Source of the DNA: a virus
Length of the DNA: 64,000 bases
Virus record (IMG/VR): IMGVR_UViG_3300035034_000924
Span: 1-64,000 of that record
Strand: one strand, 5' to 3'
In this document: in pieces, positions 1-64,000 of the stretch
Layout of the letters: every line of letters starts with the position of its first letter
Position numbering within the stretch: the stretch's first letter is position 1
Notes under the pieces: model-generated
Told to the model about the DNA's origin: nothing
What the model saw: only the letters and a program-made list of their open reading frames with translations
Databases searched by the model: none
Made by a program: the position numbers and the translations under genes

Positions 1-216
1 ATGGAAGATGGAATGAGTTCGTTAGGCGAAGAATACCCAAAAGAGCAGGCGAGAGTCCGAGAGGTGCTAGGCATTTACAAAGAGATTGGCCCCGCTGGTG
101 CTTTCGGCGCTCACCACATAGAGCAAACGCTAAAAGCCGCTGATGAGGCCGCGCTGTCTGGTGATCTGACTCAGATGATTGTCGCTTTTGAAGATATGAA
201 AAGCATTACAGGCTAA
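1..216 (+). CDS. hypothetical phage protein (start may be the ATG at 13, or the gene may extend beyond the window edge)
   Basis: ORF track; first of a co-oriented run of small genes. Confidence 0.6.
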   Translation: MEDGMSSLGEEYPKEQARVREVLGIYKEIGPAGAFGAHHIEQTLKAADEAALSGDLTQMIVAFEDMKSITG

Positions 217-242
217 CCCACCCTATAGAGGGGACTATAACG

Positions 243-491
243 ATGAGACTCTTTAAATTATACCGGCGGCTACAGGGAGGATACTGGCTAAAAAGTGTTG
301 GGGTGTGGAGAAAAGTAAATAGCGAAACTTACTACCACTTCATGATGCGCGATCGTACTGATTTGGGAGGCTTCGAGCACTTCTGTCCTTTGGCTGATAC
401 AGAATTTGGCCAAAAAACTATTGGCGCAGGCACCGGTTGCTGCACAGAAACTCAACAAGAAATACTAATGAGGTTATCGAACTATGGATGA
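243..491 (+). CDS. hypothetical protein
   Basis: GAGGGG RBS upstream; stop overlaps the next start. Confidence 0.6.
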   Translation: MRLFKLYRRLQGGYWLKSVGVWRKVNSETYYHFMMRDRTDLGGFEHFCPLADTEFGQKTIGAGTGCCTETQQEILMRLSNYG

Positions 492-792
492 ATTAACTCT
501 TGAAGCCGATTTGTGGCTTTACCGTACCCGTGATGCTCTACGCAGTGCACTGCATGACTTTGGTTACTACACCTTCATGGATAAAGGCCCATCGGAAGTT
601 ATGCTTATTCACGATATTCAAACCAGCTTAAAAAAGCTGAGCCCACAAGATGCTGGTAACGCATTAACTGCCCTAGCGCGAACACCATGGGAGCAAGATG
701 CCACAAAGCACTTGGCTTACGAAATAAGTCTTGGCTTACAAGACTGGGACGAATTATTCGAACACCCAAACATTGATGAATTTTTTAGGTAA
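484..792 (+). CDS. hypothetical protein
   Basis: ORF coupled to the upstream gene. Confidence 0.6.
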   Translation: MDELTLEADLWLYRTRDALRSALHDFGYYTFMDKGPSEVMLIHDIQTSLKKLSPQDAGNALTALARTPWEQDATKHLAYEISLGLQDWDELFEHPNIDEFFR

Positions 793-810
793 CAATTATG
801 GAAAAGCTAA

Positions 811-957
811 ATGAGAGAGATAAAGTTTCGAGCATGGGACGTAACTCAGCAACAGTACGTTAGCGAATACGATACAGGGGATTACTCGCCTGTTGAGTTT
901 GACTCAAAGGGAAACGCAACACCAGAGGCTACTCGCCGGAGGGTGGCGATTTTGTAA
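811..957 (+). pseudogene. truncated YopX-like ORF (48 aa)
   Basis: Manual translation begins MREIKFRAWD, the typical YopX-family N-terminus, but stops at TAA 955-957; not in the ORF track. Confidence 0.45.
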
Positions 958-1127
958 CTGCGAATGGGATGGCATGCTGATTCGAGAAGATTGGAAAGAA
1001 GCAGAGTACTGTCACTGCCTTAAAGAGCGGGACTCTACAGGTTAGACCACAGATCTGGTTAAGGTTGCATGTCTATAGCTAGTAGGCGGATAATCCAAAA
1101 AACGAAACCGAACTGAAGAACACCATT

Positions 1128-1532
1128 ATGGAATTCAATCACCCAGCTATCAACGCAATGACACTGAGCGCACTGCTAATATCTATATGGGTAATGCTGG
1201 TTATCTTGTATAAGCCCATCAAACATCTGTACAGATACCACTTTCACAGAGAGAGTCGAGGCGTGGAGAGGCGGGTAACCGATAGGAGGACTTGCGACGG
1301 GGCAGAAGCGCACTTCTGCAGTGATTATGCAGACGTTTGCAAAAAACATAATATGCTGGTTGATTCCGGCAGAGATGGGATACCTTATGTGGCGAGAGTT
1401 GACCCAGAGCTACTGCGGCATTATCTTGGGGCTCTCGCAGATGACGTAGATACAGACGTAAAAAGGTTGGCGACCTATGGCACAGAAAAAAGAAACAAGA
1501 CAGAAAGAAGAAAAGCAGTCCGGCAAAACTAA
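1128..1532 (+). CDS. hypothetical membrane-anchored protein
   Basis: N-terminal hydrophobic helix LSALLISIWVMLVIL. Confidence 0.6.
   Translation: MEFNHPAINAMTLSALLISIWVMLVILYKPIKHLYRYHFHRESRGVERRVTDRRTCDGAEAHFCSDYADVCKKHNMLVDSGRDGIPYVARVDPELLRHYLGALADDVDTDVKRLATYGTEKRNKTERRKAVRQN
1328..1341. repeat. dispersed palindrome, 1 mismatch
   Basis: TGCAGACGTTTGCA. Confidence 0.75.
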
Positions 1533-2268
1533 GCGGCTGATCGACTGCGAACCCGTCAGGACAGTGCGGGTAATAAGGCAAGTAATATACAAGTGCTTCA
1601 ACTACGCACACTCCCACCTAGACCGCGAAAGTGCGTACAAGTGCATGTTGGTCCAAGTAAACCCTGAACAGTTTCGTAAAGCCGAAAAGAAGCAACTACC
1701 CCGAAAACTTAAGAAACTTACGATGTCTGAAGAAGAGGCTGAAGATAGCGGGGAGGTCAATTTCATCTGGCCAGATACCGGAGAACCGTCTGAGGCTGCA
1801 GAAGATACCCCGTACGAACAAACTCCTGCACCACCTAGACGCCCAAACTGGTCGCACCCTAGCCGAGTTACTTTCGTACGAGACGAAGCACCCCTGTACG
1901 GGGTCCGTATCGGCATGATGAATATTGCTATGCGGACTAGGGACAGGGTAGTAGACGTAGCGCATTACCTGAGACGCAGAGATATAGATATACCTGATCT
2001 AATCAGAGGATGGCAATACTTCTATTGTGCGGTTATCGTCAGGATACCGCACGAAACTGATCCACGGAGAGGTAGGCGTACCGTCGTTATAGGTTCTATA
2101 TGGGATTGGGAAGAAGACACCCCTTTCACGCTACCCGCGCTACGCCTAAGGGAAAACTTTTCGGGTTTCGATAACAGCCCGCAAATAGATCGACCTGAGA
2201 CCAATATTATGCGCATACCTGAAAACACTATCCGTGCAATATACGTACTCGATAGCGCTGCTGACTAG
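1477..2268 (+). CDS. hypothetical protein
   Basis: 263-aa ORF overlapping the previous gene. Confidence 0.65.
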   Translation: MAQKKETRQKEEKQSGKTKRLIDCEPVRTVRVIRQVIYKCFNYAHSHLDRESAYKCMLVQVNPEQFRKAEKKQLPRKLKKLTMSEEEAEDSGEVNFIWPDTGEPSEAAEDTPYEQTPAPPRRPNWSHPSRVTFVRDEAPLYGVRIGMMNIAMRTRDRVVDVAHYLRRRDIDIPDLIRGWQYFYCAVIVRIPHETDPRRGRRTVVIGSIWDWEEDTPFTLPALRLRENFSGFDNSPQIDRPETNIMRIPENTIRAIYVLDSAAD

Positions 2269-2277
2269 CACCCAAAC

Positions 2278-2291
2278 TGCAAACGTTTGCA
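2278..2291. repeat. dispersed palindrome, exact, intergenic
   Basis: TGCAAACGTTTGCA. Confidence 0.9.
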
Positions 2292-2309
2292 AACTAAGGA
2301 ACAGACCGA

Positions 2310-2564
2310 ATGGACCATAACGACAAGAAAGGCAATGACCAACTCAAAGCCATACACGCTATCTGGGTAGCTAGGGTAGGACTATCTGCAGCACCAGAGA
2401 CCCAGAAGCGGGAAATGAAAAAAGCATTCTACGCGGGGGCGCATACGATCTTATCGTTGTTGTTTAGCCCAAACGTAAACGAGGAAGATCTGGCGACTCT
2501 TCTAGAGAAGCTGAAAGAAGAGGCCAGCGAACATACGAAGGAATCTAAGGAGATACTGAATTGA
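2310..2564 (+). CDS. hypothetical protein
   Basis: AAGGA RBS; Q..EMKKAFYAGA motif seen in small phage proteins. Confidence 0.65.
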   Translation: MDHNDKKGNDQLKAIHAIWVARVGLSAAPETQKREMKKAFYAGAHTILSLLFSPNVNEEDLATLLEKLKEEASEHTKESKEILN

Positions 2565-3031
2565 TCGCAAAGAACGGGCAATATACCACCTACCCCGGAA
2601 ATGTGATAGAGCTAGTTGACCATGTCATCAACAATCGCAGACCTATGTACATTATCTGCCAGACACGCAATGAGCCGCCGCACCTTAGGTGGCTAGCGAA
2701 CTACTTCGATGACGTTGACTACTGGGTTCACCACGTATCATGGATGACCGAGAAAACCAGTAAAGCCAAAGACGGAGAGTGGATATCTGGCTTCCCGCAC
2801 GTTCACGACAGGGGAGCGGGGACGATAACTGCGATAACCTATCTGACCGAATGCGAAGGCGGGGAACTAGCCGTATGGAAAGAGGACGGCACTGAGATAG
2901 TTTACTCACCTAAACCGGGTCTGGTTGTGTTTACGGACGGGCAAGCCAAGCACGGCGTTAAGGCTGTTCGCGGGGGCGATCGGATGGCCATACACACAAC
3001 GGGGCATTTAGTGAAGAAAAGAAAGGTCTGA
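2561..3031 (+). CDS. 2OG-Fe(II) oxygenase family protein
   Basis: HxD (PHVHD), YL..CEGGEL, PKPG.VVF, distal H (KHGV) and R (GDRMA). Confidence 0.75.
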   Translation: MIAKNGQYTTYPGNVIELVDHVINNRRPMYIICQTRNEPPHLRWLANYFDDVDYWVHHVSWMTEKTSKAKDGEWISGFPHVHDRGAGTITAITYLTECEGGELAVWKEDGTEIVYSPKPGLVVFTDGQAKHGVKAVRGGDRMAIHTTGHLVKKRKV

Positions 3032-3035
3032 AAAA

Positions 3036-3701
3036 ATGAACTATATGGATGACTACGAAGATAAAATAAGCGAAATAAAAAATCGTAACATCGAGTACCA
3101 GATCCCAAGAAAACTTCAAGAAAGTTTCAGGGGCAAACCCTACTACGAAATGCTACTTATAATCTTCAAGTTACTAGACTCGTCTGGCATAGGAAGGGCG
3201 AGGTCGGTGGCTCTGCTTAAGGACTTGGGCAACAAACTGGATATAGTTATCCAAGAAAAAGTGGACGCAGCAATAGAACTTAGCACAGTCAAGATAAAGG
3301 GGCCTGCTGACGTCGAAGCCTACATATCTAGGCAAGTGACAAAAGCGATAGCAGCAAACGCAGACAGGCTGGAACGTAACATCGAAAAGCGACTGCGAGA
3401 AGAAATAGGCGAACAACTGCACAAAGAGTACAGGACACGCACTGCAGCTATAGAGGCCCGCTGCGAAGAAAGGTGTGAATACCTGCGTAAAATCAATACA
3501 TCCCTGACGGGTATCAACAAAAAGTTGCAAGGGGAGAATAACGTACTTCGGGATGCTTACGATCTTAAGAGAAAAAAAGGCGTGGGGATCATTAGAAAAC
3601 CCAAAGCTGCGCGGGTAGATTGGGTAAATACCTCGAAGCTAGATGATAGCTTCGACCAAAGTATCGTAGAAGAGTATTTTAAAGGGGTACACCATGAGTG
3701 A
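3036..3701 (+). CDS. hypothetical coiled-coil protein
   Basis: 221-aa ORF with heptad-like middle region. Confidence 0.65.
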   Translation: MNYMDDYEDKISEIKNRNIEYQIPRKLQESFRGKPYYEMLLIIFKLLDSSGIGRARSVALLKDLGNKLDIVIQEKVDAAIELSTVKIKGPADVEAYISRQVTKAIAANADRLERNIEKRLREEIGEQLHKEYRTRTAAIEARCEERCEYLRKINTSLTGINKKLQGENNVLRDAYDLKRKKGVGIIRKPKAARVDWVNTSKLDDSFDQSIVEEYFKGVHHE

Positions 3702-3933
3702 CTATATAGAGTTCGATTATGACAGTCTGGAGGCAGATACGTGCGAGGCGTTTCTGTTCATAACAGATTCAAACAAAGGGGATAAATTATGGGTCCCGAA
3801 AAGCGTAGTCGAACCTGTAGACAGGGAAGAGCTAGAGCACGAACTTCGTTTGGCGGAAGCTGATAACGGGATGACAGATGCGGGCTCTATTGAGATACTC
3901 GAATGGTTCGCAATTGATAAAGGGTTGGTTTGA
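3694..3933 (+). CDS. small acidic hypothetical phage protein
   Basis: AAGGGG RBS; W.PKS...I.EW.A..KGL pattern. Confidence 0.7.
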   Translation: MSDYIEFDYDSLEADTCEAFLFITDSNKGDKLWVPKSVVEPVDREELEHELRLAEADNGMTDAGSIEILEWFAIDKGLV

Positions 3934-4400
3934 TTATGGAAAGGTATTTAGTTTCGATATTGTTCGGGGCATTAGCGGCGTACGTGCTTCTTGTAATATC
4001 AGAAGTCGTAGGCGAGTACGCGTTTACCGCAATATGCGCGGGGCTTTTGTTCGGGGCATTTCTGGTAGTAATTAAAAACGTTTTTTCGGGGACACTGAGT
4101 GACCTCAGACAGGCGCACGAACAGGCTAAGCACAATGTCGAAGAAAGGCAGAAGGAAGTCGAGAGACTGCAGGGGGTTGTCCAAGGGTATCAGGCAGCAA
4201 TAGAAGCCAGCGCTAAGCTAGGAGGGTACGATGACGTCCTGTCCTATATGCGGGAAAACCCAGAAAGCCACGAATGGCTTATGATAATGGAAGAGAGTAT
4301 TTCTCGACTGTACGAGCTTGGTGCTTTAACCGACAAAGAAAGAAAGACGTTGGACATGACCCGTGTTATCGAAGAAGTGAAACGCGGCGGGCTGTTATGA
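3930..4400 (+). CDS. hypothetical protein with 2 TM helices and a coiled coil
   Basis: Two N-terminal hydrophobic helices. Confidence 0.65.
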   Translation: MIMERYLVSILFGALAAYVLLVISEVVGEYAFTAICAGLLFGAFLVVIKNVFSGTLSDLRQAHEQAKHNVEERQKEVERLQGVVQGYQAAIEASAKLGGYDDVLSYMRENPESHEWLMIMEESISRLYELGALTDKERKTLDMTRVIEEVKRGGLL

Positions 4401-4885
4401 ATATCGAAGAAGCAGTAACTAGGGGCGTGATTGAACTATGCGCCGAATGGAACGGAGGCAGACCTTTCACAGACGCATACGTGATGTCTGGCTTTGAAGG
4501 CACACTCGACCAAGCTATGGATGCACTTAGGCCATACATCGAGTTCTTAGAGGACAATGTGTCTAGGCTAGAGAACGGCATGGAAGCAATGACCGTCAAG
4601 CAGGCACTTACGGTAGTCCGCCACACTACGCCAGAAGCTCGTGAGGCGTCTTTCCGCTCTTCAAGCAACCATCATAGGGTAATACTCGAAACGCTCTCAG
4701 AAGGGCCTGTAAAGGGTATGACGGCGGAAGAGATCTCAGACAAATGCGGGCTTGACTACCACAAAGTCAATCGGCGTATGAGTGAACTGGAAAAGTCCCA
4801 GCAAATTAAACGTAGCTGCGTAGAAAGACAGCTTCGCTCCGGCAGGTATGGTGCCGTTTGGGTCTTGCAAACGTTTGCATCATGA
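4397..4885 (+). CDS. winged-HTH DNA-binding protein
   Basis: Start re-assigned to ATG 4397 (ATGA overlap); C-terminal GMTAEEIS..CGLDYHKVNRRMSELEK...R..RSGR...VW. Confidence 0.7.
   Translation: MNIEEAVTRGVIELCAEWNGGRPFTDAYVMSGFEGTLDQAMDALRPYIEFLEDNVSRLENGMEAMTVKQALTVVRHTTPEAREASFRSSSNHHRVILETLSEGPVKGMTAEEISDKCGLDYHKVNRRMSELEKSQQIKRSCVERQLRSGRYGAVWVLQTFAS
4866..4879. repeat. dispersed palindrome, exact
   Basis: TGCAAACGTTTGCA. Confidence 0.9.
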
Positions 4886-5042
4886 AATCCCACGAAGGCA
4901 GATCAATAGTTGCGGAGACGCTGGGCGAGAGCTGCCAGTACGGCGGGCCAGACTTCGACTACACCTACGACGAGAACAACATACAGAACCCTGACAGTGA
5001 TGACCCGCTAGACGAGCTTGTATGGGTTAGCAGGAAAAGAGG

Positions 5043-5234
5043 TTGGATGGCCAGCGATACTGGGACGACACAAACAAACTCCGAGACACTATAGACGATC
5101 AGATAAAAGAACGCAGAAAGCTGGAAGTCAAAATTGACGAATTGGAAGAGTACACCAAGCAACTAAAAGCACTGGCGGGCATACCCGACAGAAAACGAGT
5201 AGTAAGGACTAGGAGAGTAAGTAATGGCGAATAA
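5043..5234 (+). CDS. hypothetical coiled-coil protein
   Basis: Short ORF with Arg-rich tail, coupled to the next gene. Confidence 0.5.
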   Translation: MDGQRYWDDTNKLRDTIDDQIKERRKLEVKIDELEEYTKQLKALAGIPDRKRVVRTRRVSNGE

Positions 5235-5667
5235 AAACAACCCCACTGATAATGACTGCTACGACAAGGCAGAACTGGGCGAAGAGTATTTCGTGCTACT
5301 GGCCAGAGACGAGGCTGCCCCGCATGCGATACGAAAGTGGGTAGATACAAGGCTCATGCTAGGGCATAACGAACCGGACGATCAGCAAATCCAAGAGGCC
5401 CTCGATTGCGCTGTCAAAATGGACAACTGGCGTATAAAGAACGAAGTGCGCCTGAGCCTGAATGACGAAGAAGACAAAAAGAAAAGGCAGGCCCTGCGGG
5501 AGATTATATTGCGTAACGACCCATCAAAGGGAGCACCTTCATCTACCTTTTATGGGCTTCCGATTACCGAACTGTCTCGACAAGAACTGATGGCCATGAT
5601 CGAATGGCTTGGCGGGCAGAACCGGACTATGCGGGAACGGTATGACAACATGGCAAAAAAACTATGA
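5224..5667 (+). CDS. hypothetical phage protein
   Basis: AGGAG RBS; E..FVLLARD..AP motif. Confidence 0.75.
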   Translation: MANKNNPTDNDCYDKAELGEEYFVLLARDEAAPHAIRKWVDTRLMLGHNEPDDQQIQEALDCAVKMDNWRIKNEVRLSLNDEEDKKKRQALREIILRNDPSKGAPSSTFYGLPITELSRQELMAMIEWLGGQNRTMRERYDNMAKKL

Positions 5668-5966
5668 TCGTGGTGAAAGTAGAGATGTGGCCCGGAGGCA
5701 GCGAAAAAGGTAAGTACGAACTTTGCACCATGACCATGACCAACACGCCAAAACCGGGTGAGACAAGGTCAGCAGATCCAGCAGTTGGGGACTATGAAAT
5801 AAAGTTATTCAGAAGACCTAACGTGCATGGGCATTCGGCAGATATTAGAAAGTGGAAACCGATACGCTTCGGTACAGTTAAAAGGCACCGCCGCAGGGAT
5901 TACCATGTAATGGTGCTAGTCCGCAAAGCTCTGACATCCCTAGGCATGGACAAGTACATAGGGTAG
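5664..5966 (+). CDS. hypothetical phage protein
   Basis: ATGA overlap; MIVVKVEMWPGG N-terminus. Confidence 0.7.
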   Translation: MIVVKVEMWPGGSEKGKYELCTMTMTNTPKPGETRSADPAVGDYEIKLFRRPNVHGHSADIRKWKPIRFGTVKRHRRRDYHVMVLVRKALTSLGMDKYIG

Positions 5967-6000
5967 TATCTCTTAAGGGTAAATACATTCAGGTTGGCGC

Positions 6001-7182
6001 ATGAAAAACTTCGATAGCTACGATTTCAGCTGGGAAACGTATCGCACTGCGATAAAGCACTACAGGCACGCAATAAAACGTAACCCTGATTTCTTTGATG
6101 AAGTAGAGACTTCCGTGAAAGACTTTCATGATATGGACCTGTTCCGGTTCCTGCTACTAGAAGCGATACTAGGTACGGACACGAACGGTGTAGTAGAAAG
6201 GCATCGTATACGGAACTTCAACCCTGTGGAACCGTTCAACACGCTAGAGATGGACTTCAATAGTTTTGGTCTGGTAGGGCGGAATGCACTAGAAGTAAAA
6301 GATAGGGCACACGCAGAAAACTACTACATCAAGCACACCGATAGGCATATCATATTCCCTGAATCGGCAGACCTAGTTCAAGAGCTGATAGAAGCTAACT
6401 ACGCACTGGATGGTTTTGTTCTTGACGAGACGATAAACAGCGGGCTGATTATGATGCCGAAAGGAGCTTTAGTAGATGGGCACCAAAGACACTCCGTAGG
6501 CTTCTGTATCGCTTCCTCTTACGAACTGACTCGGGCCTTCGTAGATGATATGTGCGAATCCATTACGCCTCGGCACAGGAAAGATTTCGGCACCATTAGT
6601 GATGCGCTTTACGACGCTATAACTAAAAAGGAAGAGCAGGACGCAAGACAATTCCATGAAAAATCTCTGACACTAATGTCAGCTAACATGGCGCATACCA
6701 TAGCTGTCAAAGACATCCCAAGCGTACTGAGTACTCCAACAGACCAACTAGATGCGCAATGGGCTGAGCACTACGGCAGAAGCATACACGAGCTGGTAGA
6801 AGAGATTAAGGTCGTAATATCCATCTTGGTCTACATACAGGCGCTAGGCGAAGACGTGCTAGTTGATGGCTTCCCTAAAGGGGAGACTGTAAACAAACAA
6901 CGTTTTCGGGCACCACAATCATTATCTGGCCCGCCCAAAGCAATATGCCTTAAAGGACCCAAGCGGACAGGCAAGAAAGTGAAGGGTCACTACCGAAGGT
7001 TCCACTTCCGTACGCTCACTGACGAACGCTATTACCAAAACGAGCACGCGAACAAACCAAGAGGCTCTAGGGTTGTGTTCGTGAGTCACTCGCTTGTGGC
7101 AGCTAAGAATGTGAGCCCACATGTTCTGACAGACGGTACTGAAAACGAAAGCAAAGTAGTAGAATTAGAAAATAACGAATAG
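6001..7182 (+). CDS. hypothetical protein (393 aa)
   Basis: Long ORF; C-terminal HYRRFHFR motif. Confidence 0.75.
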   Translation: MKNFDSYDFSWETYRTAIKHYRHAIKRNPDFFDEVETSVKDFHDMDLFRFLLLEAILGTDTNGVVERHRIRNFNPVEPFNTLEMDFNSFGLVGRNALEVKDRAHAENYYIKHTDRHIIFPESADLVQELIEANYALDGFVLDETINSGLIMMPKGALVDGHQRHSVGFCIASSYELTRAFVDDMCESITPRHRKDFGTISDALYDAITKKEEQDARQFHEKSLTLMSANMAHTIAVKDIPSVLSTPTDQLDAQWAEHYGRSIHELVEEIKVVISILVYIQALGEDVLVDGFPKGETVNKQRFRAPQSLSGPPKAICLKGPKRTGKKVKGHYRRFHFRTLTDERYYQNEHANKPRGSRVVFVSHSLVAAKNVSPHVLTDGTENESKVVELENNE

Positions 7183-7193
7183 AGGTTGGCACT

Positions 7194-7442
7194 ATGAGAG
7201 TTAAGAGAAAGCACGTCCCGAGCACTTTTCAGCGCAAAGGTATAGGGGTAGGCGGGCGACCGCTTAAGCCACTGAAGGAGATGCTAAGGCAGTACTTGTC
7301 GCCTAGTTCACCTTTGTACCGAGACGCGGATCTATACAGTAACTGTATAGCTCTGGCGTACACGGAAGAGGAAATACGCTTCTGCCGTAACTTCGTAGAG
7401 AAGAAACTGGAAGAGCAGGCAACAAAGAAGTTTGCAGGGTAA
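7194..7442 (+). CDS. hypothetical protein
   Basis: GAGG RBS. Confidence 0.55.
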   Translation: MRVKRKHVPSTFQRKGIGVGGRPLKPLKEMLRQYLSPSSPLYRDADLYSNCIALAYTEEEIRFCRNFVEKKLEEQATKKFAG

Positions 7443-7444
7443 GC

Positions 7445-7509
7445 CCTGATAGGACCGACCGAGAGAGTGGTTTCATTGCCCTACACTACTTTCGGTACGT
7501 CCTATCAGG
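7445..7509. other. long imperfect intergenic hairpin
   Basis: CCTGATAGGAC(7445-55)/GTCCTATCAGG(7499-7509) outer stem plus inner ACCGAGAG/CTTTCGGT pairing. Confidence 0.7.
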
Positions 7510-7525
7510 CAACTTGTGTATCACT

Positions 7526-7554
7526 TTGCAATGAATGTATCTAAAGGCTAATAT
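7526..7554 (+). promoter_or_regulatory. sigma70-like promoter
   Basis: TTGCAA-17 nt-TAATAT; similar to the sites at 42261 and 44830. Confidence 0.6.
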
Positions 7555-7585
7555 AGTTTCAGGGCAATCAGAAAGGCACGTACCA

Positions 7586-8233
7586 ATGGACGAATATTAC
7601 AAATACGAAAACGGCGCACTAGTTGTTGTAGATGGGGTAGTCGTAGAAAAACCTAAGAAACGCCGTACGTTTGTGCGTAAGCGCAGAGATGATTCCGACC
7701 AGCACTTGGTTGACCTGCGGGCGCAGGAGATAGCCAAGGAGTATAAGGAACAATTCCAAACTGACCTAGACTTCTACCGTGAGCAGGTAAGTGAACTAGA
7801 AGTCGAACTCTACAACAAAGATATCAGGATCTCTAGCCTAAAAGAAGATATTACAACTATAGGCAAGCAGCTCACACGAGAGCGTGAAAATACGCACCGA
7901 AACATTAGCCACTTTAGTTCGGTAGACCCAGTAACTGAAATCATGAGCTTCATCAAAGACGCCTACCGAGATGGCGTGTACAACATGCTGGACAAAGTAG
8001 ATGAGCTTTACTTCCGCAACCAGCCCGCGACTGCCGGACCGTGGGGCAGCGACAATGAAGATGTCGAAGTGGTATCGGACACCGAAATCGAATTTATGAT
8101 AACAAACTACGTCTCCAGCGCTTTGCGGGACAAAGGCCTTAGCAGAGAAGTGAGACGGAAAGCTAAACGAATCGCGGAAAGTATTAAGGCGGATGAAGAA
8201 GAGACTAAAGATGAGGTAGGAGGTTCGTGGTGA
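7586..8233 (+). CDS. hypothetical coiled-coil protein
   Basis: Start re-assigned from 7535 to ATG 7586 (GAAAGG RBS, downstream of the promoter). Confidence 0.65.
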   Translation: MDEYYKYENGALVVVDGVVVEKPKKRRTFVRKRRDDSDQHLVDLRAQEIAKEYKEQFQTDLDFYREQVSELEVELYNKDIRISSLKEDITTIGKQLTRERENTHRNISHFSSVDPVTEIMSFIKDAYRDGVYNMLDKVDELYFRNQPATAGPWGSDNEDVEVVSDTEIEFMITNYVSSALRDKGLSREVRRKAKRIAESIKADEEETKDEVGGSW

Positions 8234-8523
8234 TAGACGTATGGGAACTAACCCCAAAACAGGTAGCTCAGGAATTCGAGAAGATCACAGGCAAAACCCT
8301 GTACGATACGGAGTACTTGTTCTCTATCATGGCGCTAGATTACGTGTCTGTGAATTGGTTTTCGGACACAGGGGTATGGTACGCGGATATGGGCGGTTTC
8401 AGATTCTGGCATGTTAACCTTAGTACCGCCATTGGCATGGTATACATCTACAACAGACTACGGAATCAAAGCAGTGAGCGACCAAAAAGGAAAAGAAGAG
8501 CAAGGCGCAAAGCGTCAAGTTAG
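8227..8523 (+). CDS. hypothetical protein
   Basis: GGAGG RBS; Arg-rich C-terminus. Confidence 0.65.
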   Translation: MVIDVWELTPKQVAQEFEKITGKTLYDTEYLFSIMALDYVSVNWFSDTGVWYADMGGFRFWHVNLSTAIGMVYIYNRLRNQSSERPKRKRRARRKASS

Positions 8524-8989
8524 GCGACCTAAGCGGGCAGAGGAAAAGATACCTGTAGGGACTTTGATAAAAGAGCTGACCCGCAGAGTCGAAGACATGG
8601 CCATAAAGATCGACCAGCAGTCGGATGAGATACGTGAACTACAAGCGGATAAAGAGGCACACACCCACTACATAAAAAGGTTGCTGAAACGTAACACCCT
8701 CCAAACCAGCTTATATTCATTAGCTAGGCAAAGGCTAGGCCAAGGCCAGAGTCTCAGACAGGTGGTGGATAGGTTCTTCAGTTCTTCAGAGAATGCCTCG
8801 GCGTTTGATGCGTTCACTCTAGATAGATTCTTGCAAACGTTTGCAATATCTGTTTCAGACGAAGACCCTTTAGATATAGACATAGAAAACGTAATAGAGA
8901 ACGGTGTCGAATTCGGGAGTGAAGACGAACACCCAGATCTCAGCAACCCGCTGCAAGATGTATTGGATTCAGAAGAGGACGATGGATAA
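8411..8989 (+). CDS. hypothetical coiled-coil protein (true start probably further downstream, e.g. GTG 8474)
   Basis: ORF; acidic C-terminus; TAATG junction with the next gene. Confidence 0.6.
   Translation: MLTLVPPLAWYTSTTDYGIKAVSDQKGKEEQGAKRQVRRPKRAEEKIPVGTLIKELTRRVEDMAIKIDQQSDEIRELQADKEAHTHYIKRLLKRNTLQTSLYSLARQRLGQGQSLRQVVDRFFSSSENASAFDAFTLDRFLQTFAISVSDEDPLDIDIENVIENGVEFGSEDEHPDLSNPLQDVLDSEEDDG
8831..8846. repeat. dispersed palindrome, full 16-mer
   Basis: TTGCAAACGTTTGCAA. Confidence 0.9.
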
Positions 8990-10221
8990 TGACTGTACCC
9001 GGATATAGTTTGGTATCACAGAAGGGCCGCGTAATGCCGCACCTGAGCCCTTTCGGGCGAAACTTCATGCTTGCGGACTTTATGTACAACGATTCTGTTA
9101 TACGCAAAGGTGACGTAAACTTAATGCCACGCGACCCGTCTTCGGGTATGCGCCTTGACATGATAGCTCTTAGCAGCCTTATTAACGCTACCTATGACTA
9201 CCTAGGTAACGTCAGTATCAGCTACGGGTACATAAGCCCCGCGCAGTCAGAGAGACGCGTCAGATGGAAGGACCCTAAAAAGCCCTCCCTGCATCGCTGG
9301 GATAAAGGGGCAGCTGTAGACATATGCTTCCACGACAGCGAAGAGCTATCTAACACGCCTCCAGCCTACATAGCCATGGCACTGTACTCCAAGTTCTCTT
9401 CGGTAACTAGCAGGATGATAACCTACTCAGAGTCGCCTTATGTTTGCATCGCAACGGCGGGGGACCAAAAACTTGCTGAAAGGAACGCCGTGTACTTTAA
9501 CTCTTATGAGGGTGTACATGGAGCCAAACCGGGCCACATAAGACCGACTAAACGAGCGAGACATTCGTTAGCTTCTTGTCACATTAACGCGGATCAGCTT
9601 AGTGATTTGGTAGAAGGTAGCTTGGACATACTGGCAACACAGACTGACGATCTGTCCCTTGAAAAAGTTAAGACCGATATCAAAGAGCACGGCTGGAAAG
9701 GACAAGGCCACCCGTCGTACCACCTCAATGGGGCGAGACAAGTGCAGCACATCAGGCTGGGTCGTAACCTCATGCTCAAAGATATTTTGCCTTGGATACC
9801 TAACATAGTAGACGGTGGAGAAGGCAAGGTCACTAGGTCAAACAGACCGCCTGCTAACCCCACCGCCATATCTAAGATCAAGAAGCTGTCCACCGTCTTG
9901 GACAGGACGTTAACGAACTATTACGAAAGCAAAGAACCGAACCGACCTAGACTGCCTAGAGTATCTATACTCAGTGCGTACAAAGGGTACTGCGGTCCAT
10001 CTATCAGTAGACTGCTGCCGTCGGTCGCGTCTTACCATTCAGAGTATGGTTTCCTGCCTTGGACCCACACAGAAGGGCTGGCAGTACTCGCAGTCCATAA
10101 CACTGGTTACCCAAGTTTGCGCAGCGCGATAGACAGGACCCTCGGATGTACCACACTGGAAGCCAACGAGGAAATGGTTGATACAACTGGCAGGAAGTTC
10201 CTATTAGTGAGGTTTGGCTAA
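8989..10221 (+). CDS. peptidase M15A-like protein with a degenerate second repeat
   Basis: GRNFMLADF...ISYGY.SP...SLH...GAAVDI; second copy GRNLMLKDIL...VSILSAY. Confidence 0.55.
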   Translation: MTVPGYSLVSQKGRVMPHLSPFGRNFMLADFMYNDSVIRKGDVNLMPRDPSSGMRLDMIALSSLINATYDYLGNVSISYGYISPAQSERRVRWKDPKKPSLHRWDKGAAVDICFHDSEELSNTPPAYIAMALYSKFSSVTSRMITYSESPYVCIATAGDQKLAERNAVYFNSYEGVHGAKPGHIRPTKRARHSLASCHINADQLSDLVEGSLDILATQTDDLSLEKVKTDIKEHGWKGQGHPSYHLNGARQVQHIRLGRNLMLKDILPWIPNIVDGGEGKVTRSNRPPANPTAISKIKKLSTVLDRTLTNYYESKEPNRPRLPRVSILSAYKGYCGPSISRLLPSVASYHSEYGFLPWTHTEGLAVLAVHNTGYPSLRSAIDRTLGCTTLEANEEMVDTTGRKFLLVRFG

Positions 10222-10478
10222 TGCAGACTTACGTAGCACTTTGTATCATCGAGCGGGCTAACACACCAGAGGCGCTGGCCCAGATCCGAGTAGAAGCAGA
10301 ATCCATGGATGAGGCCCGACAAACAATCGTACAGCACGAGTGGGACGGGGTGCTAGGCATACAAGGCAAGTACACAATACGGATACCCCAGATAGGGCTG
10401 CTTGAAGATATGCGCACTTTGCGGGCAGAGCCTAAGCCACAGAGAAGGCGTCCAAGAAGGAGAACGAATGTTAATTGA
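10221..10478 (+). CDS. hypothetical protein
   Basis: TAATG coupling; Arg-rich tail. Confidence 0.65.
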   Translation: MQTYVALCIIERANTPEALAQIRVEAESMDEARQTIVQHEWDGVLGIQGKYTIRIPQIGLLEDMRTLRAEPKPQRRRPRRRTNVN

Positions 10479-10848
10479 AAGTTTTCTAGCTGAAGTACCT
10501 AAAGCCAAACCACGTCGCAAACGTTTGCAAAAATACAAACTGAGAAAAGCCAAGACGCCTCAGGAAGGTTACCCGCTAGCTGGAGTAATGGCGTTGGTTG
10601 AGGACCTTGGCCCGCACCGTAAGCCAAAGGTAGGAAAGACCAATGTAAAGTTCGACGAGTCGCTGGTACTCAACGTGGCTTCGATTCTACCGATGGGTTT
10701 GTACAGGGAGAGCCCCGCGATGCTTGTGCTACTGACTCGCTACAACAAAGATTACTCAAGCATAATCGCCTGCTACACTGACCTGACTTTCCCTCATGTG
10801 CTTTGGCGGGAGCCGACAAAAAGGCCGGAGTGGTTATATGGCAGCTAA
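10468..10848 (+). CDS. hypothetical protein
   Basis: Start re-assigned to ATG 10468 (AAGGAG RBS). Confidence 0.6.
   Translation: MLIESFLAEVPKAKPRRKRLQKYKLRKAKTPQEGYPLAGVMALVEDLGPHRKPKVGKTNVKFDESLVLNVASILPMGLYRESPAMLVLLTRYNKDYSSIIACYTDLTFPHVLWREPTKRPEWLYGS
10516..10529. repeat. dispersed palindrome, 1 mismatch
   Basis: CGCAAACGTTTGCA. Confidence 0.8.
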
Positions 10849-11215
10849 CCGATATACTTTCTTCGACAAGAGCAAGCCTATACCTGCGTACGTGGAGAAT
10901 ATGTCTTCTGAGAATCACAGGAGGTATTACCAAACGGTATACGCAGCCCAGCCCGTATGGGCAAACAGGGCAGACATCCGCTCTATCTACAAAAGGGCCA
11001 CAGCGATGCGTGAGAGAGGCTCCAGCGCCGTAGTAGACCATATCGTACCCTTGAAGCATCCTATGGTTTGCGGGCTACATACAGCAGACAACATGCAGAT
11101 AGTCAGTGAGAGTTATAACATGATGAAGAGCAACAAATTCTGGCCGGACATGCCGTATGAACAGGGAGACATGTTTAGTGCGTTTCTAGAAGCGGAGACT
11201 TTCTGTCTTGGGTAG
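10838..11215 (+). CDS. HNH endonuclease
   Basis: VDHIVPL...VCGLH..DN.Q.....N..KSNK; start re-assigned to ATG 10838 (GGAG RBS). Confidence 0.85.
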   Translation: MAANRYTFFDKSKPIPAYVENMSSENHRRYYQTVYAAQPVWANRADIRSIYKRATAMRERGSSAVVDHIVPLKHPMVCGLHTADNMQIVSESYNMMKSNKFWPDMPYEQGDMFSAFLEAETFCLG

Positions 11216-11594
11216 CGGTGGTAGCAACGCCCCGAGAGAAAGGTGTATATGTAGATATTGTGTACGAAAATACGCTAAGGCGCGGAAACGAAAAGCTCTG
11301 GGAGAGATACAAGATTGGCAGATGCCTCCCAGTGGTAGGTTCACGTTACGCAGGCGGATCAGTAAATACAAAAGGCCGCCTAAGTGCCCGCATTGCGGGA
11401 GCACCAATATTAGGTCTGACGAAGGTAACAGGAGAAAGGAGAAACAGGCCCAAGATCTTTGCTACTGTAACCCAATACCTTTTCCTCACCAGAAAGGTAC
11501 TATACTGGGTTGCATACATCACCCAAAAGAAGAATGGACTGAAGACGATTTTATGCAATACGATAATATGATGCGAACGCCTAGGACAGAGTGA
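11208..11594 (+). CDS. Cys-rich zinc-finger-like protein
   Basis: CICRYC, CPHC and CYC...H..G...C clusters. Confidence 0.6.
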   Translation: MGSGGSNAPRERCICRYCVRKYAKARKRKALGEIQDWQMPPSGRFTLRRRISKYKRPPKCPHCGSTNIRSDEGNRRKEKQAQDLCYCNPIPFPHQKGTILGCIHHPKEEWTEDDFMQYDNMMRTPRTE

Positions 11595-11848
11595 TGACCG
11601 TAACTGTGCGAACTAAGCCGACTAGCTTAGACCAGAAAAGGAAGTGGTTGATCGAGCAAGTCGAGGAGACTGACGAAATAAAACGCCAGCTTAAAGAGAA
11701 AAGAGACTTATTCAGTGACGCTAAAACGTGTGCGATGATAGCCAAAAGAATTGAAGCCTATACCGAGAAGCGTAAGGCCCTGACCAGACAACTACATCGG
11801 ATTAAAAAGATGATAGCATCCCGCAATAAAGAAAAATCGGGTAGATGA
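11591..11848 (+). CDS. hypothetical coiled-coil protein
   Basis: AGGA RBS; overlap with the previous stop. Confidence 0.6.
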   Translation: MMTVTVRTKPTSLDQKRKWLIEQVEETDEIKRQLKEKRDLFSDAKTCAMIAKRIEAYTEKRKALTRQLHRIKKMIASRNKEKSGR

Positions 11849-11849
11849 C

Positions 11850-12074
11850 ATGGCCAGAAAAAAGAGAACCAACCCGCTATCTGATGCAGTCGAGGTAGCG
11901 CAGAAGCACAACCTTAAGGCGGGTAAGTACCAAGGCGAGACATACGTTAAGGGCGCACTGATGGTCCTGCTATCGAATGAACACGACCAAGTATCGGACG
12001 CTTTACAGCTATGGAAAGACAAGTACGCAGATAAAGCGCCTATAAGAAAACGCCGGAGCCGAAAGCGAAAATAA
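11850..12074 (+). CDS. hypothetical basic protein
   Basis: ORF with Arg/Lys-rich termini. Confidence 0.6.
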   Translation: MARKKRTNPLSDAVEVAQKHNLKAGKYQGETYVKGALMVLLSNEHDQVSDALQLWKDKYADKAPIRKRRSRKRK

Positions 12075-12092
12075 ATCTGGCTTAAGGTTCCA

Positions 12093-12108
12093 TTGCAAAC
12101 GTCTGCAA
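12093..12108. repeat. dispersed palindrome, 1 mismatch, intergenic
   Basis: TTGCAAACGTCTGCAA. Confidence 0.85.
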
Positions 12109-12154
12109 TTCTGGATAGACTGCCTGCCATTACTTAAGCAAGGGTAGTGCAGCT

Positions 12155-12532
12155 ATGTCGGAAATTTACCCGACCTACATCGTAGAGGTTAAGCAGGTAA
12201 TATCTGGTGATGACATCCTAGTCATGGCCGAACTCTCCCCTGATGACATATACAAGAAAGTCCGTTGCCGCCTAGAAGGGGTTGACACTCCTGACGGCTA
12301 TCGACAAGACAAAGACTCCCCTGCAGGTAAGGTAAGAGAGCTGGTAAGAAAACTGGTGAAGAACCAGAAATGTTCTGTTATCGTTAAAAACCAAAGTCGC
12401 AAAGATTGGATCGTGGAAATGTTTATCCATGACGGCGACAAAAAACTGAACCTCAACGCCTACCTTATTAGCGAAGGCTACGTTTACTCGCAGGATAACT
12501 CTGATGTCCAGAAAGCCAAGACAACGACCTAG
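12155..12532 (+). CDS. thermonuclease (SNase)-like protein
   Basis: V..VISGDDI...RLEGVDTP...LN..LISEGY; several catalytic residues look divergent. Confidence 0.65.
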   Translation: MSEIYPTYIVEVKQVISGDDILVMAELSPDDIYKKVRCRLEGVDTPDGYRQDKDSPAGKVRELVRKLVKNQKCSVIVKNQSRKDWIVEMFIHDGDKKLNLNAYLISEGYVYSQDNSDVQKAKTTT

Positions 12533-14159
12533 CAGCGGATCAAGATCAGGTGGGGGTTCTGACTCTCGATGGTCTCAGTCCAAAGTCTCAGGCGCAGTGA
12601 TACGCAGGTCTTCGGAAAGTAAGATCAACAAGCTAAACCGTGCTGACGAATCTAGGCAGCAAAACTTAGATGACGGTAACGTCCAGCTGAACGGCAAAGA
12701 AGTCGAGATGAAGCACCCTATCGGGGTGGGTACGCTTGATCGGCTTTTTAAGATGTCCAATACTCTGGGCCAGTGCGTCAACGCCTACGTAGTCAACATA
12801 ACTGGTTTTGGGCACAGGATCGTTGCAGCAGATAAAGACTTCCCAGCAGATCCCGTGGAAAAGCAAACACTGAAGAGCTGGCTTAAGCACTTCAACACCG
12901 ATAGATCCTTTGCTGAAGAGAACAGGTCTCAGGTATTCGAATACGAGAAGTATGGCGGGCGGTATATGGAAATCGTTCGGGGCAAGAACAAAAAACCAAC
13001 ACTGGCAAGACATACCCCCTACCTGACCGTAAAGCAGCAATCCAAACAGAAGAAAGCCATCACGGTCGAGAGAACGATTGATCGTGGGGGTAATCGCGTC
13101 CTAGTCAAAGAGAAGAAGCGTTTCAGGCGTTACATCCAGAGGATAGGCGGGACTACCACTTACTTCAAAGAGTTCGGTGACCCGCGTGACATGGACTACA
13201 GAACCGGACGATACGCCACGAGAGATAAGAAAGTACCCGTTGGCTTTCATGCGACCGAACTGCTTTTCAAGAAGCAGGAGTCCGAAAGCATCTACGGAGA
13301 GCCTCGCTGGTATCCTATGGCTCCAGTTATTCTGGGCATCCGAGAATCGGAAGAAGTTAATCTGCGGTTCTTCGAAGACAACACTGTACCGAATGCGTTC
13401 ATCACAATTTCAGGCGGCAGGTTGACGGAAGAGTCTTTCCGTGACATTCGAGAGCTGGTAGAGAGCAGCAACAACAAGCACAACGCTATCACCTTGATCG
13501 AGGCCATATCTGAATCTGGTGGTCTGGACGACAAGAGCGGGACAGTACAGATCAACGTAGAGAAGATGACCAGTGAGCGACAGAGCGACGGCTTATTCGC
13601 TGAGTATGATGAAGCAGGCCAATCAAAGATTCAGTCAGTGTTCCGCTTACCGGGCGTAGTGCTGGGCAAATCTCAAGACGCTACCTTTGCCACTGCAAAC
13701 ATTGCTGCGTTCGTGGCAGAGATGCAGGTGTTCTCCCCTGAGCGGGCAAGCCACGACGATTGGTTGAACAACTCTTTTGTGAACCACGAGATGGGCCTTA
13801 ACCTGAAGACTGTCAAGATTGAATCTCGCGGGCCTTCGCTTACCGCACCACAGGACATCGTCAAGGCACTGACTGCAGGTAACGTAATGGGCGCAGTAAC
13901 GCCAAGGACAGCAGTTGAGTTATTGAATGAGCAGCTGATGGTCGGATTAGAGCCGTACCCAGAGGAAAATGAAGACGGCTACTTGCCATGGATGGACCAG
14001 CCACTTGCGCTATCTCTGAGGCTTGCAGGTATGACTGATGACAAGGATAACGATATCGACAGAACTTCTGTTGAGTCCGAAATCTCTGATTCAGAGTCTG
14101 ATGAAAGGGACACGGAAGAGGGTAATAACGTGACTTCATTGGATAACCGTCGCGGGTAA
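12504..14159 (+). CDS. portal protein
   Basis: G..YMEIVR, YFKEFGDPR, YGEPRW, N.RFF.DNTVP, I.SVFRLP..LG motifs; directly upstream of head genes. Confidence 0.9.
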   Translation: MSRKPRQRPSSGSRSGGGSDSRWSQSKVSGAVIRRSSESKINKLNRADESRQQNLDDGNVQLNGKEVEMKHPIGVGTLDRLFKMSNTLGQCVNAYVVNITGFGHRIVAADKDFPADPVEKQTLKSWLKHFNTDRSFAEENRSQVFEYEKYGGRYMEIVRGKNKKPTLARHTPYLTVKQQSKQKKAITVERTIDRGGNRVLVKEKKRFRRYIQRIGGTTTYFKEFGDPRDMDYRTGRYATRDKKVPVGFHATELLFKKQESESIYGEPRWYPMAPVILGIRESEEVNLRFFEDNTVPNAFITISGGRLTEESFRDIRELVESSNNKHNAITLIEAISESGGLDDKSGTVQINVEKMTSERQSDGLFAEYDEAGQSKIQSVFRLPGVVLGKSQDATFATANIAAFVAEMQVFSPERASHDDWLNNSFVNHEMGLNLKTVKIESRGPSLTAPQDIVKALTAGNVMGAVTPRTAVELLNEQLMVGLEPYPEENEDGYLPWMDQPLALSLRLAGMTDDKDNDIDRTSVESEISDSESDERDTEEGNNVTSLDNRRG

Positions 14160-14173
14160 CTTCAGAAAAACTG

Positions 14174-14201
14174 TTGCTTACCCTGAGTGACCTGATATAA
14201 G
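14174..14201 (+). promoter_or_regulatory. putative promoter for head genes
   Basis: TTGCTT-16 nt-TATAAG with extended -10 TG; a palindrome copy lies between it and ATG 14234. Confidence 0.45.
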
Positions 14202-14217
14202 ATTCGAAAATATTCGA

Positions 14218-14231
14218 TGCAAACGTTTGCA
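14218..14231. repeat. dispersed palindrome, exact, just before the protease start
   Basis: TGCAAACGTTTGCA. Confidence 0.9.
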
Positions 14232-14233
14232 AG

Positions 14234-14833
14234 ATGATTAAATTTAGGCCAGAAAATGGAGAAGAAAGGCTGGCCTTTGGCGAGGTGTTGAGACCGGATG
14301 TGCCTAACGTGTACAACGACTTCCACACCAAAGAGAACATTCGCCAGTTTGCATACGGGTTTATGATTAACGGTTTCGGGATTGATCGAGACCACGACAA
14401 CATTGATATCAGCTCTGGGATAAGGATAGTAGAGAGCTTCATTGCTCAACCCAATGACCCTAGAGGATTTGTTGACGGTTCGTGGGTAGTAGGTATTTAC
14501 GTCATTGACGATACGGTCTGGCAGGACATAGTCAGTGGCGAGTTAACTGGGTTCTCTTACGAGGCCTTAGTTACGACCTTCGGTGTACTAGTAAACGTGG
14601 AAGACAATCGGCAGGTAGTAGGGCAAACGTTCCCTGACCCTGATGACGGACACGTACACGATTTTTGGGCGGTTACTGACGCGGAGGGGCGGGTAATTAC
14701 CGGAGGCACTACTAGCGTGAACCAGCATAGTCACAGTATATCGGCAACCACCTACACAGAGAGGGATAGTGCCGATTCTCACCGACATAGATACAGCCTT
14801 ATGAATTCTGGAGAAGCTAATGCGCAAGCGTAG
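14234..14833 (+). CDS. XkdF-like (peptidase S78_2) prohead protease domain with His-rich C-terminal repeats
   Basis: GEVL.PD, ID.DHD, IVESFIA, GSWVVG, W..I.SGELTGFS; C-terminal HVH/HSH/HRH. Confidence 0.8.
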   Translation: MIKFRPENGEERLAFGEVLRPDVPNVYNDFHTKENIRQFAYGFMINGFGIDRDHDNIDISSGIRIVESFIAQPNDPRGFVDGSWVVGIYVIDDTVWQDIVSGELTGFSYEALVTTFGVLVNVEDNRQVVGQTFPDPDDGHVHDFWAVTDAEGRVITGGTTSVNQHSHSISATTYTERDSADSHRHRYSLMNSGEANAQA

Positions 14834-16403
14834 ACAACGAATCAAGAGAGATGCCGAACAGGTATCCAGAGAAGTCAACCTGATCGAGCTGGAGGAAGCG
14901 AACTTCCTTTCTATCGTTAAACGTCCTGCGAACAGAATCCCATTCCAGATCGTTCGTAATGAGGGCGGCAAGGTCCAACGAACTAGACGAGATAGCGCAC
15001 TGCTGTCTATTCGCCTACCGGACGAAACCAGTGACGAAGATGCTGCAGCCATCATGCGGGCATACGGTCTGACCGAAGAAGAGTACGAGGTTTCGCGGGA
15101 AGAAGACCAAGCATGGCTAAAGCGTAAGCAGCGTGATGCCGACTCAGAAGACCCCATGATTATTCAACTTGCCAACGGCATGGAAGCAGAGATTGATAAG
15201 GCTGCCGTGACCCGAAGTATCGTCCGCAGCGACGATCAGCCTTCGCTTTCAGTTATCAAAATCAATCTGGGCAAGGTGACCCGTAGCGAAGCAGAAACAT
15301 GGCTGAAGGAAAAGGATATTGCCTTCAACAAAGAAGACCTGTTTGCTGTTGCAGGGGAGCAGATGCTGGTACGTCATGATTCCCCAGAAGACATTGATAC
15401 CGTTACCGTAGATCTTGGTGAGGGCAAAACGGCTGTTGCCGCACACACTCAGCGTGATGATATCCCGCACAAGATCTATCGAATGGTTATCGAGCAAGCC
15501 TATGGCCGAAGCGGCTGGGGCCACATCGACTTCTTTCAGGCCATGCTAGACGAGCAGTTTACTGCCGACGCCCGTAGCGCAAACCATTGGCTTTGGGAAG
15601 TATTAGACAACATCCTATTCTACAGTGATCTTCCACTGTCAGATCGTCAGTCACTCATTGAGAATGCGCTTGGCGAGTACAACGCGTGGATTACTGCACT
15701 CATGCAGTCTCTTCCTCGTGAAATTATGTCCACAAATACTGTTGACCTAAACAGCCAAGGCGGGGATGATACGTCCGTGGCTGCTTCTGATTCTGGTAGT
15801 ACTACAGAAGATGATGGTCAGGAAGAAACAGTTCGAGAGGACGAAACTGAAACACCAACTGAAACTATGGAGACTGCTGAGATGAAACAGAAGCAAGAAT
15901 CCGGTGCCGTTAGCGAAGAAGCCAAGCGAGACGATGAAGTCGTTACGACTACTGAAGACGAGCAAAAGGCGGGTGCAGAATCTGAGCAGGAGCAGGCTCC
16001 TGTAAAGACTGAGCGCGAAGACGCAGCCACCGAAGAAACGAAAACCGATGATGAGAAAATTTCTCTGAGTCGATCCGAACTATCTGAAATCGTATCCAAT
16101 GCTGTAACAAATGCTTTGGGTTCGGTCGAAGAAAAACAGCGGCAGGAAGAAGAGCTATCTGATCCTACGTTGAAAGCACTTGGCAAGGTCGCAGACGCGG
16201 TCGAAGGTCTAGCCAAGCGAATGGACTCTATCGAAGCTGCTGGCTCCGAAACGGTTGTACGCTCTGATGCCGATGACGATGGTGAGGCAGAAGGCGAAGA
16301 AGAAGACGAAGACAATGCGCGAAACGAGGCTGACCCTTTCCGGGGTTCATTCCTACGTGCAGACGTACTGAAACGCTTCGAAGGTGTAGCAAAGGGCAAG
16401 TAA
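14820..16403 (+). CDS. scaffold protein with N-terminal protease segment
   Basis: N-terminal L.E...LSIVKRPAN..PF; long acidic low-complexity C-terminus; directly before the capsid gene. Confidence 0.7.
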   Translation: MRKRRQRIKRDAEQVSREVNLIELEEANFLSIVKRPANRIPFQIVRNEGGKVQRTRRDSALLSIRLPDETSDEDAAAIMRAYGLTEEEYEVSREEDQAWLKRKQRDADSEDPMIIQLANGMEAEIDKAAVTRSIVRSDDQPSLSVIKINLGKVTRSEAETWLKEKDIAFNKEDLFAVAGEQMLVRHDSPEDIDTVTVDLGEGKTAVAAHTQRDDIPHKIYRMVIEQAYGRSGWGHIDFFQAMLDEQFTADARSANHWLWEVLDNILFYSDLPLSDRQSLIENALGEYNAWITALMQSLPREIMSTNTVDLNSQGGDDTSVAASDSGSTTEDDGQEETVREDETETPTETMETAEMKQKQESGAVSEEAKRDDEVVTTTEDEQKAGAESEQEQAPVKTEREDAATEETKTDDEKISLSRSELSEIVSNAVTNALGSVEEKQRQEEELSDPTLKALGKVADAVEGLAKRMDSIEAAGSETVVRSDADDDGEAEGEEEDEDNARNEADPFRGSFLRADVLKRFEGVAKGK

Positions 16404-16461
16404 GCCCGTCCGACTGTAAGGTCGAAACTTTTTACAATTCATAACCCAATAGGAGTTAGCA

Positions 16462-17409
16462 ATGTCTAACAAACGTGTAAAGGAAGTCCTAGCACGAGCC
16501 GATATTGGTGTTGGAGACCTTCTGTCCGATGGGGGGCTTCTCCAAGCTGAGCAGGCTGAGCGATTGATCGACGAGGTGGAAGAACAACCCACCATGATTA
16601 ACCGTGTGCGTACCGTTCGAATGAACTCGCATACGTTGAAGATCGACAAAGTCGGTTTTGATTCACGTATCATGAAGGCAGCCCCTCAAGGCACGTCTCC
16701 ATATGCTGATGATGACGGCACCAATGACCGCCACCTTGCTGCGGCAAGCCGTTCCAAAGTTACTACTCGTCAGATCGAGCTGGTAACCAAGGAAGTAATG
16801 GCGGAAATCCACATCCCTTACGACGTGCTTGAAGACAACCTCGAACGAGGCAACTTCGAGTCCCACGTATTGACTCTGATGGCTCGTCGAGCTGCTCAGG
16901 ATCTGGAAGAGTGGATTATCAGCGCAGACGACGCATCTTTGGATTCGTATCTGGCACTGACCAACGGCGTCATGAAATTAGCCACGTCTAACGTGGTTGA
17001 CAACCTGTCTGCTGGTTTGTCACCGGATACTTTCCGTGATGCCATGCTTGCAATGCCACAGCGTTACCTGCGTATGCAGGGTCAAATGGCTCACTTCACC
17101 ACAGTTCAGGATGAAATCCGTTACCGCAGCAATGTGGCACAGCGGGCTACTGGCTTCGGTGACTCTGCATTGACAGGCGCATCGCCTATCTTTGCTCATG
17201 GTGTGCCTGTAACGCCTACTCCATTCATGATTGCCGATCAGGCGCTTTTCACTATGCCTGAGAACATCGTGTTTGGTATCCAGCGTGATATCCTCGTCGA
17301 AACTGAAAAAGATATCCGGGCTCGTGCTCTGGTTATCGTCATGTCTACTCGCGTAGACGTGCAGGTCGAAGACGAAGAAGCACTGGTGAAGATCACCAAC
17401 ATCAACTAA
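16462..17409 (+). CDS. major capsid protein (HK97 fold)
   Basis: GG.L..EQAERLID, I.YDVLEDNLE, P.NIVFGIQRDI.VE; AGGAG RBS; terminator follows. Confidence 0.9.
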   Translation: MSNKRVKEVLARADIGVGDLLSDGGLLQAEQAERLIDEVEEQPTMINRVRTVRMNSHTLKIDKVGFDSRIMKAAPQGTSPYADDDGTNDRHLAAASRSKVTTRQIELVTKEVMAEIHIPYDVLEDNLERGNFESHVLTLMARRAAQDLEEWIISADDASLDSYLALTNGVMKLATSNVVDNLSAGLSPDTFRDAMLAMPQRYLRMQGQMAHFTTVQDEIRYRSNVAQRATGFGDSALTGASPIFAHGVPVTPTPFMIADQALFTMPENIVFGIQRDILVETEKDIRARALVIVMSTRVDVQVEDEEALVKITNIN

Positions 17410-17425
17410 GGTGTTGTGAAGTAAC

Positions 17426-17455
17426 GGTAGGGGGCTTCGGCCCCCAACCTATTTT
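17426..17455 (+). terminator. intrinsic terminator
   Basis: GGGGGC-TTCG-GCCCCC stem followed by TATTTT. Confidence 0.8.
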
Positions 17456-17481
17456 GGAATGGTGTAAACGAGGAAAGTAAT

Positions 17482-17952
17482 ATGAGCGAACTACCCGGAA
17501 AAAGAAAGATTGCGCAAGGCTGGATCGACGATGGCGAAGAGCTGGACATCGAACTGCCTACAGAAGATAGTTACTTGGTGTTGCAAGGCGCGAATACATA
17601 CGTGTCACGTTTCATCAACGGCGGAGAGCCTGTTAAGCGCGGGCAGACAATTTTCGTCACAGTAACTACAGCAGGGCTGCTTCTGACCACTGAAGTACGT
17701 AACCCTAAGAATAACCTACGCTCTACGATGTTTCGTATGGCGACCGACGAAGAGCGTGATGCCTACCTTGCTGAGCGGGATACAAGTAACCCGAGAACTG
17801 CAAGCAGGGAAGCAATGTCACGTAAAGCGCGGGAAGAGCAGATCGACGCTGGACATGCCAGTTACGATGCCGAGAAGGTGCATGCAGAGGAAGACGCACT
17901 TAAGTCTACCCGCTCACCACGACGTAGACGTTCAAAGAACCAAGGTGACTAA
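17482..17952 (+). CDS. hypothetical virion-region protein
   Basis: GAGG RBS; between capsid and connector genes. Confidence 0.7.
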   Translation: MSELPGKRKIAQGWIDDGEELDIELPTEDSYLVLQGANTYVSRFINGGEPVKRGQTIFVTVTTAGLLLTTEVRNPKNNLRSTMFRMATDEERDAYLAERDTSNPRTASREAMSRKAREEQIDAGHASYDAEKVHAEEDALKSTRSPRRRRSKNQGD

Positions 17953-17957
17953 GCAAA

Positions 17958-18623
17958 ATGTTGCTAGCTAGCAAAGACGAAGTACTGGCCCGAATGGGTT
18001 TGACGGAAAGGACGGGGACGGAGTCCTCTGTTCAATCCGCACTTTACGGTGCGACGTCTGCGCTAGAGAATGTGATTCGTACTCAACTCAACCGTCAGGA
18101 GCGTATTGATTACTTCGGTAACGTTCGCAACCAAAGATCGGCCAGAGGTGAGTACGAATTTTTGCTTTTATTGGAGAATGGATTTTTAGACCCAGAAGAA
18201 AGGGTCAGAGTCTATGTGTCCAATGACGGCAATCCAATACTGCGGGTAACAGACACCAACTCCACCCTAGCAGACCCTGATGGGATCGACATCGACTATG
18301 ATAGAGGTAAGGTAACCATTGGTAACGATGTGTCCCTTTACTCTCCTAGCAAGAGGCGCTGTATAGCCGTGAGGTACGTATCGGGCTATGAAGTCAGTGA
18401 CGCATCAGATCCTTTTGCCGTAGCTACAGGAGTACCTGATAAGATCAAGAATGCTGCTATTGCTTTAGCTATCGGAGTACTGCGCTCCAGCAACGCGCCG
18501 ATACCAAAGACCAACCAAGCCCAACAGATGCAAGCGCTCTCTTCTGAAGCACGACGCTACGCAGCCAACCTTATACGTACAAAGCCCCGAGGCGATTTTA
18601 CAGAAGCCACGGAGATACTCTAA
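17958..18623 (+). CDS. head-tail connector/adaptor
   Basis: A...LE..IRT, VRYVSGY, VPD.IK.AAI pattern and position. Confidence 0.7.
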   Translation: MLLASKDEVLARMGLTERTGTESSVQSALYGATSALENVIRTQLNRQERIDYFGNVRNQRSARGEYEFLLLLENGFLDPEERVRVYVSNDGNPILRVTDTNSTLADPDGIDIDYDRGKVTIGNDVSLYSPSKRRCIAVRYVSGYEVSDASDPFAVATGVPDKIKNAAIALAIGVLRSSNAPIPKTNQAQQMQALSSEARRYAANLIRTKPRGDFTEATEIL

Positions 18624-19117
18624 TGGTAGTCCGCGCCCGTGCGAGACTGACAGGCAGAAAAGCTCTCCTTAAGAAATACCGAAGGATCGCTTCACAACTG
18701 CCGGGGATCGTAGCAGATAAAGATGGTGTCATAGCTGACATAGTCGTTCGACACATTCAAGAACGGTTCGAGACTAAGCAGGGCCCTGACGGTACACCAT
18801 GGCCTGCCTTAGCCGAAGGTAACTTCCCCAGAGGCAACCCAGACAAAAAAGACATCCTGCGGGATAGTGGGAAACTCAGTAAGTCGATTGGGGTAGCCTC
18901 TTCCGGCTTCGTGTCTTCTATCCGAGGTAACACGGGTTTCGGTTTTCGTGTAGGGGTACTAGGTAACTTACCTTATGCTAGGACCATGCAAAGCGGGGGA
19001 GCGTCTCCACTGACAGGCGGGAAAGTACCTGCGAGACCTTTCATGGGGGTAAGCGACGAAATGGTGGAAGACGCAATCAGCCACGTACAAGAACGTGTAG
19101 CTAAGGTAATAAGATAA
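18623..19117 (+). CDS. virion morphogenesis / tail completion protein
   Basis: RF....PDG.PW..L, IL.DSG.L..SI, N.PYA..Q.GG, PARPFMG. Confidence 0.85.
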   Translation: MVVRARARLTGRKALLKKYRRIASQLPGIVADKDGVIADIVVRHIQERFETKQGPDGTPWPALAEGNFPRGNPDKKDILRDSGKLSKSIGVASSGFVSSIRGNTGFGFRVGVLGNLPYARTMQSGGASPLTGGKVPARPFMGVSDEMVEDAISHVQERVAKVIR

Positions 19118-19596
19118 TGAAAACCAGTTTACTTGAGCAGGAACTAATAGACGTAGTCAGTGCCTTAGACGGTTTTGATGACCGCGTATTCTCTGTTTAC
19201 AATATGGACGAGCTGGAAGAGAAGGCCTCTATATCAGGCTTCCCTATCGTGGCTATTGGCTTCGAAAGAGCTGTTCCTTCGCCCGGTAATCAAGGGGTAA
19301 CTGCCGAGGGCAGGACAAAGACCGGATCTGATGATAGAATGCTTGTCAATAAAAGATTTACTATAGTGGTCGGTGTCGATTACAATTGGAACGGTGAAGG
19401 CGAATCTGGTAGTAGAGCAGTAGCGACTGATTTGTTAGATGACATACGCAGAGCACTGCTAGGGTATGTCGGTGTAAACAAAGGAAGACCATGGAGGTTC
19501 GTAGGGGAAGGCCCTACTGATACAGCTTTGGCTAGTGTGATTTTTTATGCACAAACGTGGGAGACCACAACACTTATCACAGGCGGTAACGCCTAA
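19117..19596 (+). CDS. putative tail terminator
   Basis: Size and position before the tail tube; LLD.IR.AL.G motif. Confidence 0.6.
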   Translation: MKTSLLEQELIDVVSALDGFDDRVFSVYNMDELEEKASISGFPIVAIGFERAVPSPGNQGVTAEGRTKTGSDDRMLVNKRFTIVVGVDYNWNGEGESGSRAVATDLLDDIRRALLGYVGVNKGRPWRFVGEGPTDTALASVIFYAQTWETTTLITGGNA

Positions 19597-19619
19597 AATC
19601 CGACAGGAGAAATAGACCC

Positions 19620-20381
19620 ATGAACTATTACTATTCTGGTCAGGGTTCGTTATATGTCGGGGAGCGAGACGCTAATGGTCAGCCCAAGGGTCTCCTTCCT
19701 GTAGGTAACGTACCTACGCTTGAAATCTCAATCGAGATTGAAAAGTTTGAACACAAGGAAGCCGAGACAGGCAACCGCTCCACTGACTTGACGATCATTC
19801 AGGAACTGAACGGTACTTTCAATGCTGTTCTCGAATCTATCACTTCAGCTAACTTGGCGCTGGGATTCTTCGGAACCTCTGCTACAGTTGCTGGTGCGGT
19901 AGTCGCTGCTGAAGATATCCTCATTGAAACCGAGGAAGTCATTTACCCACTGGCGAATATCAACATTGACGATAGTGTCGAGCCTACTTGTGAAGACAGC
20001 CTAGCTGCTTCGCTAACGCTCGATACTGACTTCGAAGTTGATTACGCTAATGGTACGGTCAAGCTCTTGGCTGCCTATGGCGGGTCACTGCCTGAGACGT
20101 TTACCTTCGGGTACACGTTCCTTAGCCAGCTGAAGATGAGCGCCTTTACGAAGACCACCATCGAACGGTATCTGCGTTTCCAAGGCCTTAACACGGCAAC
20201 GGAAGCAAGTGACCCGGTCGTTGTGGATATCTTCAAGGCGTCCATTGACCCAGCACAGAACTACGGCTTGATTAACGAGGAAGTGGCTTCTTTGACACTT
20301 ACTGGTAATATCTTGCAGGACAGCTTGAACGCTAGCAAAGGTTCTGAGTTCTTTATCGAGCGAAGGACTGGGTCGCTATAA
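19620..20381 (+). CDS. major tail tube protein
   Basis: YYSGQG, VGNVP.L, EHKE..TG.R..D, LRF.GLNTA, VVVDIFK; AGGAG RBS. Confidence 0.85.
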   Translation: MNYYYSGQGSLYVGERDANGQPKGLLPVGNVPTLEISIEIEKFEHKEAETGNRSTDLTIIQELNGTFNAVLESITSANLALGFFGTSATVAGAVVAAEDILIETEEVIYPLANINIDDSVEPTCEDSLAASLTLDTDFEVDYANGTVKLLAAYGGSLPETFTFGYTFLSQLKMSAFTKTTIERYLRFQGLNTATEASDPVVVDIFKASIDPAQNYGLINEEVASLTLTGNILQDSLNASKGSEFFIERRTGSL

Positions 20382-20407
20382 AGCGATTGCAGTTTTGGTG
20401 AAACTTT

Positions 20408-20434
20408 AGCGCTCTCTATATGGGGGCGCTTTTT
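20408..20434 (+). terminator. intrinsic terminator
   Basis: AGCGCTCTC/GGGGGCGCT stem plus T-tract. Confidence 0.75.
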
Positions 20435-20451
20435 ATTTAAAAGGTGAAAAC

Positions 20452-20973
20452 ATGAGTGAAGTAGAAGATCAAGGCGTAGATGGTTTCGACATGGATGAGT
20501 TCATGCAAATCATCGAAGGTGCTGCCCCATACACGGTATACCTCAGTGAACGATACCCATCGGTCGAGATTAAAACCGTCAGAGCAGCGCAGCTATTTAA
20601 TATTACAGACCTATTGCGGGGTGTGTTATCCGTAGTAGGTAGCGAGGTGCTGACCTCTGACAAAGCCTTGCAAACGTTTGCAAAGAAATTTATGGAGAAC
20701 CCAGATGTTATCTTTGATCTGGTGCAGGACAACGAAGAAAGGCTATTCCGCGTTCTGGCAGGCATGTCTAATCTGTCAGAAGAGCAAGTCATGGACCTTG
20801 AAGTCGATGAAGTCGCTATCCTTACTATGTGCGAGTGGAGGTTGAACGAACGTTTTTTTATGACGCGGGTGAAGACCCGCCTCTCCCAACTGATGCCGCA
20901 GCAAAGCACAGAGCAATTGTCGAAAGGTCCGAAGCCCAAAGGCGGGCAAGGTCGAAAGGCGAGCAAAAAGTAA
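20452..20973 (+). CDS. tail assembly chaperone (gpG-like)
   Basis: Between tail tube and tape measure; contains slippery sequences. Confidence 0.75.
   Translation: MSEVEDQGVDGFDMDEFMQIIEGAAPYTVYLSERYPSVEIKTVRAAQLFNITDLLRGVLSVVGSEVLTSDKALQTFAKKFMENPDVIFDLVQDNEERLFRVLAGMSNLSEEQVMDLEVDEVAILTMCEWRLNERFFMTRVKTRLSQLMPQQSTEQLSKGPKPKGGQGRKASKK
20668..20683. repeat. dispersed palindrome, full 16-mer
   Basis: TTGCAAACGTTTGCAA. Confidence 0.9.
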
Positions 20974-21248
20974 TATCAAGACAGAAGCTAGCTAACCAGA
21001 TACTGGAGGGGGTAGTCAGTCTGGTTAGCTCAGGCTTCCAAGAACAGGAAGTGATTAACTGGCCGTACCCGAAGTTTCTTGCCTACTCTAGTGCCGTAGA
21101 GCGCAAACGGATGAAAGATAGGCTTGAATTTTCTTACGATGTGATGCAAGGTGTATCTGGCCTCTTTGGTGGAGGTAAGGGCAAGAATCCGTTACAGAAG
21201 CATATTGACGAGCTTCAACTTAAGATAGAAGAACTCCATGGCGGCTGA
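20829..21248 (+). CDS. tail assembly chaperone frameshift extension (gpT-like)
   Basis: Open in the -1 frame relative to 20452; no clear start of its own. Confidence 0.6.
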   Translation: MRVEVERTFFYDAGEDPPLPTDAAAKHRAIVERSEAQRRARSKGEQKVISRQKLANQILEGVVSLVSSGFQEQEVINWPYPKFLAYSSAVERKRMKDRLEFSYDVMQGVSGLFGGGKGKNPLQKHIDELQLKIEELHGG

Positions 21249-24200
21249 AGATAGTTTATTACTTAGGATTATCGGGCGGGACGAAGCTTCCCGCTCGGTT
21301 AACCGTGTTCAAAGTTCCATAATCCGGGTAGTGGGTGCAGTCGCTTCGCTTAACGCAGCGTTCCGTACCCTAGCCTTCCCTGTACAGCAAGCTATCGAGT
21401 TCGAATCTGCCCTTAGCGACATCCAGAAGACTACTGGGTTCACAGATACATCCATCAAGGCCCTAGGCCAATCCTTACGAGACCTATCTATTGAGATAGG
21501 TGTGAGCGCCACTGAGCTTGCCTCTATCGCCGCAGCAGCGGGCCAGTTAGGTCTAGGCAACCAAGGTAGGCAGGCTATCCTAGCGTTTACTGATACGGTC
21601 GCCCGTTTCGCTACCGTAGCTGACCTTTCTGTTGACGCAGCGGGTACGTCTATCGCCAAGATTAGTAACCTGTTCCAGATACCAATTAACCAAGCTGAGC
21701 GAGTCTCTTCTGCGTTTAACGAACTATCCAACACCACGGTCGCTACGGCTGACCAACTAGTAGACATCGTTCGCCGTATCGGTTCAGCGGGTGGTCTCCT
21801 TGAGTTCGCAGAAACTGCAGCAATCGCAGCGACGTCACTAGAACTTGGCCAGACAGTGGAAGTAGCAGGCACTGCTGTAACCAAAGCATTCGCCAACATG
21901 CGGGTAGCTGCTGCAGACTTCGCGGAGCTTCAAGAGCTGTCCACAGATCAGTGGGTAGAGAATCTACAAACTAGTGGCATACAGGCGCTTAAGGATGTCA
22001 TTTCGACTATTGGCGAACTGGAGGGCGTGGCGCAAGGCGCGGAGATTCGTAACTTGTTTGGCGGGGGTAGGCAGTTTGCTTTCATCTCTAGGCTGGTTGA
22101 GGACGCACAGAACGACTTCAAGATACTAGACGCTACTCTGGCAAACTCAAGAAACCAGTTCGATCTAGCTACCAGCTCTATCGAAGAGTTCGCTAATAAA
22201 CAACGAAGCACCCAGAGACAGATAGGCCTTACTACCGTGGCATTTACCGACCTGTCTATCGTAGCGGGCCAGAGGTTCCTTCCAGCATTCAGGGACGTAC
22301 TGGGTAGCCTGAGAGACTTCGCTACCTCGGAGGAGACTATAAATAGGGTCGAGGCATTCGCTGATAATTTGCTTGCAGCTGCTCAGGCTTCTTCCAGCTT
22401 CCTTGCGTCGTTTGGCCCGATACTGCCGAGCTTAGAAACATTCGTATCTATACTAACCATACTGAGTGGGCTAGTAGTACTCAGATCTATTATAGGTTTG
22501 TTCGCTGGGTTAGCTACCCCTATAGGCGTTGCGTCCAATCTGATAGGAGGGTTCGGTAAGTTAGTGACACTTGCCGTTACTCAGGTTGCTATATTAGTAC
22601 CTGCGTTGACGGGATTAGGTAATGCCTTCTTGTTGTTCTCTGGTAAGATCGCAGCAGCCGCGACCGCAGCCAGAGCTGTGCTGTTAGGTCCGGCAGGTAT
22701 TGTCATCGCCATAGCTGCAGGTATTGCACTACTTATACCACAGGTGCGCGAGGCGTTAGGTGACTTCGTTGATCTATTCCGTGACGGGACTGATGAACTA
22801 GCCGCGAGTAACCGGGCCACGCTGCGAGAGGTCGAGCGGGACATAGCCGCATTCCAAGAAGCACTGGAGTCCAATAACGGCAGAGGCATTGAAGCAGTTA
22901 ATCTCGACTCTAAAAATGTCGATGACCTGATTGCGAAAATATCCAAGCAGATAGGTATCGTTGGCCAACTGCAGGGAGCCATAAGAGGCGCTACTTCGGA
23001 GCAGCAAAGATTGCGGGAGGAAGGGGAGCGTACCCTAGGGGCCTACGATGACGTGACAGCGTCAATCTCCAACCTAGAGAGACAACAGCTATCGTTCCAA
23101 GAAAAGGCCTCCACGGCCTCTCAGGGAGCTGCAGCGTCGGCTCAGGAATCCTTAAGGCGGGTAACAGCCGAGCTTGACACACAAAGGCAGCGGGCTTCCC
23201 TGCTAGAAAGACAGATTGCAAACGTCCAGAGGCAATACTCGCAAGTAGGCGATGCTGGGGCAAGGTTCTCTGCTGAGTTCCAAACAGCGGTGGTTAGCCT
23301 AACTCAGGTACTAAGTAATAGTGAGTTCCGTGCGATACAGGCAAACCTCCAGCTCGATGAGCAGAGACGGTCACTTATTGCCCTGCGTAAAGAAATCAGA
23401 GAGCTAGGTTCTTTGGATGCGAGTGCGCTGGACGAAGAAGCAGTATCTTCAAACAACGCCAGACTGTTAGAGCTTGAACAGCAATCTACCAGTACGGAAA
23501 TAGCCGTAGCAGATCTTACGGAAGTAGTTGACGAGCTAGCCCCTGCATTGAAAGGCGCGATACCAGAATCAGTACTGGCTACGCTCAGGGGTTTCGACAA
23601 CGAAGTACAGGACGGGCTAGTCAAGTCGTTAGGTGATGTACGTAATAACTTGGAGACTGTAGTATTCAGCACGAGCGGTGCGGTAAGAGAACTGACTTCG
23701 CTGGTCGCTACCTTGATACAGGCGGAAGCCCAAGCCCCTGCGCTTAAACTTTTGTCAGACAGAGCTACAGAGACAGCCAAGTCTGTATCGGGTATCTTCG
23801 ACAACTTGCCCAGTGTCATAGCAGCAACACGCCAGCAGTTGGCCGATTTCGTATCTCGTATTGACGATATCCCTGCGCAACGAAGACTTACGATCAGGCT
23901 ATCCACGGAGCGGGAAGATATCACGGACCTGTTCGATAAAGAGCAAGCACGGATAACTAAACGATTTGAAGATGCTGTTGCCAGAATTCAGGACATAGAT
24001 TCGGGGGCAGGCCAAAGAAGACTCACTCAGTTAACCAGACAGCGTGATCGTTCGATAGAGATAGCGGAGAGCACCAGAGACACCTCACAGGCTCAGCTGG
24101 AGCTTCAAGGCGCTACAGAGAAGTTCAACAACCTTCTGGAGCGGTCTGCGCAGTTACGGTCTCAGGCAGGCATTCTGCAGAAGCAGATTAACGACCTTAG

Positions 24201-25431
24201 TGCGGATGGGCGAACCTTAGACGCAGAAGGCGTTAGGCAGCAGACCCAGCTTCTAGAAAGAATGAAGCTTGTTCAATCCCAGATCCGTTCTATCAACCCA
24301 GACATTCTGGCTAGTGCAGAGTCCTTTGGTTCCATCACTTCTGAAGTAGGTGAGATTGATCGGGCGCTCGGCAAAGAGCTAATACCGGACGCTCTGTTTG
24401 ACGAATTCGCCACCCAAGCCAAAGAGTCAATACAAGCTAACGTCACTGCACTAGGCTCTCTGGTCGAGGCAGGCGGGCAAGCCGCAATAGAACTTAAGGC
24501 AGCTGCCCAAGAAATCGGCGGGATCGACTCGGTAACCAAGTCAGCTAACGAAAGGATCGAACAGCTGCTTAAAGGCCTAGGCGCTACCCAAAGTTTGGTG
24601 AAAGGGATCAGAGAGAATCTGGAGCAAGGGTTTAACAGCGAAACTGGCCTTGTTGGTCTACTGGACAGGATCACCAAGTTTGGCCAGAGCGGCTTCGACA
24701 TCCCAGTGCGGTTTAATGACACCGAAGAGGTACGTCGGTTGTCGAGTGCTATCCAAGACGCCGCGTTATCTGTTCCTATAAGTTTCGAGACCCAGCAGGC
24801 CATTAACCAACTGCAAGAAGAAGGCGTTAACGACGTCGCTATTACCGTACCTGTTAAGGTCACTCCAGAAAAGTCAGTCACTGAGGTGATAGACGAAGGC
24901 CCGAGAGATGTGGCGGATGTAGACCTATCTGTTGATGATAGCAACCTTCGCAGGATCGTAGATAAGGAATACACGGCCAAGCTGAAACTTGAGGTAGACG
25001 TCGTAGGCGGTAACTTACAGGGCGAAGGTGTTTTACAGGACCTTATCCCCGCGTTTGCCAGCGGCGGTGGTGTTCGAGGACCGGGCACAGGCACGTCAGA
25101 TTCAATACTCGCTAGGCTTTCCAATGGCGAGTACGTAATGGATGCACTTACCACGAGCAGGTTCGGCTCTGGGTTCTTTGCCAGCTTGCAGAAGCTAGCT
25201 AGGAGGGGCGTATCCGTGCCTAAGTTCGCCAACGGTGGGCCAGTAGGTAGCGTAAACTCGCCTAGAGGCGTCCAAGGTATCGCATCTGCTGCAGGCGGTC
25301 TAGCATCCGATGTAGTCAGACTAGTACTGGACATGGGGGACGAATCGGTCGAGCTAACAGGCGATAGGGCTGACGTCGAGAGATTGCAGCGAAGGCTGAA
25401 GAACGTCACTAAGAGAGGCGGGATAAGATAA
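21238..25431 (+). CDS. tape measure protein
   Basis: 1397 aa; AI.FESA..DI.KT, AAAAGQLG, N.L.N...AT; C-terminal FASGG.V.GPGTGTSDSI.ARLSNGEYV. Confidence 0.95.
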   Translation: MAAEDSLLLRIIGRDEASRSVNRVQSSIIRVVGAVASLNAAFRTLAFPVQQAIEFESALSDIQKTTGFTDTSIKALGQSLRDLSIEIGVSATELASIAAAAGQLGLGNQGRQAILAFTDTVARFATVADLSVDAAGTSIAKISNLFQIPINQAERVSSAFNELSNTTVATADQLVDIVRRIGSAGGLLEFAETAAIAATSLELGQTVEVAGTAVTKAFANMRVAAADFAELQELSTDQWVENLQTSGIQALKDVISTIGELEGVAQGAEIRNLFGGGRQFAFISRLVEDAQNDFKILDATLANSRNQFDLATSSIEEFANKQRSTQRQIGLTTVAFTDLSIVAGQRFLPAFRDVLGSLRDFATSEETINRVEAFADNLLAAAQASSSFLASFGPILPSLETFVSILTILSGLVVLRSIIGLFAGLATPIGVASNLIGGFGKLVTLAVTQVAILVPALTGLGNAFLLFSGKIAAAATAARAVLLGPAGIVIAIAAGIALLIPQVREALGDFVDLFRDGTDELAASNRATLREVERDIAAFQEALESNNGRGIEAVNLDSKNVDDLIAKISKQIGIVGQLQGAIRGATSEQQRLREEGERTLGAYDDVTASISNLERQQLSFQEKASTASQGAAASAQESLRRVTAELDTQRQRASLLERQIANVQRQYSQVGDAGARFSAEFQTAVVSLTQVLSNSEFRAIQANLQLDEQRRSLIALRKEIRELGSLDASALDEEAVSSNNARLLELEQQSTSTEIAVADLTEVVDELAPALKGAIPESVLATLRGFDNEVQDGLVKSLGDVRNNLETVVFSTSGAVRELTSLVATLIQAEAQAPALKLLSDRATETAKSVSGIFDNLPSVIAATRQQLADFVSRIDDIPAQRRLTIRLSTEREDITDLFDKEQARITKRFEDAVARIQDIDSGAGQRRLTQLTRQRDRSIEIAESTRDTSQAQLELQGATEKFNNLLERSAQLRSQAGILQKQINDLSADGRTLDAEGVRQQTQLLERMKLVQSQIRSINPDILASAESFGSITSEVGEIDRALGKELIPDALFDEFATQAKESIQANVTALGSLVEAGGQAAIELKAAAQEIGGIDSVTKSANERIEQLLKGLGATQSLVKGIRENLEQGFNSETGLVGLLDRITKFGQSGFDIPVRFNDTEEVRRLSSAIQDAALSVPISFETQQAINQLQEEGVNDVAITVPVKVTPEKSVTEVIDEGPRDVADVDLSVDDSNLRRIVDKEYTAKLKLEVDVVGGNLQGEGVLQDLIPAFASGGGVRGPGTGTSDSILARLSNGEYVMDALTTSRFGSGFFASLQKLARRGVSVPKFANGGPVGSVNSPRGVQGIASAAGGLASDVVRLVLDMGDESVELTGDRADVERLQRRLKNVTKRGGIR

Positions 25432-25829
25432 TGCCTGAAGTAGGAAGTATCTCATTAGGCGGGGTAGATCTTAACAACAGCCTGCAATGGAATAACCGAT
25501 ACCAATGGAGTCCGGCGCAGCAGAATGTAAGATCGACTCTGCTAGGTAACCAAGTGATATACCAGCAGGTAGTCACTGTAGGCAGGCCAATCGACTTGGA
25601 GGCCACCGACACCACAGGATGGCTGACCAAGGCCATGGTAGACAGTCTGCTTGCGTTAGCAGAAGAGCCTTCGGTAACTCGAACTCTGGTATTCCACGGA
25701 GAGAGCTACCAAGTGAAGTTCAAATACGAAGAGAATCAGTCCCCTGTAGCGTTTGTCCCTATACGAACGAAGCAGGTTCTATCCCCAGAAGATTGGATGG
25801 TCGGGACAATTAAATTGTTTACGGTGTAG
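25431..25829 (+). CDS. distal tail (Dit-like) protein
   Basis: Directly after the tape measure; W.P..Q....TL.G, GRPI.L. Confidence 0.65.
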   Translation: MPEVGSISLGGVDLNNSLQWNNRYQWSPAQQNVRSTLLGNQVIYQQVVTVGRPIDLEATDTTGWLTKAMVDSLLALAEEPSVTRTLVFHGESYQVKFKYEENQSPVAFVPIRTKQVLSPEDWMVGTIKLFTV

Positions 25830-25853
25830 GTTACACCTATAATCTAATAAACT

Positions 25854-25867
25854 TGCAAACGTTTGCA
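25854..25867. repeat. dispersed palindrome, exact, intergenic
   Basis: TGCAAACGTTTGCA. Confidence 0.9.
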
Positions 25868-25886
25868 TTAACACGAGGATTTTGTA

Positions 25887-26882
25887 ATGACCATCTTAGC
25901 CGCCGAAGTTAAATTCTATAAGTCAGCCGAAGTGTCTGACGCAATCACCAATGGCGGGCTAATGTCTGCCATACAGTCAGTAAGTAACGTATCGGAAAAC
26001 GTCTTCCCTAGCGTACCTCTTGCTGAGCGGACTGCGGGATCGACCAAGTACCGAAAGCTGTTCGCTAAAATTGCAAGCGTCAGTAACGAGACGCTGCAGA
26101 ACTCCAAGATCTATCTTACGCAGCCTAGCCCCGGCGATGATGTTGTCACGATCTTTGCTGCAACCCAGACGGATGTACAGGATGACATTACGGGATCTGA
26201 AGACCACTTCGGTTCTGGCAGTCTCAATGCTTCTGTACTTGCTGGAGTAACCAGCATCGACGTTCTGGTAGAAGATGATTCACTGGATCGTATATTCCGT
26301 ATCGGGGAGACCATACGCATATCTGACCAAGCGACGGTCGGTGGTGCGGGCAACGAAGAGTACAGAGAACTCACAGGCGTAAGTTACGTCGGTGATGTTG
26401 CCAGTTTGTCTTTCGCATCCGGCCTAGCCAACCCATACGATAGCAGTGACTCATATGTCAGCTCAGGTGTAGACGCAGGCAATATCGTAGGTAGCTTCGA
26501 CGGTTTCGTTGTTACCTCGTCTGCAGGCGCTTACGATGACTCTGGTTCTCCTGTAGCGGTAGATTCCATCGCGGGCATCGAAGACACGATCACCCTGACG
26601 TTTACCTCCGCTACGGCATTCACTGCAGTCGGTGCGAACGCTGGCGCTCTGGGGTCGGGTACATTAGGTTCTGACTTCTCCCCTAACAACGCAGACTTTG
26701 GCGAACCATACTTTACGCTTCTGTCTGCAGGTTTCTCGGGTACATTTGCCGCGTCGGATACTATTGTATTCAACACCCACCCAGCTTCGTTCGGTATATG
26801 GTACAAGCGTACGGTTCCTTCAGGGGCTGCTGCGTTAAGCGGTAATACAGTCCGTACCATGGTATATGGCGAGAATGTCTAA
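25887..26882 (+). CDS. minor tail protein
   Basis: D...NGG.M, NVFP.V...ER..G..KYRK.F pattern; tail module. Confidence 0.7.
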   Translation: MTILAAEVKFYKSAEVSDAITNGGLMSAIQSVSNVSENVFPSVPLAERTAGSTKYRKLFAKIASVSNETLQNSKIYLTQPSPGDDVVTIFAATQTDVQDDITGSEDHFGSGSLNASVLAGVTSIDVLVEDDSLDRIFRIGETIRISDQATVGGAGNEEYRELTGVSYVGDVASLSFASGLANPYDSSDSYVSSGVDAGNIVGSFDGFVVTSSAGAYDDSGSPVAVDSIAGIEDTITLTFTSATAFTAVGANAGALGSGTLGSDFSPNNADFGEPYFTLLSAGFSGTFAASDTIVFNTHPASFGIWYKRTVPSGAAALSGNTVRTMVYGENV

Positions 26883-26884
26883 AC

Positions 26885-27874
26885 GTGGTCACGAAGAGAG
26901 TAGACGCAAGCCAGAGAGTACCGTTCGACTCTGGGTCCCGTGAGCCGATAGCAGAAGACAAGCTTGCATTAGAGCTTGTCCCTAGCTTCGACGATCCGGG
27001 TGCGTCTAGGCCTCCTTGGCAGACCGTGCGGCTGTTCCCTGCATTGAACGGGGTGAATGTAGAAGCTTCCAGAGGTGATGTCGAATACACCGGAACTTCC
27101 GGTCAGCTAAGCCGATCAGAGTTCGTGGAGTTTAACGGCAGCCGGACTTCTTCTGTTCAGTACCCCATCGACGGCGGGAGCATACAGCCAGTAGTAAAGT
27201 TCGCCTACGATCTGGACGGTAACGAGATAGGTGCGAATTTCCTTAGCTTCGTCGCATACAACAACCAAAAAGAGATTGTCTGTAATAGGGAGTTTGTCGG
27301 GGCAGTACAGATAGACTACGTGTCGTCTTACAAGATCTACCGATACCAGCCAGAAGACGGCGTCATCTACAGCCCCACGGGCCAACTACTGTTCGCTAAC
27401 TACGGGACGATACTCGCCTTCAAGGATCAGCAATTTGCTACGCTGGAGATACAGCCACCTACCTTGAACTTCGATCAGTCGTCTTTCAAGAAAGAGCTGT
27501 ATCGCGTGGTCTCCGTGATTCAAGTCAACGAAAACGGGCCATGGGAAAAGATAGAAGATTTCGATACAGGATCTTCATGGCCTGACGGGAATGCTCCTGC
27601 AGATGGGGATAGCCTTTTTGAGTACGAGCGGGTGCATGAGATAGGCTACGTGTCCACTTTCCACAGGGGATTCGTAAACTACGAAACAAGGTCTATTGCT
27701 TTCGAGCAAGGGCCTGCTAGTGGCGACTACGTACCCGACACGCTGGAAGCACAATTCAAGTCACCTTCTGATTTCCAATCGGACTTCCTCGACGCTTACA
27801 ACCAGATCAGTATCGACAGTGCTATAGCGGGCATTAGAGATAGGTGGGGATCTGGCATAACCATAACGGAATAG
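26885..27874 (+). CDS. putative tail protein
   Basis: 329-aa ORF in the tail module. Confidence 0.6.
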   Translation: MVTKRVDASQRVPFDSGSREPIAEDKLALELVPSFDDPGASRPPWQTVRLFPALNGVNVEASRGDVEYTGTSGQLSRSEFVEFNGSRTSSVQYPIDGGSIQPVVKFAYDLDGNEIGANFLSFVAYNNQKEIVCNREFVGAVQIDYVSSYKIYRYQPEDGVIYSPTGQLLFANYGTILAFKDQQFATLEIQPPTLNFDQSSFKKELYRVVSVIQVNENGPWEKIEDFDTGSSWPDGNAPADGDSLFEYERVHEIGYVSTFHRGFVNYETRSIAFEQGPASGDYVPDTLEAQFKSPSDFQSDFLDAYNQISIDSAIAGIRDRWGSGITITE

Positions 27875-27878
27875 TGTC

Positions 27879-29702
27879 ATGGCTATCGCCAAAAGCACAC
27901 CTAACCATCAGTTTGGTCGAGTACTTAAATTCATACTGGGTACAGTCACAGGGCTATTCAACTGCACGACAGAAGACTCAGGCGGGCCGTATAAGATCGT
28001 GTACGACGCAGCCGAAGATGAGTACCTAGTCACAGAGTCATCACCTCCTGATGCTTCTCTAGGGGAGTACGAGAACGCCACCCAGACTAACCCACCACCC
28101 TACAACGCTTACTGGCAGGGTGCGTATGTAGAAGGGCAGCCGACTAAGTATGTAGGTTACAACGGTCCGATCACTGGGCACTTCCACTCAAGGGAGTTAC
28201 CCAACAACGCCAAGCAGTCTGTGGTGCTAAACGGCAAAGCCTACGACGTAGGGGTCACTGTCAATGGCGCGGGTATCTGTACGGTAAGTGAAGAGACCGC
28301 ACCATCCTCCGGCGAGTTCGTTGATGTAGACTACCTGATCGTCGCTACGCACTCCGCAGGAGATGACGATATCGCCCTGCAGTTTTCTAAGAAAAAAGTA
28401 TCCGAGGTAAAAGCAGCCAGCTTCTCTGGGCTGACGAGCGGGGATGTATTCTACGAACACTACGCGCCTAACGTCACAACCTCGCAGAGCGCCATTAACT
28501 TCTACTGGAGAGCGGCAGAGAATATGCACCCCGTATCCATTAGCGGGGATGGGCTTAAAGCAGTGTACTACGACGGAAACGGGCAAGGGTCTAACTTCCA
28601 CACCTACCACGAGTATACTTTTGATGCGGACCTAGGTGGCGGGTCTGTAGTGACGACTACCTCTTCTCAGCCAGGCAAAACAACCACCGGAACAAACACC
28701 ACTAGCGGCGGTGGATCGAGCAAGACAAAATCCAACGTGGAAACAGAAGACGTTACGGTAAACGACGTGGTTATCGCTGCAGCGTACGTTAACGACACGA
28801 TTAAGTTCATGAAGTACAGCATCACAATGGAGTCTAGCTATTCCTCTGTCACAACAGTTACTGACGCCACTGCAAACGGCAGCGGGTCTTTCACTTACGA
28901 CCTAGAGTACCCTACCGAAACCGACAGTTTCTCTGGTTCGTACTCCTTTAACACTATGGATACGCCGACAAACCCGCCCACAGGTACTACCACCATAAAC
29001 AGCGACCACTTTGCGCTGGCAGGTAACAACCTAGGCAGGGTGCCGATAAACACATACATAGTGTTTATAGATTTCTATGCAGACGTCTACCTTCGCAACT
29101 ACCGGTTCTCGGAAGGGGGCACTGCAAGCCCCGGCGTAGTTGGCGGGTCCATGACTTTCTATCTGGAACCAAAATACTCCTTCAGCAGAAAGGACGGTAC
29201 GCCTGTCACTAACCAAGGGGTCCAGAGATTCGCTGGAGGTACTAGCCTATCCGAAGGCACAAACGTAACTGGACAAGATGGCTACTTAACCGACAATCTG
29301 CTACCCGCATTTTCGATTAAATGGGTATCCCCCAGTGGGATAAACGGAACCACGCCTTATAGCTTTACGCAAAGCTATGCGTCCGGCCCTAGATTTGCGA
29401 CCATGGAGGAGTTCTACGGTGCAAACGAAGAGGCTAACAGAAAGTACCTAATGAACCACAGAAACCCCGTAGACGGTGCTGTACTTTCTAGATGGAAGCC
29501 ACAGTTCTTAGCGGGGAACTACCGGACGCCCCGAGGTAGGTTTGTGCAAAGGAATACTTTCCCCGTGGGGGCGGTAGGTATGAGTCAGTACTTTGTATCT
29601 GACGGGTTATGGAACGACGTACTTACGCCTCCCCTGCTCAGCACTGTAGACGAAGAGACGGATATCATCGACAATAGCAATATATCATTAGTGGTGCCCT
29701 AA
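27879..29702 (+). CDS. putative tail/virion structural protein
   Basis: 607 aa, Ser/Thr/Gly-rich, tail module. Confidence 0.6.
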   Translation: MAIAKSTPNHQFGRVLKFILGTVTGLFNCTTEDSGGPYKIVYDAAEDEYLVTESSPPDASLGEYENATQTNPPPYNAYWQGAYVEGQPTKYVGYNGPITGHFHSRELPNNAKQSVVLNGKAYDVGVTVNGAGICTVSEETAPSSGEFVDVDYLIVATHSAGDDDIALQFSKKKVSEVKAASFSGLTSGDVFYEHYAPNVTTSQSAINFYWRAAENMHPVSISGDGLKAVYYDGNGQGSNFHTYHEYTFDADLGGGSVVTTTSSQPGKTTTGTNTTSGGGSSKTKSNVETEDVTVNDVVIAAAYVNDTIKFMKYSITMESSYSSVTTVTDATANGSGSFTYDLEYPTETDSFSGSYSFNTMDTPTNPPTGTTTINSDHFALAGNNLGRVPINTYIVFIDFYADVYLRNYRFSEGGTASPGVVGGSMTFYLEPKYSFSRKDGTPVTNQGVQRFAGGTSLSEGTNVTGQDGYLTDNLLPAFSIKWVSPSGINGTTPYSFTQSYASGPRFATMEEFYGANEEANRKYLMNHRNPVDGAVLSRWKPQFLAGNYRTPRGRFVQRNTFPVGAVGMSQYFVSDGLWNDVLTPPLLSTVDEETDIIDNSNISLVVP

Positions 29703-29703
29703 G

Positions 29704-31440
29704 ATGGCGATAGTACAACAAGAACACATAGCCGTACTGCCGTACTCTGTTCATAGGGAGTTTATAGCGCCGTACGATATCAAGGCAGCCAAAGCGTTCT
29801 CTTTCGACATTGTGTATGCGTTCCTAGCTTATGACGTTGTACAGAAAGAGCACGTTGCCCTGTTCAAAAACGATTCATCTGAATTCAGCCACGACAGCGT
29901 TTGGTCACTGCAGGACAGCGTGTCTTTCGAGCATGTCATAGAATACAACCTGCTAGAAGCAGACCTTATCAAGACAGAGCACGTTGCAACATATCGAATG
30001 GATACTTCCGCGTTCGAGCACGTATCGACTTGGAGCATTTTGCAAACGCTTGCAAAAGAGCACGTTAGTGAATGGTCTCTAGAAAACTTTGAAAAAATCC
30101 GACAGGAGCACGAGGCTGTTTACGGGATGGCGGGCTCTGCGTTCGAACACGTATCGGCTTGGGATCTACTGGGTTCCTTATCTAAAGAGCATGTATCGGT
30201 TTACTCGCTAACGTCTCCGTTGGCAGTAGAGTTTGTTGCAGTGTACGAAATGAAGGATCACGATGTAATCAGCAGGGAGCATGGCGCGGTATACAACATC
30301 TATGATCCGATAGTGATCGACGTCACCGGACAGCCTGTGATTACTTTGGGGGACGGCACAATAGTCGATATCATAGATGCTGACGTGTCTAAGTCAGAAG
30401 ACCAGATACACTGGACTTGCACTATTACGCTAGGTGACGTATCAGACTACCAGCTGTTCGAGCAAGATACTCCGTTCGAGTTAGATCTGTTTGGCGAGAA
30501 GTACGATTTCATCGTTGACTCTAAAGAGCTGAACCGAGGCGAAGGTACAGTTAATCGCAACGCTCTAGTAAACGGGGTCTCACCTACTGCCTTAGCTGAC
30601 TCGCCCAGAGCCAGCCAGAGAGAGTACACGTTCGCTACCAGCAAGACTTTGATTACTATGATGCAGGAAATCCTGTCAGGGGTTGGTATTACCCTTAATC
30701 AGGTAGGTACGATCACTGATGGTCTTATTCCGTTCGAGAGGGCAGGGGTACGTGCTGCTAGTCCGTTGGAAGTTGTATTCAACATGGCAACCAAAGCGGG
30801 CCTAGTGATCTACGCACCCAAGCAAGACCCCGGTGTCCTTAATATCCGAAGGAAGTATCTGTACGATACGCACACGGGGTACACCGCAGGCAACACCTCA
30901 AGCTCAGTGACCGACATGGATAACATCATGCGTTTGGTCGAGCAATTCGTGCCTTCTCGCCTAGTTGATCGGGTCAGGATCTTCGATAGCCAAGGCACGT
31001 TCAAGGACAAGATAACATTCGAACTGGACACTGATAACGCAGGCAATAGATTAGCCAAGCAGGGCACTGCAAGGATCTACCCGTCCCCAGCAAGAGAGGC
31101 GCTAGACAACCCCGTACTGGACAACGTGAATAAACCAGAAATAAAGCTGGAGTTTTTGGGTCAAGAGACGGAGACTATCGAGGGCGAAGAGCTGACGTTT
31201 AACGCAGGCATAGCCTCGGTAGACTTCCCTATAAACAGTATGGTGTCCATAGATTGGCAAGGAGTCTCGCTGGTAGGGGTGACGTATGAGCCCGGTTCGT
31301 CTACAATCCGAGGAACGGACACAAGCACTAACGGCGGGTACGCGGTAGCCATAGTGAGCTACACAACCATTTCAAGAAAGTACAGGGTAATAGCGAACAC
31401 GGAAGAGGCCATAGACCTGCTTCTGAGCTATCAGGATTAG
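29704..31440 (+). CDS. putative tail hub/baseplate protein with N-terminal EH repeats
   Basis: About 12 EH..(W/Y).(L/M/I) repeats followed by a hub-like region. Confidence 0.6.
   Translation: MAIVQQEHIAVLPYSVHREFIAPYDIKAAKAFSFDIVYAFLAYDVVQKEHVALFKNDSSEFSHDSVWSLQDSVSFEHVIEYNLLEADLIKTEHVATYRMDTSAFEHVSTWSILQTLAKEHVSEWSLENFEKIRQEHEAVYGMAGSAFEHVSAWDLLGSLSKEHVSVYSLTSPLAVEFVAVYEMKDHDVISREHGAVYNIYDPIVIDVTGQPVITLGDGTIVDIIDADVSKSEDQIHWTCTITLGDVSDYQLFEQDTPFELDLFGEKYDFIVDSKELNRGEGTVNRNALVNGVSPTALADSPRASQREYTFATSKTLITMMQEILSGVGITLNQVGTITDGLIPFERAGVRAASPLEVVFNMATKAGLVIYAPKQDPGVLNIRRKYLYDTHTGYTAGNTSSSVTDMDNIMRLVEQFVPSRLVDRVRIFDSQGTFKDKITFELDTDNAGNRLAKQGTARIYPSPAREALDNPVLDNVNKPEIKLEFLGQETETIEGEELTFNAGIASVDFPINSMVSIDWQGVSLVGVTYEPGSSTIRGTDTSTNGGYAVAIVSYTTISRKYRVIANTEEAIDLLLSYQD
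30040..30055. repeat. dispersed palindrome, 1 mismatch
   Basis: TTGCAAACGCTTGCAA. Confidence 0.85.
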
Positions 31441-31460
31441 CGAAATTCGGGAGAATAAAT

Positions 31461-31991
31461 ATGGCTAGGCAAGTCACAGCAACGCTGAGTATTGGTTTTG
31501 GTAACGTAACCTCTGAGTCGGACGGCGCAGATACGTTAATCGCAGAAATAGATACCAGAGTGGACGGCCTGAATAAAGGCAAGCGGAGCTTCCTGCCGGG
31601 GGACGATGTATTCATTCTGGTATACAGAGGATCTAACGTAACAATTGATGATGCGATCATTAGTCTAGGTTCGATCAACTACAGGCCCGGCAACTCCCCA
31701 CAGATCGTGGAACTAGAAGAGGATATAGTTTTTGCTAATGAATCCGACGCTAGCCTGACTCGTCCGATACTCAGCATCCAATCCGATCAATGGCTGGGTA
31801 CGGACCTAGGTAATGTAGTCAAGACAGGGGAGTTGCAGGTCAGCCTATCGAACCCTCCGGTGAATAACTATGCGGGCGTAAACAGGGTAGGGTACACGGC
31901 CAATGCGGATGTGTATCAGCTATCAGGTACGCTTCTCAACGGCACCAGTGAATACGAGATTGTGGTTGTCTTTATCGGTACAGCGGTATAA
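31461..31991 (+). CDS. putative tail protein
   Basis: GGAG RBS; tail module. Confidence 0.6.
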   Translation: MARQVTATLSIGFGNVTSESDGADTLIAEIDTRVDGLNKGKRSFLPGDDVFILVYRGSNVTIDDAIISLGSINYRPGNSPQIVELEEDIVFANESDASLTRPILSIQSDQWLGTDLGNVVKTGELQVSLSNPPVNNYAGVNRVGYTANADVYQLSGTLLNGTSEYEIVVVFIGTAV

Positions 31992-31993
31992 AC

Positions 31994-32320
31994 ATGGAAG
32001 CAGTAGATATCACTGTAGTCAGGGGGGTAGGTAGCAAGGAAGGCGAAGATATCTTCGAACCTATCTTAGCCACCGAAGGACTTGCACTGCAGAGAGGCAA
32101 AGCTGAGATAAACGAACGATCCCAGCCCATGTCCGAGAAAGAGATTACGCTGCCGTTCACGTCAGGTATAGAGGCGGGCCAGCTAATGCTCGTCACAGAC
32201 TCCCTACAAGGCGCTGTGTACGTCGGTAAGGTAACAGCTACCAGACATAGCGTAAGGATCAATCCGCCTGAGAGCGCCACTGTGGTGACTCTGGAGGTGC
32301 CTTTACTAGGCAGGTACTAG
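31994..32320 (+). CDS. putative tail protein
   Basis: ORF in the tail module. Confidence 0.6.
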   Translation: MEAVDITVVRGVGSKEGEDIFEPILATEGLALQRGKAEINERSQPMSEKEITLPFTSGIEAGQLMLVTDSLQGAVYVGKVTATRHSVRINPPESATVVTLEVPLLGRY

Positions 32321-32515
32321 ATGAACTTTGAAACAGGTGTAGTAACAGAGGTAAGCGACAGCCGTTATACGGTCAGGGTACGCTCAGAGACGCGGACGGT
32401 GGACAGGTCTGCATTCCCTGTAGACTTACCCGAAGGAACCAGTATCCTTATGCAAGGTGGCGCTATCGTAGGCCAGATCAGACAACAGCCTGCGGGCAAA
32501 AAATTCCAAGTATAG
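32321..32515 (+). CDS. small putative tail tip protein
   Basis: 64 aa, beta-rich; abuts the previous stop. Confidence 0.55.
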   Translation: MNFETGVVTEVSDSRYTVRVRSETRTVDRSAFPVDLPEGTSILMQGGAIVGQIRQQPAGKKFQV

Positions 32516-32524
32516 GTAAAGACG

Positions 32525-33211
32525 ATGCCCATTTCTGATTTCTACAGAGGAAACACCAGAGACTTCACATTCAGTTTTTTGCAGCCGAACCCTTTGTACA
32601 CGGGCGAACCTCCTGCAGTAACTGTAACAGCTGTTAGCGAAGCCGTCTTCGATGACGTCACCTATCCGGTAGACATATCATCGTCCGGTGTAATAACAGA
32701 AAACTGGACACTAACTTTTGACAGTGCCACCGAATACGAAATCGTAGGCGATACAGCAGGCTTGGTAGGCCGGGGCAACATCAGCGTCGATGCGCACCCA
32801 GTAAACCCTGCCAAGGGGACTCCGTATTTCACACTACCCAAAGGCGGCTGGGACACGAAGAAGAAATTCGCTTCAGGAGACGCACTGGTATTCAGCACCA
32901 TAGTGCGGAATGTACCGGAAGACATAACAGATCTGGTCGTCACTTTGACTTTTATTGATGAAGACGATGGAACCGTAACTTTGCAAACGTCTGCAACGGC
33001 AGGGGACAGCGCGGGCGATAGCCCAGCGAACGGGATTATGAACCTACGTCTCAACTCAGGCGAATCAGCTCTGTTGGTTAAAGAGTCTTACAAATATGGA
33101 TTCGAGCGAAGAACTCCTGACGGTGCGGATGAAGCCCTCGATATTGTCAGGACTATCGAAGAGGGGAAGGTCAAGATACTGACTCCTGCGAAAGCTGTAA
33201 CAGCCAGCTAA
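32525..33211 (+). CDS. BppU-like baseplate/fibre adaptor with an inserted domain
   Basis: YRGNT..F.F...DIT...V.LT...NG...L.L...S..L...Y.Y...RTI.EG.V.I. Confidence 0.55.
   Translation: MPISDFYRGNTRDFTFSFLQPNPLYTGEPPAVTVTAVSEAVFDDVTYPVDISSSGVITENWTLTFDSATEYEIVGDTAGLVGRGNISVDAHPVNPAKGTPYFTLPKGGWDTKKKFASGDALVFSTIVRNVPEDITDLVVTLTFIDEDDGTVTLQTSATAGDSAGDSPANGIMNLRLNSGESALLVKESYKYGFERRTPDGADEALDIVRTIEEGKVKILTPAKAVTAS
32981..32996. repeat. dispersed palindrome, 1 mismatch
   Basis: TTGCAAACGTCTGCAA. Confidence 0.85.
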
Positions 33212-33220
33212 GGCGACAAA

Positions 33221-33862
33221 GTGCCACAAGACTACATACAGGTTATAACGGACGAAGACTCAACGGGCGCTTACCTGCTGAACAGAGAGCAGCCCGTCGT
33301 ATCTATTGCTGAAGAGAGCTTCGCAGCATTGCTATCGGAAGAACGCAATGAAGTCCTGTCCTCGCTAGGCGACAGTAACCAAGTGTCTTCCGTCTCTGAG
33401 ACTATCCTTGTCACGCCGTTGGAAGTAGTAGATAATGCCGAAATATTGACAGGAGTTGAATATCTGTCAGTAGAGTTTGTAGAAGAGATTTACGAAGTCC
33501 ACCTAGCGGATGCTTTTGTAGGAACGGGTGGCGGGGAAGCGGGAGAAGCCGAGCTTCCAAAAATCTCGGAACTTATACCTGATGGCCAGAACGCTGTAGT
33601 AGACAGTATTCCGGTCGAGCAGTTGAACGGAGTCAAGTGGCTAGTTACCTTGACAACCGCAGTCAACGACAAAAGGGTATTCGAAGTAAGCGCCTCATGG
33701 AAGGGCACTGAAGCAAACTACACGGTGTACGGTATCAATGGAGATGCCATCGGATATAGCGTATCAGTGGATATTGCTATCGCCAGCAATAATATTGAGC
33801 TTGCCATATCGAACACTAACGGAAGTGCACTAACGGCAGACGTGGTTCGTATCTCGATGTAG
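33221..33862 (+). CDS. putative tail fibre-associated protein
   Basis: Acidic ORF upstream of the tail fibre. Confidence 0.55.
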   Translation: MPQDYIQVITDEDSTGAYLLNREQPVVSIAEESFAALLSEERNEVLSSLGDSNQVSSVSETILVTPLEVVDNAEILTGVEYLSVEFVEEIYEVHLADAFVGTGGGEAGEAELPKISELIPDGQNAVVDSIPVEQLNGVKWLVTLTTAVNDKRVFEVSASWKGTEANYTVYGINGDAIGYSVSVDIAIASNNIELAISNTNGSALTADVVRISM

Positions 33863-33884
33863 CAGGCCGTACACAGGAAGGGTA

Positions 33885-34235
33885 ATGGCCAAGCAATTGT
33901 TCTCTGCCGAAGGCGGGTTCCGAATAGATGAAAATGGTGTCGCGTATATTACGGGCACAGGCGAACCCGACAACGCATACTCCAACCTAGCACCTAAAGG
34001 CAGTGTCTATACCGCAGACGATACTGGGCATGTCTATCGCAAGCACACAGTAGGCACAGGTACGGATAAGTGGCGCAGACTGTTAGACACGGAAGACATC
34101 GCAGATCTGTCAGGCGCTCTACTGTTTTACTTCCGAAATGGCGATCTTAGCAAAATAGCTTTAACCAGAAATTCAGGCCTGCCGTTTACTTTCCGAGACG
34201 GCAGCTCCGACCCCATTGACCTAGTAAGCGTGTAG
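33885..34235 (+). CDS. putative tail fibre-associated protein
   Basis: GTG.P.....AP.GSVY......VYRK..GTG...W motif seen in fibre/spike proteins. Confidence 0.6.
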   Translation: MAKQLFSAEGGFRIDENGVAYITGTGEPDNAYSNLAPKGSVYTADDTGHVYRKHTVGTGTDKWRRLLDTEDIADLSGALLFYFRNGDLSKIALTRNSGLPFTFRDGSSDPIDLVSV

Positions 34236-34242
34236 GTGATCC

Positions 34243-37200
34243 ATGGCTGATAAGTACCCAATAAAAGCAGTAAGTGCTAGCGGAGACGCTACAGGCCTAT
34301 CTGAGTTTGAAGAAGGGGATGCGGTCCCTATTGATGCTGGAGGTACAGGCGCGGTAACTGCCGAAAGCGGGCTAGCTAACCTAGGGGGCGCTACCGAGAG
34401 CTTTGTTGATGCCGCCGTAGCCGCTGCAGTCGCTATGCTAGTGGGTTCTGCCCCGGCTGACCTAAACACTATCGAAGAGATTGCTAGTGCCTTGGGTAAT
34501 GACCCGGACATACTGACGAATTTTTTAAGCACAGCGAATGTCGTAAACAACCTGACGTCAAGCGACACCGAGGCACCGCTTAGTGCAGCGATGGGTAAGG
34601 CGTTAAAGGACCAGCTCGACACATTCAACCCGCTGCCTAACTTCACCACGAATGGCTCCTTCTCTACGTTGAATCCGACGCTGCTATTTCACGAGACAGA
34701 CGCTACGACGGACAACGGCAAGTGGCGTATTGCGATAGACAACGAGCAATTCAACCTAGATGTAGTCAGTGATGATGGATTCACTTCCGAGTACTTTTTG
34801 CGGGCCGAAAGATCTTCTGCGAACGTAACGGACGTCACGACTAACGGAGAATGGTACTTCAACGAAGACATCACGGCCTTGTCCAACATCTCTGCTTCGT
34901 CTCTGGAAATTACCAACCTTGCGCTATTCAAGAGCACTGTCCAACTGGACGAGAACGCCTACGGTACTATGGTGGGTAGTAGCACTGCAGGTTTTGTTAT
35001 CGAGGGCGCGGGTAGTGTCACCGACTTCGTTCTACGAAACTCCCTTAGCCAAGACGTGTTATGGGTGCCGGAAGGCGGGCTGCAGATAAACGTTAAGTCA
35101 GATATCTTCTCAGAAGGTTCCGTGATATTCGGTGACGTGTTCAACACCTATGCGACCTTCGAAGGGGACGGCATAGAAGGCGTTCTGCTACAAGGTTTCG
35201 GTGACACCAATGACTTCATGGTCAGGAACCGATCCGGGGTAGACACTCTTTGGCTGGATTCAGACACTACAGAGTTCACCTTTGCTGGGGACCTATCATT
35301 TTCCGCCATGAACCTTAAAGTAGGCGGGGTCAGTGTTTTATCTTCCTCTAGTTCCGAGGCGTCATTCTTCTCTGGTGTTCTAGAGGTTACGCCCACGAGC
35401 GTACAGATAAATGAAGGCGTTGGCCTAGACTTCTACAATGGTAACGGCGTGATTGAGTGGTCTGATGCCTTTGATACCTATGGCAGTATCTCTGGCGGCA
35501 GCGCCGGCATGGTTATTCAAGGCTTTGGTTTCTTGGGTGACATTATCCTTAGGAACTCTGCAGCAACCGACGTAATGTTAGTACCTACCGGAACTACTGA
35601 CGTTGAGTTCAAAGGCGATGTATATCTGGAAAGTGCGTTATACCATGATAGCGCTGAGGCCATCGTCTACGGTAATGGCAACGAGGTATATCGAGTAAAC
35701 AACTCGGGTCTGGTAATTACCAGCCAGATCCAATTAAACGATAGCAGGTTTATAAGGTTTGAGAACCAAGATGGATTCACTATAAGCGGCTACATTGGTC
35801 TGATTAACGCGTCTAATGAGCTAGCCATACAGCACGACACGGAACTGTCAGTGACTATAGGAGCAGCCGAGACTTTTACAGTAAACGGCAGTCTGGTGAC
35901 TTCGCAAGTAGATGTTTCTATTGATACAGGGGATTTGTACCTCAATAGCCCTGACGGGCACATATGGTTTACTGAAACCGACGCAGCGGCAGATAACGGA
36001 AAATGGGACTTCAGATACTATGGCGGGAAATTCGAATTTAGGACAGTAAACGATGCTGTTACTGGTGCTAGCACCATTATGGATGTTAGCCGCACGGGTA
36101 TCGGCGTAGACCTGATAAGCTTTTTTGCTGAAACTACTTTCTCTGACCATATTACGCTTGGTAATAATAAAGCCATCTTCATTAAAAATTCAGAATCTCA
36201 AAGCTACCCAGTTATCCAAAGGTTTGGCGACGAGGTCTACATAGACTCCTACGGCAACTCTGCCGGTAATGGTGCGATTATACTTAGGACAAGAAATGGG
36301 TCAGGCGCTGTGGCAACTGCCTTGCAGCTAAATGCAGAGAGTCAACAAGCCTTTTTTGGTGGAATTATATCTTCCTCAATCAACAACGCTGGAGCGGTAA
36401 CCTTAGGTGCAGCATCCGACATCCAGCCGGGTATGAGAATATTCAATGCAGCTACGAACTTTTACATGGGGCTAAACACTAGCGCAGGTACTGCGTTTTC
36501 GGGCTCTACTGCCAATTACGCTTATGTTGGGACTAGTTCTAACGGTTTAGAGTTTGCCACAGCAAATGTGGTCCGTGCAAAGTTCGACACTTTAGCTAGG
36601 CTGCACCTCTTTACTGAACTTAGTTTAGACTCGAATAAAGTTATTGCCCTTGAGGGGCAAGGCTCGGACACGTACTTCTATGGTGCAGGCACAAACAACA
36701 TCTATTTTGTTACGGGTGGTGCAAACGTACTTCGTCTTGATAATAACCAAGACATCGCAGCGTATGGCCGGATTACTATACCCCATACTGACGGATACTA
36801 TTTCGGTAACGGGTATATTGGCGAGCCAGACGTTAACTGGGGTTGGTTACTTAAACCAGATACCGCATCAGGGGGCGCAGCCAACGGAGGTATCCTAAAT
36901 ACAGCTGGTGTAGCCATAATGCTATTTTATGACGCTAATAAAAGCGTCACTCTCAGTACCAGCAGCACATTACACTCCGGCTTTAGGGTTGATAATGGCA
37001 CAAATCTGCTCTGCGAGATCTTAGGCTTTTCAGGTGCAAACGACAGCGGGGGTGTCAGGCTGTATTCTGGCGGGGTTCCTCGAACCGATTTGTACTCTGA
37101 CCAACCTTCTTACTTCTACCACGGTATTAGAATCCCTGTCACATCTAAGGTGTTTCTGGATAGTGACGCTGGGATGGATTCCTATATTTACGCTTCTGGT

Positions 37201-38319
37201 AATGACCAAATAGACATAGTGGCTGGCGGCATTGTTAAGTCAAGGTGGTCCTCGGGAATCAGCACTATTTATGGCTACACCCAATTCAACAGATCGGCTG
37301 GCGTCAACGACGCTCAGATAGAGCTATTCGGCGGGGATGCCGATAGCGGCGCGGCGCTGACGTTTCACAGAACGAGTGTTAAGATCTGGTATCTAGGTAT
37401 GCGAGGGGACTCCGCAGCGTTTACCCTCAGAAACGATAGTGCAGGTGGCAGTTTAGTTTTTGGTGTAAACAGTGCAGGTTCTTTTGATTTCCATACTGGC
37501 GTTAAACTTAGTGACGGGGTGCCAACAACTTCCGGTGACCTTGCCATGGGTAACTCCTATGTTTCCTCCTCTATACGTATCGGTTCGTTCGGCTCTTACA
37601 TAGGCCGGGACGCGGGCACTGGTGCTATCCGCTACCGCTCAGCACAGAACTCCCACCACTTCACTGGTACAAATGTAATATTGGACGAACATTTAATAGT
37701 ACAGGGCGGGAAGTTCATTTACTTGGACGGAGGAAGCGATACATACATAAGCCAGCTTAGTGGCAATGAAACCAGCGTAGTTTCTGGCGGGACAGAGGGG
37801 CTTAGGGTGGGAAACAACTTCACCTATACAAGAAACTTCCGGCCTTTCGTTAATAATCTGTATGCCATGGGTGATGCTTCCTTCGCGTGGACGGTAGTTT
37901 ACGCAACTAACGGAGCCATACAGCCTTCCGACCTGCGCCTAAAGAACGTAACTAAAAGGTTAACGCCAGAGGAAGCACTTTCCTTTGTCAGAGACACAGA
38001 GTCGATAGAGTACTACTGGAAGGACGATGCAAGTAAGGTGTATAGGCACGGTTTCGGTGCGCAGGAAATCTACGTCTTGCTTAAAAAGCACGGTATGAAC
38101 CCCGACAAAAACGGCCTAGTAAGCCACGATGTATCGTCAGACAAGTGGTCCATGGGCTACTCGGAAATGGTGTCTATAAATTCTGCAGCTATCCGAGGAG
38201 TGGCTTCTATGGTTGACAAAGTGGTGGTGTCTATCGGTTCGCATAACAAAAAAATAAAAGCTCTGGAAGAAAAAGTCGATACGTTAGAAGAAGAAGTTCG
38301 TATACTTAAGGCGGCGTAA
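34243..38319 (+). CDS. tail fibre with C-terminal intramolecular chaperone (peptidase S74)
   Basis: AP..LNT..EIA.ALGNDP; VVNNLTS.....PLSA.MGK.LK; C-terminal SD.RLK...Y.WK...HGF.AQE and a coiled coil. Confidence 0.9.
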   Translation: MADKYPIKAVSASGDATGLSEFEEGDAVPIDAGGTGAVTAESGLANLGGATESFVDAAVAAAVAMLVGSAPADLNTIEEIASALGNDPDILTNFLSTANVVNNLTSSDTEAPLSAAMGKALKDQLDTFNPLPNFTTNGSFSTLNPTLLFHETDATTDNGKWRIAIDNEQFNLDVVSDDGFTSEYFLRAERSSANVTDVTTNGEWYFNEDITALSNISASSLEITNLALFKSTVQLDENAYGTMVGSSTAGFVIEGAGSVTDFVLRNSLSQDVLWVPEGGLQINVKSDIFSEGSVIFGDVFNTYATFEGDGIEGVLLQGFGDTNDFMVRNRSGVDTLWLDSDTTEFTFAGDLSFSAMNLKVGGVSVLSSSSSEASFFSGVLEVTPTSVQINEGVGLDFYNGNGVIEWSDAFDTYGSISGGSAGMVIQGFGFLGDIILRNSAATDVMLVPTGTTDVEFKGDVYLESALYHDSAEAIVYGNGNEVYRVNNSGLVITSQIQLNDSRFIRFENQDGFTISGYIGLINASNELAIQHDTELSVTIGAAETFTVNGSLVTSQVDVSIDTGDLYLNSPDGHIWFTETDAAADNGKWDFRYYGGKFEFRTVNDAVTGASTIMDVSRTGIGVDLISFFAETTFSDHITLGNNKAIFIKNSESQSYPVIQRFGDEVYIDSYGNSAGNGAIILRTRNGSGAVATALQLNAESQQAFFGGIISSSINNAGAVTLGAASDIQPGMRIFNAATNFYMGLNTSAGTAFSGSTANYAYVGTSSNGLEFATANVVRAKFDTLARLHLFTELSLDSNKVIALEGQGSDTYFYGAGTNNIYFVTGGANVLRLDNNQDIAAYGRITIPHTDGYYFGNGYIGEPDVNWGWLLKPDTASGGAANGGILNTAGVAIMLFYDANKSVTLSTSSTLHSGFRVDNGTNLLCEILGFSGANDSGGVRLYSGGVPRTDLYSDQPSYFYHGIRIPVTSKVFLDSDAGMDSYIYASGNDQIDIVAGGIVKSRWSSGISTIYGYTQFNRSAGVNDAQIELFGGDADSGAALTFHRTSVKIWYLGMRGDSAAFTLRNDSAGGSLVFGVNSAGSFDFHTGVKLSDGVPTTSGDLAMGNSYVSSSIRIGSFGSYIGRDAGTGAIRYRSAQNSHHFTGTNVILDEHLIVQGGKFIYLDGGSDTYISQLSGNETSVVSGGTEGLRVGNNFTYTRNFRPFVNNLYAMGDASFAWTVVYATNGAIQPSDLRLKNVTKRLTPEEALSFVRDTESIEYYWKDDASKVYRHGFGAQEIYVLLKKHGMNPDKNGLVSHDVSSDKWSMGYSEMVSINSAAIRGVASMVDKVVVSIGSHNKKIKALEEKVDTLEEEVRILKAA

Positions 38320-38888
38320 TGGAGATTAACTTAGGCACCCTCTTTAAACAGATTGGACCCGTCGCTGCGGTACTACTGGGCATGCTGTTCATGTACTTTA
38401 ACCCGACGCAAGAAAGCCAGTTCAATGAAAATCTGATAAGCAGGCTGAGCAACGCAGAGAATAAAGCGGATCAATGCTTGAACGAAAGCATAGTAATAAA
38501 AAACCAGCTGAAGGATATGCAGTTCCGGTTCACTATCATGCGCGGGTCACAGGAATCACTACCATGGCCTAGCTGGATGAAAGACGGCAGCGGTAAGGTC
38601 CTGTTTGCTAACAGCGCCTACGAAAAAACTTACTTAAAACCTTTGGGGTACGAGTTAAGTGACTACGTAGGATTCAGGGACGAAGCTGTGTTTTCCGATA
38701 TTACTGCACAGTCGTTCAGGGCCAACGACCTGCTAGTGTTCGAGTCAGGGATTATCATTGAGGTCACTGAAATGGTGGACTCTCCGGGGGGAGAAGCCCA
38801 GCCAGTACAGGTCTACAAGTACCCCATTAAGGTAAGAGACGTGGTTGTAGCAGTAGGCGGGATGACCATACCAGCGAAGGTTCTATAG
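38319..38888 (+). CDS. membrane-anchored PAS-domain protein
   Basis: TM, coiled coil, then SLP.P.W.KD.SG..LFAN.AYE...G..D..VF....A..FRAND..V...K.P. Confidence 0.8.
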   Translation: MEINLGTLFKQIGPVAAVLLGMLFMYFNPTQESQFNENLISRLSNAENKADQCLNESIVIKNQLKDMQFRFTIMRGSQESLPWPSWMKDGSGKVLFANSAYEKTYLKPLGYELSDYVGFRDEAVFSDITAQSFRANDLLVFESGIIIEVTEMVDSPGGEAQPVQVYKYPIKVRDVVVAVGGMTIPAKVL

Positions 38889-38890
38889 TT

Positions 38891-39208
38891 ATGATGGGAA
38901 TGTGGCCAGTTGAGCAAGCGATTTGGGTAATTGCAAACGTTTGCATAGGTGTATCGTACACTTTGGTGTTGGCCCACTACAGCATCCACACTGTACCTAT
39001 CTTACTAAACCAAGGTTTCGTATATTTTTGCGGGATGGGACACTTCGGTATGGTCATATGGATGGCGCTACTACCACATAACTACCTCGTGTTTCTGACG
39101 GTTTGTATCTTGGACAGTATGACTGCATTAGTCAGTGTAGCTTCTGCGTGGTACGCTTGGCGAAGACGAGAACGAAAAGGGGAAGCCAATGCTGTGCATA
39201 GAAATTAA
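38891..39208 (+). CDS. 3-TM protein resembling the ETR1 ethylene-binding domain
   Basis: N..IG.SY, F..FCG.GH and TALVS.ASA match ETR1 D..IAIAY, FIVLCGATH and TAVVSCATA. Confidence 0.6.
   Translation: MMGMWPVEQAIWVIANVCIGVSYTLVLAHYSIHTVPILLNQGFVYFCGMGHFGMVIWMALLPHNYLVFLTVCILDSMTALVSVASAWYAWRRRERKGEANAVHRN
38932..38945. repeat. dispersed palindrome, exact
   Basis: TGCAAACGTTTGCA. Confidence 0.9.
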
Positions 39209-39590
39209 ATCGAAACGTAAGATCTTTGGTAACAACGGTATTGCATGGCTTTGGCCTTTCATATTCGTCTGGGGGAGTCACCCGCAATACATTCGGGTAA
39301 GAGAGAACGAGACGGGCCACAACCTTCAAGCACCAGAGACGTGGGTAATAGGGTTCCCGTTCGCGGCATACGCAACCTATGTGCTGGATTACCCCATATG
39401 GTGGATGTTTTTGTTGACCTACTGCTCGTTTGCTATAATCTACGGGATCATGTCTTTAGTGGCTAAACTGCAGGGCGGGGACAGCTACATAGATAACGTA
39501 ATGGAACAGGATTCTAGGCAGTGGGACGATGGCAACCTAGGCAGACGTCCTAGGTTCTACTGGCTCAAACTTTTATTTAGAGGAAAATAG
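39189..39590 (+). CDS. membrane protein with a degenerate zincin-like motif
   Basis: L.PFIFV...NETGH..Q...N.ME; HExxH reads NETGH. Confidence 0.5.
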   Translation: MLCIEIKSKRKIFGNNGIAWLWPFIFVWGSHPQYIRVRENETGHNLQAPETWVIGFPFAAYATYVLDYPIWWMFLLTYCSFAIIYGIMSLVAKLQGGDSYIDNVMEQDSRQWDDGNLGRRPRFYWLKLLFRGK

Positions 39591-39591
39591 C

Positions 39592-39930
39592 ATGGACAAC
39601 TATCCTAAACTCAAGCAAGCGGGTAACGCGACACTGAGTAAAGTACCGGAAAGTAAGCGCCTCCGTAGCGGGGAAGTACGTGACCCTGAGACAAAAGAGA
39701 TACTACAAAAAGCGGAGTACGATATTATACCTGCCCGAGTGGTACTCTCAGTCCCTGCTATCGCAGACGACGGCTCTGTCACTACCAAAGAGCATCCTGT
39801 TGACGAAGGTAGGCTTCGTGCTGAACTAACAAGGATTGCTTCCCAGATCGAAGCTTTAAACGCCCAGAAGGCATCCCACGAACTAATGCTGGCCGACATC
39901 GCTGCCTTAGAAGAAGAACAACCAGAGTAA
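39592..39930 (+). CDS. hypothetical protein
   Basis: GAGG RBS; C-terminal coiled coil. Confidence 0.65.
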   Translation: MDNYPKLKQAGNATLSKVPESKRLRSGEVRDPETKEILQKAEYDIIPARVVLSVPAIADDGSVTTKEHPVDEGRLRAELTRIASQIEALNAQKASHELMLADIAALEEEQPE

Positions 39931-39958
39931 TACAACCACGGTGTACTAGGAGAAATAC

Positions 39959-40342
39959 ATGAAACGAGTGATGTTAAAGAAGTTCCCTTCAGGGAGAGAG
40001 AACGATGACTACAAAGCCCTGATGATAAGCATACTGCAATTCCCTAAAAACGGGGAAAAGACAGACGTTGCTGAGATGCGGAAGGTCATACCTATTATCG
40101 ACAAGTTCGAGGCTATTAAATCAGTACCTATCCAAGGTACGAAGATCGACCTTGAAGATGCCGAGTGGGAAGAACTCAAAGAGCGGGTAAAACCGGACTG
40201 CAAGTTCCCTTTCCCTAACAACAACAGGGAGCTGCTGAAGTTCATCGAGGCAATCGAAGACGCTGAAGAACTCGAAGTCAAGAAGACCGAAGTGAAAGGC
40301 GCAGCCAGAAGCAAGCGACCAAAGCCCGAACCCAAGAAGTAG
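39959..40342 (+). CDS. hypothetical protein
   Basis: AGGAG RBS. Confidence 0.7.
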   Translation: MKRVMLKKFPSGRENDDYKALMISILQFPKNGEKTDVAEMRKVIPIIDKFEAIKSVPIQGTKIDLEDAEWEELKERVKPDCKFPFPNNNRELLKFIEAIEDAEELEVKKTEVKGAARSKRPKPEPKK

Positions 40343-40493
40343 CCTGTTCGAACTTACCTTGCCCTTCCCTCTGCGGTTAGGTAAGATGGGAGCTGTTCAG
40401 TTGGTAGCTGGACTCTTTCATGCGAAGCGAACCCAAGTCCTGTCCTTTACGCCAACCAAGGGGCGGGGCTTGGCAAGCTACTAGGAGGCGACA

Positions 40494-40955
40494 GTGGATA
40501 TCACGTACTCGATGTATCGTTACAACTCAGGCGATGATTCGACCCTAGGTTTTCTTACTCTCTACAGACAGCTGCTTTGCTATACTTGTGAAGACGAGTA
40601 TCGAGAGCACAAGGTCATGCACGAAACCCGCATCCCTGCGGGCAGATACGAAATCAAGCTAAGGCCTGCCGGAGGTATACACCCCCGATACGCCAAAAAA
40701 TTCCCAGATATTCATAAAGGCATGTTGTGGCTACAAGACGTGCCAAACTTCACATGGGTTTATATCCATGTAGGTAACACGGACGATCATTCGTCTGGTT
40801 GCATTCTACTAGGTGCCAGCCCTGTTCCCGACAAAAAGGATGGCGGCGGGTCAGTAGCCAACTCAGTAGATGCGTACGAAAAGGTGTACCCCATGATGGC
40901 CGATGCGATAGAGAATGGTGATCGCGTATACATCGAGATAGTGGATGTTGCATGA
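40494..40955 (+). CDS. DUF5675-family putative endolysin
   Basis: ST.G.L, CYT.ED, ETRIPAG.Y, DVP.F..I.IH.GN...S.GCILLG; heads the holin-spanin cassette. Confidence 0.75.
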   Translation: MDITYSMYRYNSGDDSTLGFLTLYRQLLCYTCEDEYREHKVMHETRIPAGRYEIKLRPAGGIHPRYAKKFPDIHKGMLWLQDVPNFTWVYIHVGNTDDHSSGCILLGASPVPDKKDGGGSVANSVDAYEKVYPMMADAIENGDRVYIEIVDVA

Positions 40956-40965
40956 TGGAGTACGT

Positions 40966-41247
40966 ATGGCTGACGATGGGTATAACGACGGGGTCATTGA
41001 CCTAAAAGACGTGGAAAGAATAGGGACTAAAGTATCTAACTTCATGGTAGAGCACAGGGTACTCCCTAGGCTCTTTGTCTGCGTATTCGGGGCCATATTC
41101 ATAGACATGAATTTTTGGCTGCAAGAGATGGTGGAAACAAGCAAGCTAGAAGGCGGTTACTTTGTCGAGGTTTACGTAGGAGCCATGGTAGGTGGTTTTG
41201 TAGCCATGGTAACCGGATACGCCAATAGCGGCGAGAGGAAGGAATAG
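40966..41247 (+). CDS. putative holin
   Basis: Two TM segments; between endolysin and spanins; start re-assigned to ATG 40966 (GGAG RBS). Confidence 0.55.
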   Translation: MADDGYNDGVIDLKDVERIGTKVSNFMVEHRVLPRLFVCVFGAIFIDMNFWLQEMVETSKLEGGYFVEVYVGAMVGGFVAMVTGYANSGERKE

Positions 41248-41248
41248 C

Positions 41249-41695
41249 ATGGTACGCATTTTAGCAGGAATTTCTGTCACTCTACTTTTGTGTTCACTGG
41301 CTCTAGCCACGGTACTCAATCGCAGCATAGAACGGGCCGCAGATGTAGAAGGTAAGCTCGAAGTCGCGGAGGCTATTAGTAAAGAAAATAAGCGTACTAT
41401 GAACATGATGCAAAGTGCCCGGATCGACGCAATCCAGTTACTAAAAGAGACCGAGCATAGGAACGAGAACATTCGCCAGATATCGGAAACGAGATTGCTG
41501 GAGATACAAAAGCTAAGGGAGACCGAAGACCGTGAAGCACGTAAACTACCTTTTGCGCGTGGCAACGCTAGCCATGATCGTATTGTTGAGTACCTCATGC
41601 GCTTCGAGGGAAGTGCAGATGGATATCCACTTCATACCAGTGATGCCGGAGCCAGTAATACTGGAACGCCCAACCCCACCCAAGGTGGCGAGTAG
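41249..41695 (+). CDS. i-spanin (Rz-like)
   Basis: N-terminal TM plus coiled coil; overlaps the following lipoprotein gene. Confidence 0.7.
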   Translation: MVRILAGISVTLLLCSLALATVLNRSIERAADVEGKLEVAEAISKENKRTMNMMQSARIDAIQLLKETEHRNENIRQISETRLLEIQKLRETEDREARKLPFARGNASHDRIVEYLMRFEGSADGYPLHTSDAGASNTGTPNPTQGGE

Positions 41696-42047
41696 CTACC
41701 CCGCCCCGATAGGCATCACCAGCACAGAGGTCCGATACTACCTCGACGTCTGTGATCGCTACAACGACCCGCAGGAAGATCCTGAGTCCATACTAGAAGA
41801 AACCCAGCTGGCGTATTACGATGCATGCGATTGGCTTATATACGGCCATCCGGTACAGCAGAGGCTGACTATCGAAACCATACTCAGCAAGATGGCTGAC
41901 TACAGCGAACGTATGCGGGCTCACGTAGACCACCTAGAAAAGGTTATACGCATCCAATACGAGAACAGCCTAGAGACACGCAAAGCTGTTGAAGGAGCGG
42001 AAATGTCTAAAACTGAAGAAAATAGAAAGTTCTTAGGTTTGTTCTAG
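41532..42047 (+). CDS. o-spanin (Rz1-like lipoprotein)
   Basis: Signal peptide with lipobox-like LLSTSC, then a Pro-rich segment; starts inside the Rz-like gene. Confidence 0.65.
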   Translation: MKHVNYLLRVATLAMIVLLSTSCASREVQMDIHFIPVMPEPVILERPTPPKVASSYPAPIGITSTEVRYYLDVCDRYNDPQEDPESILEETQLAYYDACDWLIYGHPVQQRLTIETILSKMADYSERMRAHVDHLEKVIRIQYENSLETRKAVEGAEMSKTEENRKFLGLF

Positions 42048-42123
42048 TCGCATAAATTCAGTTATTTGTGTAGAAATTCTGTAGCGAGTATGGTTAACCC
42101 CATGCTCGTTTTGCGTTATGGAC

Positions 42124-42139
42124 TTGCAAAAGTTTGCAA
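42124..42139. repeat. dispersed palindrome, 1 mismatch, intergenic
   Basis: TTGCAAAAGTTTGCAA. Confidence 0.85.
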
Positions 42140-42169
42140 AACTAGGGGGTGGCATGGGCGTCACCCTAT

Positions 42170-42192
42170 AGTAGGTCACTAAACAACCCACT
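42170..42192 (+). repeat. 23-bp direct repeat, copy 1 (iteron-like)
   Basis: AGTAGGTCACTAAACAACCCACT, identical to 53380-53402. Confidence 0.9.
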
Positions 42193-42260
42193 AACGGAGG
42201 TCTAGCTCTGTCAAGCTTATTTTATTAGAAAGCTGAAAAGGGTAACGTCTCTGGTAAAGG

Positions 42261-42289
42261 TTGCAATGAAAGTTTTACAAGCATATAGT
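42261..42289 (+). promoter_or_regulatory. sigma70-like promoter
   Basis: TTGCAA-17 nt-TATAGT. Confidence 0.65.
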
Positions 42290-42330
42290 TGCCTTCCCAT
42301 GTCGGGAAATGCTTAAGGAGAAATAAACGC

Positions 42331-44100
42331 ATGCTAAAGAATTTAATAACAGACGCCGATTCGGAGCGCAGCTTTCGCACACGGTTGCTCAACACTCTGG
42401 CCTCAGGGGCGGGGCTTATACACGTACGTAGCTCGGAGGTAATGAGAACGTTGGCCAGTATCCGCCGTAACATTATCTTAGAGGGGCACGAATACAACGA
42501 GTGGGATATCTGCAACGGCACTTGCCCTTACAGCACGGAAGACCTTCACACTCTTAATAAGGATGGAGACAAGAATCCGCAGATACCAGTTCTGCTCGAC
42601 ACCATTTGGGCTAAACACATTTGGTGGATCAAAGAAGCCAGTGACAGCCAGCGCGACTCGTACTATGTATACGTAATCACGCAAGCCGCCAGCATGGTCA
42701 ACAACAACCCTTATGCTACGCAGCGTTTTCTGGAGCTAAACAACGGGCTGCCAGAATCTACGGTCAGGGTAATAATGTTGACGGAAGACATCCCGTTGCC
42801 TGAGAGTTGCGCCAGTAACTTCATTACACTCGACTTCGACAGACCCGGCCATGGAGAGCTTCTGCATCGGTTAGAAACCAACCTGCATGATTACGCTACG
42901 CCGGAATCGTTAGATGTAGAAGAAGAAGACTACGAGCGAATCGCAGTAGCTGCCTCTGGTATGACGATTGGCGAATTCGACTTCGCGGTATCCAGCGCCA
43001 TCGTTAACAAGTTGTACGAAGAGTCTGAAGGCGATGAAAGCCCAGTGGTTACTACTAAGGATCTTATTGAAGGCGTTCATATGGGTAAGACCGAGGCCAT
43101 CAAAAAGAACGACATCCTAGAGCTGCTACACGTCGGGGAGATGAACGAGGTCGGCGGTATGCACAACGCGAAGAAATGGGTGGAGATGCGTTCGTACACC
43201 TACACTCCTGAGTTCTTGAAGTTCGGCGGGCAACCACCAAAAGGTATGGTATCGGTCGGTGTCCCCGGCACAGGTAAATCTTTGCTGGCTAAAGCCGTCG
43301 CAAGCGAGTTCGGTATCCCCTGCGTACGTATGGACTTCGGCTCAATCTTCAATGCCTTGATCGGTTCATCCGAAGAGCGGATACGCAAAGCTTTGAAGTT
43401 AACGGAAGCAATGTCTCCCTGCGTTTTGTTCGTAGACGAAATTGACAAGGCCTTGGGTGGCCTAGGCGGGTCAGGAGACTCCGGTACATCTATGCGGGTA
43501 TTCGGGACCTTCTTGACATGGTTACAGGAACACAAGTCTCCGGTGTTCACTATCGTTACTGCCAACAATGTAACGGGCCTTCCCCCTGAGCTATTACGGC
43601 GCGGTCGCTTCGATGCGATCTTTGCCACCGTTTTACCAAACCAGTACGAGCGCGAAGATGTGCTAGCCATCCACCTGCAAAAGCGGGGTCATAGCATCGA
43701 AGACTTCAGCGATTATGAAATTGCCGTGTTCCTTAAGCAGACCGATAAGTTCGTCCCTGCGGAAATCGAAGCGATTGTTCAGGATGGTCTCGTACTGGCC
43801 TTTAACCGAGCGGTAGCCGATGAGCAGGAACCCGAGCTGCTTATGGATGACCTACTCGAAGCCATCGCTGCAGTAGTACCGCTGTCCAAGTCACATAAGA
43901 GCGCTATTCAAGCCATGGTCACATGGGCAGAGGATAATGCTATGCCCGCTTCCCTTAGTGAGAAACAGTACGAAGAGCTGAGGGGCGCTCCTAAGGGCAC
44001 TAAACCTAGGGGACAGGCAAAGGCCCGCCCCCGTCGCAAAACCACCCGTACGAGCAATATAACGAGCATCAAGCGGACACGTAAAAAGGAAGAGGAGTAG
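42331..44100 (+). CDS. Ycf46-like AAA+ ATPase
   Basis: VGG....K.W, PKG....GVPGTGKSL.AKA, G.SE, PCVLFVDEIDK, TAN....LPPELLR.GRFD; start re-assigned to ATG 42331 (AAGGAG RBS). Confidence 0.9.
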   Translation: MLKNLITDADSERSFRTRLLNTLASGAGLIHVRSSEVMRTLASIRRNIILEGHEYNEWDICNGTCPYSTEDLHTLNKDGDKNPQIPVLLDTIWAKHIWWIKEASDSQRDSYYVYVITQAASMVNNNPYATQRFLELNNGLPESTVRVIMLTEDIPLPESCASNFITLDFDRPGHGELLHRLETNLHDYATPESLDVEEEDYERIAVAASGMTIGEFDFAVSSAIVNKLYEESEGDESPVVTTKDLIEGVHMGKTEAIKKNDILELLHVGEMNEVGGMHNAKKWVEMRSYTYTPEFLKFGGQPPKGMVSVGVPGTGKSLLAKAVASEFGIPCVRMDFGSIFNALIGSSEERIRKALKLTEAMSPCVLFVDEIDKALGGLGGSGDSGTSMRVFGTFLTWLQEHKSPVFTIVTANNVTGLPPELLRRGRFDAIFATVLPNQYEREDVLAIHLQKRGHSIEDFSDYEIAVFLKQTDKFVPAEIEAIVQDGLVLAFNRAVADEQEPELLMDDLLEAIAAVVPLSKSHKSAIQAMVTWAEDNAMPASLSEKQYEELRGAPKGTKPRGQAKARPRRKTTRTSNITSIKRTRKKEEE

Positions 44101-44104
44101 GACC

Positions 44105-44818
44105 TTGTCTAGCGCACCAGTATCACTAATGTACGGCTCTCAGGCGTTCCCTACGTCGTCGGCCCGAGCGGTCTGCAATATGATAGACGTAGCCGCAAGT
44201 TCGGCTAAGCAGAGGATGGTAGCTCGAAGTGCCGTCAAAGCGCTTAACAGGGAGGTGGAGATTACTTCTCTGCCTTCCACGTACAGGGTAGGCGGGCAGG
44301 ACAAAGCCATGATAGGGCGCTCTGATAAAATACTAGCGGAAGCCAACGGCACGACGGATAAGTTCGGTTTCTGGAACTATGAGGTCGGCGGGCTACCGAA
44401 CGGGACAATACTATCTTTCACGGTGTACTCGAATAACACTGTAACTAACACCGCTCTGTTAGTAGCAGAAGGTGCGCCCGAGATCAGACTATTGACAGAC
44501 TTCCCCTACGAACCCATGCAAGTATCGTCATGCCTGCAGTTGTTCGCGGGTAACGCATGGCCATTGTCGTTGTCGGATATAGGGGAGTATGTGCCTTTTC
44601 TCAGCGCCAATTATGTGATGGACTACAGCGATCTATTTGTGTGGCACTCGACAGGCGAGTTCCCAGAATCAGCTATCCTCTACCTAGAATTCGAAGACGG
44701 TGCAGACCTTGTACCGGATGTCGATATTGCGGTAGTGTCGGAAGAAGCTGCTCCGGTAGTTGTGCCGAGGGGCAGACGTAACAAGCGCCAAATACGGGTG
44801 CCAAGAAAAGGTAGATAG
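44105..44818 (+). CDS. hypothetical protein
   Basis: 237-aa ORF; Arg-rich tail. Confidence 0.65.
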   Translation: MSSAPVSLMYGSQAFPTSSARAVCNMIDVAASSAKQRMVARSAVKALNREVEITSLPSTYRVGGQDKAMIGRSDKILAEANGTTDKFGFWNYEVGGLPNGTILSFTVYSNNTVTNTALLVAEGAPEIRLLTDFPYEPMQVSSCLQLFAGNAWPLSLSDIGEYVPFLSANYVMDYSDLFVWHSTGEFPESAILYLEFEDGADLVPDVDIAVVSEEAAPVVVPRGRRNKRQIRVPRKGR

Positions 44819-44829
44819 TCTGGCAAGAG

Positions 44830-44858
44830 TTGCGCCAGAAAGTCTATAAAGGTAATAT
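44830..44858 (+). promoter_or_regulatory. sigma70-like promoter
   Basis: TTGCGC-17 nt-TAATAT. Confidence 0.6.
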
Positions 44859-44905
44859 AGTTTTGTCCTTAGGGATTGTCATAAACGTTAACAGGAGAAG
44901 TACCT

Positions 44906-45388
44906 ATGAGCCACACTAGCTCTATTTCAGCAATCAAGATTGTTGATATCAATGCCCTTAAGCAGGCTGTCCAAGACCTTAATGGTATGGGCATCACGGT
45001 AACTCTGGTAGAAAACAAAAAGCCAGTAGCTTACTCGCACGACCAGCCCGGTATGTCGGAAGTTGCGCCGTATTGTCTGGAAATCAAAGAGGCCACGTAC
45101 GACGTCGGCATCTACGACATTGGCGCAGGTCAGTTTGAAGCCCGCACCGATTTCTATAACGGCTCGGTTGCTGCAGCGCTGGGCGCGGATCGAAACGCTA
45201 TGAACGCTATCGACCGCAGCACGGCGGAAGGCAAGGCTGAGATGGAATACGCGCAGCTGGGTAAGCTTTACCAGCGGTACTCTATCAACGCTACCAAGAA
45301 TCAGGCCGCACGACAGGGTGGGAACATCCAAGAAATTGTCCAAGCGGATGGTTCGGTTCAGTTGGTAATCACGGGGATGGCTGCGTAA
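44906..45388 (+). CDS. DUF1257 (Ycf35-like) protein
   Basis: MSH.S.I...I.D..AL..A..DL.G, YDVG, D.Y, L.QRY, G......DG..QL; AGGAG RBS. Confidence 0.75.
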   Translation: MSHTSSISAIKIVDINALKQAVQDLNGMGITVTLVENKKPVAYSHDQPGMSEVAPYCLEIKEATYDVGIYDIGAGQFEARTDFYNGSVAAALGADRNAMNAIDRSTAEGKAEMEYAQLGKLYQRYSINATKNQAARQGGNIQEIVQADGSVQLVITGMAA

Positions 45389-45405
45389 GCGTCCCCTAAA
45401 TTCAT

Positions 45406-45419
45406 TGCAAACGTTTGCA
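45406..45419. repeat. dispersed palindrome, exact, abutting the DUF2997 RBS
   Basis: TGCAAACGTTTGCA. Confidence 0.9.
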
Positions 45420-45429
45420 GGAGAAAGTA

Positions 45430-45648
45430 ATGGAAAACAGAATGACAGATGACCAATCAGTGGTTGTCGTTTGTCACCCAACGGGTAGGGTATCGGTCGA
45501 GGCCAATGGCTTCCAAGGCGTAGGTTGCACAGAAGCAACTGAGCAGATTGAGATTGTTCTGGGTAGCAAAACAAAGCGGGAGCCAAAGCCTGAGTACTAT
45601 CAGTCGCCAGCGGCCAATATCGCAAACTCGGTAAAACAGGACTTCTAA
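45430..45648 (+). CDS. DUF2997 protein
   Basis: G.V.VE..GF.G..C.EAT..IE..LG.......KPEYY; start re-assigned to ATG 45430. Confidence 0.8.
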   Translation: MENRMTDDQSVVVVCHPTGRVSVEANGFQGVGCTEATEQIEIVLGSKTKREPKPEYYQSPAANIANSVKQDF

Positions 45649-45688
45649 CGAGGTCCTTTACCACCAATCGCATAAGGAGTTCACTGCC

Positions 45689-46045
45689 ATGAACCAGCCA
45701 AAGCAAAAAGAGATAGTAGTCAGTTTCGAGCCTACAGGGCACGTACACGGACTGCACCACGATTCCTTCGACCTAGGCTTCCTAGGTAACAAAAAGATTG
45801 CACGGGCTTCAACAATCGAGTTTGACGAAGAGCAGCAATCTTTCTACGTACTGGTAGACGGCGAGGACTCACCGCCTGCCGTAGCGACAGGGTTTAGCGG
45901 GTACGACGTAGCCCGTGACTTTGAGGTCCGTTGGCTACAGGAATGTATGCTTGCGCGGGTACATCCTCATTCGACAAAGGGTCTGGAACTTGCCAAGAAT
46001 ACTCGGTCAGAGCATTTCTCGGATGAACCGGATCTAACGTTTTAA
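45689..46045 (+). CDS. hypothetical protein of the DUF2997/DUF1257 cluster
   Basis: DL..LG...I.RAS.IEF...FEV.WL; AAGGAG RBS. Confidence 0.7.
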   Translation: MNQPKQKEIVVSFEPTGHVHGLHHDSFDLGFLGNKKIARASTIEFDEEQQSFYVLVDGEDSPPAVATGFSGYDVARDFEVRWLQECMLARVHPHSTKGLELAKNTRSEHFSDEPDLTF

Positions 46046-46052
46046 GGCGTTC

Positions 46053-46559
46053 ATGGCAGAGGTGCGGGCGGGGGTAGCTCCCCGTCCAATCCTATTACCA
46101 CCATCCAATAACTACACTAAGGAACGGTGCATAGCCATGGCGGCAGAGAACCAATCAATAGCCCGCCTATACTTTCCCGTACTCAGGACAATAGTAAGGC
46201 ACTGGGTAGGACGGGTTACACCAACAGAACACCAGATACTGCTTTTCATTAACGAGAGGACACTGCGCTATGGCAAGGCAGCAGAGTACATTCGCCTATC
46301 CCATATGACCGAAGGCATTGTCGGATCGAACGATCAAGTAATCGTGTCAAAGCTGGGTTTCAAACGATCAGCTATTAAGAAAGCGGTAGTAGATCTAGAC
46401 AGGAACAACCTAATCAACACCTACTACGAAGGCAGGGGGCACTGGCAAGGTGTCAAAATGTCGTTGAATGTAGAGCTGCTTCTGAGCGTAGCGAACGACG
46501 TAGATGTCCATGTAGGCGCGAGAAGAAGGGTACGTACTAGGACAAAAAGCGAGGATTAG
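46053..46559 (+). CDS. replication initiator N-terminal (lambda O-like HTH) protein; start may be ATG 46137
   Basis: E..IL.FI..RT..YGK....I..S.......LG.....IK.A...L....LI. Confidence 0.55.
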   Translation: MAEVRAGVAPRPILLPPSNNYTKERCIAMAAENQSIARLYFPVLRTIVRHWVGRVTPTEHQILLFINERTLRYGKAAEYIRLSHMTEGIVGSNDQVIVSKLGFKRSAIKKAVVDLDRNNLINTYYEGRGHWQGVKMSLNVELLLSVANDVDVHVGARRRVRTRTKSED

Positions 46560-47417
46560 ATGGCCAAATTACCTGTACCAAAGTCCCGTAAAGTGGGTCA
46601 CCAGACGGCAGAAGTGGGTCACGAGACGACCGGGGGTGGGTCACCAAACGACCCCATAAAACATACTCATAATAACAAGCGGATAGTAACAAGCAGAAGG
46701 TTGCGTCCCGAAGAGGAACGCGACTCTGTGAAACTTGAGAATATCGAGGCTACACTTACTAGACGTTCGGAAGAACGGATCAGCAAAAAGCTGAAGTCTG
46801 CGAAAGGCAAAAAGTTCCCCTCCTACGATGAAGCACTTACGATGTGGCTAGTGGCTTACCGGGATGCTACTGATTGCATACCTACCACAGGCGTGACTAC
46901 CAAAGAGTGGGGTATGTTCCGCCAAGTTTCTATTAAACGACCTGACTTTGACGTCCGAGAATTCTTTGCAGACATTTGCAATAACTGGGACTACATCGGC
47001 ACCTCTACGCTGAAGTTTGTGGATGACTACCCAGAGCTGCCCTCGCTGTCTTTGGTATTCCGTATGTCGAATTACTTTGCAGAGGCAGTCGCAAGCTTAC
47101 GCGGGTTCAGCGGCAAGCAGGAGACGTTCAAGAAGCGCATGATTGAAGCCAGTACTAAGCAGCGGGTTAAGGAAAACGCCCCCACAGCCACCTCTGAGCG
47201 TCACAGAGGACTCTTTCTTGACACGGAGCTGTCTAATCTACAAGATACGAACTTCGCTCTAGGTGATTACTTACTAGCAGCGAAGAAGGACCACGCCGAC
47301 ATATACATCTGGGCCGGAATACAAACAGGATGGATTCGCACCATGGAAACTGTCCCCGCTTCCGAACTGGATAAAGACAGGCAACAGATTATAGATTTCA
47401 TTGAGGCAATAAAGTGA
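46560..47417 (+). CDS. putative replication protein containing iterons
   Basis: In frame directly after the TAG of the previous ORF; N-terminal linker encoded by three direct repeats. Confidence 0.6.
   Translation: MAKLPVPKSRKVGHQTAEVGHETTGGGSPNDPIKHTHNNKRIVTSRRLRPEEERDSVKLENIEATLTRRSEERISKKLKSAKGKKFPSYDEALTMWLVAYRDATDCIPTTGVTTKEWGMFRQVSIKRPDFDVREFFADICNNWDYIGTSTLKFVDDYPELPSLSLVFRMSNYFAEAVASLRGFSGKQETFKKRMIEASTKQRVKENAPTATSERHRGLFLDTELSNLQDTNFALGDYLLAAKKDHADIYIWAGIQTGWIRTMETVPASELDKDRQQIIDFIEAIK
46593..46680 (+). repeat. putative replication origin: 3 iterons plus an A-rich tract
   Basis: GTGGGTCAC(C/G)A(G/A)ACG at 46593, 46614 and 46636 (21-22 bp spacing), then CATAAAACATACTCATAATAACAA. 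Confidence 0.65.
46966..46981. repeat. dispersed palindrome, 2 mismatches
   Basis: TTGCAGACATTTGCAA. Confidence 0.6.
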
Positions 47418-48010
47418 GCGACGAAGACAAAATTATCACATCAATCGCAGAAGGCGCAGAGCGGGTCAACAGTGACCGCATCGCCAAGATGATGGATGAG
47501 TCTCATGTCGCTATCCACGCACAGAAAATGTCTTTGCCTGAAATAGGCATGGATGATCTTCGGGCTTACATCACTGCCAAAGGGTTCCATGAAAAAGATG
47601 TGATGCTGGCCACTAACTTTGGGTCTAAAGCAAAAGCAAGAGAACTGCGGTTGGCAATCCACGTTCTCGCAAAAGAATTGCTGCTTGCCAAACAGGCAGT
47701 TTACGTTACTAATTTGTCCGCCTTGATTGCTGCAGTAGGCAGAGCGAGTCAGTGGGACGAGGGAGTATGGCTTGACGAGTATTCACACATACTTGTTTGT
47801 AACTTTTTCAGCAAAGGTGCCGAGTCACCTATGAGCGCTTCGCAACGGCAACAAGTCACCGACTATCTTCTTGAAAGATATGACTCTGGGCTCCACACAC
47901 ATGTGCAAATTCTTGACTGCACAGAGACAGAGGTTCAGAAGATCCAAGATTGGTACGGCTCTGCGTTCTGGAAAATGTACAAAGGACACCAATCCATATT
48001 CTCCTACTAA
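47414..48010 (+). CDS. putative degenerate DnaC/IstB-like helicase loader
   Basis: Between initiator and helicase; AKELL....VY, LL.ERYD...T motifs; no intact Walker A. Confidence 0.45.
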   Translation: MSDEDKIITSIAEGAERVNSDRIAKMMDESHVAIHAQKMSLPEIGMDDLRAYITAKGFHEKDVMLATNFGSKAKARELRLAIHVLAKELLLAKQAVYVTNLSALIAAVGRASQWDEGVWLDEYSHILVCNFFSKGAESPMSASQRQQVTDYLLERYDSGLHTHVQILDCTETEVQKIQDWYGSAFWKMYKGHQSIFSY

Positions 48011-48022
48011 TCAGGAGATACA

Positions 48023-49297
48023 GTGAGCAAAGGCTTAGATTTTTTATCTGCTATTTGCATTAACGGCAATGCAAGTGAACTCAGAAGATTTGGTGAAGAG
48101 TATTACGTTGACGAAGACGAACTCACCGCATGGAGATACTGCCTAAGGCACGTTCAGCGATTCGGCGTCTTACCTACGCTGGAGACTTTGGAGGAAGAGA
48201 CAGGGGTAGCGTTCGCTTACTGCGAGGATTCCGTTGAGTACTACAGCCAAGAGGTACTGGACCGTAAATTCTACAACGATGCCCGCACTAACTATAACGA
48301 ACTCCGTGTAGCACTCAGCCACCAAGACGTAGACGCCAGTAGAACAGCAATCCAATCATTGGCTGCCGTATCCAGACAGACAGACCAAACCCGAGACCTA
48401 GTGTCGATCAGAGAAGCGGGCGCAATGGCGCTGGAACGCTACGACGTCAACCATAGAATCGACGGACTGATCGGGATACCGACAGGCTGGCACAGCCTAG
48501 ACCAAGACAGCTCAGGGTATCAGCCGGGCGACTTGAATCTCTGGGCGGCGAGACCGGGTGAAGGTAAAACATGGCTGTTAGTCAAACAGGCGCGGGCAGC
48601 GTACAGCGCAGGAGCAAACCTTGTGATGGCGACTATGGAGATGCCGATCAACGCCATGGCAGCTAGGTACTTCTCTCTGGCAGCAGGAGTTAACCCCACC
48701 CAACTCAGACGAGGCACTCTGTCCACTTACGATGAGCAGAGGCTGCGGGAGACCATACGAGAGTATGACCGTGACGAAAGGTTCTTTATGTATCAGGGCA
48801 ATATGGGTCAGGGGGTGGAAGGGCTAGAAGCTATCATCGCAGAGCGGAGACCCGACATAGTTTTTATTGACGGTGTCTACCTCATGCGATCCGGCAGGAC
48901 CAGAAACAACGCACAGAAAAACGATATAGTATCTGACGTCCTTGACGATCTTAAGCAGACTGCTTTGCACAGAAACACCTCGATTGTATGCACCAGCCAG
49001 TTCAACCGCGAGGCTGGGGCGAAAGGCAGGAGAGGCGGGCTAGAGACACTAGGCTTCACGGACGCATTCTCTCAGCACTGTTCTTTGATATACGCGATCA
49101 AGAACCCCACAGGCCGAATGGTGGACAGGCAAACTAAAATAATCGAAACCATAAAAGGTCGAGAGGGCGAAAGTGTTAGATGCGCCATTAACTACAAATT
49201 CAACCCCCTGCGTTTCGATGAGATACCACTGCACCTAATAGATACAGAAGACGCACAATCAGACGAACCCCTGAACCTCGATTGGATGAGAGACTAA
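48023..49297 (+). CDS. DnaB-like replicative helicase
   Basis: GIPTGW..LD...G.QPGDL...AARPG.GKT, TMEM, VFIDG.YLM, SQFNR, K.REG. Confidence 0.92.
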   Translation: MSKGLDFLSAICINGNASELRRFGEEYYVDEDELTAWRYCLRHVQRFGVLPTLETLEEETGVAFAYCEDSVEYYSQEVLDRKFYNDARTNYNELRVALSHQDVDASRTAIQSLAAVSRQTDQTRDLVSIREAGAMALERYDVNHRIDGLIGIPTGWHSLDQDSSGYQPGDLNLWAARPGEGKTWLLVKQARAAYSAGANLVMATMEMPINAMAARYFSLAAGVNPTQLRRGTLSTYDEQRLRETIREYDRDERFFMYQGNMGQGVEGLEAIIAERRPDIVFIDGVYLMRSGRTRNNAQKNDIVSDVLDDLKQTALHRNTSIVCTSQFNREAGAKGRRGGLETLGFTDAFSQHCSLIYAIKNPTGRMVDRQTKIIETIKGREGESVRCAINYKFNPLRFDEIPLHLIDTEDAQSDEPLNLDWMRD

Positions 49298-52200
49298 ATG
49301 GCCAAGCTGCCTAAATTTAGAGAAGAGTTCCCTTGTCTGGCATGTCCGCTAGGTGAGCAAGGCTGCGCCAAGATCAAGGCCAGCGGTTCCCGAAGAGCCA
49401 AGATCCTAGTCGTTACTCACGGGCCTCACGACGGAAACGCTGCCCACTACAAAGAGCATATGACCAGAGACGCTCTAGCGGTGTTCAAGAGAGCCATGCA
49501 CGAGAACGGTTTTACCGATTCAGACTTCGTGTTCGTATCTTCGGTACGGTGCTACTACGACAGAGACCTCAGGCCTACGAAAGAAAAGACGCACATAGCT
49601 GAGCAGTGCCGAGAATACTTGCTACGCACCATTGACCAGATGAAGCCAGACATAATTGTACCGTTAGGTGTCGAGGCGGCTAGGTCGGTTTACGGCAAAG
49701 CAAAAAAGATAACCAAGATACGCGGGGCAGTGGAATGGGATGCCGACTACAACGCGCACATATTCCCTATGATTGACCCGCAGATGGTATCCAACTATCC
49801 ACAGAACTGGGGGACATTCAAAGCAGACGCCAGAAGCTTGCGTAGGCTGATGGACAACGGTTTCAACGAAGCAGATGTTGCTAGGCAGGGTCTGGGCGAA
49901 TACGAAATAGTCGATGACCTACAATTCCTGATTGATAAAAACCCAGAAGTATTGGTGCTCGATACGGAGACCGAGGGCAAACGTTGGTCAGAGCGAGATA
50001 AACGGTTATTGACCATTCAGCTAACTGACGAGGCGGGCAAGGGGTATATGGTCGTGTGGGACCACCCAGAAGCACCCGCCAATAGGCAGACAAAGCGTAG
50101 GCTGAGAAGACAATTCAAAGAGCTACTCGAAAGGGAAGAACTCACCGTAGTCGGGCAGAACCTGAAGTACGACGCGCTTTGGATGTATACCAGAGTCGGG
50201 GTCCGGTTCCGAATAGGTGATGACACGCTCATGCTGGCAGCAATCCTAGATGAGAATAACCTGAACAAAGACCTATCCTCACTGACAAAAATGTTTGTGC
50301 CGGAGATGGCGGGCTACGATGATCTGTTCAACAGGACGTACGACAAGTCTAGGATGCAAGACGTACCGATAGCCGAGATACTGAACTATGGTTGCGGGGA
50401 CTCGGATGCTTGCAAACGTTTGCACGAATATTTCTGGGGACAGATAGAGACAGACCCGCAACTGGTTACGCACTATGACGAAGTATCTTTGCCGGGACTG
50501 AACGCGTTCGTCTCTACTGAGATGCGGGGGCTCAAGGTTAACTTAGCGGGGCTGGATGATCTTAGGACTACCTTGGCAGAGTATGTCGATGAGCTGGAAG
50601 AGAGCCTGCTCACACAAATACCTAGAAGAATAAAGCGTGACCACCTAGAAGCGGGCAAAGAGATAAAACTATCAAGGCCTGACCTACTAAGAGACATACT
50701 GTTCCATCATCCAGCAGGGTTTAACCTAAGACCCAGAGTGTTCACCAAGACCACGGCTAAGCTAGCGCCAGAACTGCAAGTACCTTCCACCAGTAGTAAA
50801 GACCACCTACCGTTTTTCTTTGACGATTGCCCGTTCACAGAAGAGCTGGCCGAGTACCAAAAACTTAGCAGGTTGCTGGGTACAAACATTGAGAAGTTTC
50901 AAGAGAACTACATGATCGGGGATATGGTTTACCCGTCCTATCAACTGCACGTCACGGTAACGGGGCGAACATCGTGCCTCAGAGAAGATCAGTTGGTGGA
51001 TACACGCCACGGTAAGAAGCGTGCAGACAACATTGAAGTAGGGGACGAAGTATTCACACACATGGGTAGGTTCCGCCCCGTTACAAAGCTGTTCCGAAAA
51101 CCAGTTACGCCTATGGTGGATGTAAGGTTTAGTAACGGGGAAGTCTTGCATGTCACACTAGATCATATTGTCTTGCTTAACTCTGGTGAGTTTGTTACCG
51201 TTAGGTCAATCATCCAGCAAGGGATAGACTATGCCCAGTGTCAGCAAGAAGCATATGCAGGACGAAGAGCTAGTTTTGCAGGTAGCAGAAACATACCGCA
51301 CATCTATGATGACTGTGCAGGAAGTAGCGGACAGGTATCATGTGAACCACGTAACAGCGCGAGCCATGATTCGGAAGCACATATCAGACGAGGACTTCAA
51401 GAAGTTCGCGCACTACAGATATCACGACAGCAAGCTGGGGAAAAAGAACCATCAGTTTGGCAATCAGCGGGCATCAGATTGCGAGGATGGCAGGGGCTAC
51501 CTTACGAGACTAGTAGAGGGCAAGAGATACTTTGTGCATCGGATAGTATTCGCGGGGGGTATGGGCATGAAGCCTCACGAATTGCCAGAGTCGATGATTG
51601 TACATCACATAGACGGGAACCCGAAGAACAACAGTCTCGACAACCTTGCACTGACAACGCGGAGGGGGTATTCGGGTATACACGACCGATACCTGTTTCC
51701 TTCCGAAGAGTTTCAATTGAGAGCATTGACTATTCGGGAAGCTATCGAGTTTATGACTTCGAGGTAGAGGAAGATCACTCGTATCTGGCGGGTGGCGTAT
51801 TCTCCCATAACTCACAAGACCCTAATGGCCAGAACTTCCCCAAACGTGGCAGGTTCGCTAAAGCGTACCGAAAGCTCTTTGTACCGAACGAAGGTTACTT
51901 CATGCTGGAGGCTGACTTGTCTCAGGCAGAGCTGCGTATATCCGCAGACATGTCGAACGACCAAGAGATGATACGCATCTACAATAGTCCGGGCGGGGAC
52001 ATCCACAAAACAACTGCCCTGATCGTAACAGGGCTATCGGCAGAGCAGTTTGCGCAACTTGATAGGACAGAACAATCACTGGCTAGGTTTAAAGCCAAGG
52101 CCGTGAACTTCGGGTTCATCTACGGTATGGGCTGGAGAAAGTTCATCACGTACGCGAAGACCCAATACGGCGTAGAGTTTACTGACAGAGAAGCGCAGCG

Positions 52201-52810
52201 GATACGGGACCAGTTCTTCCAGAGATACCCTGCACTAGTACGATGGCACAAAGCTATGCGTGAGTATGCAAGGACGCATGGTTATGTGCGGTCTTACAGC
52301 GGGCGAGTACGCCACCTACCTATGATCTACTCGCGGGAAGAGTACATCCGAAACGAAGCTGAGAGACAGGCAATCAATAGCCCCGTTCAGGAGTTCGCCT
52401 CGTCTATCGGGGTCATGGCGCTGAGTAACATTGACCAAGATGTAAACCCTGATTACCTAGCAATTACTGGTTTCGTGCACGATGCTATCTACGCCCTTGT
52501 CCCGTACCAATACGCGGAGTGGGGAGCGAAGACGCTCAAGCATTATATGGAGACTGTAGATATCGAAGGTATATTTAACCGCAGACTCAAAGTACCTATT
52601 CTGGCGGACGTATCTATCGGTTTGAATGGTGGTGAGCAATTCGAGATGGCGGGCCTAGATCTAGATACAGAATACAACTGGGAGTCTCAGCTTGAATATG
52701 AACCGGAAGATGGCTTCCCGTTCGAGATGACAGAGCAGCTGACCCCACCAGACGATGGCTTGATAGAGCTGCCTAGGCACTTAGTAAGACCATCGCTACT
52801 AGCCCCGTGA
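49298..52810 (+). CDS. DNA polymerase family A with N-terminal UDG family-4-like domain and an intein
   Basis: DTET and N.KYD exonuclease motifs; TGRTS|S..PN.QN.P; DLSQAELR; R..AKAVNFG.IYG; VHDA. Confidence 0.95.
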   Translation: MAKLPKFREEFPCLACPLGEQGCAKIKASGSRRAKILVVTHGPHDGNAAHYKEHMTRDALAVFKRAMHENGFTDSDFVFVSSVRCYYDRDLRPTKEKTHIAEQCREYLLRTIDQMKPDIIVPLGVEAARSVYGKAKKITKIRGAVEWDADYNAHIFPMIDPQMVSNYPQNWGTFKADARSLRRLMDNGFNEADVARQGLGEYEIVDDLQFLIDKNPEVLVLDTETEGKRWSERDKRLLTIQLTDEAGKGYMVVWDHPEAPANRQTKRRLRRQFKELLEREELTVVGQNLKYDALWMYTRVGVRFRIGDDTLMLAAILDENNLNKDLSSLTKMFVPEMAGYDDLFNRTYDKSRMQDVPIAEILNYGCGDSDACKRLHEYFWGQIETDPQLVTHYDEVSLPGLNAFVSTEMRGLKVNLAGLDDLRTTLAEYVDELEESLLTQIPRRIKRDHLEAGKEIKLSRPDLLRDILFHHPAGFNLRPRVFTKTTAKLAPELQVPSTSSKDHLPFFFDDCPFTEELAEYQKLSRLLGTNIEKFQENYMIGDMVYPSYQLHVTVTGRTSCLREDQLVDTRHGKKRADNIEVGDEVFTHMGRFRPVTKLFRKPVTPMVDVRFSNGEVLHVTLDHIVLLNSGEFVTVRSIIQQGIDYAQCQQEAYAGRRASFAGSRNIPHIYDDCAGSSGQVSCEPRNSASHDSEAHIRRGLQEVRALQISRQQAGEKEPSVWQSAGIRLRGWQGLPYETSRGQEILCASDSIRGGYGHEASRIARVDDCTSHRREPEEQQSRQPCTDNAEGVFGYTRPIPVSFRRVSIESIDYSGSYRVYDFEVEEDHSYLAGGVFSHNSQDPNGQNFPKRGRFAKAYRKLFVPNEGYFMLEADLSQAELRISADMSNDQEMIRIYNSPGGDIHKTTALIVTGLSAEQFAQLDRTEQSLARFKAKAVNFGFIYGMGWRKFITYAKTQYGVEFTDREAQRIRDQFFQRYPALVRWHKAMREYARTHGYVRSYSGRVRHLPMIYSREEYIRNEAERQAINSPVQEFASSIGVMALSNIDQDVNPDYLAITGFVHDAIYALVPYQYAEWGAKTLKHYMETVDIEGIFNRRLKVPILADVSIGLNGGEQFEMAGLDLDTEYNWESQLEYEPEDGFPFEMTEQLTPPDDGLIELPRHLVRPSLLAP
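50411..50424. repeat. dispersed palindrome, exact
   Basis: TGCAAACGTTTGCA. Confidence 0.9.
50975..51811 (+). mobile_element. intein (279 aa) in PolA
   Basis: Block A CLREDQLV, block B VTLDH, block F VYDFEV, block G SHN followed by Ser+1; splicing restores TGRTS-SQDPN. Confidence 0.92.
51231..51767 (+). CDS. HNH homing endonuclease overprinted inside the intein (+1 frame)
   Basis: N-terminal HTH, G.KN..FG, VHRIV, VHHIDGNPKNNSLDNL; AAGGGA RBS before the ATG. Confidence 0.85.
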   Translation: MPSVSKKHMQDEELVLQVAETYRTSMMTVQEVADRYHVNHVTARAMIRKHISDEDFKKFAHYRYHDSKLGKKNHQFGNQRASDCEDGRGYLTRLVEGKRYFVHRIVFAGGMGMKPHELPESMIVHHIDGNPKNNSLDNLALTTRRGYSGIHDRYLFPSEEFQLRALTIREAIEFMTSR

Positions 52811-52827
52811 GTATTTTTTAATAAGAG

Positions 52828-52856
52828 TAGACAATAAAAGCGTATAATAGTATTAT
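52828..52856 (+). promoter_or_regulatory. sigma70-like promoter
   Basis: TAGACA-17 nt-TATTAT in an AT-rich gap; also TATAAT at 52843. Confidence 0.6.
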
Positions 52857-52889
52857 AGCTGCACCAATAAACAATCGCAGGAAAGAAAC

Positions 52890-53384
52890 ATGGCTGAGAC
52901 AAGAAAACGACAGGTTGGCAGACGGGCAAGCAGATCTAGTGATCGAGAGGCCGTTACACCAAAAGGCAGTAAGCCTAGCTCTAGTTCCGCCAAGCGGGTA
53001 AAAGAACAACGGCTGGAAGAACTCGCCCGAGGCATCGACACTAGACTAGTGGAGATTGAGCTTCGTAACAAAGAGATGGCTGGCATGCACACCGAAGCCG
53101 CCGAACTGATGGCCGAACTTAAGCTTGAGAAGTTTGATGTGCCTAGGGTAGGCGAACACCTCTTCGTTAAGAAAAAAGCTTCAGACAAATCTACCATAGA
53201 TCCACGGGCTTACTACGGGAAGGTAGGTAAGGACGATTTCTATGCGTCCGTTTCGGTCACTAAGAAAAATGCCAAAGAGCACCTACCTGAAAAAGTCATC
53301 GACCAGATCAGCACCAAGGTAGTCGGTGAATGGACAGGACCCCATTATTCCTTCAAGGCGGCAGGCTCTAAAAAAGGTAAGTAG
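52890..53384 (+). CDS. hypothetical basic protein
   Basis: AGGA RBS; followed by a repeat and a terminator. Confidence 0.75.
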   Translation: MAETRKRQVGRRASRSSDREAVTPKGSKPSSSSAKRVKEQRLEELARGIDTRLVEIELRNKEMAGMHTEAAELMAELKLEKFDVPRVGEHLFVKKKASDKSTIDPRAYYGKVGKDDFYASVSVTKKNAKEHLPEKVIDQISTKVVGEWTGPHYSFKAAGSKKGK

Positions 53385-53402
53385 GTCACTAAACAACCCA
53401 CT
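53380..53402 (+). repeat. 23-bp direct repeat, copy 2 (iteron-like)
   Basis: Identical to 42170-42192. Confidence 0.9.
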
Positions 53403-53410
53403 GTTAACAG

Positions 53411-53441
53411 CGCCTCTGGTTCGATGGACTAGGGGCGTTTT
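53411..53441 (+). terminator. putative intrinsic terminator
   Basis: CGCCTCTGGTTC/GGACTAGGGGCG stem plus TTTT. Confidence 0.6.
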
Positions 53442-53460
53442 AGTCTTCGGAGTCAGATAG

Positions 53461-54438
53461 TTGGATGCCAAAGGAATAGAAGAGCTGCTAAAAGAAGCAG
53501 ACGCACAGGACATAAAAAAAGAAGGCCAATGGGTCATGTCTCGCTGCCCGTTCTCTCCGTATGAGAGGGCGCACAGGTTCCGCATGGAACGCAACAGATC
53601 CTTTGGTGTTTCGGTGCACGATAACGATGGCAAGTTCTCCGTGTACAACTGCTTCACTTGCAAGGCGCAGGGGACACTCAAGAACCTGTTCGAGAGATTG
53701 GCTTCATTGCAAGGCGAGGACTATGACGAAATCATAGAAGGCCTAGACGTTAGTGAGGAACTAGGCGGACCACTGGGTAAGTTCAAGGAAGCGGGTAAAA
53801 GGGTAGAGGAACAGGCACCAGAACCGATCAGCAAAATGCACGAGGACCTGTACGACCCTTGCCCAGAAGACCACCCGTACCTAGAGACACGCGGGATCAC
53901 TGCAGAGACATGCAAACGTTTGCAACTTAAGATTGACGAGTCAGACAAGGATGGCGACGAAAGAATACTGTTCCCTGTATGGGATGACCTCGGTAACTTT
54001 TTTGGGTACAGCGGCAGAGCAGTGCATGAAGACCACGTAGGGCCTAAAGTGCGGGACTACTTCGGGTTAGCAAAGAGAGCATGCTTACTGGGGTCACATC
54101 TACACGAGGGGGAGGGAGTTGTGTTATTGACCGAAGGCCTTCTCGACTACGCTAGGGGACAGGAACTAGGCTACTTTACGGTAGCCACGATGCACTCAGG
54201 CTTGACTGACTACCAAGCCAAGATACTGATAAGGATGAGCCTGCCCGTCTACGGTTTCCTAGACAACGATGCAGCGGGCAGGGAGGGTAATCTGATGGCG
54301 GCTAAAAAGATATCACCGCACCTACCCTTCATGGCGGTACGCTGGCCGAAAGGCATAGAAGATCTAGGAGACACAGCAATAACTGAACGCATGATCGACC
54401 GAATGGTGGACAAAGCACAAATTTACCGAATCCAATAG
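53461..54438 (+). CDS. DNA primase (Zn finger plus TOPRIM)
   Basis: CPF...H...CFTC, YL..RGI, FP......F.GYSGR, EG..D, DND.AG. Confidence 0.9.
   Translation: MDAKGIEELLKEADAQDIKKEGQWVMSRCPFSPYERAHRFRMERNRSFGVSVHDNDGKFSVYNCFTCKAQGTLKNLFERLASLQGEDYDEIIEGLDVSEELGGPLGKFKEAGKRVEEQAPEPISKMHEDLYDPCPEDHPYLETRGITAETCKRLQLKIDESDKDGDERILFPVWDDLGNFFGYSGRAVHEDHVGPKVRDYFGLAKRACLLGSHLHEGEGVVLLTEGLLDYARGQELGYFTVATMHSGLTDYQAKILIRMSLPVYGFLDNDAAGREGNLMAAKKISPHLPFMAVRWPKGIEDLGDTAITERMIDRMVDKAQIYRIQ
53911..53924. repeat. dispersed palindrome, exact
   Basis: TGCAAACGTTTGCA. Confidence 0.9.
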
Positions 54439-54449
54439 TAGGTGCTATA

Positions 54450-54791
54450 ATGAACGAGTTGATTACTCAACAAAAAGAAAGATCAAAATCACTGGCTCCG
54501 GCCATTGTTGATCTAATTGAAAAGGGAAAACCTGCCGCATTGGCACTCACAGCAGTACATGTGAAGAAAAGCAGATACCCGAAGCCAGTTATGTTTATAG
54601 TGCCCATGGACCACTTCGGTGGTTCTAGGAAAGAAGCTCTATTCGCCCTTCAAGGCGGGTTCAGCGAGGTACTAGATATGCACAACCCTGACCCGGTCAG
54701 GTTATGGAAAGTGGGACTGACAACCAACGCGGCCAAGGCCTTAATTAAAATGATCCGCGAAGTCGTGGATAGTAAAACGGAGATAGTTTAA
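54450..54791 (+). CDS. hypothetical protein
   Basis: ORF in the replication module. Confidence 0.65.
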   Translation: MNELITQQKERSKSLAPAIVDLIEKGKPAALALTAVHVKKSRYPKPVMFIVPMDHFGGSRKEALFALQGGFSEVLDMHNPDPVRLWKVGLTTNAAKALIKMIREVVDSKTEIV

Positions 54792-56026
54792 TGAGTAGAA
54801 GAGCAGGACGTTCATCTGGTTCAAGCAGCAGAGGTTCAAGCAGCAGAGGTCGCGGTGCATCCAGAGTAGGCGGGGGCGGTAGCAGAGGCCCAGCTGAAAG
54901 TTCAAGAGGGAGTGGTGCTTCGCAATCCAGAGGTCAGGGCCGCCCGCAGAATCGAGCGGTATATACTGGCGAGGAAGGACGCCGTCAGGCGGAGCGGGAA
55001 AAGGAATCTATCAGTAAGCGCAGAGAGGAATCAAAGAACAGAACATTCGAGCCTTTCCGTTTCTACATGCTGCCTGAGACTGAACGCGAAATTGTCGTGC
55101 TCGATGATGACTTCGGTTTCTTCCGGTACGAACACGCCGTTATGAATCCAGACACTGGGCGGGCAGACAGGTACTTTCCTTGCCTCGATCACAAAAATGG
55201 CTGTCAGATTTGTAAGCAGCTGGATAAGAACTACCCCTACTACGCGATGTACGCCAGCGTCATTGATCTTGAAGGCTACGAAAGCAAGAGCCAAGGCTGG
55301 GTCGAGTGGTCACGTAAGATGTTCTTGGTTAAGTCGGGTATGCAACAGCGCTGGTTCAGAGAGGTTGATCGACTCAAGCGGGACAGCCCTGACGCGCCAT
55401 TGCGGGGTGCAGTATTCCGTCTATTCAGGGATGGAACTTCTGACCCTAAGACAGGCAGCGATATCGAGTTCATCGAATACATGGACGAAGACGAACTGAA
55501 GACCTACGAAAGGGAGTACGAGGACAGGGACCGTAAAGTTCAGGTAGAAGATTGTTCAGTGCCGTTTGACTACATGGCAATCTACCCAGAGCTTACCGAG
55601 CAAGACATTGGTTCTGCCTTAAACCTCCGACCGTCCGAGCCAGTGGCAGGCTCCCGCCGTTCGCAGTCACAGGAACCGGACTATGACGATGGTGCCGAAG
55701 CGTACGAGGACGAAGATCCTGAGTACGAAGAAGACGGTGATCTTGACGAACAGTGGAACGAAGACGAAGCTTACGAGGGTGAGGAAGAGGCCGAGGGTGA
55801 GGAAGAAGAGCCCCCTTTCGACGTAGACGATCCTGTTGACGATGAGCCTAAAGGCAGATCACGCAGGACTGCGGGCAAGCCTCGTACGCGTTCCACAGCA
55901 GCTGAAGAGAATGATGAGTCAGGCCGAAGGGCTACCTCGGGTTCTAGACGATCTGCAGGCGGAGCCGCTCGACCTAGGGCGAAAGCAGCACCTCGCGGGA
56001 ATGCCCGGAATACGCGGCGCAGATAG
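54791..56026 (+). CDS. putative single-stranded DNA-binding protein
   Basis: EH...C....C.IC Zn site and a long acidic tract; RG/RS-rich termini. Confidence 0.6.
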   Translation: MSRRAGRSSGSSSRGSSSRGRGASRVGGGGSRGPAESSRGSGASQSRGQGRPQNRAVYTGEEGRRQAEREKESISKRREESKNRTFEPFRFYMLPETEREIVVLDDDFGFFRYEHAVMNPDTGRADRYFPCLDHKNGCQICKQLDKNYPYYAMYASVIDLEGYESKSQGWVEWSRKMFLVKSGMQQRWFREVDRLKRDSPDAPLRGAVFRLFRDGTSDPKTGSDIEFIEYMDEDELKTYEREYEDRDRKVQVEDCSVPFDYMAIYPELTEQDIGSALNLRPSEPVAGSRRSQSQEPDYDDGAEAYEDEDPEYEEDGDLDEQWNEDEAYEGEEEAEGEEEEPPFDVDDPVDDEPKGRSRRTAGKPRTRSTAAEENDESGRRATSGSRRSAGGAARPRAKAAPRGNARNTRRR

Positions 56027-56027
56027 T

Positions 56028-57695
56028 ATGAGTGAGTTACCCAAACAAGGGTTGCGTGGGATGGCGGCTGTCGAGGGCAGCCGTCGTTCCTTAAGCGCAA
56101 TAGCCGAGCAGCTACACTGGATAGACTACGATCCTGTGGAAGATGTAAGCGAAGAGAAAGACGAATGCGTTGCAGATGGAGACACTCTGTACGTGCCTAG
56201 GGGTTTTGCCAGATCTAGCTTGGGCGCGTACAAAGTTTCTTGTCTTTATGATCTAGAGTATGGCTGGGAGATACAGACACCTTTCTTCCCAGAGCTGCGG
56301 GAGTACCAAGAAGATCCAGTAGAGGCAGCAACACAAGCCCTGCTCTCATACCACGATGTAATCCTAAAAGCATACACGGGTTCCGGTAAGACAGTTATGG
56401 CCACAAGTGTAGCCGCTCAGTTAGGCGTTACTACTCTGATAATCGTGGACCAGAACAAGTTGGCTAGGCAATGGGAAGAGACCCTGATAAACCACTTCGG
56501 TTACAAGAAGGAAAGGATCGGCAGGATACAGGGGCCGCAAGATAAGTGGGACTACGAAGACAAAGACTTCACCATAGCGATGGTCCAATCTATCTACGAC
56601 AAGGAACTGGATGATGATCTGCTAGAGTACTTTGGTATGCTTATCGTTGACGAGTACCATTCGGTAGGGGCAGAGCAATACAGCAACGTGTTCCAGATGT
56701 TCCCTACGGCCTACCGATTATCTGTGTCGGCTACGGACAGAAACGATAGTCGTAAGAAGGTGGTCCGTTGGCACCTATGCGCCCAAGAAGTTGCACTTGA
56801 TAAGCAGCACCAAAAGTCTACGGTGCGGGTTATCGAATACAAAGGGCCACCACCAAGCTACTACAGCCAGCTATCCAAGAAAGACGGCAGGTACATCTCT
56901 GAGCTTGTCGAGGACGGCGATAGAAACCTTTTCATAGCAGAGCACATAGTTAAGCTTTACGAGGCGGGCAGGACACTGCTAGTGATAGGGGCTAGAATCC
57001 ATCACCTAGAATGCCTACATGCTTTGTGCCGCATGTTAGGTATTCCTTACGAAGACATGCTGATGTACACAGGCAGCACCAATTCTTGGAGGTACGTTAA
57101 GGACAAAAACCCGGCACGTACTCCGAGCGGGTGGGAAGACGGCACAGAGTTCACGCCAATTAAGAAAGAGCTTAAACTGAAGAAAACCAAGCTCCATGAG
57201 CTGGACGCCTTCTTAAACATAACACCTATAATTTTCTCGACCTACTCAGCATTCTCTAAGGGCGTAGACGTACCAGAGCTGGACACGGGGATAGACGTCA
57301 CACCCAAGGCTACGTTCGTGCAGATCCACGGTAGAATCCTACGTTTGTATAGTGGCAAGAAAAAGCCTATATGGGTTACAATAAGAGACTATAACTCCTT
57401 CCGCGCCGAGTACCAGCTGAGCGGAAGGCTAAAAGAATTCAGTAAATCAAACGTGGAGGTCGTAAAATGGCATCGGCACAAAGGTCTCGCAGACCAAAAA
57501 ATAGACGAACTGCGGCAAGCAACCCTGCGGCGGAGCGAGAGGATAAAAGACGCAAGGATCATAACCGGAGAAGACGGGAGAAATTTGCTTCTAGCCCCGC
57601 CTACAGGGAGCACATCAACAGCGAACAGAAGCGCAGGTACTGGGAGAGTAAGGAAGAAGCAGAAGCAACCGAACTCACAGAGGGACTTATTCTAG
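56028..57695 (+). CDS. superfamily II (DExH) helicase
   Basis: LREYQ, TGSGKT, DEYH, SAT, GVDVP.LD, Q.HGRILR; start re-assigned to ATG 56028. Confidence 0.9.
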   Translation: MSELPKQGLRGMAAVEGSRRSLSAIAEQLHWIDYDPVEDVSEEKDECVADGDTLYVPRGFARSSLGAYKVSCLYDLEYGWEIQTPFFPELREYQEDPVEAATQALLSYHDVILKAYTGSGKTVMATSVAAQLGVTTLIIVDQNKLARQWEETLINHFGYKKERIGRIQGPQDKWDYEDKDFTIAMVQSIYDKELDDDLLEYFGMLIVDEYHSVGAEQYSNVFQMFPTAYRLSVSATDRNDSRKKVVRWHLCAQEVALDKQHQKSTVRVIEYKGPPPSYYSQLSKKDGRYISELVEDGDRNLFIAEHIVKLYEAGRTLLVIGARIHHLECLHALCRMLGIPYEDMLMYTGSTNSWRYVKDKNPARTPSGWEDGTEFTPIKKELKLKKTKLHELDAFLNITPIIFSTYSAFSKGVDVPELDTGIDVTPKATFVQIHGRILRLYSGKKKPIWVTIRDYNSFRAEYQLSGRLKEFSKSNVEVVKWHRHKGLADQKIDELRQATLRRSERIKDARIITGEDGRNLLLAPPTGSTSTANRSAGTGRVRKKQKQPNSQRDLF

Positions 57696-58021
57696 ATGGC
57701 GAACTGAAAGAAGTAGTTTGCCCAGAGGACCCAGACATAGAACCTACAACGGTGAACGCTTACACGTTACGGGAAGCAGCTGATGCACTGGGCAAGTCTT
57801 ATCTTACCGTAAGGGCGTGGGCCAAGAACGGGCTGTTCCCTAAGTCAATACTGACAGACACCACATACAACTACGATCAGTACAGCCAAGGTGAGCTTGA
57901 AGCCATTGTCGGGATACTCGATGAGCATTTCAGAAAGCATAGCCAGCTGCAAAAGAACCACACTGAAGTTTGCGAACGTTTGCAAACCGCGATGGATGAG
58001 TACCGCGAAGAGTACATCTAA
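57467..58021 (+). CDS. MerR-like HTH DNA-binding protein
   Basis: YTLREAADALGKS..TVRAW...GL.P. Confidence 0.7.
   Translation: MASAQRSRRPKNRRTAASNPAAEREDKRRKDHNRRRREKFASSPAYREHINSEQKRRYWESKEEAEATELTEGLILDGELKEVVCPEDPDIEPTTVNAYTLREAADALGKSYLTVRAWAKNGLFPKSILTDTTYNYDQYSQGELEAIVGILDEHFRKHSQLQKNHTEVCERLQTAMDEYREEYI
57970..57985. repeat. dispersed palindrome, 1 mismatch
   Basis: TTGCGAACGTTTGCAA. Confidence 0.85.
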
Positions 58022-58049
58022 CTTTTATAACTGAGTGAAGGGAATAAGA

Positions 58050-58406
58050 ATGGCCGCAAAGCGAAGAAGTAGAACTAAACAAGAAGCAGAAGCAACCGAA
58101 GAAAGTGTGCAAGGCAAGATCACTAAAGACGTTGTATTGGTTTCCTCCAGCAGGATAGTGGATGGCCACAAGGAAGAGTACGATCTGGAGGTACAGAAGT
58201 TTGTTACCGACCCGGCTTTCGTACGCGTATCTGCAGGCCAGACACGGCAGATCGTGGAGTTTGAATCAGTGCGGGTAGACATCGCCGTCACGATCCCCTG
58301 CTACAAAGAGGAGGTTGAAGACGTCATTGCCGAGGCCACAGAGATGGTTGCTGACAGGCTTGAAAAAGAACTCGACTTCTACCTAGGTGCCGAAGAAGAT
58401 GAGTAG
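58050..58406 (+). CDS. hypothetical protein
   Basis: FES.RVD....PC motif; start re-assigned to ATG 58050. Confidence 0.7.
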   Translation: MAAKRRSRTKQEAEATEESVQGKITKDVVLVSSSRIVDGHKEEYDLEVQKFVTDPAFVRVSAGQTRQIVEFESVRVDIAVTIPCYKEEVEDVIAEATEMVADRLEKELDFYLGAEEDE

Positions 58407-59604
58407 ACGTTCTCGCCCCCGTGACACGTCAGACATACCGGAACCCGAAGAAGTCTTTGACGAAGCTGACATAGACGAAGAAGAGCTGGATGACGAGCTA
58501 CCAGAAGAGGACGCTTACGATTTCATGGAAGACCCTGAGTCCGAACTTCGCAACACTGTTGAGGCTATCCAGAAGCAGTACGGGGCGGTAGTCGCTGCAG
58601 GTAACAGTGTCAAACAGCCGCTTCGTATATCCACCGGAGTCTTCTTACTGGACCTTGCTCTTATGGGGGGTATCCCAGAGGGGCGGGTAACTCACCTAGT
58701 CGGTGAAGGTAGCGCAGGTAAATCAATGCTCATGGCAAAGATCATGGCTTGTGCTCAGATGGAGTACCCTGACCAGCAGGTTGCATTGATTGACGTGGAG
58801 AACACGTTCGATCCAGTATGGGCTGAGAAGCTGGGAGTAAACCTAGACCAGCTAGTTATCTTTACGGTAGAGACAGGGGAGATGGCTGTTGACGTAGCGG
58901 ACGCAGTCCTAAGCTCTAGAGAAACCTCTCTGATGGCGATAGATTCTCTGGCGGAGATGATCCCGTACAAAGAAGCCAAAGCCAGTGCGGAGGACCAGCA
59001 CATGGGCCTACAAGCAAGGATGTTCAATGAGCTGGCTCGAAAGATAACCAACACCACGAATCACGAAAAGGTCAGGGGCCACTACCCTACTTGCCTATTG
59101 CTGAACCAGTACCGCACAGACATCGGTAAGATGTTTGGTGACAATAGAACTATCCCCGGAGGTCGTGCAATCCGCCATATATCTTCTCTGATGTTGGATA
59201 TCAAAAACAAAGAGACGATAGGTAAGGATTCCAACGACGTTGAGGTTGTGATTGAAAACGAGCACACCTTTAACATTACCAAGTGGAAGGTAAACAACGG
59301 GCCTAGGACAGGATCGTTTCAGCTTATGCGTACTGACGATTCTTCAGTAGGACTAGAGGAAGGTGATGTAGATAACGCAGCGACCATGGTTACCTACGCT
59401 AAGAAGTTCGGATTTTGGTCAGGTGCGGGCAAGAACCAGAAGCTGGAGTTTGACGACTACAGCATCAAGTTCAACACCCAAGCAGAAGGGAAGCTGGCTA
59501 TAAACGAAGACGTCGATCTTTACTATAGTCTGTACAATGCGTTGCTGCGCGAACAAGCTATCGCTAGACGTATGCCCGCAGACTTTATTGCTAGGTTCGT
59601 GTAA
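58399..59604 (+). CDS. recA: RecA/UvsX-like recombinase
   Basis: ISTG...LD.AL.GGIP.GR, G..SAGKS, ID.E..FDP.WA.KLGV, IDS, QAR, NQ.R, PGG.A. Confidence 0.9.
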   Translation: MSRRSRPRDTSDIPEPEEVFDEADIDEEELDDELPEEDAYDFMEDPESELRNTVEAIQKQYGAVVAAGNSVKQPLRISTGVFLLDLALMGGIPEGRVTHLVGEGSAGKSMLMAKIMACAQMEYPDQQVALIDVENTFDPVWAEKLGVNLDQLVIFTVETGEMAVDVADAVLSSRETSLMAIDSLAEMIPYKEAKASAEDQHMGLQARMFNELARKITNTTNHEKVRGHYPTCLLLNQYRTDIGKMFGDNRTIPGGRAIRHISSLMLDIKNKETIGKDSNDVEVVIENEHTFNITKWKVNNGPRTGSFQLMRTDDSSVGLEEGDVDNAATMVTYAKKFGFWSGAGKNQKLEFDDYSIKFNTQAEGKLAINEDVDLYYSLYNALLREQAIARRMPADFIARFV

Positions 59605-59999
59605 TGAGTAGGCAGCACTTTTTGGATAGGATGGAGCAGCGGGACAAGAAAAATAAAACAAAGCAATCCCCTGCTCACCAGCGGTCTATAAAACAAGAGG
59701 CCGAGCTGGCCCAGAGAGGTGCGGGCAAACTTACCGTAGGCAGCGGGAACAAAAGAGAGAAAGGCGATATCAAGAAGTACCATGGGGTTTTCCGAGTGGA
59801 AGCTAAAACCACGACTAAGAAGTCGTTCTCCATAACCCAAGCTATGCTGGATAAGATAGAGGATGCCAGCATACCGCACGGTGAAGCCCCCGCCTTTATA
59901 ATTGAATTCATAAACGAAGACCAGACACCTCTTCGAGAAGTGGCCGTTATCCCCAGCTACTTACTCGAAGTACTGGCAGACAGGTTGCGGGATGAGTAG
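59604..59999 (+). CDS. PD-(D/E)XK nuclease / Holliday junction resolvase-like
   Basis: QE..LA....G....GSG....KGD.......VEAK.T. Confidence 0.7.
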   Translation: MSRQHFLDRMEQRDKKNKTKQSPAHQRSIKQEAELAQRGAGKLTVGSGNKREKGDIKKYHGVFRVEAKTTTKKSFSITQAMLDKIEDASIPHGEAPAFIIEFINEDQTPLREVAVIPSYLLEVLADRLRDE

Positions 60000-60939
60000 A
60001 GAGGTAATATCCACAAGACGGGTTAAGAAGTCCGGTATAGATCTGCCTAGGAAAACGAAGAAGCGTATCCGCGATGTCCCCAGTACGCCACGCGCACAGG
60101 CAGTTAGTAGTTCGGTGAACAACCAGCACACCCCACTAAACCGAGACAACCCAATCGCGTCTACTCTTTGGCGGGGTCCTCAGCTAAGAGCTGCGCGTAA
60201 CGGTACTCGACTGCATGTATCGGATCTAATCGGTAAGTGCATGCGCATGAAGGCGCTATCCCATCTAAGAAAAGTACCTTTGCCTGCCCAGCAGCTCTGG
60301 GATGCGCAGAGGATTACTTTCGATATCGGTGAGACAATCGGCAACTTTGTGGTTAACAAGGCCATGGAGAATGACGGTAGGATCTTCGGGTCTTGGGGTT
60401 GCCACTGCGCGGAGCAGAAGACTACCGCTAACTGCACGAGAGCGGAGGCACTAGACAGCCCTGCTTGCCCAGACTGCGGGCACAAGTACGACAGATACTT
60501 AGAGGTAGATCTGTATCACGAAGAGCTTATGCTAGCAGGACACGCCGACCTAGGCATGATGTGGGACGAATATGTATACCTGACAGAAGTAAAGTCGGCT
60601 AACGCCAACACAATGCAGGACTACGAAAACCGACCCAACAGAGAGCACGTCCTGCAGCTAATCTTCTACTACTGGCTAGCGCTTCAACAAGGTATACGAG
60701 TGCATACGACGGGGTCAGTACTGTACGTTAGAAAAGAATGGATGATAGGCTCTCCGTATGTAGAGCACCAGATAAACCTAGAAGAAGAAGTACATCTATT
60801 GGAGCCGTATCTGGAAGAAGCGCGGCAATACACGGAAGCAATGAAGGGCGGGGCGTTACCTACTAGAACAGTATGTGACACCCCTTACGAAACCAGAGCA
60901 ACCAAGTGCATGCTTTGCATGGAATGTTTTAAGGACTAA
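59992..60939 (+). CDS. Cas4/AddB-like exonuclease
   Basis: N-terminal C.R, GH.D, EVKS, Q...Y, C-terminal C...C..C...C. Confidence 0.75.
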   Translation: MSREVISTRRVKKSGIDLPRKTKKRIRDVPSTPRAQAVSSSVNNQHTPLNRDNPIASTLWRGPQLRAARNGTRLHVSDLIGKCMRMKALSHLRKVPLPAQQLWDAQRITFDIGETIGNFVVNKAMENDGRIFGSWGCHCAEQKTTANCTRAEALDSPACPDCGHKYDRYLEVDLYHEELMLAGHADLGMMWDEYVYLTEVKSANANTMQDYENRPNREHVLQLIFYYWLALQQGIRVHTTGSVLYVRKEWMIGSPYVEHQINLEEEVHLLEPYLEEARQYTEAMKGGALPTRTVCDTPYETRATKCMLCMECFKD

Positions 60940-60941
60940 AA

Positions 60942-61517
60942 ATGCCACGAGCGAGAAGACAAAGAACAGAACCAGAGATGGAAGTTTCCGTGCTAGGAGT
61001 AGACCCGTCATCCAACGGTACAGGTATTGCTTTCCCCTCCGGTGTTACCGCTAGCTTGCCGCTTAACACGAACACGAAAAACGTGGCTAAAGGAAGTAAC
61101 CGGATTGTTAAAATAATGAACTGGTTAGACGGCTACGACTACTCCGACATTACACACGTCTGTATAGAAGGGTACGCGTTCGGCATGAAAGCACAGGCGG
61201 GTAACTACGATAGAGCGGAGCTGGTAGGTACGATGAAATTGTTCTTCCTGAAGAAAGGCAAGCCACTTATTATCTGCCCCCCCAGCACCCTGAAGAAGTT
61301 CGTCACAGGCAAAGGCAACGCAGATAAAGAAGAGATGGTTGACGCGGTATTCCAGAGGTGGGGTTACGATATACCCTGCCACGATGAGGCTGACGCCTTT
61401 GGACTTTCTATGTTTGGTGAGGCATGCTTAGGTTCCAAGGGTAGTAGCGAGCTTTTCGATAAAGCAGAGTACGTAGCTATAACAAGGCCCTTGCAAACAT
61501 TTGCATTTTTTGACTGA
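60942..61517 (+). CDS. RuvC-like Holliday junction resolvase
   Basis: LGVDPS..TG, IEGY, P.TLKKFVTGKGNA.K, D.ADA. Confidence 0.85.
   Translation: MPRARRQRTEPEMEVSVLGVDPSSNGTGIAFPSGVTASLPLNTNTKNVAKGSNRIVKIMNWLDGYDYSDITHVCIEGYAFGMKAQAGNYDRAELVGTMKLFFLKKGKPLIICPPSTLKKFVTGKGNADKEEMVDAVFQRWGYDIPCHDEADAFGLSMFGEACLGSKGSSELFDKAEYVAITRPLQTFAFFD
61492..61505. repeat. dispersed palindrome, 1 mismatch
   Basis: TGCAAACATTTGCA. Confidence 0.85.
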
Positions 61518-61618
61518 GTAACGTTGACAGTTATGTTTATAAGGGCAATAATTGCCATCCCCAAATCGGGAATCGAAAAAAATCCAATATTGGAATCGGT
61601 GCACAAAGGAGCATACGT

Positions 61619-62842
61619 ATGAAAGCAGGTGATAGAGTAAAGTTCTTGAAGTTCCAATCGGCAGACGACCTGCCCGAAAACTCGGAGCTTCTGGTTGAAG
61701 GCGAAAAGTACACGGTCAGCAGCATTACTAAAGGTAAAGGCGAAGACCTAGACCTCTACCATGTGATTGCCGAAGATGAGAACGGCGACACCTACGAAGT
61801 CGAAGTTTTCGAAGACGAAGTAGAAGCGGTAGCCAAAGGCAAGGCTGCAGCGAAATCGAAGGCCGCGCCAAAAGCAAAAGCAAAAGCCGCACCCAAGGCA
61901 AAGGCCGCCCCTAAGTCTAAGGCCAAAGCGAAAGCCAAAGCCGAGACGGAAGAAGAAGAAACCGAAGAAGAAGAAACCGAAGACGAAGAAACCCAAACCG
62001 AGCATGTCGAGCCGGAACTGAAAGGCATCACTGTACTTAGTGATGAACAGCAGGACGCAGACATCGCCAGTGCCGTAGCCGACACCGATGACCTTGTCGG
62101 GCTTACCATTGAATACGCCGAAGATGCAGCACAGTCTCAGTGGGCGTTGGGCGGGTTGCTTTACTACTGCCAAGCAGAGAAAGTTCACCGAGCGTACGAT
62201 GAAGGCCAGTACGATAAAGTCGGTGGATGGCGCGAGTTCTGCGAAGAAGTCCTTTCGGTTAACTACCGCACCGCGATGGACCTTGTTAACGTCTACTCTC
62301 GTTACTGTGCAGTTGGCTGGGGTATTGAAGAATACAAGCGCACCAGTGCGACGGCAGCAGTAGAGCTTCAAAGAATGCTTCCAGATCTGGATAGCGATGC
62401 TGCAGATGATCTGCTTCATGCAGCAGAAGAACAGAGCTTTGCCGAGTTCAAGGAAACTCTTAAAGCCACGAAGGCGACAGGCGACGGTGGAACCAAACCG
62501 ATCACTGCAGTCAACATGATGCGGTTCGCTTTCAAGGCGAAAGAATCCGAAGGCAAGAAGATCGCCAACATCATCGAGCTGGCCAAAGAGCACACTGGAA
62601 TCAGTAACACCGATGAGCTGTTTGCTACCATCTTCCTTGAGTGGGCGAACAACGAGCTGGACCGCGATGCTCTGAGCAAGATGACCCGCAGTAAGGCTAA
62701 GGCGTCCAACACCAAAGCCGCCGCGAAAGCTAAGGCAGCACCGAAGGCCAAAGCTAAAGCAGCACCGAAAGCTAAAGCGAACGCTGCACCGAAGGCGAAA
62801 GCTAAGGCCACTCCAAAGGCCAAAGCCAAAGCTAAGAAGTAG
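61619..62842 (+). CDS. histone H1-like Ala/Lys/Pro-repeat DNA-binding protein
   Basis: Two blocks of AKAKAAPK repeats flanking an acidic core; AAGGAG RBS; TTGACA at 61524 upstream. Confidence 0.75.
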   Translation: MKAGDRVKFLKFQSADDLPENSELLVEGEKYTVSSITKGKGEDLDLYHVIAEDENGDTYEVEVFEDEVEAVAKGKAAAKSKAAPKAKAKAAPKAKAAPKSKAKAKAKAETEEEETEEEETEDEETQTEHVEPELKGITVLSDEQQDADIASAVADTDDLVGLTIEYAEDAAQSQWALGGLLYYCQAEKVHRAYDEGQYDKVGGWREFCEEVLSVNYRTAMDLVNVYSRYCAVGWGIEEYKRTSATAAVELQRMLPDLDSDAADDLLHAAEEQSFAEFKETLKATKATGDGGTKPITAVNMMRFAFKAKESEGKKIANIIELAKEHTGISNTDELFATIFLEWANNELDRDALSKMTRSKAKASNTKAAAKAKAAPKAKAKAAPKAKANAAPKAKAKATPKAKAKAKK

Positions 62843-62861
62843 AAATACTTCTGGTCTCGAC

Positions 62862-62897
62862 AAGAGCCTCTCTGGTAAAACAGGGGGGCTTTTTATT
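62862..62897 (+). terminator. intrinsic terminator
   Basis: AGAGCCTCTCTG/CAGGGGGGCTTT stem plus T-tract. Confidence 0.75.
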
Positions 62898-62951
62898 ATC
62901 TGCAGTTAGAGGGTACAATGAGCCTCCGGTGTAAAAGATAAGAGACGAAAC

Positions 62952-63650
62952 ATGGCAGCACGTAGACGCAGACGGCAGACGGCAGAACCAGCAACACAGG
63001 CACCCACAGAGCCGCTGCTACCGACTATCGACGTACGGATAGATGACATAGTCCCGTACGAATTCAACCCCAGAGACAATGCTAAGGCCGTACAGGGCGT
63101 AGCCAATTCACTAGCCGAGTTCGGATGGATGGTTCCTTGTGTTATCGACGGGGACAACGTCTTAGTTACTGGCCACACACGGATAGAGGCAGCCAAGGTT
63201 CTAGGGCTGGAGTACGCTCCCTGCTACCGAGTAGAGCATCTCACTCCTGAACAAATCAAAGCCTATAGATTGGTGGACAATAAGCTAAACGAATTAGCGG
63301 ATTGGAATCAGACATTGCTGTCCGAAGAGATGGCCTCGCTGGGCAGCCTCATGGACTTCACCGATTTTGGCTGGACACAAGAAGCCATTGACTGTTTGCA
63401 GGAAGAAGTAGCGGACGATTGTTTGTCAGGCGGAATAGTGGATGATATGACGCGGGGCGAAGCAGCATCCAGAACGAACAACGGCCAAGGACCACAAAGG
63501 AGCAGAGTGGTTATCGGTGAGTTCGTGTTCTTCGTACCTATCGAGGTATACACCCTATGGTCGAGAGACCTTAAGGAAGGTAATGACTTCGTGGATCGAG
63601 AGATTATAAACGACCTGAAAGCACGTCTCGGTATAACGGAGTACGAGTAA
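62952..63650 (+). CDS. ParB/Sulfiredoxin N-terminal domain protein
   Basis: I.PY..NPR.N, S..EFG...P.VID, GHTR..AA..LG, AYR.VDNK. Confidence 0.9.
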   Translation: MAARRRRRQTAEPATQAPTEPLLPTIDVRIDDIVPYEFNPRDNAKAVQGVANSLAEFGWMVPCVIDGDNVLVTGHTRIEAAKVLGLEYAPCYRVEHLTPEQIKAYRLVDNKLNELADWNQTLLSEEMASLGSLMDFTDFGWTQEAIDCLQEEVADDCLSGGIVDDMTRGEAASRTNNGQGPQRSRVVIGEFVFFVPIEVYTLWSRDLKEGNDFVDREIINDLKARLGITEYE

Positions 63651-64000
63651 TGATAGAGGAAGTTGCAGCGGATCAGATCTACCCTGACGAGACCAACCCT
63701 CGAAAGAGTGACCCTACACGGATGCACCTACTGCAGCTTTCCATATCCAAGCTGGGGTTTATCCAACCGATATACTGTGCAAAGAACGGCATGATTCTTT
63801 CGGGCCACCAACGGTACAAAACCGGGAAGGCCCTAGGCTATGAAGCATTCCCTGTTGAGTATGTTGACCTGACCGAGAAAGATATCAAAGGCATAAACGT
63901 GATGTTCAACAGGGCGACCAACGACTTCACTGCTTTTGAGACCGGAGCAAGCTCTGCAGAAAAACTCGACATAGCTTCCCTCATGTCTATGGCAGACGAG
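63650..64000 (+). CDS. second ParB-like protein (partial, runs off the window)
   Basis: Manual translation MIEEVAADQIYPDETNPRK...KLGFIQPI...LSGHQR; TAATG coupling. Confidence 0.8.
   Translation, partial: MIEEVAADQIYPDETNPRKSDPTRMHLLQLSISKLGFIQPIYCAKNGMILSGHQRYKTGKALGYEAFPVEYVDLTEKDIKGINVMFNRATNDFTAFETGASSAEKLDIASLMSMADE

Follow-up and report, generated by a model that had tools for sequence, protein, structure and literature searches.

An evenly spaced palindrome array in a family of siphophages, with a KorB-like phage protein as its candidate reader

An evenly spaced array of short palindromes runs through the phage DNA analysed here, and such an array is a trait of the whole phage family, newly recognised in this study. 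The window, i.e. the whole 64-kb stretch that was analysed, comprises positions 1-64000 of the virus record G000 (85,398 bp; completeness estimate, 89%). We propose, giving it about an even chance, that the palindromes are operator/parS-like docking sites of one dimeric phage-encoded protein, most likely the product of 61619-62842.

With up to two mismatches, TGCAAACGTTTGCA matched the window at 19 places (10 exact, eight with one mismatch, and one with two), at the coordinates given in a preliminary description of this DNA. Dinucleotide-preserving shuffles of the window (n = 100) contained 0.20 matches on average and three at most. The sites, to which no strand is assigned, are as follows:

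1328-1341: palindrome site, one mismatch (TGCAGACGTTTGCA), within the ORF at 1128-1532
2278-2291: exact site, intergenic; the ORF start at 2310 is 19 nt on
4866-4879: exact site, 3' end of the ORF at 4274-4885
8832-8845: exact site, within the ORF at 8411-8989
10516-10529: one mismatch, within the ORF at 10402-10848
12094-12107: one mismatch, intergenic (12074-12155)
14218-14231: exact site, intergenic; ATG at 14234, 3 nt beyond the site end
20669-20682: exact site, within the ORF at 20452-20973
25854-25867: exact site, intergenic, 10 nt past a TATAAT box (by eye) and ahead of the ORF at 25887
30041-30054: one mismatch, within the ORF at 29704-31440
32982-32995: one mismatch, within the ORF at 32525-33211
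38932-38945: exact site, 41 nt into the ORF at 38891-39208
42125-42138: one mismatch, intergenic; an AAA+ ATPase gene (42289) lies 151 nt downstream
45406-45419: exact site, intergenic, with GGAG and ATG directly after it
46967-46980: two mismatches, within the ORF at 46560-47417
50411-50424: exact site, within the PolA gene (49298-52810)
53911-53924: exact site, within the primase gene (53461-54438)
57971-57984: one mismatch, 3' end of a MerR-like ORF; the gene at 58035 is 51 nt on
61492-61505: one mismatch, 3' end of the RuvC-like gene, positionally conserved upstream of the KorB-like gene; putative autoregulatory operator

Neighbouring sites in the window are 3342 bp apart on average and 6451 bp at most (14218 to 20669), in agreement with the earlier figures of about 3.3 and 6.5 kb. 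Thirteen of the 19 sites fall within plus-strand ORFs (60 aa or longer) and are spread over the three phases (6/4/3); the other six lie in no such ORF. The in-gene copies are read as LQTFA, CKRL, and ANVC/ADVC; the ORF check returned the same copies, frames, and peptides as the preliminary description, which had argued that selection acts on DNA rather than on protein. The whole record holds 29 sites at up to two mismatches. By rough in-house ORF calls, 21 in-ORF sites are found in it, far above the mean of 3.1 (maximum, 8) in 100 synonymous-codon shuffles, and non-coding DNA is touched by 8 of the 29 sites, compared with 7.4% of 14-nt windows (binomial p 9e-4). Selection on the palindromes works at the DNA level, as had been claimed. 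The spacing is even: the coefficient of variation of the gaps in the record is 0.46, and equal evenness was reached in none of 3000 random placements. The flanks favour T and A, extending the site to the 16-mer TTGCAAACGTTTGCAA. Outside full sites, the half-site GTTTGCA occurs 14 times, with 10.2 expected from base composition; hence, the whole palindrome is the selected unit. This lack of half-site enrichment is compatible with an obligate dimer. Mismatches in the record are divided between the left half (8) and the right half (11), with no orientation bias.

A scan of related phages and a codon-preserving shuffle had both been named as checks in the preliminary description, and both came out in its favour. 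Evenly spaced TGCA..TGCA palindromes, 15-53 sites apiece, were found in 14 genome pieces of distantly related 80-110-kb siphophages (G000, G001, G002, G003, G005, PA_L9, HJ05, KarBoss, PJ32, DLP5, JP1, L338C, RcTiptonus, and Rhizobium plasmid p7). The TGCA arms are common to all 14 pieces and the palindrome centre is specific to the lineage. The hosts of the array-bearing relatives include Agrobacterium, Rhizobium, Rhodobacter, Pseudomonas, Stenotrophomonas, Aeromonas, and Vibrio. Seven further genome pieces, like G000, show selection on the DNA, regular spacing, and an excess of sites in non-coding DNA. When genomes were searched without bias for their most frequent 14-bp palindrome, the array motif stood far above the next unrelated one in eight larger genomes (25 vs at most 3 in G000; 53 vs at most 7 in G002, whose array is the densest). 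The exact motif of the window recurs in Agrobacterium phage JP1, and one motif is common to the deeply diverged G000, G001, G002, G003/5, and JP1, whose core proteins are 25-45% identical. Some centres lack CG: the two Vibrio phages have TTAA, DLP5 has CA/TG, and in L338C the dinucleotide is free to vary. Some relatives have a left:right bias of mismatches (HJ05, 20:4; KarBoss, 42:21). One family member was assembled as Rhizobium plasmid p7, and DLP5 is reported to be a phagemid.

The candidate binder and its neighbouring signals are:

61619-62842, plus strand: candidate binder of 407 aa with a small N-terminal domain, AKAKAAPKAK (H1-like) tails, a predicted ParB/KorB-type HTH at residues ~169-290, and an RHH-like C-terminal part at ~300-365
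61524-61552, plus strand: sigma-70-like promoter TTGACA-17-AATAAT (11/12), beginning 18 nt past site 61492
62862-62893, plus strand: terminator-like hairpin and T run, closing the one-gene unit of the KorB-like gene

The 407-aa family was found in all seven genomes of the first panel, at all 15 further viral loci, and in PJ32, DLP5, JP1, L338C, RcTiptonus, and p7. The model of the G000 protein (pLDDT 91) was compared with 48,161 chains, and the top three matches were the ParB DNA-binding domain on parS (6s6h_B; Z 7.3, rmsd 2.9, 99 aligned), KorB (8qa8_A; Z 6.7), and the KorB DNA-binding domain on its operator (1r71_A; Z 6.4), followed lower down by Spo0J (6.0), P1 ParB (5.0), and SopB (4.8). 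An independent model of the G002 homologue, which is 20% identical, also had 6s6h_B at the top of the 48,161 chains (Z 7.7, rmsd 3.0, 100 aligned), with Spo0J at 6.5, KorB at 5.8 and 5.7, and VirB at 4.1. All these fold matches lie below the caution line of Z 8, and the RuBisCO factor Raf1 also matches models of the family at Z 5.3-7.1. Foldseek gave no match at E<=0.001 for the 407-aa protein, no ParB/KorB Pfam family was found in it or in 41 family members, and PDB sequence searches with two profiles of the family returned no ParB/KorB chain at E<=10. The models point to a ParB-type HTH domain at the level of the fold only. The C-terminal 55-65 residues match RHH proteins weakly but along the entire length of the latter: Reg576 (Z 5.0) for the G000 model, and Rv0298 (4.1), ArtA (3.9), MazE9 (3.9), and NikR (3.9) for residues 144-204 of the G002 homologue; the RHH strand does not form in the monomer models of either protein. 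The N-terminal segments vary among the homologues, and 14 of the 22 panel members have basic K/A/P-rich tails, as do 52 of the 150 library hits. A ParB/KorB-like DNA binder with histone-H1-like tails would be without a described precedent. Arginine-rich tails are found on many proteins of replication, recombination, and packaging.

The presumed recognition helix, YRKAMYLI, is nearly invariant among phages with different motifs. In the tree of the 407-aa protein, the motif of the window falls in three separate clades and close relatives have different motifs; no alignment column of the family follows the motif cleanly, and no residue-base covariation emerged.

A site ends 43-131 nt ahead of the KorB-like gene, with a promoter-like sequence after it, in 10 of 13 genomes. 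Together with the family-wide conservation and the ParB/KorB-type fold predicted in two models, this arrangement makes the 61619-62842 product, one of several candidates in the preliminary description, the best-supported candidate reader of the palindromes. In G001, the site precedes an inserted gene that itself precedes the KorB-like gene; in G003, the nearest site is 452 nt upstream; and in PJ32, no site at up to two mismatches was found before the gene. Other sites of the same module shift position among genomes. In G000, the sequence at 61524-61552 is the best sigma-70-like promoter in the 56-64 kb region and lies between the site and the KorB-like gene. The 407-aa protein probably controls its own promoter from site 61492, a putative operator.

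When the sites of all genomes were pooled, a plus-strand promoter-like sequence was found by 57 of 343 sites, compared with 19.7 for random positions and 10 for the minus strand, with phasing peaks near -50, -60, -70, and 0 to +10. In G000, a recognisable promoter lies 3-39 nt downstream of 1 of the 29 sites; hence, a regulatory role for the remaining G000 sites is unproven.

We infer that the 407-aa protein, with its ParB/KorB-type HTH, an RHH-like C-terminal domain that probably dimerises, and H1-like lysine/alanine/proline-rich tails, would bind a site every ~3 kb and so mark the entire phage chromosome. A minority of the sites in relatives keep a fixed helical phase, either ahead of sigma-70-like promoters or right behind the -10 box, and so the protein could act there as a transcription factor. 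The evenly spaced in-gene majority would most likely be where the protein nucleates, with its basic tails then binding adjacent DNA. The array would then serve to turn down transcription genome-wide, or to compact and mark the phage DNA, and a part in inheritance is also conceivable; KorB on plasmid RK2 and the stoperator-bound repressors of mycobacteriophages are suggested parallels for the outcome.

A more far-reaching version, which we regard as rather doubtful, is that an orphan ParB-HTH/RHH protein with H1-like tails nucleates at even self-sites and spreads or bridges to form a phage-specific chromatin separating phage from host DNA. The coat would silence the whole genome while the phages persist as plasmids, a reading tied to DLP5 and p7. 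In lytic growth, phage DNA would be gathered into a condensate that could recruit the arginine-rich-tailed proteins, and the fast-changing site centre would work as an incompatibility or immunity code among co-infecting relatives.

Among other possible readers, a second DNA-binding protein named in the preliminary description keeps its standing as a rival, ranked behind the H1-like protein:

57467-58021, plus strand: MerR/Xis-like HTH protein and competing candidate binder; translation probably begins beyond the helicase stop at 57695

That this product, with a basic N-terminal region and a winged HTH, reads the sites while the KorB-like protein has another role is doubtful. It matches MerR_1/HTH_17 and PHROG 'transcriptional regulator' entries, and it is widely conserved: in 10 of 12 genomes (G000, G001, G003, HJ05, KarBoss, PA_L9, PJ32, DLP5, L338C, and RcTiptonus), a homologue occupies the syntenic slot flanked by the SF2 helicase gene and a 123-aa gene, and JP1 has a MerR-like gene at another place. 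The protein diverges fast (BLAST without clustering), as might suit a changing specificity, and site 57971 lies inside the 3' end of its gene. However, no homologue was found in the helicase/123-aa slot of G002, the genome with the densest array, no site keeps a fixed position relative to the gene, and no pattern in the HTH follows the motif by eye. We also know of no MerR/Xis-type winged-HTH protein with an array of dozens of sites, which counts against this candidate.

A host factor, e.g. a LacI/PurR-family repressor that the phage soaks up or borrows, is unlikely as the reader. The central CG and 16-bp symmetry do suit LacI-family operators. A common host factor would also be expected to give the same motif in deeply diverged G000, G001, G002, G003/5, and JP1, and a motif that does not track the tree of the 407-aa phage protein. 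However, the CG of the window is replaced by TTAA, CA/TG, or NN centres in the arrays of relatives, and two genera of one bacterial family go with different motifs (Agrobacterium JP1 vs Rhizobium L338C and p7). The motif is also rare in the bacterial genomes sampled. The exact 14-mer was found in 5 of 151 genomes, one copy each, of the alphaproteobacterial order that holds a Bradyrhizobiaceae MAG and may not be that of the G000 host. Five bacterial genomes picked for holding the 16-mer had 1-2 copies in 3.6-7.4 Mb, and none in a genome-collection scan had more than two sites among the matches listed. Among the matches listed, the 12-mer core GCAAACGTTTGC appears in print only in papers on PurR/MalR/CcpA-type operators, and the available excerpts of PMC3159470 and PMC4451989, on PurR/LacI-family operators, print it. 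Such operators are few and stand before host operons, unlike an array of 29 sites in 85 kb with centres lacking CG in relatives and a near absence from the sampled order genomes.

The ParB-like pair had also been put forward as binders:

62952-63650, plus strand: ParB N-terminal-type domain protein (PHROG 620), 232 aa; possible partner, unlikely site reader
63650-64000, plus strand: first part of a 493-aa protein that combines ParB_N-type domains with a methyltransferase-like region and continues past the window to 65131

It is very unlikely that these proteins load at the sites as CTP-type clamps, or that the palindrome is the modification target of the fused methyltransferase. The pair has ParB-like PHROG matches (E 1e-44) and a PF02195 match at 63653-63898 (24.9 bits, below the cut-off); its cluster, directly 3' of the KorB-like gene in G000, recurs as ParB_N, ParB_N-methyltransferase, and methyltransferase genes in PA_L9 and p7. 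However, only ParB N-terminal-type domains were detected, and the 232-aa protein, which has no Pfam match, showed neither an HTH nor any other domain that could read sequence. BLAST found no ParB_N protein in one of seven genomes (HJ05, with 5.8 kb of the record left out), and in G001, G002, and KarBoss the genes are far from the KorB-like gene; they tend to have the terminase gene, not the sites, close by. Enrichment with even spacing is also unusual for modification targets, which counts against this explanation.

The winged-HTH protein proposed earlier (4397; ORF 4274-4885) belongs to no family common to at least four genomes and is not conserved in relatives. Of the overall interpretation in the preliminary description, DNA-level selection and a dimeric site-specific protein stand as the best reading; the ParB-like pair and the winged-HTH protein do not stand as binders.

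Least probable of all is a nucleic-acid structure, either an mRNA hairpin for processing, stability, or translation or a single-stranded DNA priming signal every ~3 kb: many intergenic copies lie 3-30 nt ahead of a Shine-Dalgarno sequence and ATG (above all in G002), all genes run in one direction and therefore every site is transcribed, and the spacing resembles Okazaki-fragment lengths, but the stem would have only six weak pairs, the G000 variants have no bias towards G-U-compatible changes on the coding strand, about two thirds of the sites lie inside genes in all three phases, and the central 4 nt (the would-be loop) are palindromic too in most lineages (ACGT, GCGC, CCGG, TTAA, and CGAT-type), which a dimeric protein needs and a loop does not.

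Several known systems resemble the proposed docking of one phage protein at dispersed sites. The linear plasmid-prophage N15, with scattered SopB centromere sites, and the Streptomyces phage phiC31, with conserved inverted repeats, have dispersed palindromic sites for one phage protein, with effects on expression. N15 has few sites and a complete SopAB system, and the phiC31 sites are bound by the immunity repressor. To our knowledge, neither set has been reported as evenly spaced or as family-wide with changing centre bases.

The stoperators of cluster A mycobacteriophages are likewise dozens of copies of a short site genome-wide, many in transcribed regions, and one phage protein reads them all and also controls early promoters. 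The available excerpt of PMC9283540 describes an asymmetric sequence and a monomeric repressor. Unlike the oriented stoperators, the phage site is a perfect palindrome, evenly spaced and without orientation bias in the window, and the fold of the candidate 407-aa protein differs from that of the immunity repressor.

The bacterial parS site is a 16-bp palindrome with a central ACGT, as is the phage site, and the ParB DNA-binding domain on parS (6s6h) is the best structural match to the 407-aa protein. The ParB-parS, Noc-NBS, and VirB-virS systems (PMC10770331, available excerpt) share with our proposal the idea of nucleation at a site followed by covering of the flanking DNA. In contrast to them, the phage system lacks a CTPase domain and ParA, and its sites, much denser per kb, are spread genome-wide on a phage rather than clustered near the origin of a chromosome. 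No ParB CTPase N-terminal domain was found by Pfam in 61619-62842, and PF02195 matches the G000 record in another gene only, at the position given above. The ParA/IncC-type ATPase families PF01656 and PF13614 had no match in the 85-kb record (89% complete), with positive controls in 14 of 14 genomes.

Plasmid RK2 carries about a dozen KorB OB sites, compared with 29 evenly spaced sites in the phage record. In KorB and its OB operators on this IncP plasmid (PMC11790492, available excerpt), as in the phage array, a 13-16 bp palindrome is repeated over a mobile replicon, with some copies by promoters and others distant. KorB has a ParB CTPase N-terminal domain and the partners IncC (ParA), KorA, and TrbA; the 407-aa protein has no CTPase domain and no ParA was found, and it differs further in its H1-like tails, its RHH-like end, and the lack of detectable sequence similarity. 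The predicted reader shares a ParB-type HTH at the fold level, with KorB chains among its top structural matches. KorB exerts global control over the genes of its element, its own included, and we propose that the phage protein may do likewise.

The palindromic array reported in the preliminary description was confirmed in the window: 19 matches to the 14-mer TGCAAACGTTTGCA were found at two or fewer mismatches (10 exact, eight with one mismatch, and one with two), at the coordinates first given; 100 dinucleotide-preserving shuffles averaged 0.20 matches and never exceeded 3. T and A are preferred at the flanks, which extends the motif to the 16-mer TTGCAAACGTTTGCAA. The window covers positions 1-64000 of a virus record in IMG/VR of 85,398 bp (hereafter G000), which in full carries 29 sites at the same threshold, separated by gaps of 899-6451 bp. 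The gaps have a coefficient of variation (CV) of 0.46, an evenness that no random placement out of 3000 reached. Genes were called by longest-ORF heuristics without a gene finder, which is the basis of all coding and non-coding counts. By these calls, 13 of the window sites lie within plus-strand ORFs of at least 60 aa (phases 6/4/3) and six outside any ORF; the 13 in-gene copies in all three frames thus stand as first described. Across G000, 21 in-ORF sites were counted, whereas 100 shuffles preserving all protein sequences and the codon pool gave a mean of 3.1 and a maximum of 8. Synonymous positions are therefore under selection for the palindrome, as the earlier claim of selection on DNA had proposed. 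Non-coding DNA is touched by eight of the 29 sites, compared with 7.4% of 14-nt windows (p = 9e-4). Half-sites apart from full sites occur near the base-composition expectation; hence, the selected unit is the full palindrome. Among the longest ORFs, that of the gp32-like protein overlaps that of the helicase by 190 nt, and the latter overlaps that of the MerR-like protein by 228 nt. Translation probably starts further downstream in these genes, which makes the ORF-based coding fractions slightly too high.

Features of G000 referred to in the text
54791-56026, gp32-like protein, with N- and C-terminal tails rich in Arg/Gly/Ser
55836-57695, helicase
57467-58021, MerR/Xis-like protein
61492, array site upstream of the KorB-like gene
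61619-62842, plus strand, 407-aa KorB-like protein
62952-63650, ParB_N protein, beginning MAARRRRRQ
63650-65131, second ParB_N protein
66716-69556, past the window, unusually long 946-aa terminase ORF with a one-mismatch site at 67653-67666

The array is not confined to G000. The exact 16-mer is present in multiple copies in other viral contigs, whose core proteins are only 25-45% identical to those of G000 (tblastn) and which share no DNA similarity with it. Megablast against the phage collection, run with 12 kb of the window, gave no match, and the relatives share protein similarity only. The capsid protein and the AAA+ ATPase of G000 are approximately 37-44% identical to those of cultured siphophages of 79-110 kb. 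We examined 37-88 kb from each of eight cultured siphophages, and one plasmid record. When the motif was sought in these related phages, every one was found to bear an array of its own, in which the top-ranking 14-bp palindrome has TGCA arms and a lineage-specific centre.

Palindrome arrays in cultured relatives and a plasmid record
JP1 (Agrobacterium phage), same motif as the window, 23 sites in 50 kb
PA_L9 (Pseudomonas), TGCAARCGYTTGCA, 28 sites
HJ05 (Aeromonas), TGCAACYRGTTGCA, 23 sites
KarBoss (Vibrio), ..ATTAAT.., 43 sites
PJ32 (Vibrio), ..ATTAAT.., degenerate, 15 sites
DLP5 (Stenotrophomonas), TGCAATCAATTGCA, 17 sites
L338C (Rhizobium), TGCAACNNGTTGCA, 27 sites
RcTiptonus (Rhodobacter), TGCAATCGATTGCA, 27 sites
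p7 (Rhizobium bangladeshense plasmid), TGCAACSSGTTGCA, 26 sites in 50 kb

In the genomes tested beyond G000, the codon-shuffle excess, the non-coding enrichment, and the even spacing (CV 0.43-0.64) were seen again. No clear array was found within the 7-12 kb of L222 and L227, which were entered as 'unknown' in the protein tree. The contig IMGVR_UViG_3300010366_000021 (G004; 40 kb, direct terminal repeats, 57% GC) carries the 14-mer seven times close to its ends, with a distance of 42 bp between two of the copies. Its sites are clustered (CV 1.69) and it has no protein match to G000; it was rejected as a family member and excluded from all later counts, and its sites may simply form an ordinary operator cluster that belongs to a different element.

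Some sites have further peculiarities. The related contig G002 has 53 normal sites and seven copies of a phase-shifted palindrome, ACGTTTGCAAACGT; because TTTGCAAA is itself palindromic, the motif is a stretch of 10-bp periodic sequence. Several G002 sites come straight after sequences resembling tRNA 3' ends. In HJ05 (20:4), KarBoss (42:21), PJ32 (18:7), and the contig G003 (3:14), imperfect sites have their degenerate half on a preferred side with respect to the coding strand; no side bias was seen in G000 (8:11). Site centres in L338C are TT 10 times and AA once.

In the phages examined through their annotation tables, RecA, resolvase, Cas4-like exonuclease, RuvC, and the KorB-like gene form a syntenic module; in the remaining genomes synteny was read from tblastn hits, some of them partial. 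Most module sites change position between genomes. One is fixed, upstream of the KorB-like gene: in 10 of 13 genomes, 43-131 nt separate its end from the gene.

Distance from site end to the KorB-like gene (nt)
G000, 114
G002, 43
PA_L9, 104
HJ05, 131
KarBoss, 121
JP1, 112
L338C, 84
RcTiptonus, 82
DLP5, 64
p7, 94

In the contig G001, the site lies upstream of an AAA+ gene inserted ahead of the KorB-like gene; in G003, the closest site is 452 nt upstream; in PJ32, no site at two or fewer mismatches was found upstream of the gene. The best sigma-70-like promoter of G000 56-64 kb, TTGACA-17-AATAAT, stands 18 nt past the site, and the KorB-like gene is followed by a terminator-like hairpin. By eye, a TTGAC-like hexamer is present 3-11, 18 or 28-29 nt past the site in the intergenic regions of most relatives, and the promoter scan flags four of these hexamers. 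As sequence organization, such a site-promoter-gene arrangement is the usual signature of a DNA-binding protein controlling its own gene, here putatively the KorB-like protein.

In an all-against-all comparison of seven genomes, the universal core comprised DnaB, primase, the gp32-like protein, an SF2 helicase, a 123-aa protein, RecA, the Cas4-like exonuclease, PolA, capsid, portal, and the KorB-like protein; RuvC fell just short (six of seven). AKAKAAPKAK runs flank the conserved helical core of the KorB-like protein on both sides, and basic tails were found in 14 of 22 panel members and 52 of 150 library hits. The protein matched no Pfam family. A full HMM search retrieved 3380 protein-library representatives at E≤0.001, unlike a word-indexed protein search with the central domain, which gave no match. 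When the phage collection was searched with the central domain by tblastn, only 12 Pseudomonas phage records came back, at 40% query cover; the search was rejected as too weak for mapping the family.

An AlphaFold model of the G000 core (pLDDT 91) was aligned to 48,161 PDB chains. The best chain was a ParB DNA-binding domain on parS, 6s6h_B (Z 7.3, rmsd 2.9, 99 residues), followed by KorB entries at ranks two and three (Z 6.7 and 6.4) and, lower, by Spo0J, P1 ParB, and SopB. A second model, of the 20% identical G002 homologue, again placed 6s6h_B first (Z 7.7) and listed Spo0J, KorB, and VirB. Its last approximately 55 residues weakly matched ribbon-helix-helix (RHH) proteins over their whole length (Z 3.7-4.1), and the G000 model matched the RHH protein Reg576 at Z 5.0. 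These Z values are below the caution line of the alignment tool, Foldseek against the PDB returned nothing at E≤0.001, and PDB sequence searches found no ParB or KorB chain; therefore, the models point to a ParB/KorB-type fold, and family membership is not claimed. The ParB CTPase domain is absent from the protein, and neither a ParA-type ATPase nor a tyrosine integrase was found in the G000 record. On the predicted structures, this uncharacterized family would couple a ParB-type DNA-binding fold with H1-like tails and dispense with the CTPase switch.

The candidacy of this 'H1-like' protein as the site reader is strengthened by its core membership, predicted fold, and conserved upstream site, but the lack of clean motif covariation speaks against it. 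The presumed recognition helix, YRKAMYLI, is nearly invariant among phages with different motifs. The motif classes are polyphyletic in the protein tree: the motif of the window occurs in three separate clades, and close relatives differ. Such repeated appearance of a motif is to be expected if no more than two or three half-site positions vary. None of the alignment columns sorts the motif classes cleanly; a K/R at column 44 in proteins whose motif has T at position 6 is at most a hint. Specificity may be set by the variable RHH-like strand.

A second conserved helix-turn-helix protein, the MerR/Xis-like product, remains a rival reader; its gene follows that of the SF2 helicase and precedes that of the 123-aa protein in 10 of the 12 genomes examined. 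Its copies share a basic N-terminal motif (RRRERY..DPEYR-like), yet BLAST does not cluster them. A host LacI/PurR-type factor was suggested by the identical 12-bp core printed in PurR and MalR papers. This reading is weakened, since site centres without CG occur in relatives, the Agrobacterium phage motif differs from the Rhizobium phage motif, and the motif is nearly absent both among the matches listed in the genome-collection scan and from 151 genomes of one alphaproteobacterial order (five genomes, one copy each). A role as hairpins only is unlikely, because the would-be loop is palindromic as well. A host repeat element was rejected, as no stretch with more than two sites was present among the matches listed in the genome-collection scan, and by eye the defining parts of sigma-54 or -35-like promoter elements and of intrinsic terminators are missing from the sites.

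Among 343 pooled sites from 13 genome pieces, 57 adjoin a promoter-like sequence on the plus strand; random positions give 19.7, and the minus strand gives 10. The centres of the promoter-adjacent sites gather around -50, -60, -70 and 0 to +10, and the offsets from site to -35 box (8-10, 18-22, and 28-32 nt) are one helical turn apart. Adjacency and phasing thus mark a minority of sites as placed like operators or activator sites. Adjacency is strongest in KarBoss (12/43) and HJ05 (5/23); in G000, it is seen at one of 29 sites, that of the KorB-like gene itself. KarBoss (L216, ~900-12700 and 71-83 kb of the joined string) also has a set of near-identical early-type promoters, TTTACA-16/17-CATAAT, each preceded by a palindrome whose end lies 8-9, 18-19 or 28 nt from the -35 box. 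More than 80% of sites are not operator-like in placement, and the evenness of spacing comes from these. The basic tails, together with the parallel to KorB, ParB, and stoperator-bound repressors, lead us to infer that these sites may nucleate the covering or compaction of the phage chromosome, or a damping of read-through.

A plasmid-like silent state is plausible for the family, because DLP5 has been reported as a temperate phagemid (PMC5834331, PMC7326821) and p7 is a plasmid assembly with its own array. This circular 109,431-bp record (NZ_CP071625.1; R. bangladeshense PLR8-1a) is a complete phage genome of the family, with the same replication-recombination synteny, a ParB_N/methyltransferase cluster, and its 26 sites in 25001-75000; therefore, a family member persists or co-purifies as a plasmid. 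The array logic is conserved across a large and widely distributed group of Gram-negative siphophages, among them cultured phages of Pseudomonas aeruginosa, Stenotrophomonas, Vibrio, Aeromonas, and rhizobia. If confirmed, the proposed role would explain the regulation or packaging of approximately 90 kb transcribed in one direction, might explain the plasmid persistence of some phages lacking an integrase or ParA, and would provide a natural series of closely related protein-site pairs of differing specificity. It would also be relevant to phage therapy candidates, for which a hidden carrier state matters.

In the literature searched, no paper was found that prints these motifs for a phage. 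Palindromes were unmentioned in those genome papers of relatives that were searched by term, and nothing of relevance came from a general phrase search. Operator arrays that span a genome are known in a few elements, namely RK2 with KorB, cluster A mycobacteriophages with their stoperators, and N15. The nearest known parallels are KorB-OB on RK2, ParB-parS, and mycobacteriophage stoperators. The present array is set apart from all three by the domains combined in its candidate reader, by the absence of a CTPase and of ParA, by its evenly spaced sites, and by centre bases that drift across the family.

Follow-up and report, generated by a model that had tools for sequence, protein, structure and literature searches.

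In the ethylene receptors of the ETR1 family, Tyr32 is essential to ethylene binding, and the members from Arabidopsis (ETR1), Synechocystis (SynEtr1) and Azospirillum (AzoEtr1) have in common with the phage family analyzed here three transmembrane segments (TMs), an FxxxCGxxH motif on helix II and a TAxxS motif on helix III. The Cu(I) ligands of these receptors have been described as Cys65 and His69 on helix II (PMC10266040, PMC6586836), and Ile35, Pro36 and Ile62 are essential to ethylene binding (PMC6586836). Asp25 is reported to be present in 93.55% of 1,221 sequences and to co-evolve with Lys91, with Asn25 described as a natural, functional variant of lower affinity (PMC10266040); for AzoEtr1, 14C-ethylene and copper assays are in use (PMC11819568). 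VqmA, the DPO receptor of Vibrio cholerae (PDB 6UGL, 6IDE, 6KJU), is composed of an N-terminal PAS domain and a C-terminal HTH; its described DPO contacts include F67 and K101, and the protein is reported to dimerize (bioRxiv 10.1101/2019.12.19.881847). The VqmA of phage VP882, reported to couple a host autoinducer to lysis, provides a precedent for a phage-borne PAS receptor (PMC8284805, 10.1101/2023.06.05.543668).

We analyzed a 64,000-nucleotide stretch of lake phage DNA (hereafter, the window) in which two real and conserved ORFs encode counterparts of these input domains. An earlier note, made from the sequence alone, had placed them as a tightly linked, kinase-less pair between tail-fiber and lysis genes. 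The features of the locus are as follows.

34243 to 38319, + strand: tail-fiber gene, 1358 aa (exceeds the Pfam cut-offs for Phage_fiber_rpt, at 41.6 bits, and Peptidase_S74, at 24.9 bits)
38319 to 38888, + strand: membrane-anchored PAS protein, 189 aa (PAS_4, AF2 model, Foldseek, VIA)
38891 to 39208, + strand: stand-alone ETR1_N-like three-helix membrane protein, 105 aa (Pfam top match, hhalign, AF2)
38933 to 38944, no strand: copy of the dispersed palindrome GCAAACGTTTGC, inside the ETR1_N-like gene
38936 to 38938, 39029 to 39031, 39041 to 39043 and 39113 to 39115, + strand: codons N16, C47, H51 and D75 of the ETR1_N-like gene
39189 to 39590, + strand: hydrophobic 133-aa ORF, overlapping the ETR1_N-like gene by 20 nt
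40494 to 40955, + strand: DUF5675 protein, candidate endolysin (Pfam 92.1 bits)
40945 to 41247, + strand: 100-aa ORF with two hydrophobic segments, candidate holin by position and hydrophobicity
41249 to 42047, + strand: overlapping i-spanin-like (41249-41695) and o-spanin-like (41532-42047) ORFs, a weak assignment

The stop codon of the tail-fiber gene overlaps the start of the PAS gene (TAATG), only 2 nt separate the PAS gene stop from the ATG of the ETR1_N-like gene, and no convincing promoter or terminator was found between the fiber gene and the pair. Downstream on the same strand, three unassigned ORFs (1,285 nt) are followed by the DUF5675, 2-TM and spanin-like ORFs, in agreement with the placement originally proposed. 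The first of the ORFs listed after the pair, encoding the 133-aa product, has no family match and no counterpart conserved in a second context (L001). DUF5675 is described as a C82/YkuD-like peptidase in a preprint (bioRxiv 10.64898/2026.04.11.717860). The candidate holin has phrog_10198 as its sole family match (E 5e-4), and the spanin-like ORFs match the Rz-like spanin family phrog_214 (E 0.0069), with a Cys after a signal-like segment in the o-spanin-like product. The window thus already has plausible candidates for holin and spanins, and its cassette does not require the pair for completion.

The first protein of the pair matches PAS_4 (PF08448) over residues 79-171 at 26.7 bits, against a cut-off of 23.1, with scores of 39.5 and 42.5 bits in its relatives, and it ends 18 residues past this match with no further domain. 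It is composed of a TM (residues ~12-27), a long helix (29-76) and the PAS domain (~79-180), and in the AF2 model residues 5-27 and 29-76 are helical and residues 81-180 adopt a PAS fold (pLDDT 85-95). Foldseek returned at least 326 PDB matches for this model at E<=0.001, those listed being PAS or LOV domains, and PAS and LOV structures also head its VIA ranking. The earlier description of a TM and PAS protein with no output domain is therefore upheld, and the comparison with PAS structures that it recommended recovers the fold, but the coiled coil it included amounts to a predicted long helix with pLDDT 54-66. The charges of the window protein itself leave its topology undecided. Its relatives in Cellulophaga phage phi14:2 and Chryseobacterium phage MA9V-2 carry K/R directly after the TM, and on this basis the window protein would be single-pass, with its N terminus out and its C terminus in.

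A profile of six phage PAS proteins identified VqmA as the only PAS protein in the PDB at E<=1 (5.5e-5). By VIA, VqmA entries occupy ranks 3, 6 and 7 of 998 (Z 11.6-11.9), tied by structure with numerous other PAS domains that differ from them by no more than 1 Z unit. In an alignment that rests on a weak 26-bit match, the residues conserved in the phage PAS domain include the counterparts of VqmA K23, Y36, F67, D71 and K101 (window K88, Y101, F133, D137 and K167, respectively). According to this same 26-bit alignment, F133 and K167 are invariant in 6/6 phage PAS proteins and found in 0/6 control PAS domains, and the position of F99, a further DPO contact of VqmA, is occupied by Val in four phage proteins, Phe in one and Gly in one; VqmA H87 and H97 are not conserved. 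The window protein also departs from VqmA in its architecture, for it lacks an HTH (no HTH family match), stops after the PAS domain and is tethered to the membrane at its N terminus by the TM and long helix. VP882 was absent from the tblastn matches of the PAS protein at E<=0.01. These comparisons suggest that the VqmA quorum-sensing receptors are the only solved sequence relatives of the phage PAS domain, a link that is new here and weak.

The best Pfam match of the 105-aa protein is ETR1_N (PF25487), at 15.3 bits (E 0.025) and below the 27-bit cut-off. It belongs to a rare family, with seven short members among 1.84 billion representatives, for which ETR1_N is the top Pfam match in five of the seven, one of them (P0009) exceeding the cut-off at 27.8 bits. 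When the profile of these seven proteins (A1) was aligned by hhalign with 20 canonical bacterial ETR1_N domains (A2), the probability was 96.5% (E 9.5e-10) over 86 columns spanning all three helices. The homology of the window protein to ETR1_N thus follows from its relatives, and the ETR1 likeness first proposed holds for the family even though the window protein itself falls below the Pfam cut-off. Searched against 401 Pseudomonadales genomes, the family profile matched 18 further genomes; 16 of these matches lie in frames of at least 401 aa, typical of canonical fused ETR1_N, and one (G009) coincides with L015. The AF2 model of the 105-aa protein is a three-helix bundle (helices 6-29, 35-60 and 65-104; pLDDT 92.9), consistent with the three TMs initially read from this ORF, which does contain the ETR1-like motifs quoted at the time. 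The protein ends in a strongly basic C-terminal tail; throughout the family, basic residues mark this tail and loop 1. From this K/R distribution, which fits the N-out/C-in arrangement of ETR1, we infer the same topology for the phage proteins. Taken together, these data make it highly probable that the two genes encode a PAS protein and an ETR1_N-like protein. Our literature search found no publication on phage ETR1_N-like genes at lysis cassettes.

Residues N16, Y23, C47, H51, D75 and T78 of the window protein correspond to D25, Y32, C65, H69, K91 and T94 of ETR1. The counterparts of Cys65 and His69 are invariant in all seven members, so that the CxxxH pattern singled out by the earlier note is conserved in its homologs, and those of Tyr32 and Thr94 are likewise present in 7/7. 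Two polar positions have changed: the Asp25 position is Asn in five of the seven, Ser in one and Gly in one, and the Lys91 position is Asp in six and Glu in one. The carboxylate of helix I (Asp25, here Asn) appears to have shifted to helix III (Lys91, here Asp). The same Asn and Asp pair is found in the canonical ETR1_N-PAS-PAS-GGDEF protein L014 and in gp065 of Maribacter phage Molly. The Ile62 position is Ile or Val in 7/7 and the Ile35 position is taken by Val, Phe or Ile; none of the seven retains Pro36, and the N-terminal HGxC motif of canonical ETR1_N is absent from the phage family. Because Pro36 and HGxC are missing and the charge at Lys91 is reversed, ethylene binding or even copper binding may have been lost. 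As reported in the earlier note, the Asn codon at the Asp25 position (38936-38938) lies within a copy of the palindrome GCAAACGTTTGC (38933-38944), of which the window contains 11 exact and seven one-mismatch copies against 0.11 expected. The Asn is present in four of the six relatives, so the palindrome does not account for it.

In every one of the three readable contexts the two genes lie side by side, with gaps of 2 nt in the window and -4 nt in both L001 and L002, which bears out their description as tightly linked. A tail-fiber-like gene precedes the pair in each of these contexts (at distances of 0, 165 and ~1,430 nt), and the genes downstream are unrelated between the three. The pair lies 1.3 kb upstream of a lysis gene in the window, with three unrelated ORFs between, and 3.1 kb upstream of one in L001, with four genes between. 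L002 has no recognizable lysis gene near the pair, which is surrounded by podovirus-type structural genes; the proximity to lysis genes anticipated for relatives is therefore seen in the window and L001 but not in L002. Neither G000 (89% complete) nor the record of L001 (100% complete) yielded a tyrosine integrase, so the pair more likely serves lytic infection than lysogeny.

Relatives of each gene also occur in cultured phages. By tblastn, the PAS protein matches phi14:2 g078 (E 3e-9) and MA9V-2 gp249 (E 6e-6), both of which are built like the window protein, from a TM, a long helix and a PAS domain, and share its motifs; they are annotated as 'PAS fold protein' and 'regulatory protein'. Unlike the window pair, these genes lie directly at or inside lysis cassettes: g078 overlaps the start of the endolysin gene g077, and MA9V2_249 is located between lipoprotein and TM+helix protein genes, 763 nt after a GH108 gene. 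A PAS relative in Brevundimonas is not near lysis genes. For the ETR1_N-like protein, a cultured counterpart is gp065 of Molly and Colly (Molycolviridae), which is of the same subtype as the window protein (ANxxIGVSY, FCGIGH and Asp at the Lys91 position). Molly gp065 passes the ETR1_N cut-off at 60.9 bits and aligns with the family at 95.8% by hhalign. Together with gp064, an overlapping TM and coiled-coil gene that precedes it, gp065 sits between tail genes and endolysin and, in contrast with the window, directly abuts the latter, ending 3 nt before an Amidase_3 endolysin gene. Its ETR1_N domain is also fused to an unassigned C-terminal region of ~165 aa, and its partner gp064 has no PAS. 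The two halves are separable, each occurring without the other in cultured phages: ETR1_N was found by Pfam or the A1 profile in 0/3 of the phi14:2, MA9V-2 and Domovoi genomes despite their PAS protein, and the A5 profile found no PAS in Molly.

The ETR1_N domains of bacteria are usually part of longer chains, with a kinase or GGDEF in eight of the nine full-length canonical proteins tested and PAS in six of the nine, and they were present in 18 of 401 sampled genomes from the class of the one known host. The window protein differs from ethylene receptors in being phage-encoded, in standing alone at 105 aa and in lacking any GAF, PAS or kinase domain in its chain. Bacterial ETR1_N proteins without output exist in L035 and L040 (ETR1_N and coiled coil, 194-196 aa) and L005 (ETR1_N-PAS only), which, unlike the phage family, are chromosomal and canonical (Asp25, Lys91, Pro36, HGxC). 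L022 is a 138-aa ETR1_N copy at the end of a prophage, with Leu at the Asp25 position and Thr at the Lys91 position. These four proteins show that natural ETR1_N domains can do without a kinase and can lie next to, or be joined to, coiled coils and PAS.

We propose that the pair is a conserved, kinase-less, two-protein membrane module that gates or times lysis, and put the probability of this whole statement at about one half. The pair would be expressed late, with the tail-fiber and lysis genes. The long helix of the first protein would carry a cytoplasmic VqmA-type PAS domain whose pocket probably binds a small molecule, and the second would be a diverged ETR1_N three-helix bundle that keeps the Cu(I)-type Cys/His pair, with Asn on helix I and Asp or Glu on helix III replacing the Asp25-Lys91 polar pair of the receptors. 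The two proteins would associate in the membrane like a sensor with its transducer. A chemical, metal or redox cue would lead them to act on the lysis machinery, at the holin or at endolysin release, and, as there is no enzymatic output in either, they would do so through protein-protein contact. We infer how the first protein is oriented, that the two form a complex and bind metal and ligand, and what their target in lysis is; from gene neighborhood alone, the pair probably helps control host lysis. The relatives of each half that abut endolysins in cultured phages favor the lysis-timing idea already present in the earlier note, which is tempered by the only partial conservation of the pair's own proximity to lysis genes. 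The antiholins RI and RIII of phage T4 are small, non-enzymatic proteins that sense a cue, bind holin T and delay its triggering. Lysis inhibition of this kind, described in phages (10.1101/2025.11.12.688109), is a mechanistic comparison only, given that the T4 cue is superinfection and that its proteins bear no sequence or fold relationship to the pair.

The ETR1_N-like protein might instead be a holin- or antiholin-type lesion component itself, with its Cys and His serving structure or oligomerization and the PAS protein acting as an accessory regulator. It is 105 aa long, and its three helices, N-out/C-in arrangement and strongly basic C-tail are like those of class I holins; P0013 has a faint match to Phage_holin_3_6 (E 0.059), and, among the Molly genes that were translated, only gp065 and its TM-helix partner encode membrane proteins beside the endolysin. 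However, a separate 2-TM ORF occupies the canonical holin position between endolysin and spanins, the 105-aa protein has no significant holin family match, and its gene is 1.3 kb from DUF5675. Moreover, proteins that are just 31-38% identical share invariant Cys, Gly, Gly, His, Tyr and Thr residues, which, with the co-varying Asn/Asp, point to a retained cofactor site rather than to some ordinary hydrophobic helix, and we regard a holin identity as unlikely.

Very unlikely, in our assessment, is a decoy or modulator of host signaling, acting through hetero-oligomers with host ETR1_N or PAS kinases or cyclases or by sequestering ligand or copper. ETR1 domains are described as dimerizing (PMC10266040), as PAS domains do, and the near-constant fusion of canonical ETR1_N to signaling outputs (kinase or GGDEF in 8/9), together with its occurrence in 18/401 genomes of the known host's class, speaks for such a decoy. 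The only identifiable host genome (G001), however, has no canonical ETR1_N (best 13.9 bits) and no relative of the phage-type PAS except the prophage's own copy, so that the jamming of host two-component signaling suggested in the earlier note finds no support; the phage family also lacks the N-terminal HGxC segment, and the late-operon position and the endolysin adjacency seen elsewhere better fit a phage-internal role. More remote still is a membrane module for superinfection exclusion or receptor masking, such as often accompanies tail-fiber genes, which would suit two predicted inner-membrane proteins encoded after a tail-fiber-like gene in 3/3 contexts, but which is at odds with the lack of a tyrosine integrase in G000 and L001, with a translational coupling to a late structural gene that argues against early or lysogenic expression, with a conservation of cofactor and ligand residues that exclusion proteins would not be expected to show, and with relatives that in cultured phages lie at endolysins rather than at receptor-binding genes.

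The proposed membrane module for lysis control admits a bolder version, which we consider quite unlikely, in which phages carry a post-translational, chemically gated lysis clock made of a Cu-site domain and a membrane-bound VqmA-like PAS protein acting on the holin. The ETR1-derived domain would sense a membrane-soluble gas, copper or redox state, and the tethered PAS domain would sense a pyrazinol-type or similar autoinducer, so that burst timing would track host density or water-column chemistry linked to light and oxygen. The ETR1_N-like and TM-PAS genes found here and there at the endolysins of unrelated phages would then form one undescribed class of lysis regulator.

ETR1 and PAS domains are otherwise familiar as inputs to kinases and cyclases, and here they occur bare, distributed over two coupled genes. 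The family constitutes a natural experiment on the ethylene-binding site and bears on how the coordination of Cu(I) and the transfer of the signal in ETR1 are currently modeled. Because cultured relatives exist in Maribacter, Cellulophaga and Chryseobacterium phages, the question is open to bench work. A role in lysis, if true, would give phage ETR1_N-like genes their first testable function and would place control on the membrane machinery itself, as opposed to transcription in the case of VP882 VqmA. If the pair tunes lysis, it would add a new means by which phages sense their environment.

The source record of the window is listed in IMG/VR as linear, 85,398 bases long and 89% complete. Within the window, the earlier note had placed a kinase-less pair of genes, encoding a membrane PAS protein and a protein resembling the ethylene-binding domain of ETR1 (ETR1_N), between tail fibre and lysis genes. 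This is a fair description, since the fibre gene lies 5' of the pair and a DUF5675 gene, an open reading frame (ORF) with two hydrophobic segments and spanin-like ORFs follow from 1,285 nt 3' of it.

Gene order around the pair in the window
Ends at 38319, + strand: tail-fibre gene, 1358 aa, with Phage_fiber_rpt and Peptidase_S74 domains, both above cut-off
38319-38888, + strand: PAS ORF, 189 aa, its ATG overlapped by the fibre-gene stop
38891-39208, + strand: ETR1_N-like ORF, 105 aa, starting 2 bases past the PAS ORF stop
39189-39590: hydrophobic ORF, 133 aa, with a 20-nt overlap with the 3' end of the ETR1_N-like gene
3' of the pair, before the DUF5675 gene: three ORFs without family assignment, 133, 112 and 127 aa
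1,285 nt past the pair: DUF5675 protein, putative endolysin, 92.1 bits
40945-41247, after the DUF5675 gene: 100-aa ORF with two hydrophobic segments, candidate holin
After the 100-aa ORF: two overlapping spanin-like ORFs (phrog_214 at E 0.0069), the second with a Cys after a signal-like segment

In the available portion of a 2026 preprint, DUF5675 is placed structurally with C82 peptidases within the phage lysins (bioRxiv 10.64898/2026.04.11.717860). The 133-aa ORF at 39189-39590 has no family match and no counterpart in L001, an IMG/VR contig carrying a related pair. A simple scan from the fibre gene to the pair revealed no convincing promoter or terminator, and the scanned region contained 6 promoter-like sites against 10.0 expected.

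The assignments of the two proteins, one to PAS and the other to ETR1_N-like proteins, are well supported. For the 189-aa protein, PAS_4 scores 26.7 bits against a cut-off of 23.1, and the AF2 model is composed of helices at residues 5-27 and 29-76 (pLDDT 54-66) and a PAS fold at 81-180 (pLDDT 85-95), in agreement with the clear PAS_4-type domain first described from sequence alone. Foldseek returned at least 326 PDB matches to this model at E<=0.001, those listed being PAS or LOV domains. The charges of the window protein itself leave its topology unsettled; its homologues in phages phi14:2 and MA9V-2 carry K/R directly after the transmembrane (TM) segment and PAS_4-type domains are normally cytoplasmic, so the protein is probably oriented N-out, C-in.

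The top Pfam match of the 105-aa protein is ETR1_N (PF25487), with residues 24-91 aligned to profile positions 23-89 of 97 at 15.3 bits (E 0.025), below the cut-off of 27. It has no PHROG, no INPHARED match at the DNA or protein level and no relative in a word-indexed search. HMMER searches of 1.84 billion representatives with this query gave 13 matches at E<=0.001, of which seven, the query and six proteins of 94-112 aa, make up the phage-type family A1. Six matches of 352-2547 aa were dropped as spurious before A1 was built, because several short stretches matched each; the four with sequence read are repeat proteins (three of the RCC1-like GxxGQLG type and one with another repeat), and P0006 and P0012 were dropped on the multi-stretch pattern alone. 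Such long repeat proteins score E 1e-12 to 1e-3 against the query via short stretches around CGxGH and are mistakable for fused relatives. The A1 members are 31-38% identical to the window protein and share W12, Y23, F43, C47, G48, G50, H51 and T78 (window numbering) in all seven sequences. Scanned singly, five of the seven have ETR1_N as their top Pfam match, and of these P0009, at 27.8 bits over profile positions 2-87 of 97, exceeds the cut-off while P0013 falls just short of it (25.4 bits); P0011 and P0014 have no ETR1_N match in Pfam.

To relate A1 to bacterial domains, we drew on the class of G001, the Pseudomonadales MAG whose prophage encodes P0011. Canonical ETR1_N domains above cut-off occur in 18 of 401 sampled genomes of this class (24 matches, 23 in open frames of at least 398 aa and one in a 148-aa frame), and 20 of them form the alignment A2. 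Comparison of A1 with A2 by hhalign gave a probability of 96.5% (E 9.5e-10) over 86 columns across all three helices. In the reverse search, the A1 profile recovered from 401 Pseudomonadales genomes G001's own copy and 18 weaker matches (E 1e-6 to 6e-4), 16 of which, as classed by frame length, lie in frames of at least 401 aa as for canonical fused ETR1_N; the match in G009 falls in the same place as a canonical domain (L015). A word-index search for longer proteins found no fused forms of A1, which is weak evidence.

The AF2 model of the 105-aa protein, computed from the merged alignment, is a three-helix bundle (helices 6-29, 35-60 and 65-104; pLDDT 92.9, pTM 0.76). The A1 and A2 profiles found no ETR1_N structure in the PDB, and Foldseek of the model against the PDB gave nothing at E<=0.001; in BFVD, the best match (E 8.6e-3, 28% identity) is to a viral protein of 289 aa, the same length as gp065 of Maribacter phage Molly. 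A PQ-loop/SemiSWEET reading was rejected as unsupported: in an ESM Atlas feature search the protein lies nearest PQ-loop-containing clusters at 0.89, below the lead threshold of 0.9, no PQ-loop appears among its Pfam matches at E<=1, and the best rows of its PDB fold search, among them the mitochondrial pyruvate carrier, reach no better than E 1.2.

We then compared binding-site residues, using Arabidopsis ETR1 numbering and residue roles from the available portions of PMC10266040, PMC11819568 and PMC6586836. The Cu(I)-ligand positions Cys65 and His69 are kept in all seven A1 members, so that the CxxxH motif is conserved across homologues, and Tyr32 and Thr94 are each kept in 7/7. The Ile62 position is Ile or Val, the Ile35 position Val, Phe or Ile, and Pro36 is kept in none of the seven. 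The Asn reported at the Asp25 position of the window protein recurs through the family (Asn 5/7, Ser 1/7, Gly 1/7), and the Lys91 position is acidic throughout (Asp 6/7, Glu 1/7). Among the 20 canonical domains, the Asp25 position holds Asp (15), Glu (2), Asn (2) or His (1), and the Lys91 position Lys (16), Leu (2), Arg (1) or Asp (1). The sole Asp91 belongs to L014 (G341), a protein of ordinary ETR1_N-PAS-PAS-GGDEF architecture in an ORF of at least 620 aa, which also has Asn25, suggesting a natural alternative configuration of the polar pair. In the available portion of Azhar et al. (PMC10266040), Asp accounts for 93.55% and Asn for 3.67% of residues at position 25 across 1,221 sequences, D25N is functional with much faster ethylene release, and D25 co-evolves with K91, a polar bridge being proposed between them. 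Given this co-evolution, the Asn25/Asp91 combination of the phage type and the same pair in L014, the phage type looks like a coupled change that would place the carboxylate on helix III instead of helix I.

The canonical N-terminal HGxC..W.P segment is shrunk to W-P in the phage type. Loop 1 and the C-tail of A1 are K/R-rich, and the N-terminus and loop 2 are not, a distribution that fits the N-out, C-in topology of ETR1. A separate departure from the canonical site was seen in a bacterial hybrid kinase (L012, in G146), whose canonical ETR1_N of 123.9 bits has Ser for the Cu-ligand Cys65 (FSGATH).

As the earlier note had recognised, the Asn codon of the window protein lies inside a copy of a dispersed palindrome, GCAAACGTTTGC, at 38933. 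The window contains 11 exact and 7 one-mismatch copies against 0.11 expected, and these 18 sites span 1329-61504, about every 1-6 kb, both inside and between genes (for example at 2279, 4867, 8833, 10517, 14219, 20670, 25855, 38933, 45407, 50412 and 53912). The palindrome does not explain the Asn, because Asn recurs in four relatives.

The linkage of the two genes was followed in related loci. A word-indexed search retrieved one close relative of the PAS protein, P0003 (53% identity), on the 59,465-base contig L001, where its gene lies 165 nt after a tail-fibre-like gene and overlaps by 4 nt a 96-aa ORF encoding P0004, which matches the window protein at 36% identity (E 1e-22), with a DUF5675 gene 3.1 kb downstream. 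Downstream of the pair, the ORFs of the window bear no relation to those of L001. The P0011 locus (L002) lies on a 4.17-Mb contig of the Pseudomonadales MAG; there, the gene for a 208-aa TM-helix-PAS protein (PAS_4 42.5 bits) overlaps the P0011 gene start by 4 nt, in podovirus-type structural surroundings (a capsid-like gene, a 1596-aa fibre-like gene and a faint T7 gp14 match) with no recognisable lysis gene nearby. The gene orders of the window, L001 and L002 thus place the PAS and ETR1_N-like genes side by side in all three contexts read, so the co-occurrence of the pair stands, while its proximity to lysis genes holds for the window (DUF5675 at 1,285 nt) and L001 (3.1 kb) and was not seen in L002. 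P0008, P0009, P0013 and P0014 occur only on short Logan contigs of 1.1-5.6 kb. Scans of viral contigs with the window protein, these four proteins, the phage PAS profile A3 and the L002 PAS, and of metagenome contigs with A3, found nothing beyond the L001 contig.

Relatives of each half were also found in cultured phages. The window PAS retrieved seven INPHARED records by tblastn: Cellulophaga phage phi14:2 (2 records, E 3e-9), Chryseobacterium phages MA9V-1 and MA9V-2 (E 5-6e-6) and three Brevundimonas jumbo phages (E 6-8e-3). The phi14:2 protein g078 (209 aa) combines a TM and a long helix with a PAS domain, and its gene overlaps the start of the endolysin gene g077 (GH19). MA9V2_249 has the same architecture and its gene begins 763 nt after a GH108 gene, in the order GH108 gene, 223-aa lipoprotein-like gene, TM-helix-PAS gene, 132-aa TM+helix gene (L049 2635-4808); this stretch resembles a lysis cassette of a Bacteroidota phage, spanin-like components included. 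The relative in Brevundimonas phages has no TM, and no lysis genes could be recognised near it. In Brevundimonas phage Domovoi (L050 3956-4886), the TM-less PAS relative is followed by an overlapping coiled-coil protein with a C-terminal TM, and it is apparently this partner that carries the membrane anchor.

With a canonical ETR1_N query, INPHARED yielded eight records, all of Maribacter phages Molly_1-5 and Colly_1 (E 1-3e-4). Molly gp065 (289 aa, ETR1_N 60.9 bits) is of the phage subtype, with ANxxIGVSY, FCGIGH and Asp at the Lys91 position (hhalign to A1, 95.8%), and, unlike the window protein, has a C-terminal region of about 165 aa without family assignment. Its gene ends 3 nt before an Amidase_3 endolysin gene and is overlapped by 4 nt at its 5' end by the gene of a TM+coiled-coil protein. 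A PAS domain in the gp065 C-terminus was rejected (hhalign with A3, probability 0.08; nothing in the Molly genome with a second phage PAS profile, A5). The PAS and ETR1_N halves are separable: Pfam and A1 searches found ETR1_N in none of phi14:2, MA9V-2 and Domovoi, and A5 found no PAS in Molly, although such genome-search negatives are soft, since the six-frame Pfam search missed the window's own ETR1_N-like gene too.

In bacteria, ETR1_N is normally fused to signalling domains, as the earlier note had stated: among nine full-length canonical proteins, eight carry a kinase or GGDEF output and six a PAS domain. Output-less forms exist as a minority, as indicated by L005, with ETR1_N and PAS only (1/9), and by the chromosomal genes L035 1393-1983 and L040 1402-1986, encoding proteins of 194-196 aa with a fully canonical ETR1_N, a C-terminal coiled coil and no output domain. 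The L035 gene is divergent to a REC-GGDEF-like gene. A stand-alone 138-aa ETR1_N (40.8 bits) with Leu at the Asp25 and Thr at the Lys91 position was found at a prophage end in G020 (L022 1399-2263), after a fibre-like ORF, overlapping a 168-aa TM+coiled-coil ORF and near an integrase fragment. In domain content, the phage pair reproduces an input module common in bacteria, ETR1_N-PAS, split over two chains, in reverse order and with the PAS on a separate TM helix.

We also searched for a known counterpart of the PAS domain. A profile of three close PAS homologues matched only Vibrio cholerae VqmA (6UGL, 6KJU, 6IDE) in a PDB sequence search (E ~8e-4), and with a six-homologue profile VqmA, at E 5.5e-5, was the sole PAS protein at E<=1, the other five rows being coiled-coil proteins that match the N-terminal helix. 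VIA places the three VqmA entries third, sixth and seventh among 998 (Z 11.6-11.9, 21-23% identity), level with many other PAS domains within one Z unit (top Z 12.7). According to the available portion of a preprint, VqmA holds its autoinducer DPO mainly by F67, F99 and K101, and F67A and K101R abolish DPO binding (bioRxiv 10.1101/2019.12.19.881847). In the HMMER alignment, VqmA K23, Y36, F67, D71 and K101 correspond to window K88, Y101, F133, D137 and K167, and K88, F133, D137 and K167 are invariant in six of six phage PAS proteins. As a control, six unrelated bacterial PAS domains, taken from fusions to canonical ETR1_N, matched in 0/6 at each of the five positions, a result that depends on the quality of the MAFFT alignment. 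BLASTP found no similarity between the phage PAS and the PAS of L014. These comparisons suggest a weak but specific link to VqmA and provide a lead that the phage PAS pocket may bind a small molecule of the general kind of the VqmA ligand.

Since neither chain has an enzymatic output, any effect of the pair would be exerted through protein contacts. A lysis-associated role is our best guess, at a probability of about one half, based on the relatives that recur beside endolysin genes in phages cultured on three host genera (Maribacter, Cellulophaga and Chryseobacterium), the late-operon position in this phage, and the absence of a tyrosine integrase from G000 (the genome of the window's record) and from the L001 record. 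Arguing against this role are the loose spacing seen in both the window and L001, the structural-gene context of L002 and the candidate holin already present in the window. Alternatively, the ETR1_N-like protein, with its three TMs, may itself be a holin or antiholin, or the pair may be an exclusion module, as its tail-fibre neighbourhood would favour. The suggestion that the pair acts as a decoy jamming host signalling is disfavoured: canonical ETR1_N is absent from G001, and the prophage's own copy is the only phage-type PAS relative there.

In a search of the main texts of papers, neither ETR1-like proteins of phages nor PAS proteins of lysis cassettes were the subject of any publication, and none joined the ethylene-binding domain, bacteria and phage; short or viral sequences of the ETR1-like kind may be listed in the supplementary alignments and tables that accompany PMC10266040 and PMC11819568. 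By title and abstract, the best 10 of 46 records for 'ethylene receptor' with 'bacteriophage' are plant or methods papers, one of which, PMC6324907, mentions only viral histidine kinases in the portion available; the best 12 of 402 for PAS domain, holin, endolysin and lysis cassette contain 'PAS domain' only in one synthetic-biology review. This locus adds three features: a VqmA-like PAS as one half of a split pair, the subtype with Asn25/Asp91, and a TM-helix partner that recurs.

What the first reader, a model, noticed from the sequence alone, without database searches (positions are those of the whole stretch)
50975..51811. PolA intein with an HNH homing endonuclease gene overprinted in a second reading frame
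Seen: a 279-aa intein (C1...SHN|S) interrupts the conserved TGRxS-S motif of PolA. Its central ~175 codons show no recognisable endonuclease motif in the intein frame but contain no stop. The +1 frame holds a 178-aa ORF (51231-51767) with its own AAGGGA RBS, an N-terminal HTH, a G.KN..FG (NUMOD3-like) motif and VHRIV...VHHIDGNPKNNSLDNL. Its stop codon overlaps intein block F. Established: canonical inteins carry the LAGLIDADG or HNH domain in frame between the splicing blocks. Inference: a free-standing HNH gene invaded a mini-intein and both frames are kept open, so 537 nt are dual-coding and the nuclease is translated separately from the polymerase. The last HNH helix reads GYSGIH (Tyr where His is common), so activity may be altered. 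Whether this architecture has already been reported needs a literature check.
Basis: partly seen in the sequence, partly recalled or inferred. Interest (0 to 1): 0.85.

Follow-up and report, generated by a model that had tools for sequence, protein, structure and literature searches.

The report
Polymerase intein with overprinted HNH gene
A lake phage's DNA polymerase gene carries a self-splicing protein insert whose middle also encodes, one base out of step, a separate homing nuclease; the layout is real and conserved in dozens of phages, but the general kind was first described in 2025-26.

Summary
PolA (49298-52810) carries an 837-nt class-1 intein (50975-51811) at TGRTS|S. A 178-codon HNH_3 ORF (51231-51767) lies in its +1 frame.

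It is not an assembly error. Contigs from two other lake-water studies are identical, without indels. Thirty distinct sequences at 25-70% identity share the layout, always in the same relative frame.

The HNH frame is under purifying selection, with omega 0.06-0.18. Across the overlap the intein frame is no better conserved than the non-coding third frame (40% against 43%). It is kept stop-free by avoiding T before AA/AG/GA codons.

The nuclease is homologous to I-PfoP3I-type nicking HNH enzymes. Those sit in group I introns 12 nt downstream, in the same PolA motif.

This window's copy has Tyr at a His conserved in the other 29 copies, so it may be impaired.

Out-of-frame homing endonucleases in inteins are already in print for other nuclease families (Gosselin 2025 and Phillips 2026 preprints). 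I found no report of this HNH/PolA family.

This scan has noted the same kind on other DNA.

Splicing, translation and cleavage are untested.

The parts
49298..52810 (+). PolA host gene, a UDG / 3'-5' exonuclease / family A polymerase fusion of 1170 codons including the intein
   Evidence: ORF list. Pfam UDG, DNA_pol_A_exo1 and DNA_pol_A. The intein-less homologue in Pseudomonas phage SM1 has 968 aa and the same domains.
50975..51811 (+). Class-1 intein of 279 codons: Cys1 ... His278-Asn279, followed by Ser+1 at 51812-51814
   Evidence: Invariant in 16 aligned inteins: C1, T61, H64, D261, H278, N279. Solved mini-inteins match the N and C parts only.
50975..51230 (+). N-terminal splicing region (blocks A and B; T61-x-x-H64 at 51155-51166), coding in the intein frame only
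   Evidence: Third-position variability follows the intein frame (0.36/0.27/0.60). Omega is 0.12-0.19 in the three pairs where dS was defined.
51219..51224 (+). SD-like AAGGGA, 6 nt upstream of the HNH start codon
   Evidence: Pairing energy with the anti-SD is -5.1 kcal/mol. Across relatives, 15 of 22 loci fall in the top 10% of background windows.
51225..51227 (+). TAG stop in the HNH frame, one codon before the ATG; it closes that frame upstream
51231..51767 (+). Overprinted HNH_3 homing-endonuclease ORF, 178 aa, in the +1 frame relative to PolA and the intein
   Evidence: Homologous to the Pf-WMP3 intron ORF13 that I take to be I-PfoP3I: BLASTP 27% identity, E 7e-9; hhalign probability 99.8%. 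Omega 0.06-0.18.
51231..51700 (+). Intein-frame spacer: the same DNA read in the PolA frame. It is stop-free with no recognisable domain and no amino-acid conservation above the third frame.
51603..51683 (+). HNH catalytic motif HH-D...NN...NL...(H/Y)-x3-H (residues 125-151)
   Evidence: Invariant H125, H126, D128, N133, N134, N138 and H151 in 14 ORFs.
51669..51671 (+). Tyr147 codon (TAT), where every other family member read has His
   Evidence: Contigs from runs X2 and X3 show the same letters.
51690..51767 (+). Tail of the HNH ORF overlapping the approach to intein block F; the only stretch where all three codon positions are damped
   Evidence: Diversity 0.16/0.21/0.33, against 0.31/0.26/0.51 in the HNH-motif stretch (codons 101-152) just upstream. 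Sliding identity.
51768..51811 (+). Rest of blocks F and G, coding in the intein frame only
   Evidence: Variability flips to the intein third position: 0.10/0.56/0.10 in HNH numbering.

Best explanation
This is a composite mobile element in the polymerase gene of an uncultured lake-water phage.

A class-1 intein sits in the conserved PolA motif TGRxS|SxxPNxQNxP and is removed from the polymerase by protein splicing. That step is inferred from intact splicing residues. The DNA between its N- and C-terminal splicing blocks is occupied by a homing-endonuclease gene of the I-PfoP3I type: an N-terminal helix-rich DNA-binding part and a C-terminal HNH motif. This gene is written in the +1 frame.

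Ribosomes translating PolA read the same 537 nt as a featureless, stop-free linker joining the two halves of the Hint fold. The nuclease would be made separately, by internal initiation at its own conserved ATG behind an SD-like sequence (inferred). By analogy with its intron-borne relatives, it would nick or cut intein-less polA alleles in the same motif. Repair from the intein-bearing copy would then spread the intein and nuclease together (inferred).

Selection acts on the nuclease frame for protein sequence. On the intein frame it acts only to keep it open. In this phage the nuclease has His147 changed to Tyr in the H-x3-H part of the motif, so it may be weakened or recently inactivated.
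For: **Anatomy**
- Searches give the coordinates and domains.
- Splicing residues C1, T61xxH64, D261 and H278-N279 are invariant in 16 of 16 aligned inteins, and the window has Ser+1.

**Not an artefact**
- Contigs of runs X2 and X3, from other samples and studies, lie on 50500-52300 with 0 other letters and 0 gaps. X3 record 11 spans 50786-51530 and X2 record 7 spans 51497-52181. Run X1 may be the source of this DNA.
- Of 20 loci have an intact +1 HNH ORF, 5 have a degraded one (4 of these are one sequence), and 1 holds an unrelated intein.
- Of 29 long matches examined among the 80 loci, 21 have the -1 frame open across the whole HNH ORF, inside an 874-1847-codon host ORF. One is cut by a contig end and 7 are free-standing.
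- In the 19 of these whose host frame was printed, it reads as PolA with the intein at or next to the same motif.
- Together this gives 30 distinct sequences, all in the same relative frame.

**Stop avoidance**
- In 14 of 14 loci there are 41-58 at-risk codons and none is preceded by T.
- Synonymous reshuffles left the frame open in at most 0.06% of 5000 trials.

**Selection**
- Over the overlap, mean amino-acid identity is 65% in the HNH frame, 40% in the intein frame and 43% in the third frame (7 sequences, 21 pairs).
- NG86 omega is 0.06-0.18 in the HNH frame. For L011/L012, dS is 0.32 in the overlap against 0.30 in the N-splicing region.

**Start**
- The conserved start is ATG in 19 and GTG in 3 of 22 loci.
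- SD-like pairing falls in the top 10% of background windows in 15 of 22.

**Homology to a characterised enzyme**
- Pf-WMP3 ORF13 lies inside the DNA polymerase intron. I take it to be I-PfoP3I from its position.
- PMC3428280 (abstract and passages read) shows I-PfoP3I nicks the intron-less polymerase gene 4 nt upstream of the intron site.
- That intron site, TRLSSSKP|NIQQIP, is 12 nt downstream of this intein's site.

**Intein-less allele**
- Pseudomonas phage SM1 PolA reads VTVTRRTA-SRDPNGQNFP without an interruption.

**Mobility hint**
- HNH identity exceeds C-extein identity in some pairs, for example L018/L049 at 54% against 25%. Spearman correlation is 0.32 over 268 pairs.
Against: - No experiment or expression data exist. 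Splicing, internal initiation and cleavage are all inferred.
- The window's own SD-like pairing is only moderate (15th percentile), and no promoter-like enrichment was seen.
- Tyr147 replaces a His found in all 29 other overprinted copies and in the five intron-borne relatives whose motif I read. The nuclease here may therefore be inactive.
- Within the window's own subgroup the exteins are more similar than the HNH genes. That fits vertical descent at least as well as recent homing.
- The HTH call is below Pfam's threshold.
Confidence: 0.82

Rival explanations
1. The layout is as described, but in this phage the nuclease is already dead (His147Tyr). The element is now only inherited vertically, as a stage in the homing cycle before the gene decays.
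For: - Tyr147 is unique among the 30 overprinted copies. It sits in the H-x3-H part of the motif.
- From recalled knowledge of HNH enzymes such as colicin E9, those histidines bind the metal ion.
- The same allele is present in three lake-water runs.
- Decayed relatives exist: a 203-codon intein with the HNH motif deleted (L013/14/26/27) and a truncated ORF (L015).
- In the window's subgroup the exteins are more alike than the HNH genes.
Against: - The ORF is otherwise intact, with all other invariant residues.
- The window/L022 pair shows omega 0.15 in the HNH frame, like the other pairs.
- Stop avoidance and the start codon are kept.
- A single substitution cannot be dated with these data.
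Confidence: 0.3
2. Assembly or sequencing artefact: two compensating indels have thrown an ordinary in-frame HNH intein out of frame.
For: The record is a metagenome assembly, and canonical inteins carry the nuclease in frame.
Against: - Identical contigs without indels come from two other studies.
- The same +1 arrangement occurs in 30 distinct sequences at 25-70% identity.
- A stop lies one codon upstream of the ATG in the HNH frame.
- The host frame shows systematic stop avoidance.
- None of 29 long matches is in frame.
Confidence: 0.01
3. The insert is a group I intron carrying an HNH gene, like its relatives. It would be removed at the RNA level, and the open host frame would be incidental.
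For: The nearest named relatives of the HNH do lie in group I introns of polymerase genes, 12 nt away in the same motif.
Against: - Rfam gives no match at E <= 1 in 50700-52100.
- Rfam gives none at E <= 0.01 in 11 of 11 overprinted loci.
- All 4 intron-type loci give Intron_gpI hits, including the experimentally confirmed Pf-WMP3 intron.
- Hint blocks with invariant splicing residues lie at both ends in the host frame.
- The codon-position pattern follows the host frame in both flanking parts.
- Stop avoidance in 14 of 14 loci would have no purpose in an intron.
Confidence: 0.02
4. The nuclease is made by programmed +1 ribosomal frameshifting from the PolA frame, as an N-extein/N-intein/HNH fusion, not by separate initiation.
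For: Both frames are on the same mRNA, and no separate promoter was detected.
Against: - The HNH frame is closed by a stop 0-12 codons upstream of the conserved start in the 14 loci read. In the window the shift would have to occur within about two codons.
- The start codon is conserved as ATG or GTG in 22 of 22 loci where it was located.
- SD-like sequences are enriched.
Confidence: 0.03
5. True dual function: the intein-frame reading of the overlap is itself a selected domain, for example one regulating splicing or binding DNA.
For: - The 9 inteins of A1 are all exactly 279 residues with no indels, at 39-59% identity to the window.
- Motifs such as GIRLRGW and SHRREPEEQ recur in the intein frame.
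Against: - Those motifs lie over the most conserved HNH-frame stretches.
- Identity in the intein frame (40%) does not exceed the non-coding third frame (43%).
- Synonymous sites of the HNH frame, which are non-synonymous in the intein frame, evolve as fast as synonymous sites in the flanking splicing region.
- No Pfam or PDB match covers the stretch.
- The more distant group differs in spacer length.
Confidence: 0.05

Closest known systems
Non-canonical actinobacteriophage inteins with homing endonucleases in another frame or strand (Gosselin, Arsenault and Gogarten, bioRxiv 10.1101/2025.01.02.630785; abstract, sections 8 and 15 and passages read)
   Same: - A nuclease ORF lies between the splicing blocks but not in the intein's frame.
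- The intein-frame reading has no recognisable fold.
- Origin is proposed as invasion of an intein by a free-standing nuclease gene.
- One of their types, endonuclease VII-like in frame 3, is on the same strand.
   Different: - Their out-of-frame or antisense nucleases are LAGLIDADG, VSR-like and endonuclease VII-like. Their HNH examples are in frame.
- Their hosts are actinophage genes, and the polymerase named in the passages I read is DNA polymerase III alpha.
- Here the nuclease is an HNH_3 / I-PfoP3I-like gene in the +1 frame of a family A polymerase intein, in uncultured phages.
- Their supplementary tables could not be read, so I cannot exclude that a case like this is listed there.
Cyanobacterial dnaX intein with an out-of-frame LAGLIDADG gene (Phillips, DeSimone and Gogarten, bioRxiv 10.64898/2026.09.14.751524; abstract, section 17 and passages read)
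   Same: - A same-strand overlapping ORF under purifying selection, while the overlapped intein frame shows raised dN/dS.
- Mini-intein relatives exist.
- Interpreted as a secondary invasion of a mini-intein.
   Different: A different nuclease family, a different host gene (dnaX, cellular) and a different relative frame (+2).
I-PfoP3I, and the I-HmuI/I-BasI group of HNH nicking endonucleases in group I introns of phage DNA polymerase genes (PMC3428280; abstract and passages read)
   Same: - A homologous protein: 27% identity, hhalign probability 99.8%. It has the same order of parts, with the HNH motif at the C-terminal end.
- It resides in the same conserved polymerase motif, 12 nt away.
   Different: - The vehicle is an RNA-spliced intron with a non-overlapping ORF.
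- Here the vehicle is a protein-spliced intein, and the ORF overlaps the host frame along its whole length.
- Activity is shown for I-PfoP3I but not for this protein.
ShiLan-type hidden HNH insertions in phage methylase genes (Arsenault, Gosselin and Gogarten 2025, PMC11855218; abstract and Discussion read)
   Same: An out-of-frame HNH ORF inside a host gene whose own frame stays open through the insert.
   Different: That insert has no splicing domains and is thought to stay in the protein. Here intact intein blocks flank the ORF.
Fractured genes with split inteins and a free-standing nuclease gene between the halves (Dassa et al. 2009, PMC2677866; search listing and start of abstract only)
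   Same: A free-standing-type nuclease gene lodged inside an intein-coding region.
   Different: There the host gene is broken into two genes and the intein acts in trans. Here the host frame is continuous (1170 codons).

Membership tests
Class-1 intein (Hint fold) | N-terminal Cys/Ser nucleophile at position 1 | tested here: met
   Cys1 at 50975-50977, invariant in 16 of 16 aligned inteins.
Class-1 intein (Hint fold) | Block B T-x-x-H | tested here: met
   T61 and H64 are invariant in 16 of 16. The block label is assigned from recalled motif definitions.
Class-1 intein (Hint fold) | C-terminal His-Asn followed by Ser/Thr/Cys at +1 | tested here: met
   H278-N279 are invariant. Ser+1 is at 51812-51814.
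Class-1 intein (Hint fold) | Sequence similarity to known Hint or intein splicing domains | tested here: inconclusive
   - Pfam Intein_splicing scores 29.0 bits on the intein alone (24.4 on the whole PolA), below the cut-off of 35.8. Hint_2 scores 20.1 against 28.4.
- A profile of 16 members hits solved mini-inteins, for example the gp41-1 intein at E 1.2e-8.
Class-1 intein (Hint fold) | In-frame insertion in a conserved host motif, with homologues that lack it | tested here: met
   TGRTS|S...; Pseudomonas phage SM1 PolA is uninterrupted at this point. The phage-database match skips exactly 837 nt (1514 query bases against 677 record bases).
Class-1 intein (Hint fold) | Protein splicing activity | not testable with these tools
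   Needs expression of a precursor.
HNH_3 / I-PfoP3I-like HNH homing endonuclease | Pfam HNH_3 above the gathering score | tested here: met
   42.1 bits against 24.8.
HNH_3 / I-PfoP3I-like HNH homing endonuclease | Complete catalytic motif HH...N...N...H-x3-H | tested here: not met
   H125, H126, N133, N134, N138 and H151 are present. Position 147 is Tyr, where the other 13 of 14 ORFs and all further copies read have His.
HNH_3 / I-PfoP3I-like HNH homing endonuclease | Homology over most of the length to the characterised enzyme | tested here: met
   - BLASTP 27% identity over 148 aligned positions, E 7e-9.
- hhalign probability 99.8%, E 1.5e-27, 140 columns.
- That ORF13 is I-PfoP3I is inferred from its position inside the intron described in PMC3428280.
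HNH_3 / I-PfoP3I-like HNH homing endonuclease | Site-specific nicking of the element-free allele | not testable with these tools
[quoted passage not shown] | Nuclease ORF between the splicing blocks, same DNA, different frame, host frame uninterrupted | tested here: met
[quoted passage not shown] | Purifying selection in the nuclease frame and relaxed amino-acid constraint in the overlapped intein frame | tested here: met
   Omega is 0.06-0.18 in the HNH frame against 1.3-3.8 in the intein frame. Identity is 65% against 40%.
Group I intron carrying an HNH gene | Group I catalytic RNA structure around the ORF | tested here: not met
   No Rfam match at E <= 1. The positive control gave 4 of 4 intron-type relatives.
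Fractured gene / split intein | Host gene divided into two ORFs, each ending or starting with an intein half | tested here: not met
   A single 1170-codon ORF.

The most novel reading that the evidence does not exclude
One lineage of HNH homing endonucleases specialised on the PolA motif TGRxSSxxPNxQNxP has used both kinds of self-splicing vehicle. These are group I introns at PN|xQN and an intein at S|S, 12 nt apart.

The intein version arose once, by capture of such a gene in the +1 frame of a mini-intein. It has since persisted as a roughly 540-nt sense-sense overlap through divergence down to about 25-30% identity, spreading among very different phage polymerases.

That would make it a natural test bed for the 'splicing element first, nuclease second' route to mobile inteins. 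It would also be one of the longer stably maintained gene overlaps in phages.
Probability: 0.45. Interest if true: 0.7.

Novelty: new variant of a known kind. Interest (0 to 1): 0.55.

Why it matters
**For annotation.** Gene callers see one long polymerase gene and miss the nuclease. On short contigs they call the nuclease as a lone 'hypothetical protein'.
- There are 68 clusters at E <= 1e-30 in a 50%-identity library.
- There are 219 hits in the 90%-identity collection.
- How many of these are overprinted was not tested.
- So a sizeable family of mobile elements in phage replication genes may be largely unannotated.

**For the biology of mobile elements.** The family gives homologous nucleases in an intron and in an intein at one target. 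This allows direct comparison of how a nuclease gene teams up with a splicing element. It also shows that an intein can tolerate about 170 residues of arbitrary, unselected linker, which is useful for intein engineering.

**For overlapping genes.** It is a clean case in which one frame is selected for sequence and the other only for the absence of stops.

Tried and rejected
- **The look-up of encoding contigs.** I obtained DNA of relatives through the search for related loci, using alignments.
- **The protein-atlas search on the intein-frame spacer.** Not available.
- **PDB sequence search with the HNH profile.** No hit at E <= 0.01. This is uninformative, not evidence against the fold.
- **First scans of viral contigs with single proteins.** They gave only distant or partial matches, and I set them aside.
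- **Promoter scan.** 4 promoter-like sites against 4.0 expected, so there is no evidence for an internal promoter.
- **Expression.** No RNA holder was listed, so nothing can be said about expression.
- **Longer fused forms of the HNH.** Only two weak, unrelated hits (NUMOD4 plus HNH_3). The tool itself calls a blank weak evidence.
- **Literature.**
  - Searches found the three Gogarten-lab papers, but no report of an out-of-frame HNH in a family A polymerase intein.
  - The phrase 'non-canonical inteins' up to 2003 found nothing.
  - The DOI of Gorbalenya 1998 is not held, so that paper is cited only through the two preprints.
- **Own-genome search with PF14890.**
- **Rooting of the HNH tree.** The root is weak (SH-aLRT 75), so I do not claim a direction between the intron-borne and intein-borne forms.
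- **Slips and dropped rows.**
  - In one search the start I gave for L032 was one codon off the conserved GTG. This does not affect the count of stops.
  - In one search my pattern located the start in 22 of 30 loci. The other 8 (L040, L041, L042, L046, L047, L049, L054, L055) were left out.
  - In one search I examined 29 of the 80 loci, those with long matches. The 51 short matches were not read.
  - In one search, pairs with fewer than 120 aligned extein residues were dropped.
Full report
**What is there**

The window is the first 64 kb of an 85,398-bp IMG/VR virus record. Runs holding it are lake-water metagenomes.

ORF 49298..52810 encodes a 1170-aa protein with uracil-DNA-glycosylase, 3'-5' exonuclease and family A polymerase domains. 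Residues 560-838 (50975-51811) are an insert that begins with Cys and ends with His-Asn. It is followed by Ser and sits in the motif TGRTS|SQDPNGQNFP. Pfam recognises intein splicing and Hint signatures only at its two ends, below the curated cut-offs. A profile of 16 related inserts matches solved mini-inteins over positions 5-90 and 235-279 and nothing in between.

In the +1 frame, ATG 51231 to TAG 51767 gives a 178-aa protein. It scores above Pfam's threshold for HNH_3 (42.1 against 24.8 bits) and matches several PHROG HNH families. In that frame a TAG lies one codon before the ATG, and AAGGGA precedes it. The third frame is full of stops.

**Is it real?**

Contigs from three public lake-water runs lie on 50500-52300 with no differing letter and no indel. 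One run may be the source of this DNA. The other two come from other samples and studies. Between them they bridge the intein start, the HNH start, the Tyr147 codon, the HNH stop and the intein end.

A search of 5.8 billion proteins with the intein region found 35 polymerases. About 26 of them cover at least 96% of the query region, the odd middle included, at 29-61% identity. Nine intein sequences, the window's among them, are each exactly 279 residues with no indel.

DNA for relatives came from IMG/VR and JGI/ENA contigs. I examined two sets.
- First set, 20 loci: 14 have an intact +1 HNH ORF, 5 have a degraded one (four of these are one sequence), and one holds an unrelated intein.
- Second set, 29 long matches to the HNH protein: 21 are embedded in an 874-1847-codon host ORF that stays open in the -1 frame, one is cut by a contig end, and 7 are free-standing.

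For the 19 embedded loci whose host frame I printed, it reads as PolA with intein blocks at or beside the same motif. After removing duplicates this gives 30 distinct sequences, all with the nuclease +1 relative to the host. No in-frame version appeared.

**Selection**

A stop in the host frame can arise only where an HNH codon ending in T precedes one starting AA, AG or GA.
- Each of 14 ORFs has 41-58 such at-risk codons, and none is preceded by T.
- T ends 16-35% of the other codons.
- Synonymous reshuffling with the extein's codon usage leaves the host frame open in at most 3 of 5000 trials, and gives 6-17 stops on average.

Over the 537-nt overlap in seven gap-free relatives (21 pairs), mean identity is 65% in the HNH frame, 40% in the intein frame and 43% in the non-coding frame. 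Nucleotide diversity peaks at the HNH third position (0.28/0.23/0.49).

NG86 omega is 0.06-0.18 in the HNH frame and above 1 in the intein frame. In the closest pair, synonymous divergence in the HNH frame (0.32) equals that of the flanking splicing region (0.30). The intein frame therefore adds no measurable amino-acid constraint.

Constraint switches frame at both ends. The N-terminal 72 codons and the last 44 nt follow the intein frame. In the last ~25 HNH codons all three positions are damped.

**How the nuclease is probably made**

The start codon is conserved, as ATG in 19 and GTG in 3 of the 22 loci where I could place it. The HNH frame is closed 0-12 codons upstream in the 14 loci read. 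SD-like pairing upstream is in the top tenth of background windows in 15 of 22 loci. The window's own site is moderate.

This favours internal initiation over frameshifting, but neither was observed. No promoter-like enrichment was seen, and no RNA run holds the region (listed under Tried and rejected).

**What the nuclease is related to**

The best matches among isolated phages are at 26-28% identity over 76-95% of the length. They are HNH genes that interrupt DNA polymerase genes: Providencia phage PS3 and coliphage PhAPEC7 (annotated as joined CDS, the latter 'located in intron') and Leptolyngbya phage Dor1. In each, the polymerase breaks at ...SSxxP(N)|(L)QNxP.

Four of the seven free-standing IMG/VR relatives sit at the same point. 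One sits at another polymerase site and two sit elsewhere.

Rfam's group I intron model hits all four named intron loci at sub-threshold scores, E 1e-6 to 3e-3. It hits L064 six times, twice above the gathering score. It hits neither the window nor 11 of 11 overprinted loci. L051, L058 and L059 gave no intron hit, so those may be split genes or divergent introns.

Pf-WMP3 ORF13 lies inside the intron whose endonuclease, I-PfoP3I, was shown to nick the intron-less gene 4 nt upstream of the intron site, with a 14-bp recognition site downstream of the cut (PMC3428280). It aligns with the window's protein at 27% identity (E 7e-9) and with the family profile at 99.8% probability. The Pf-WMP3 intron site is 12 nt downstream of this intein's site.

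In a quick maximum-likelihood tree of 40 proteins, the seven intron-type genes form one group (SH-aLRT 86) next to three overprinted ones. The root is weak, so I claim kinship, not direction.

One overprinted locus (L047) has its intein at DPN|...|SQNIP, the intron's position.

**Mobility**

An intein-less allele exists. Pseudomonas phage SM1 has the same three-domain polymerase, uninterrupted at this point. Decayed forms exist. Some pairs share about 50% HNH identity while their polymerase C-exteins share about 25%. That is hard to explain by vertical descent alone.

Within the window's own subgroup the exteins are the more similar part, so recent transfer into this phage is not shown.

**This copy**

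Residue 147 is Tyr. All 29 other overprinted copies, and the intron-type relatives I read, have His there, in an H-x3-H pair. From recalled knowledge of HNH enzymes these histidines help hold the metal ion, so activity may be reduced. The codon is identical in independent runs. Nothing else in the ORF looks decayed.

**Comparison with what is known**

Out-of-frame or antisense homing endonuclease genes in inteins are in print in three Gogarten-lab papers.
- The actinophage survey lists antisense LAGLIDADG, antisense VSR-like and frame-3 endonuclease VII-like genes. It lists HNH only in frame.
- The cyanobacterial dnaX paper reports a +2 LAGLIDADG ORF with the same frame-specific selection pattern.
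- The ShiLan paper describes a hidden HNH in a methylase without any intein.

Both preprints credit Gorbalenya 1998 with the first case. I could not read that paper. Five full-text searches found no description of an HNH gene overprinted in a family A polymerase intein, nor of its kinship with the intron-borne polymerase HNH enzymes.

Notes of this scan show the same kind recorded on other genomes. My tests here are independent of those notes.

**Verdict**

The intein frame is a stop-free spacer, not a second selected protein. The architecture as a class is already published.

What is new is the family: an I-PfoP3I-like HNH, in the +1 frame, in PolA. Also new are its breadth and its link to intron-borne relatives at the same target. 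I rate it a new variant of a known kind, with interest 0.55.

Noticed in passing
L064:600-4950: A polymerase locus from IMG/VR with six Rfam group I intron hits in 5.4 kb, two of them above the gathering score (92 and 88 bits), plus a free-standing HNH relative. The gene appears riddled with introns.
   Followed up: no
L047:2100-3100: An overprinted-HNH intein inserted at ...TGRLSSTDPN|C...HN|SQNIP. This is about four or five codons downstream of the usual site and coincides with the intron insertion point of the related intron-borne HNH genes.
   Followed up: partly
L013:2501-3109 (same sequence in L014, L026, L027) and L015:2501-3160: Shortened inteins of 203 and 220 codons in which the +1 HNH ORF is broken or truncated while the intein frame stays open. 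They look like decay stages of the same element.
   Followed up: partly
window 49298-49810: The polymerase carries an N-terminal family-4-type uracil-DNA glycosylase domain fused to the exonuclease and polymerase domains. The same fusion occurs in Pseudomonas phage SM1 and in most relatives found.
   Followed up: no
P0009, P0010, P0015, P0017: - Some related polymerases are much longer (1516-1994 aa).
- P0009 breaks off into a second intein-like insert after ...ARFKAKAC.
- Further inteins at other polymerase motifs in this group therefore seem likely.
   Followed up: no
My search of the whole record with Pfam Intein_splicing found only the PolA intein, so that claim stays unchecked.
   Followed up: partly
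L050, L053, L055 (HNH ORFs): These overprinted HNH genes carry the KP.W(F/Y)TGR.GSK insertion typical of the intron-borne relatives, and they group next to them in the tree.
   Followed up: partly
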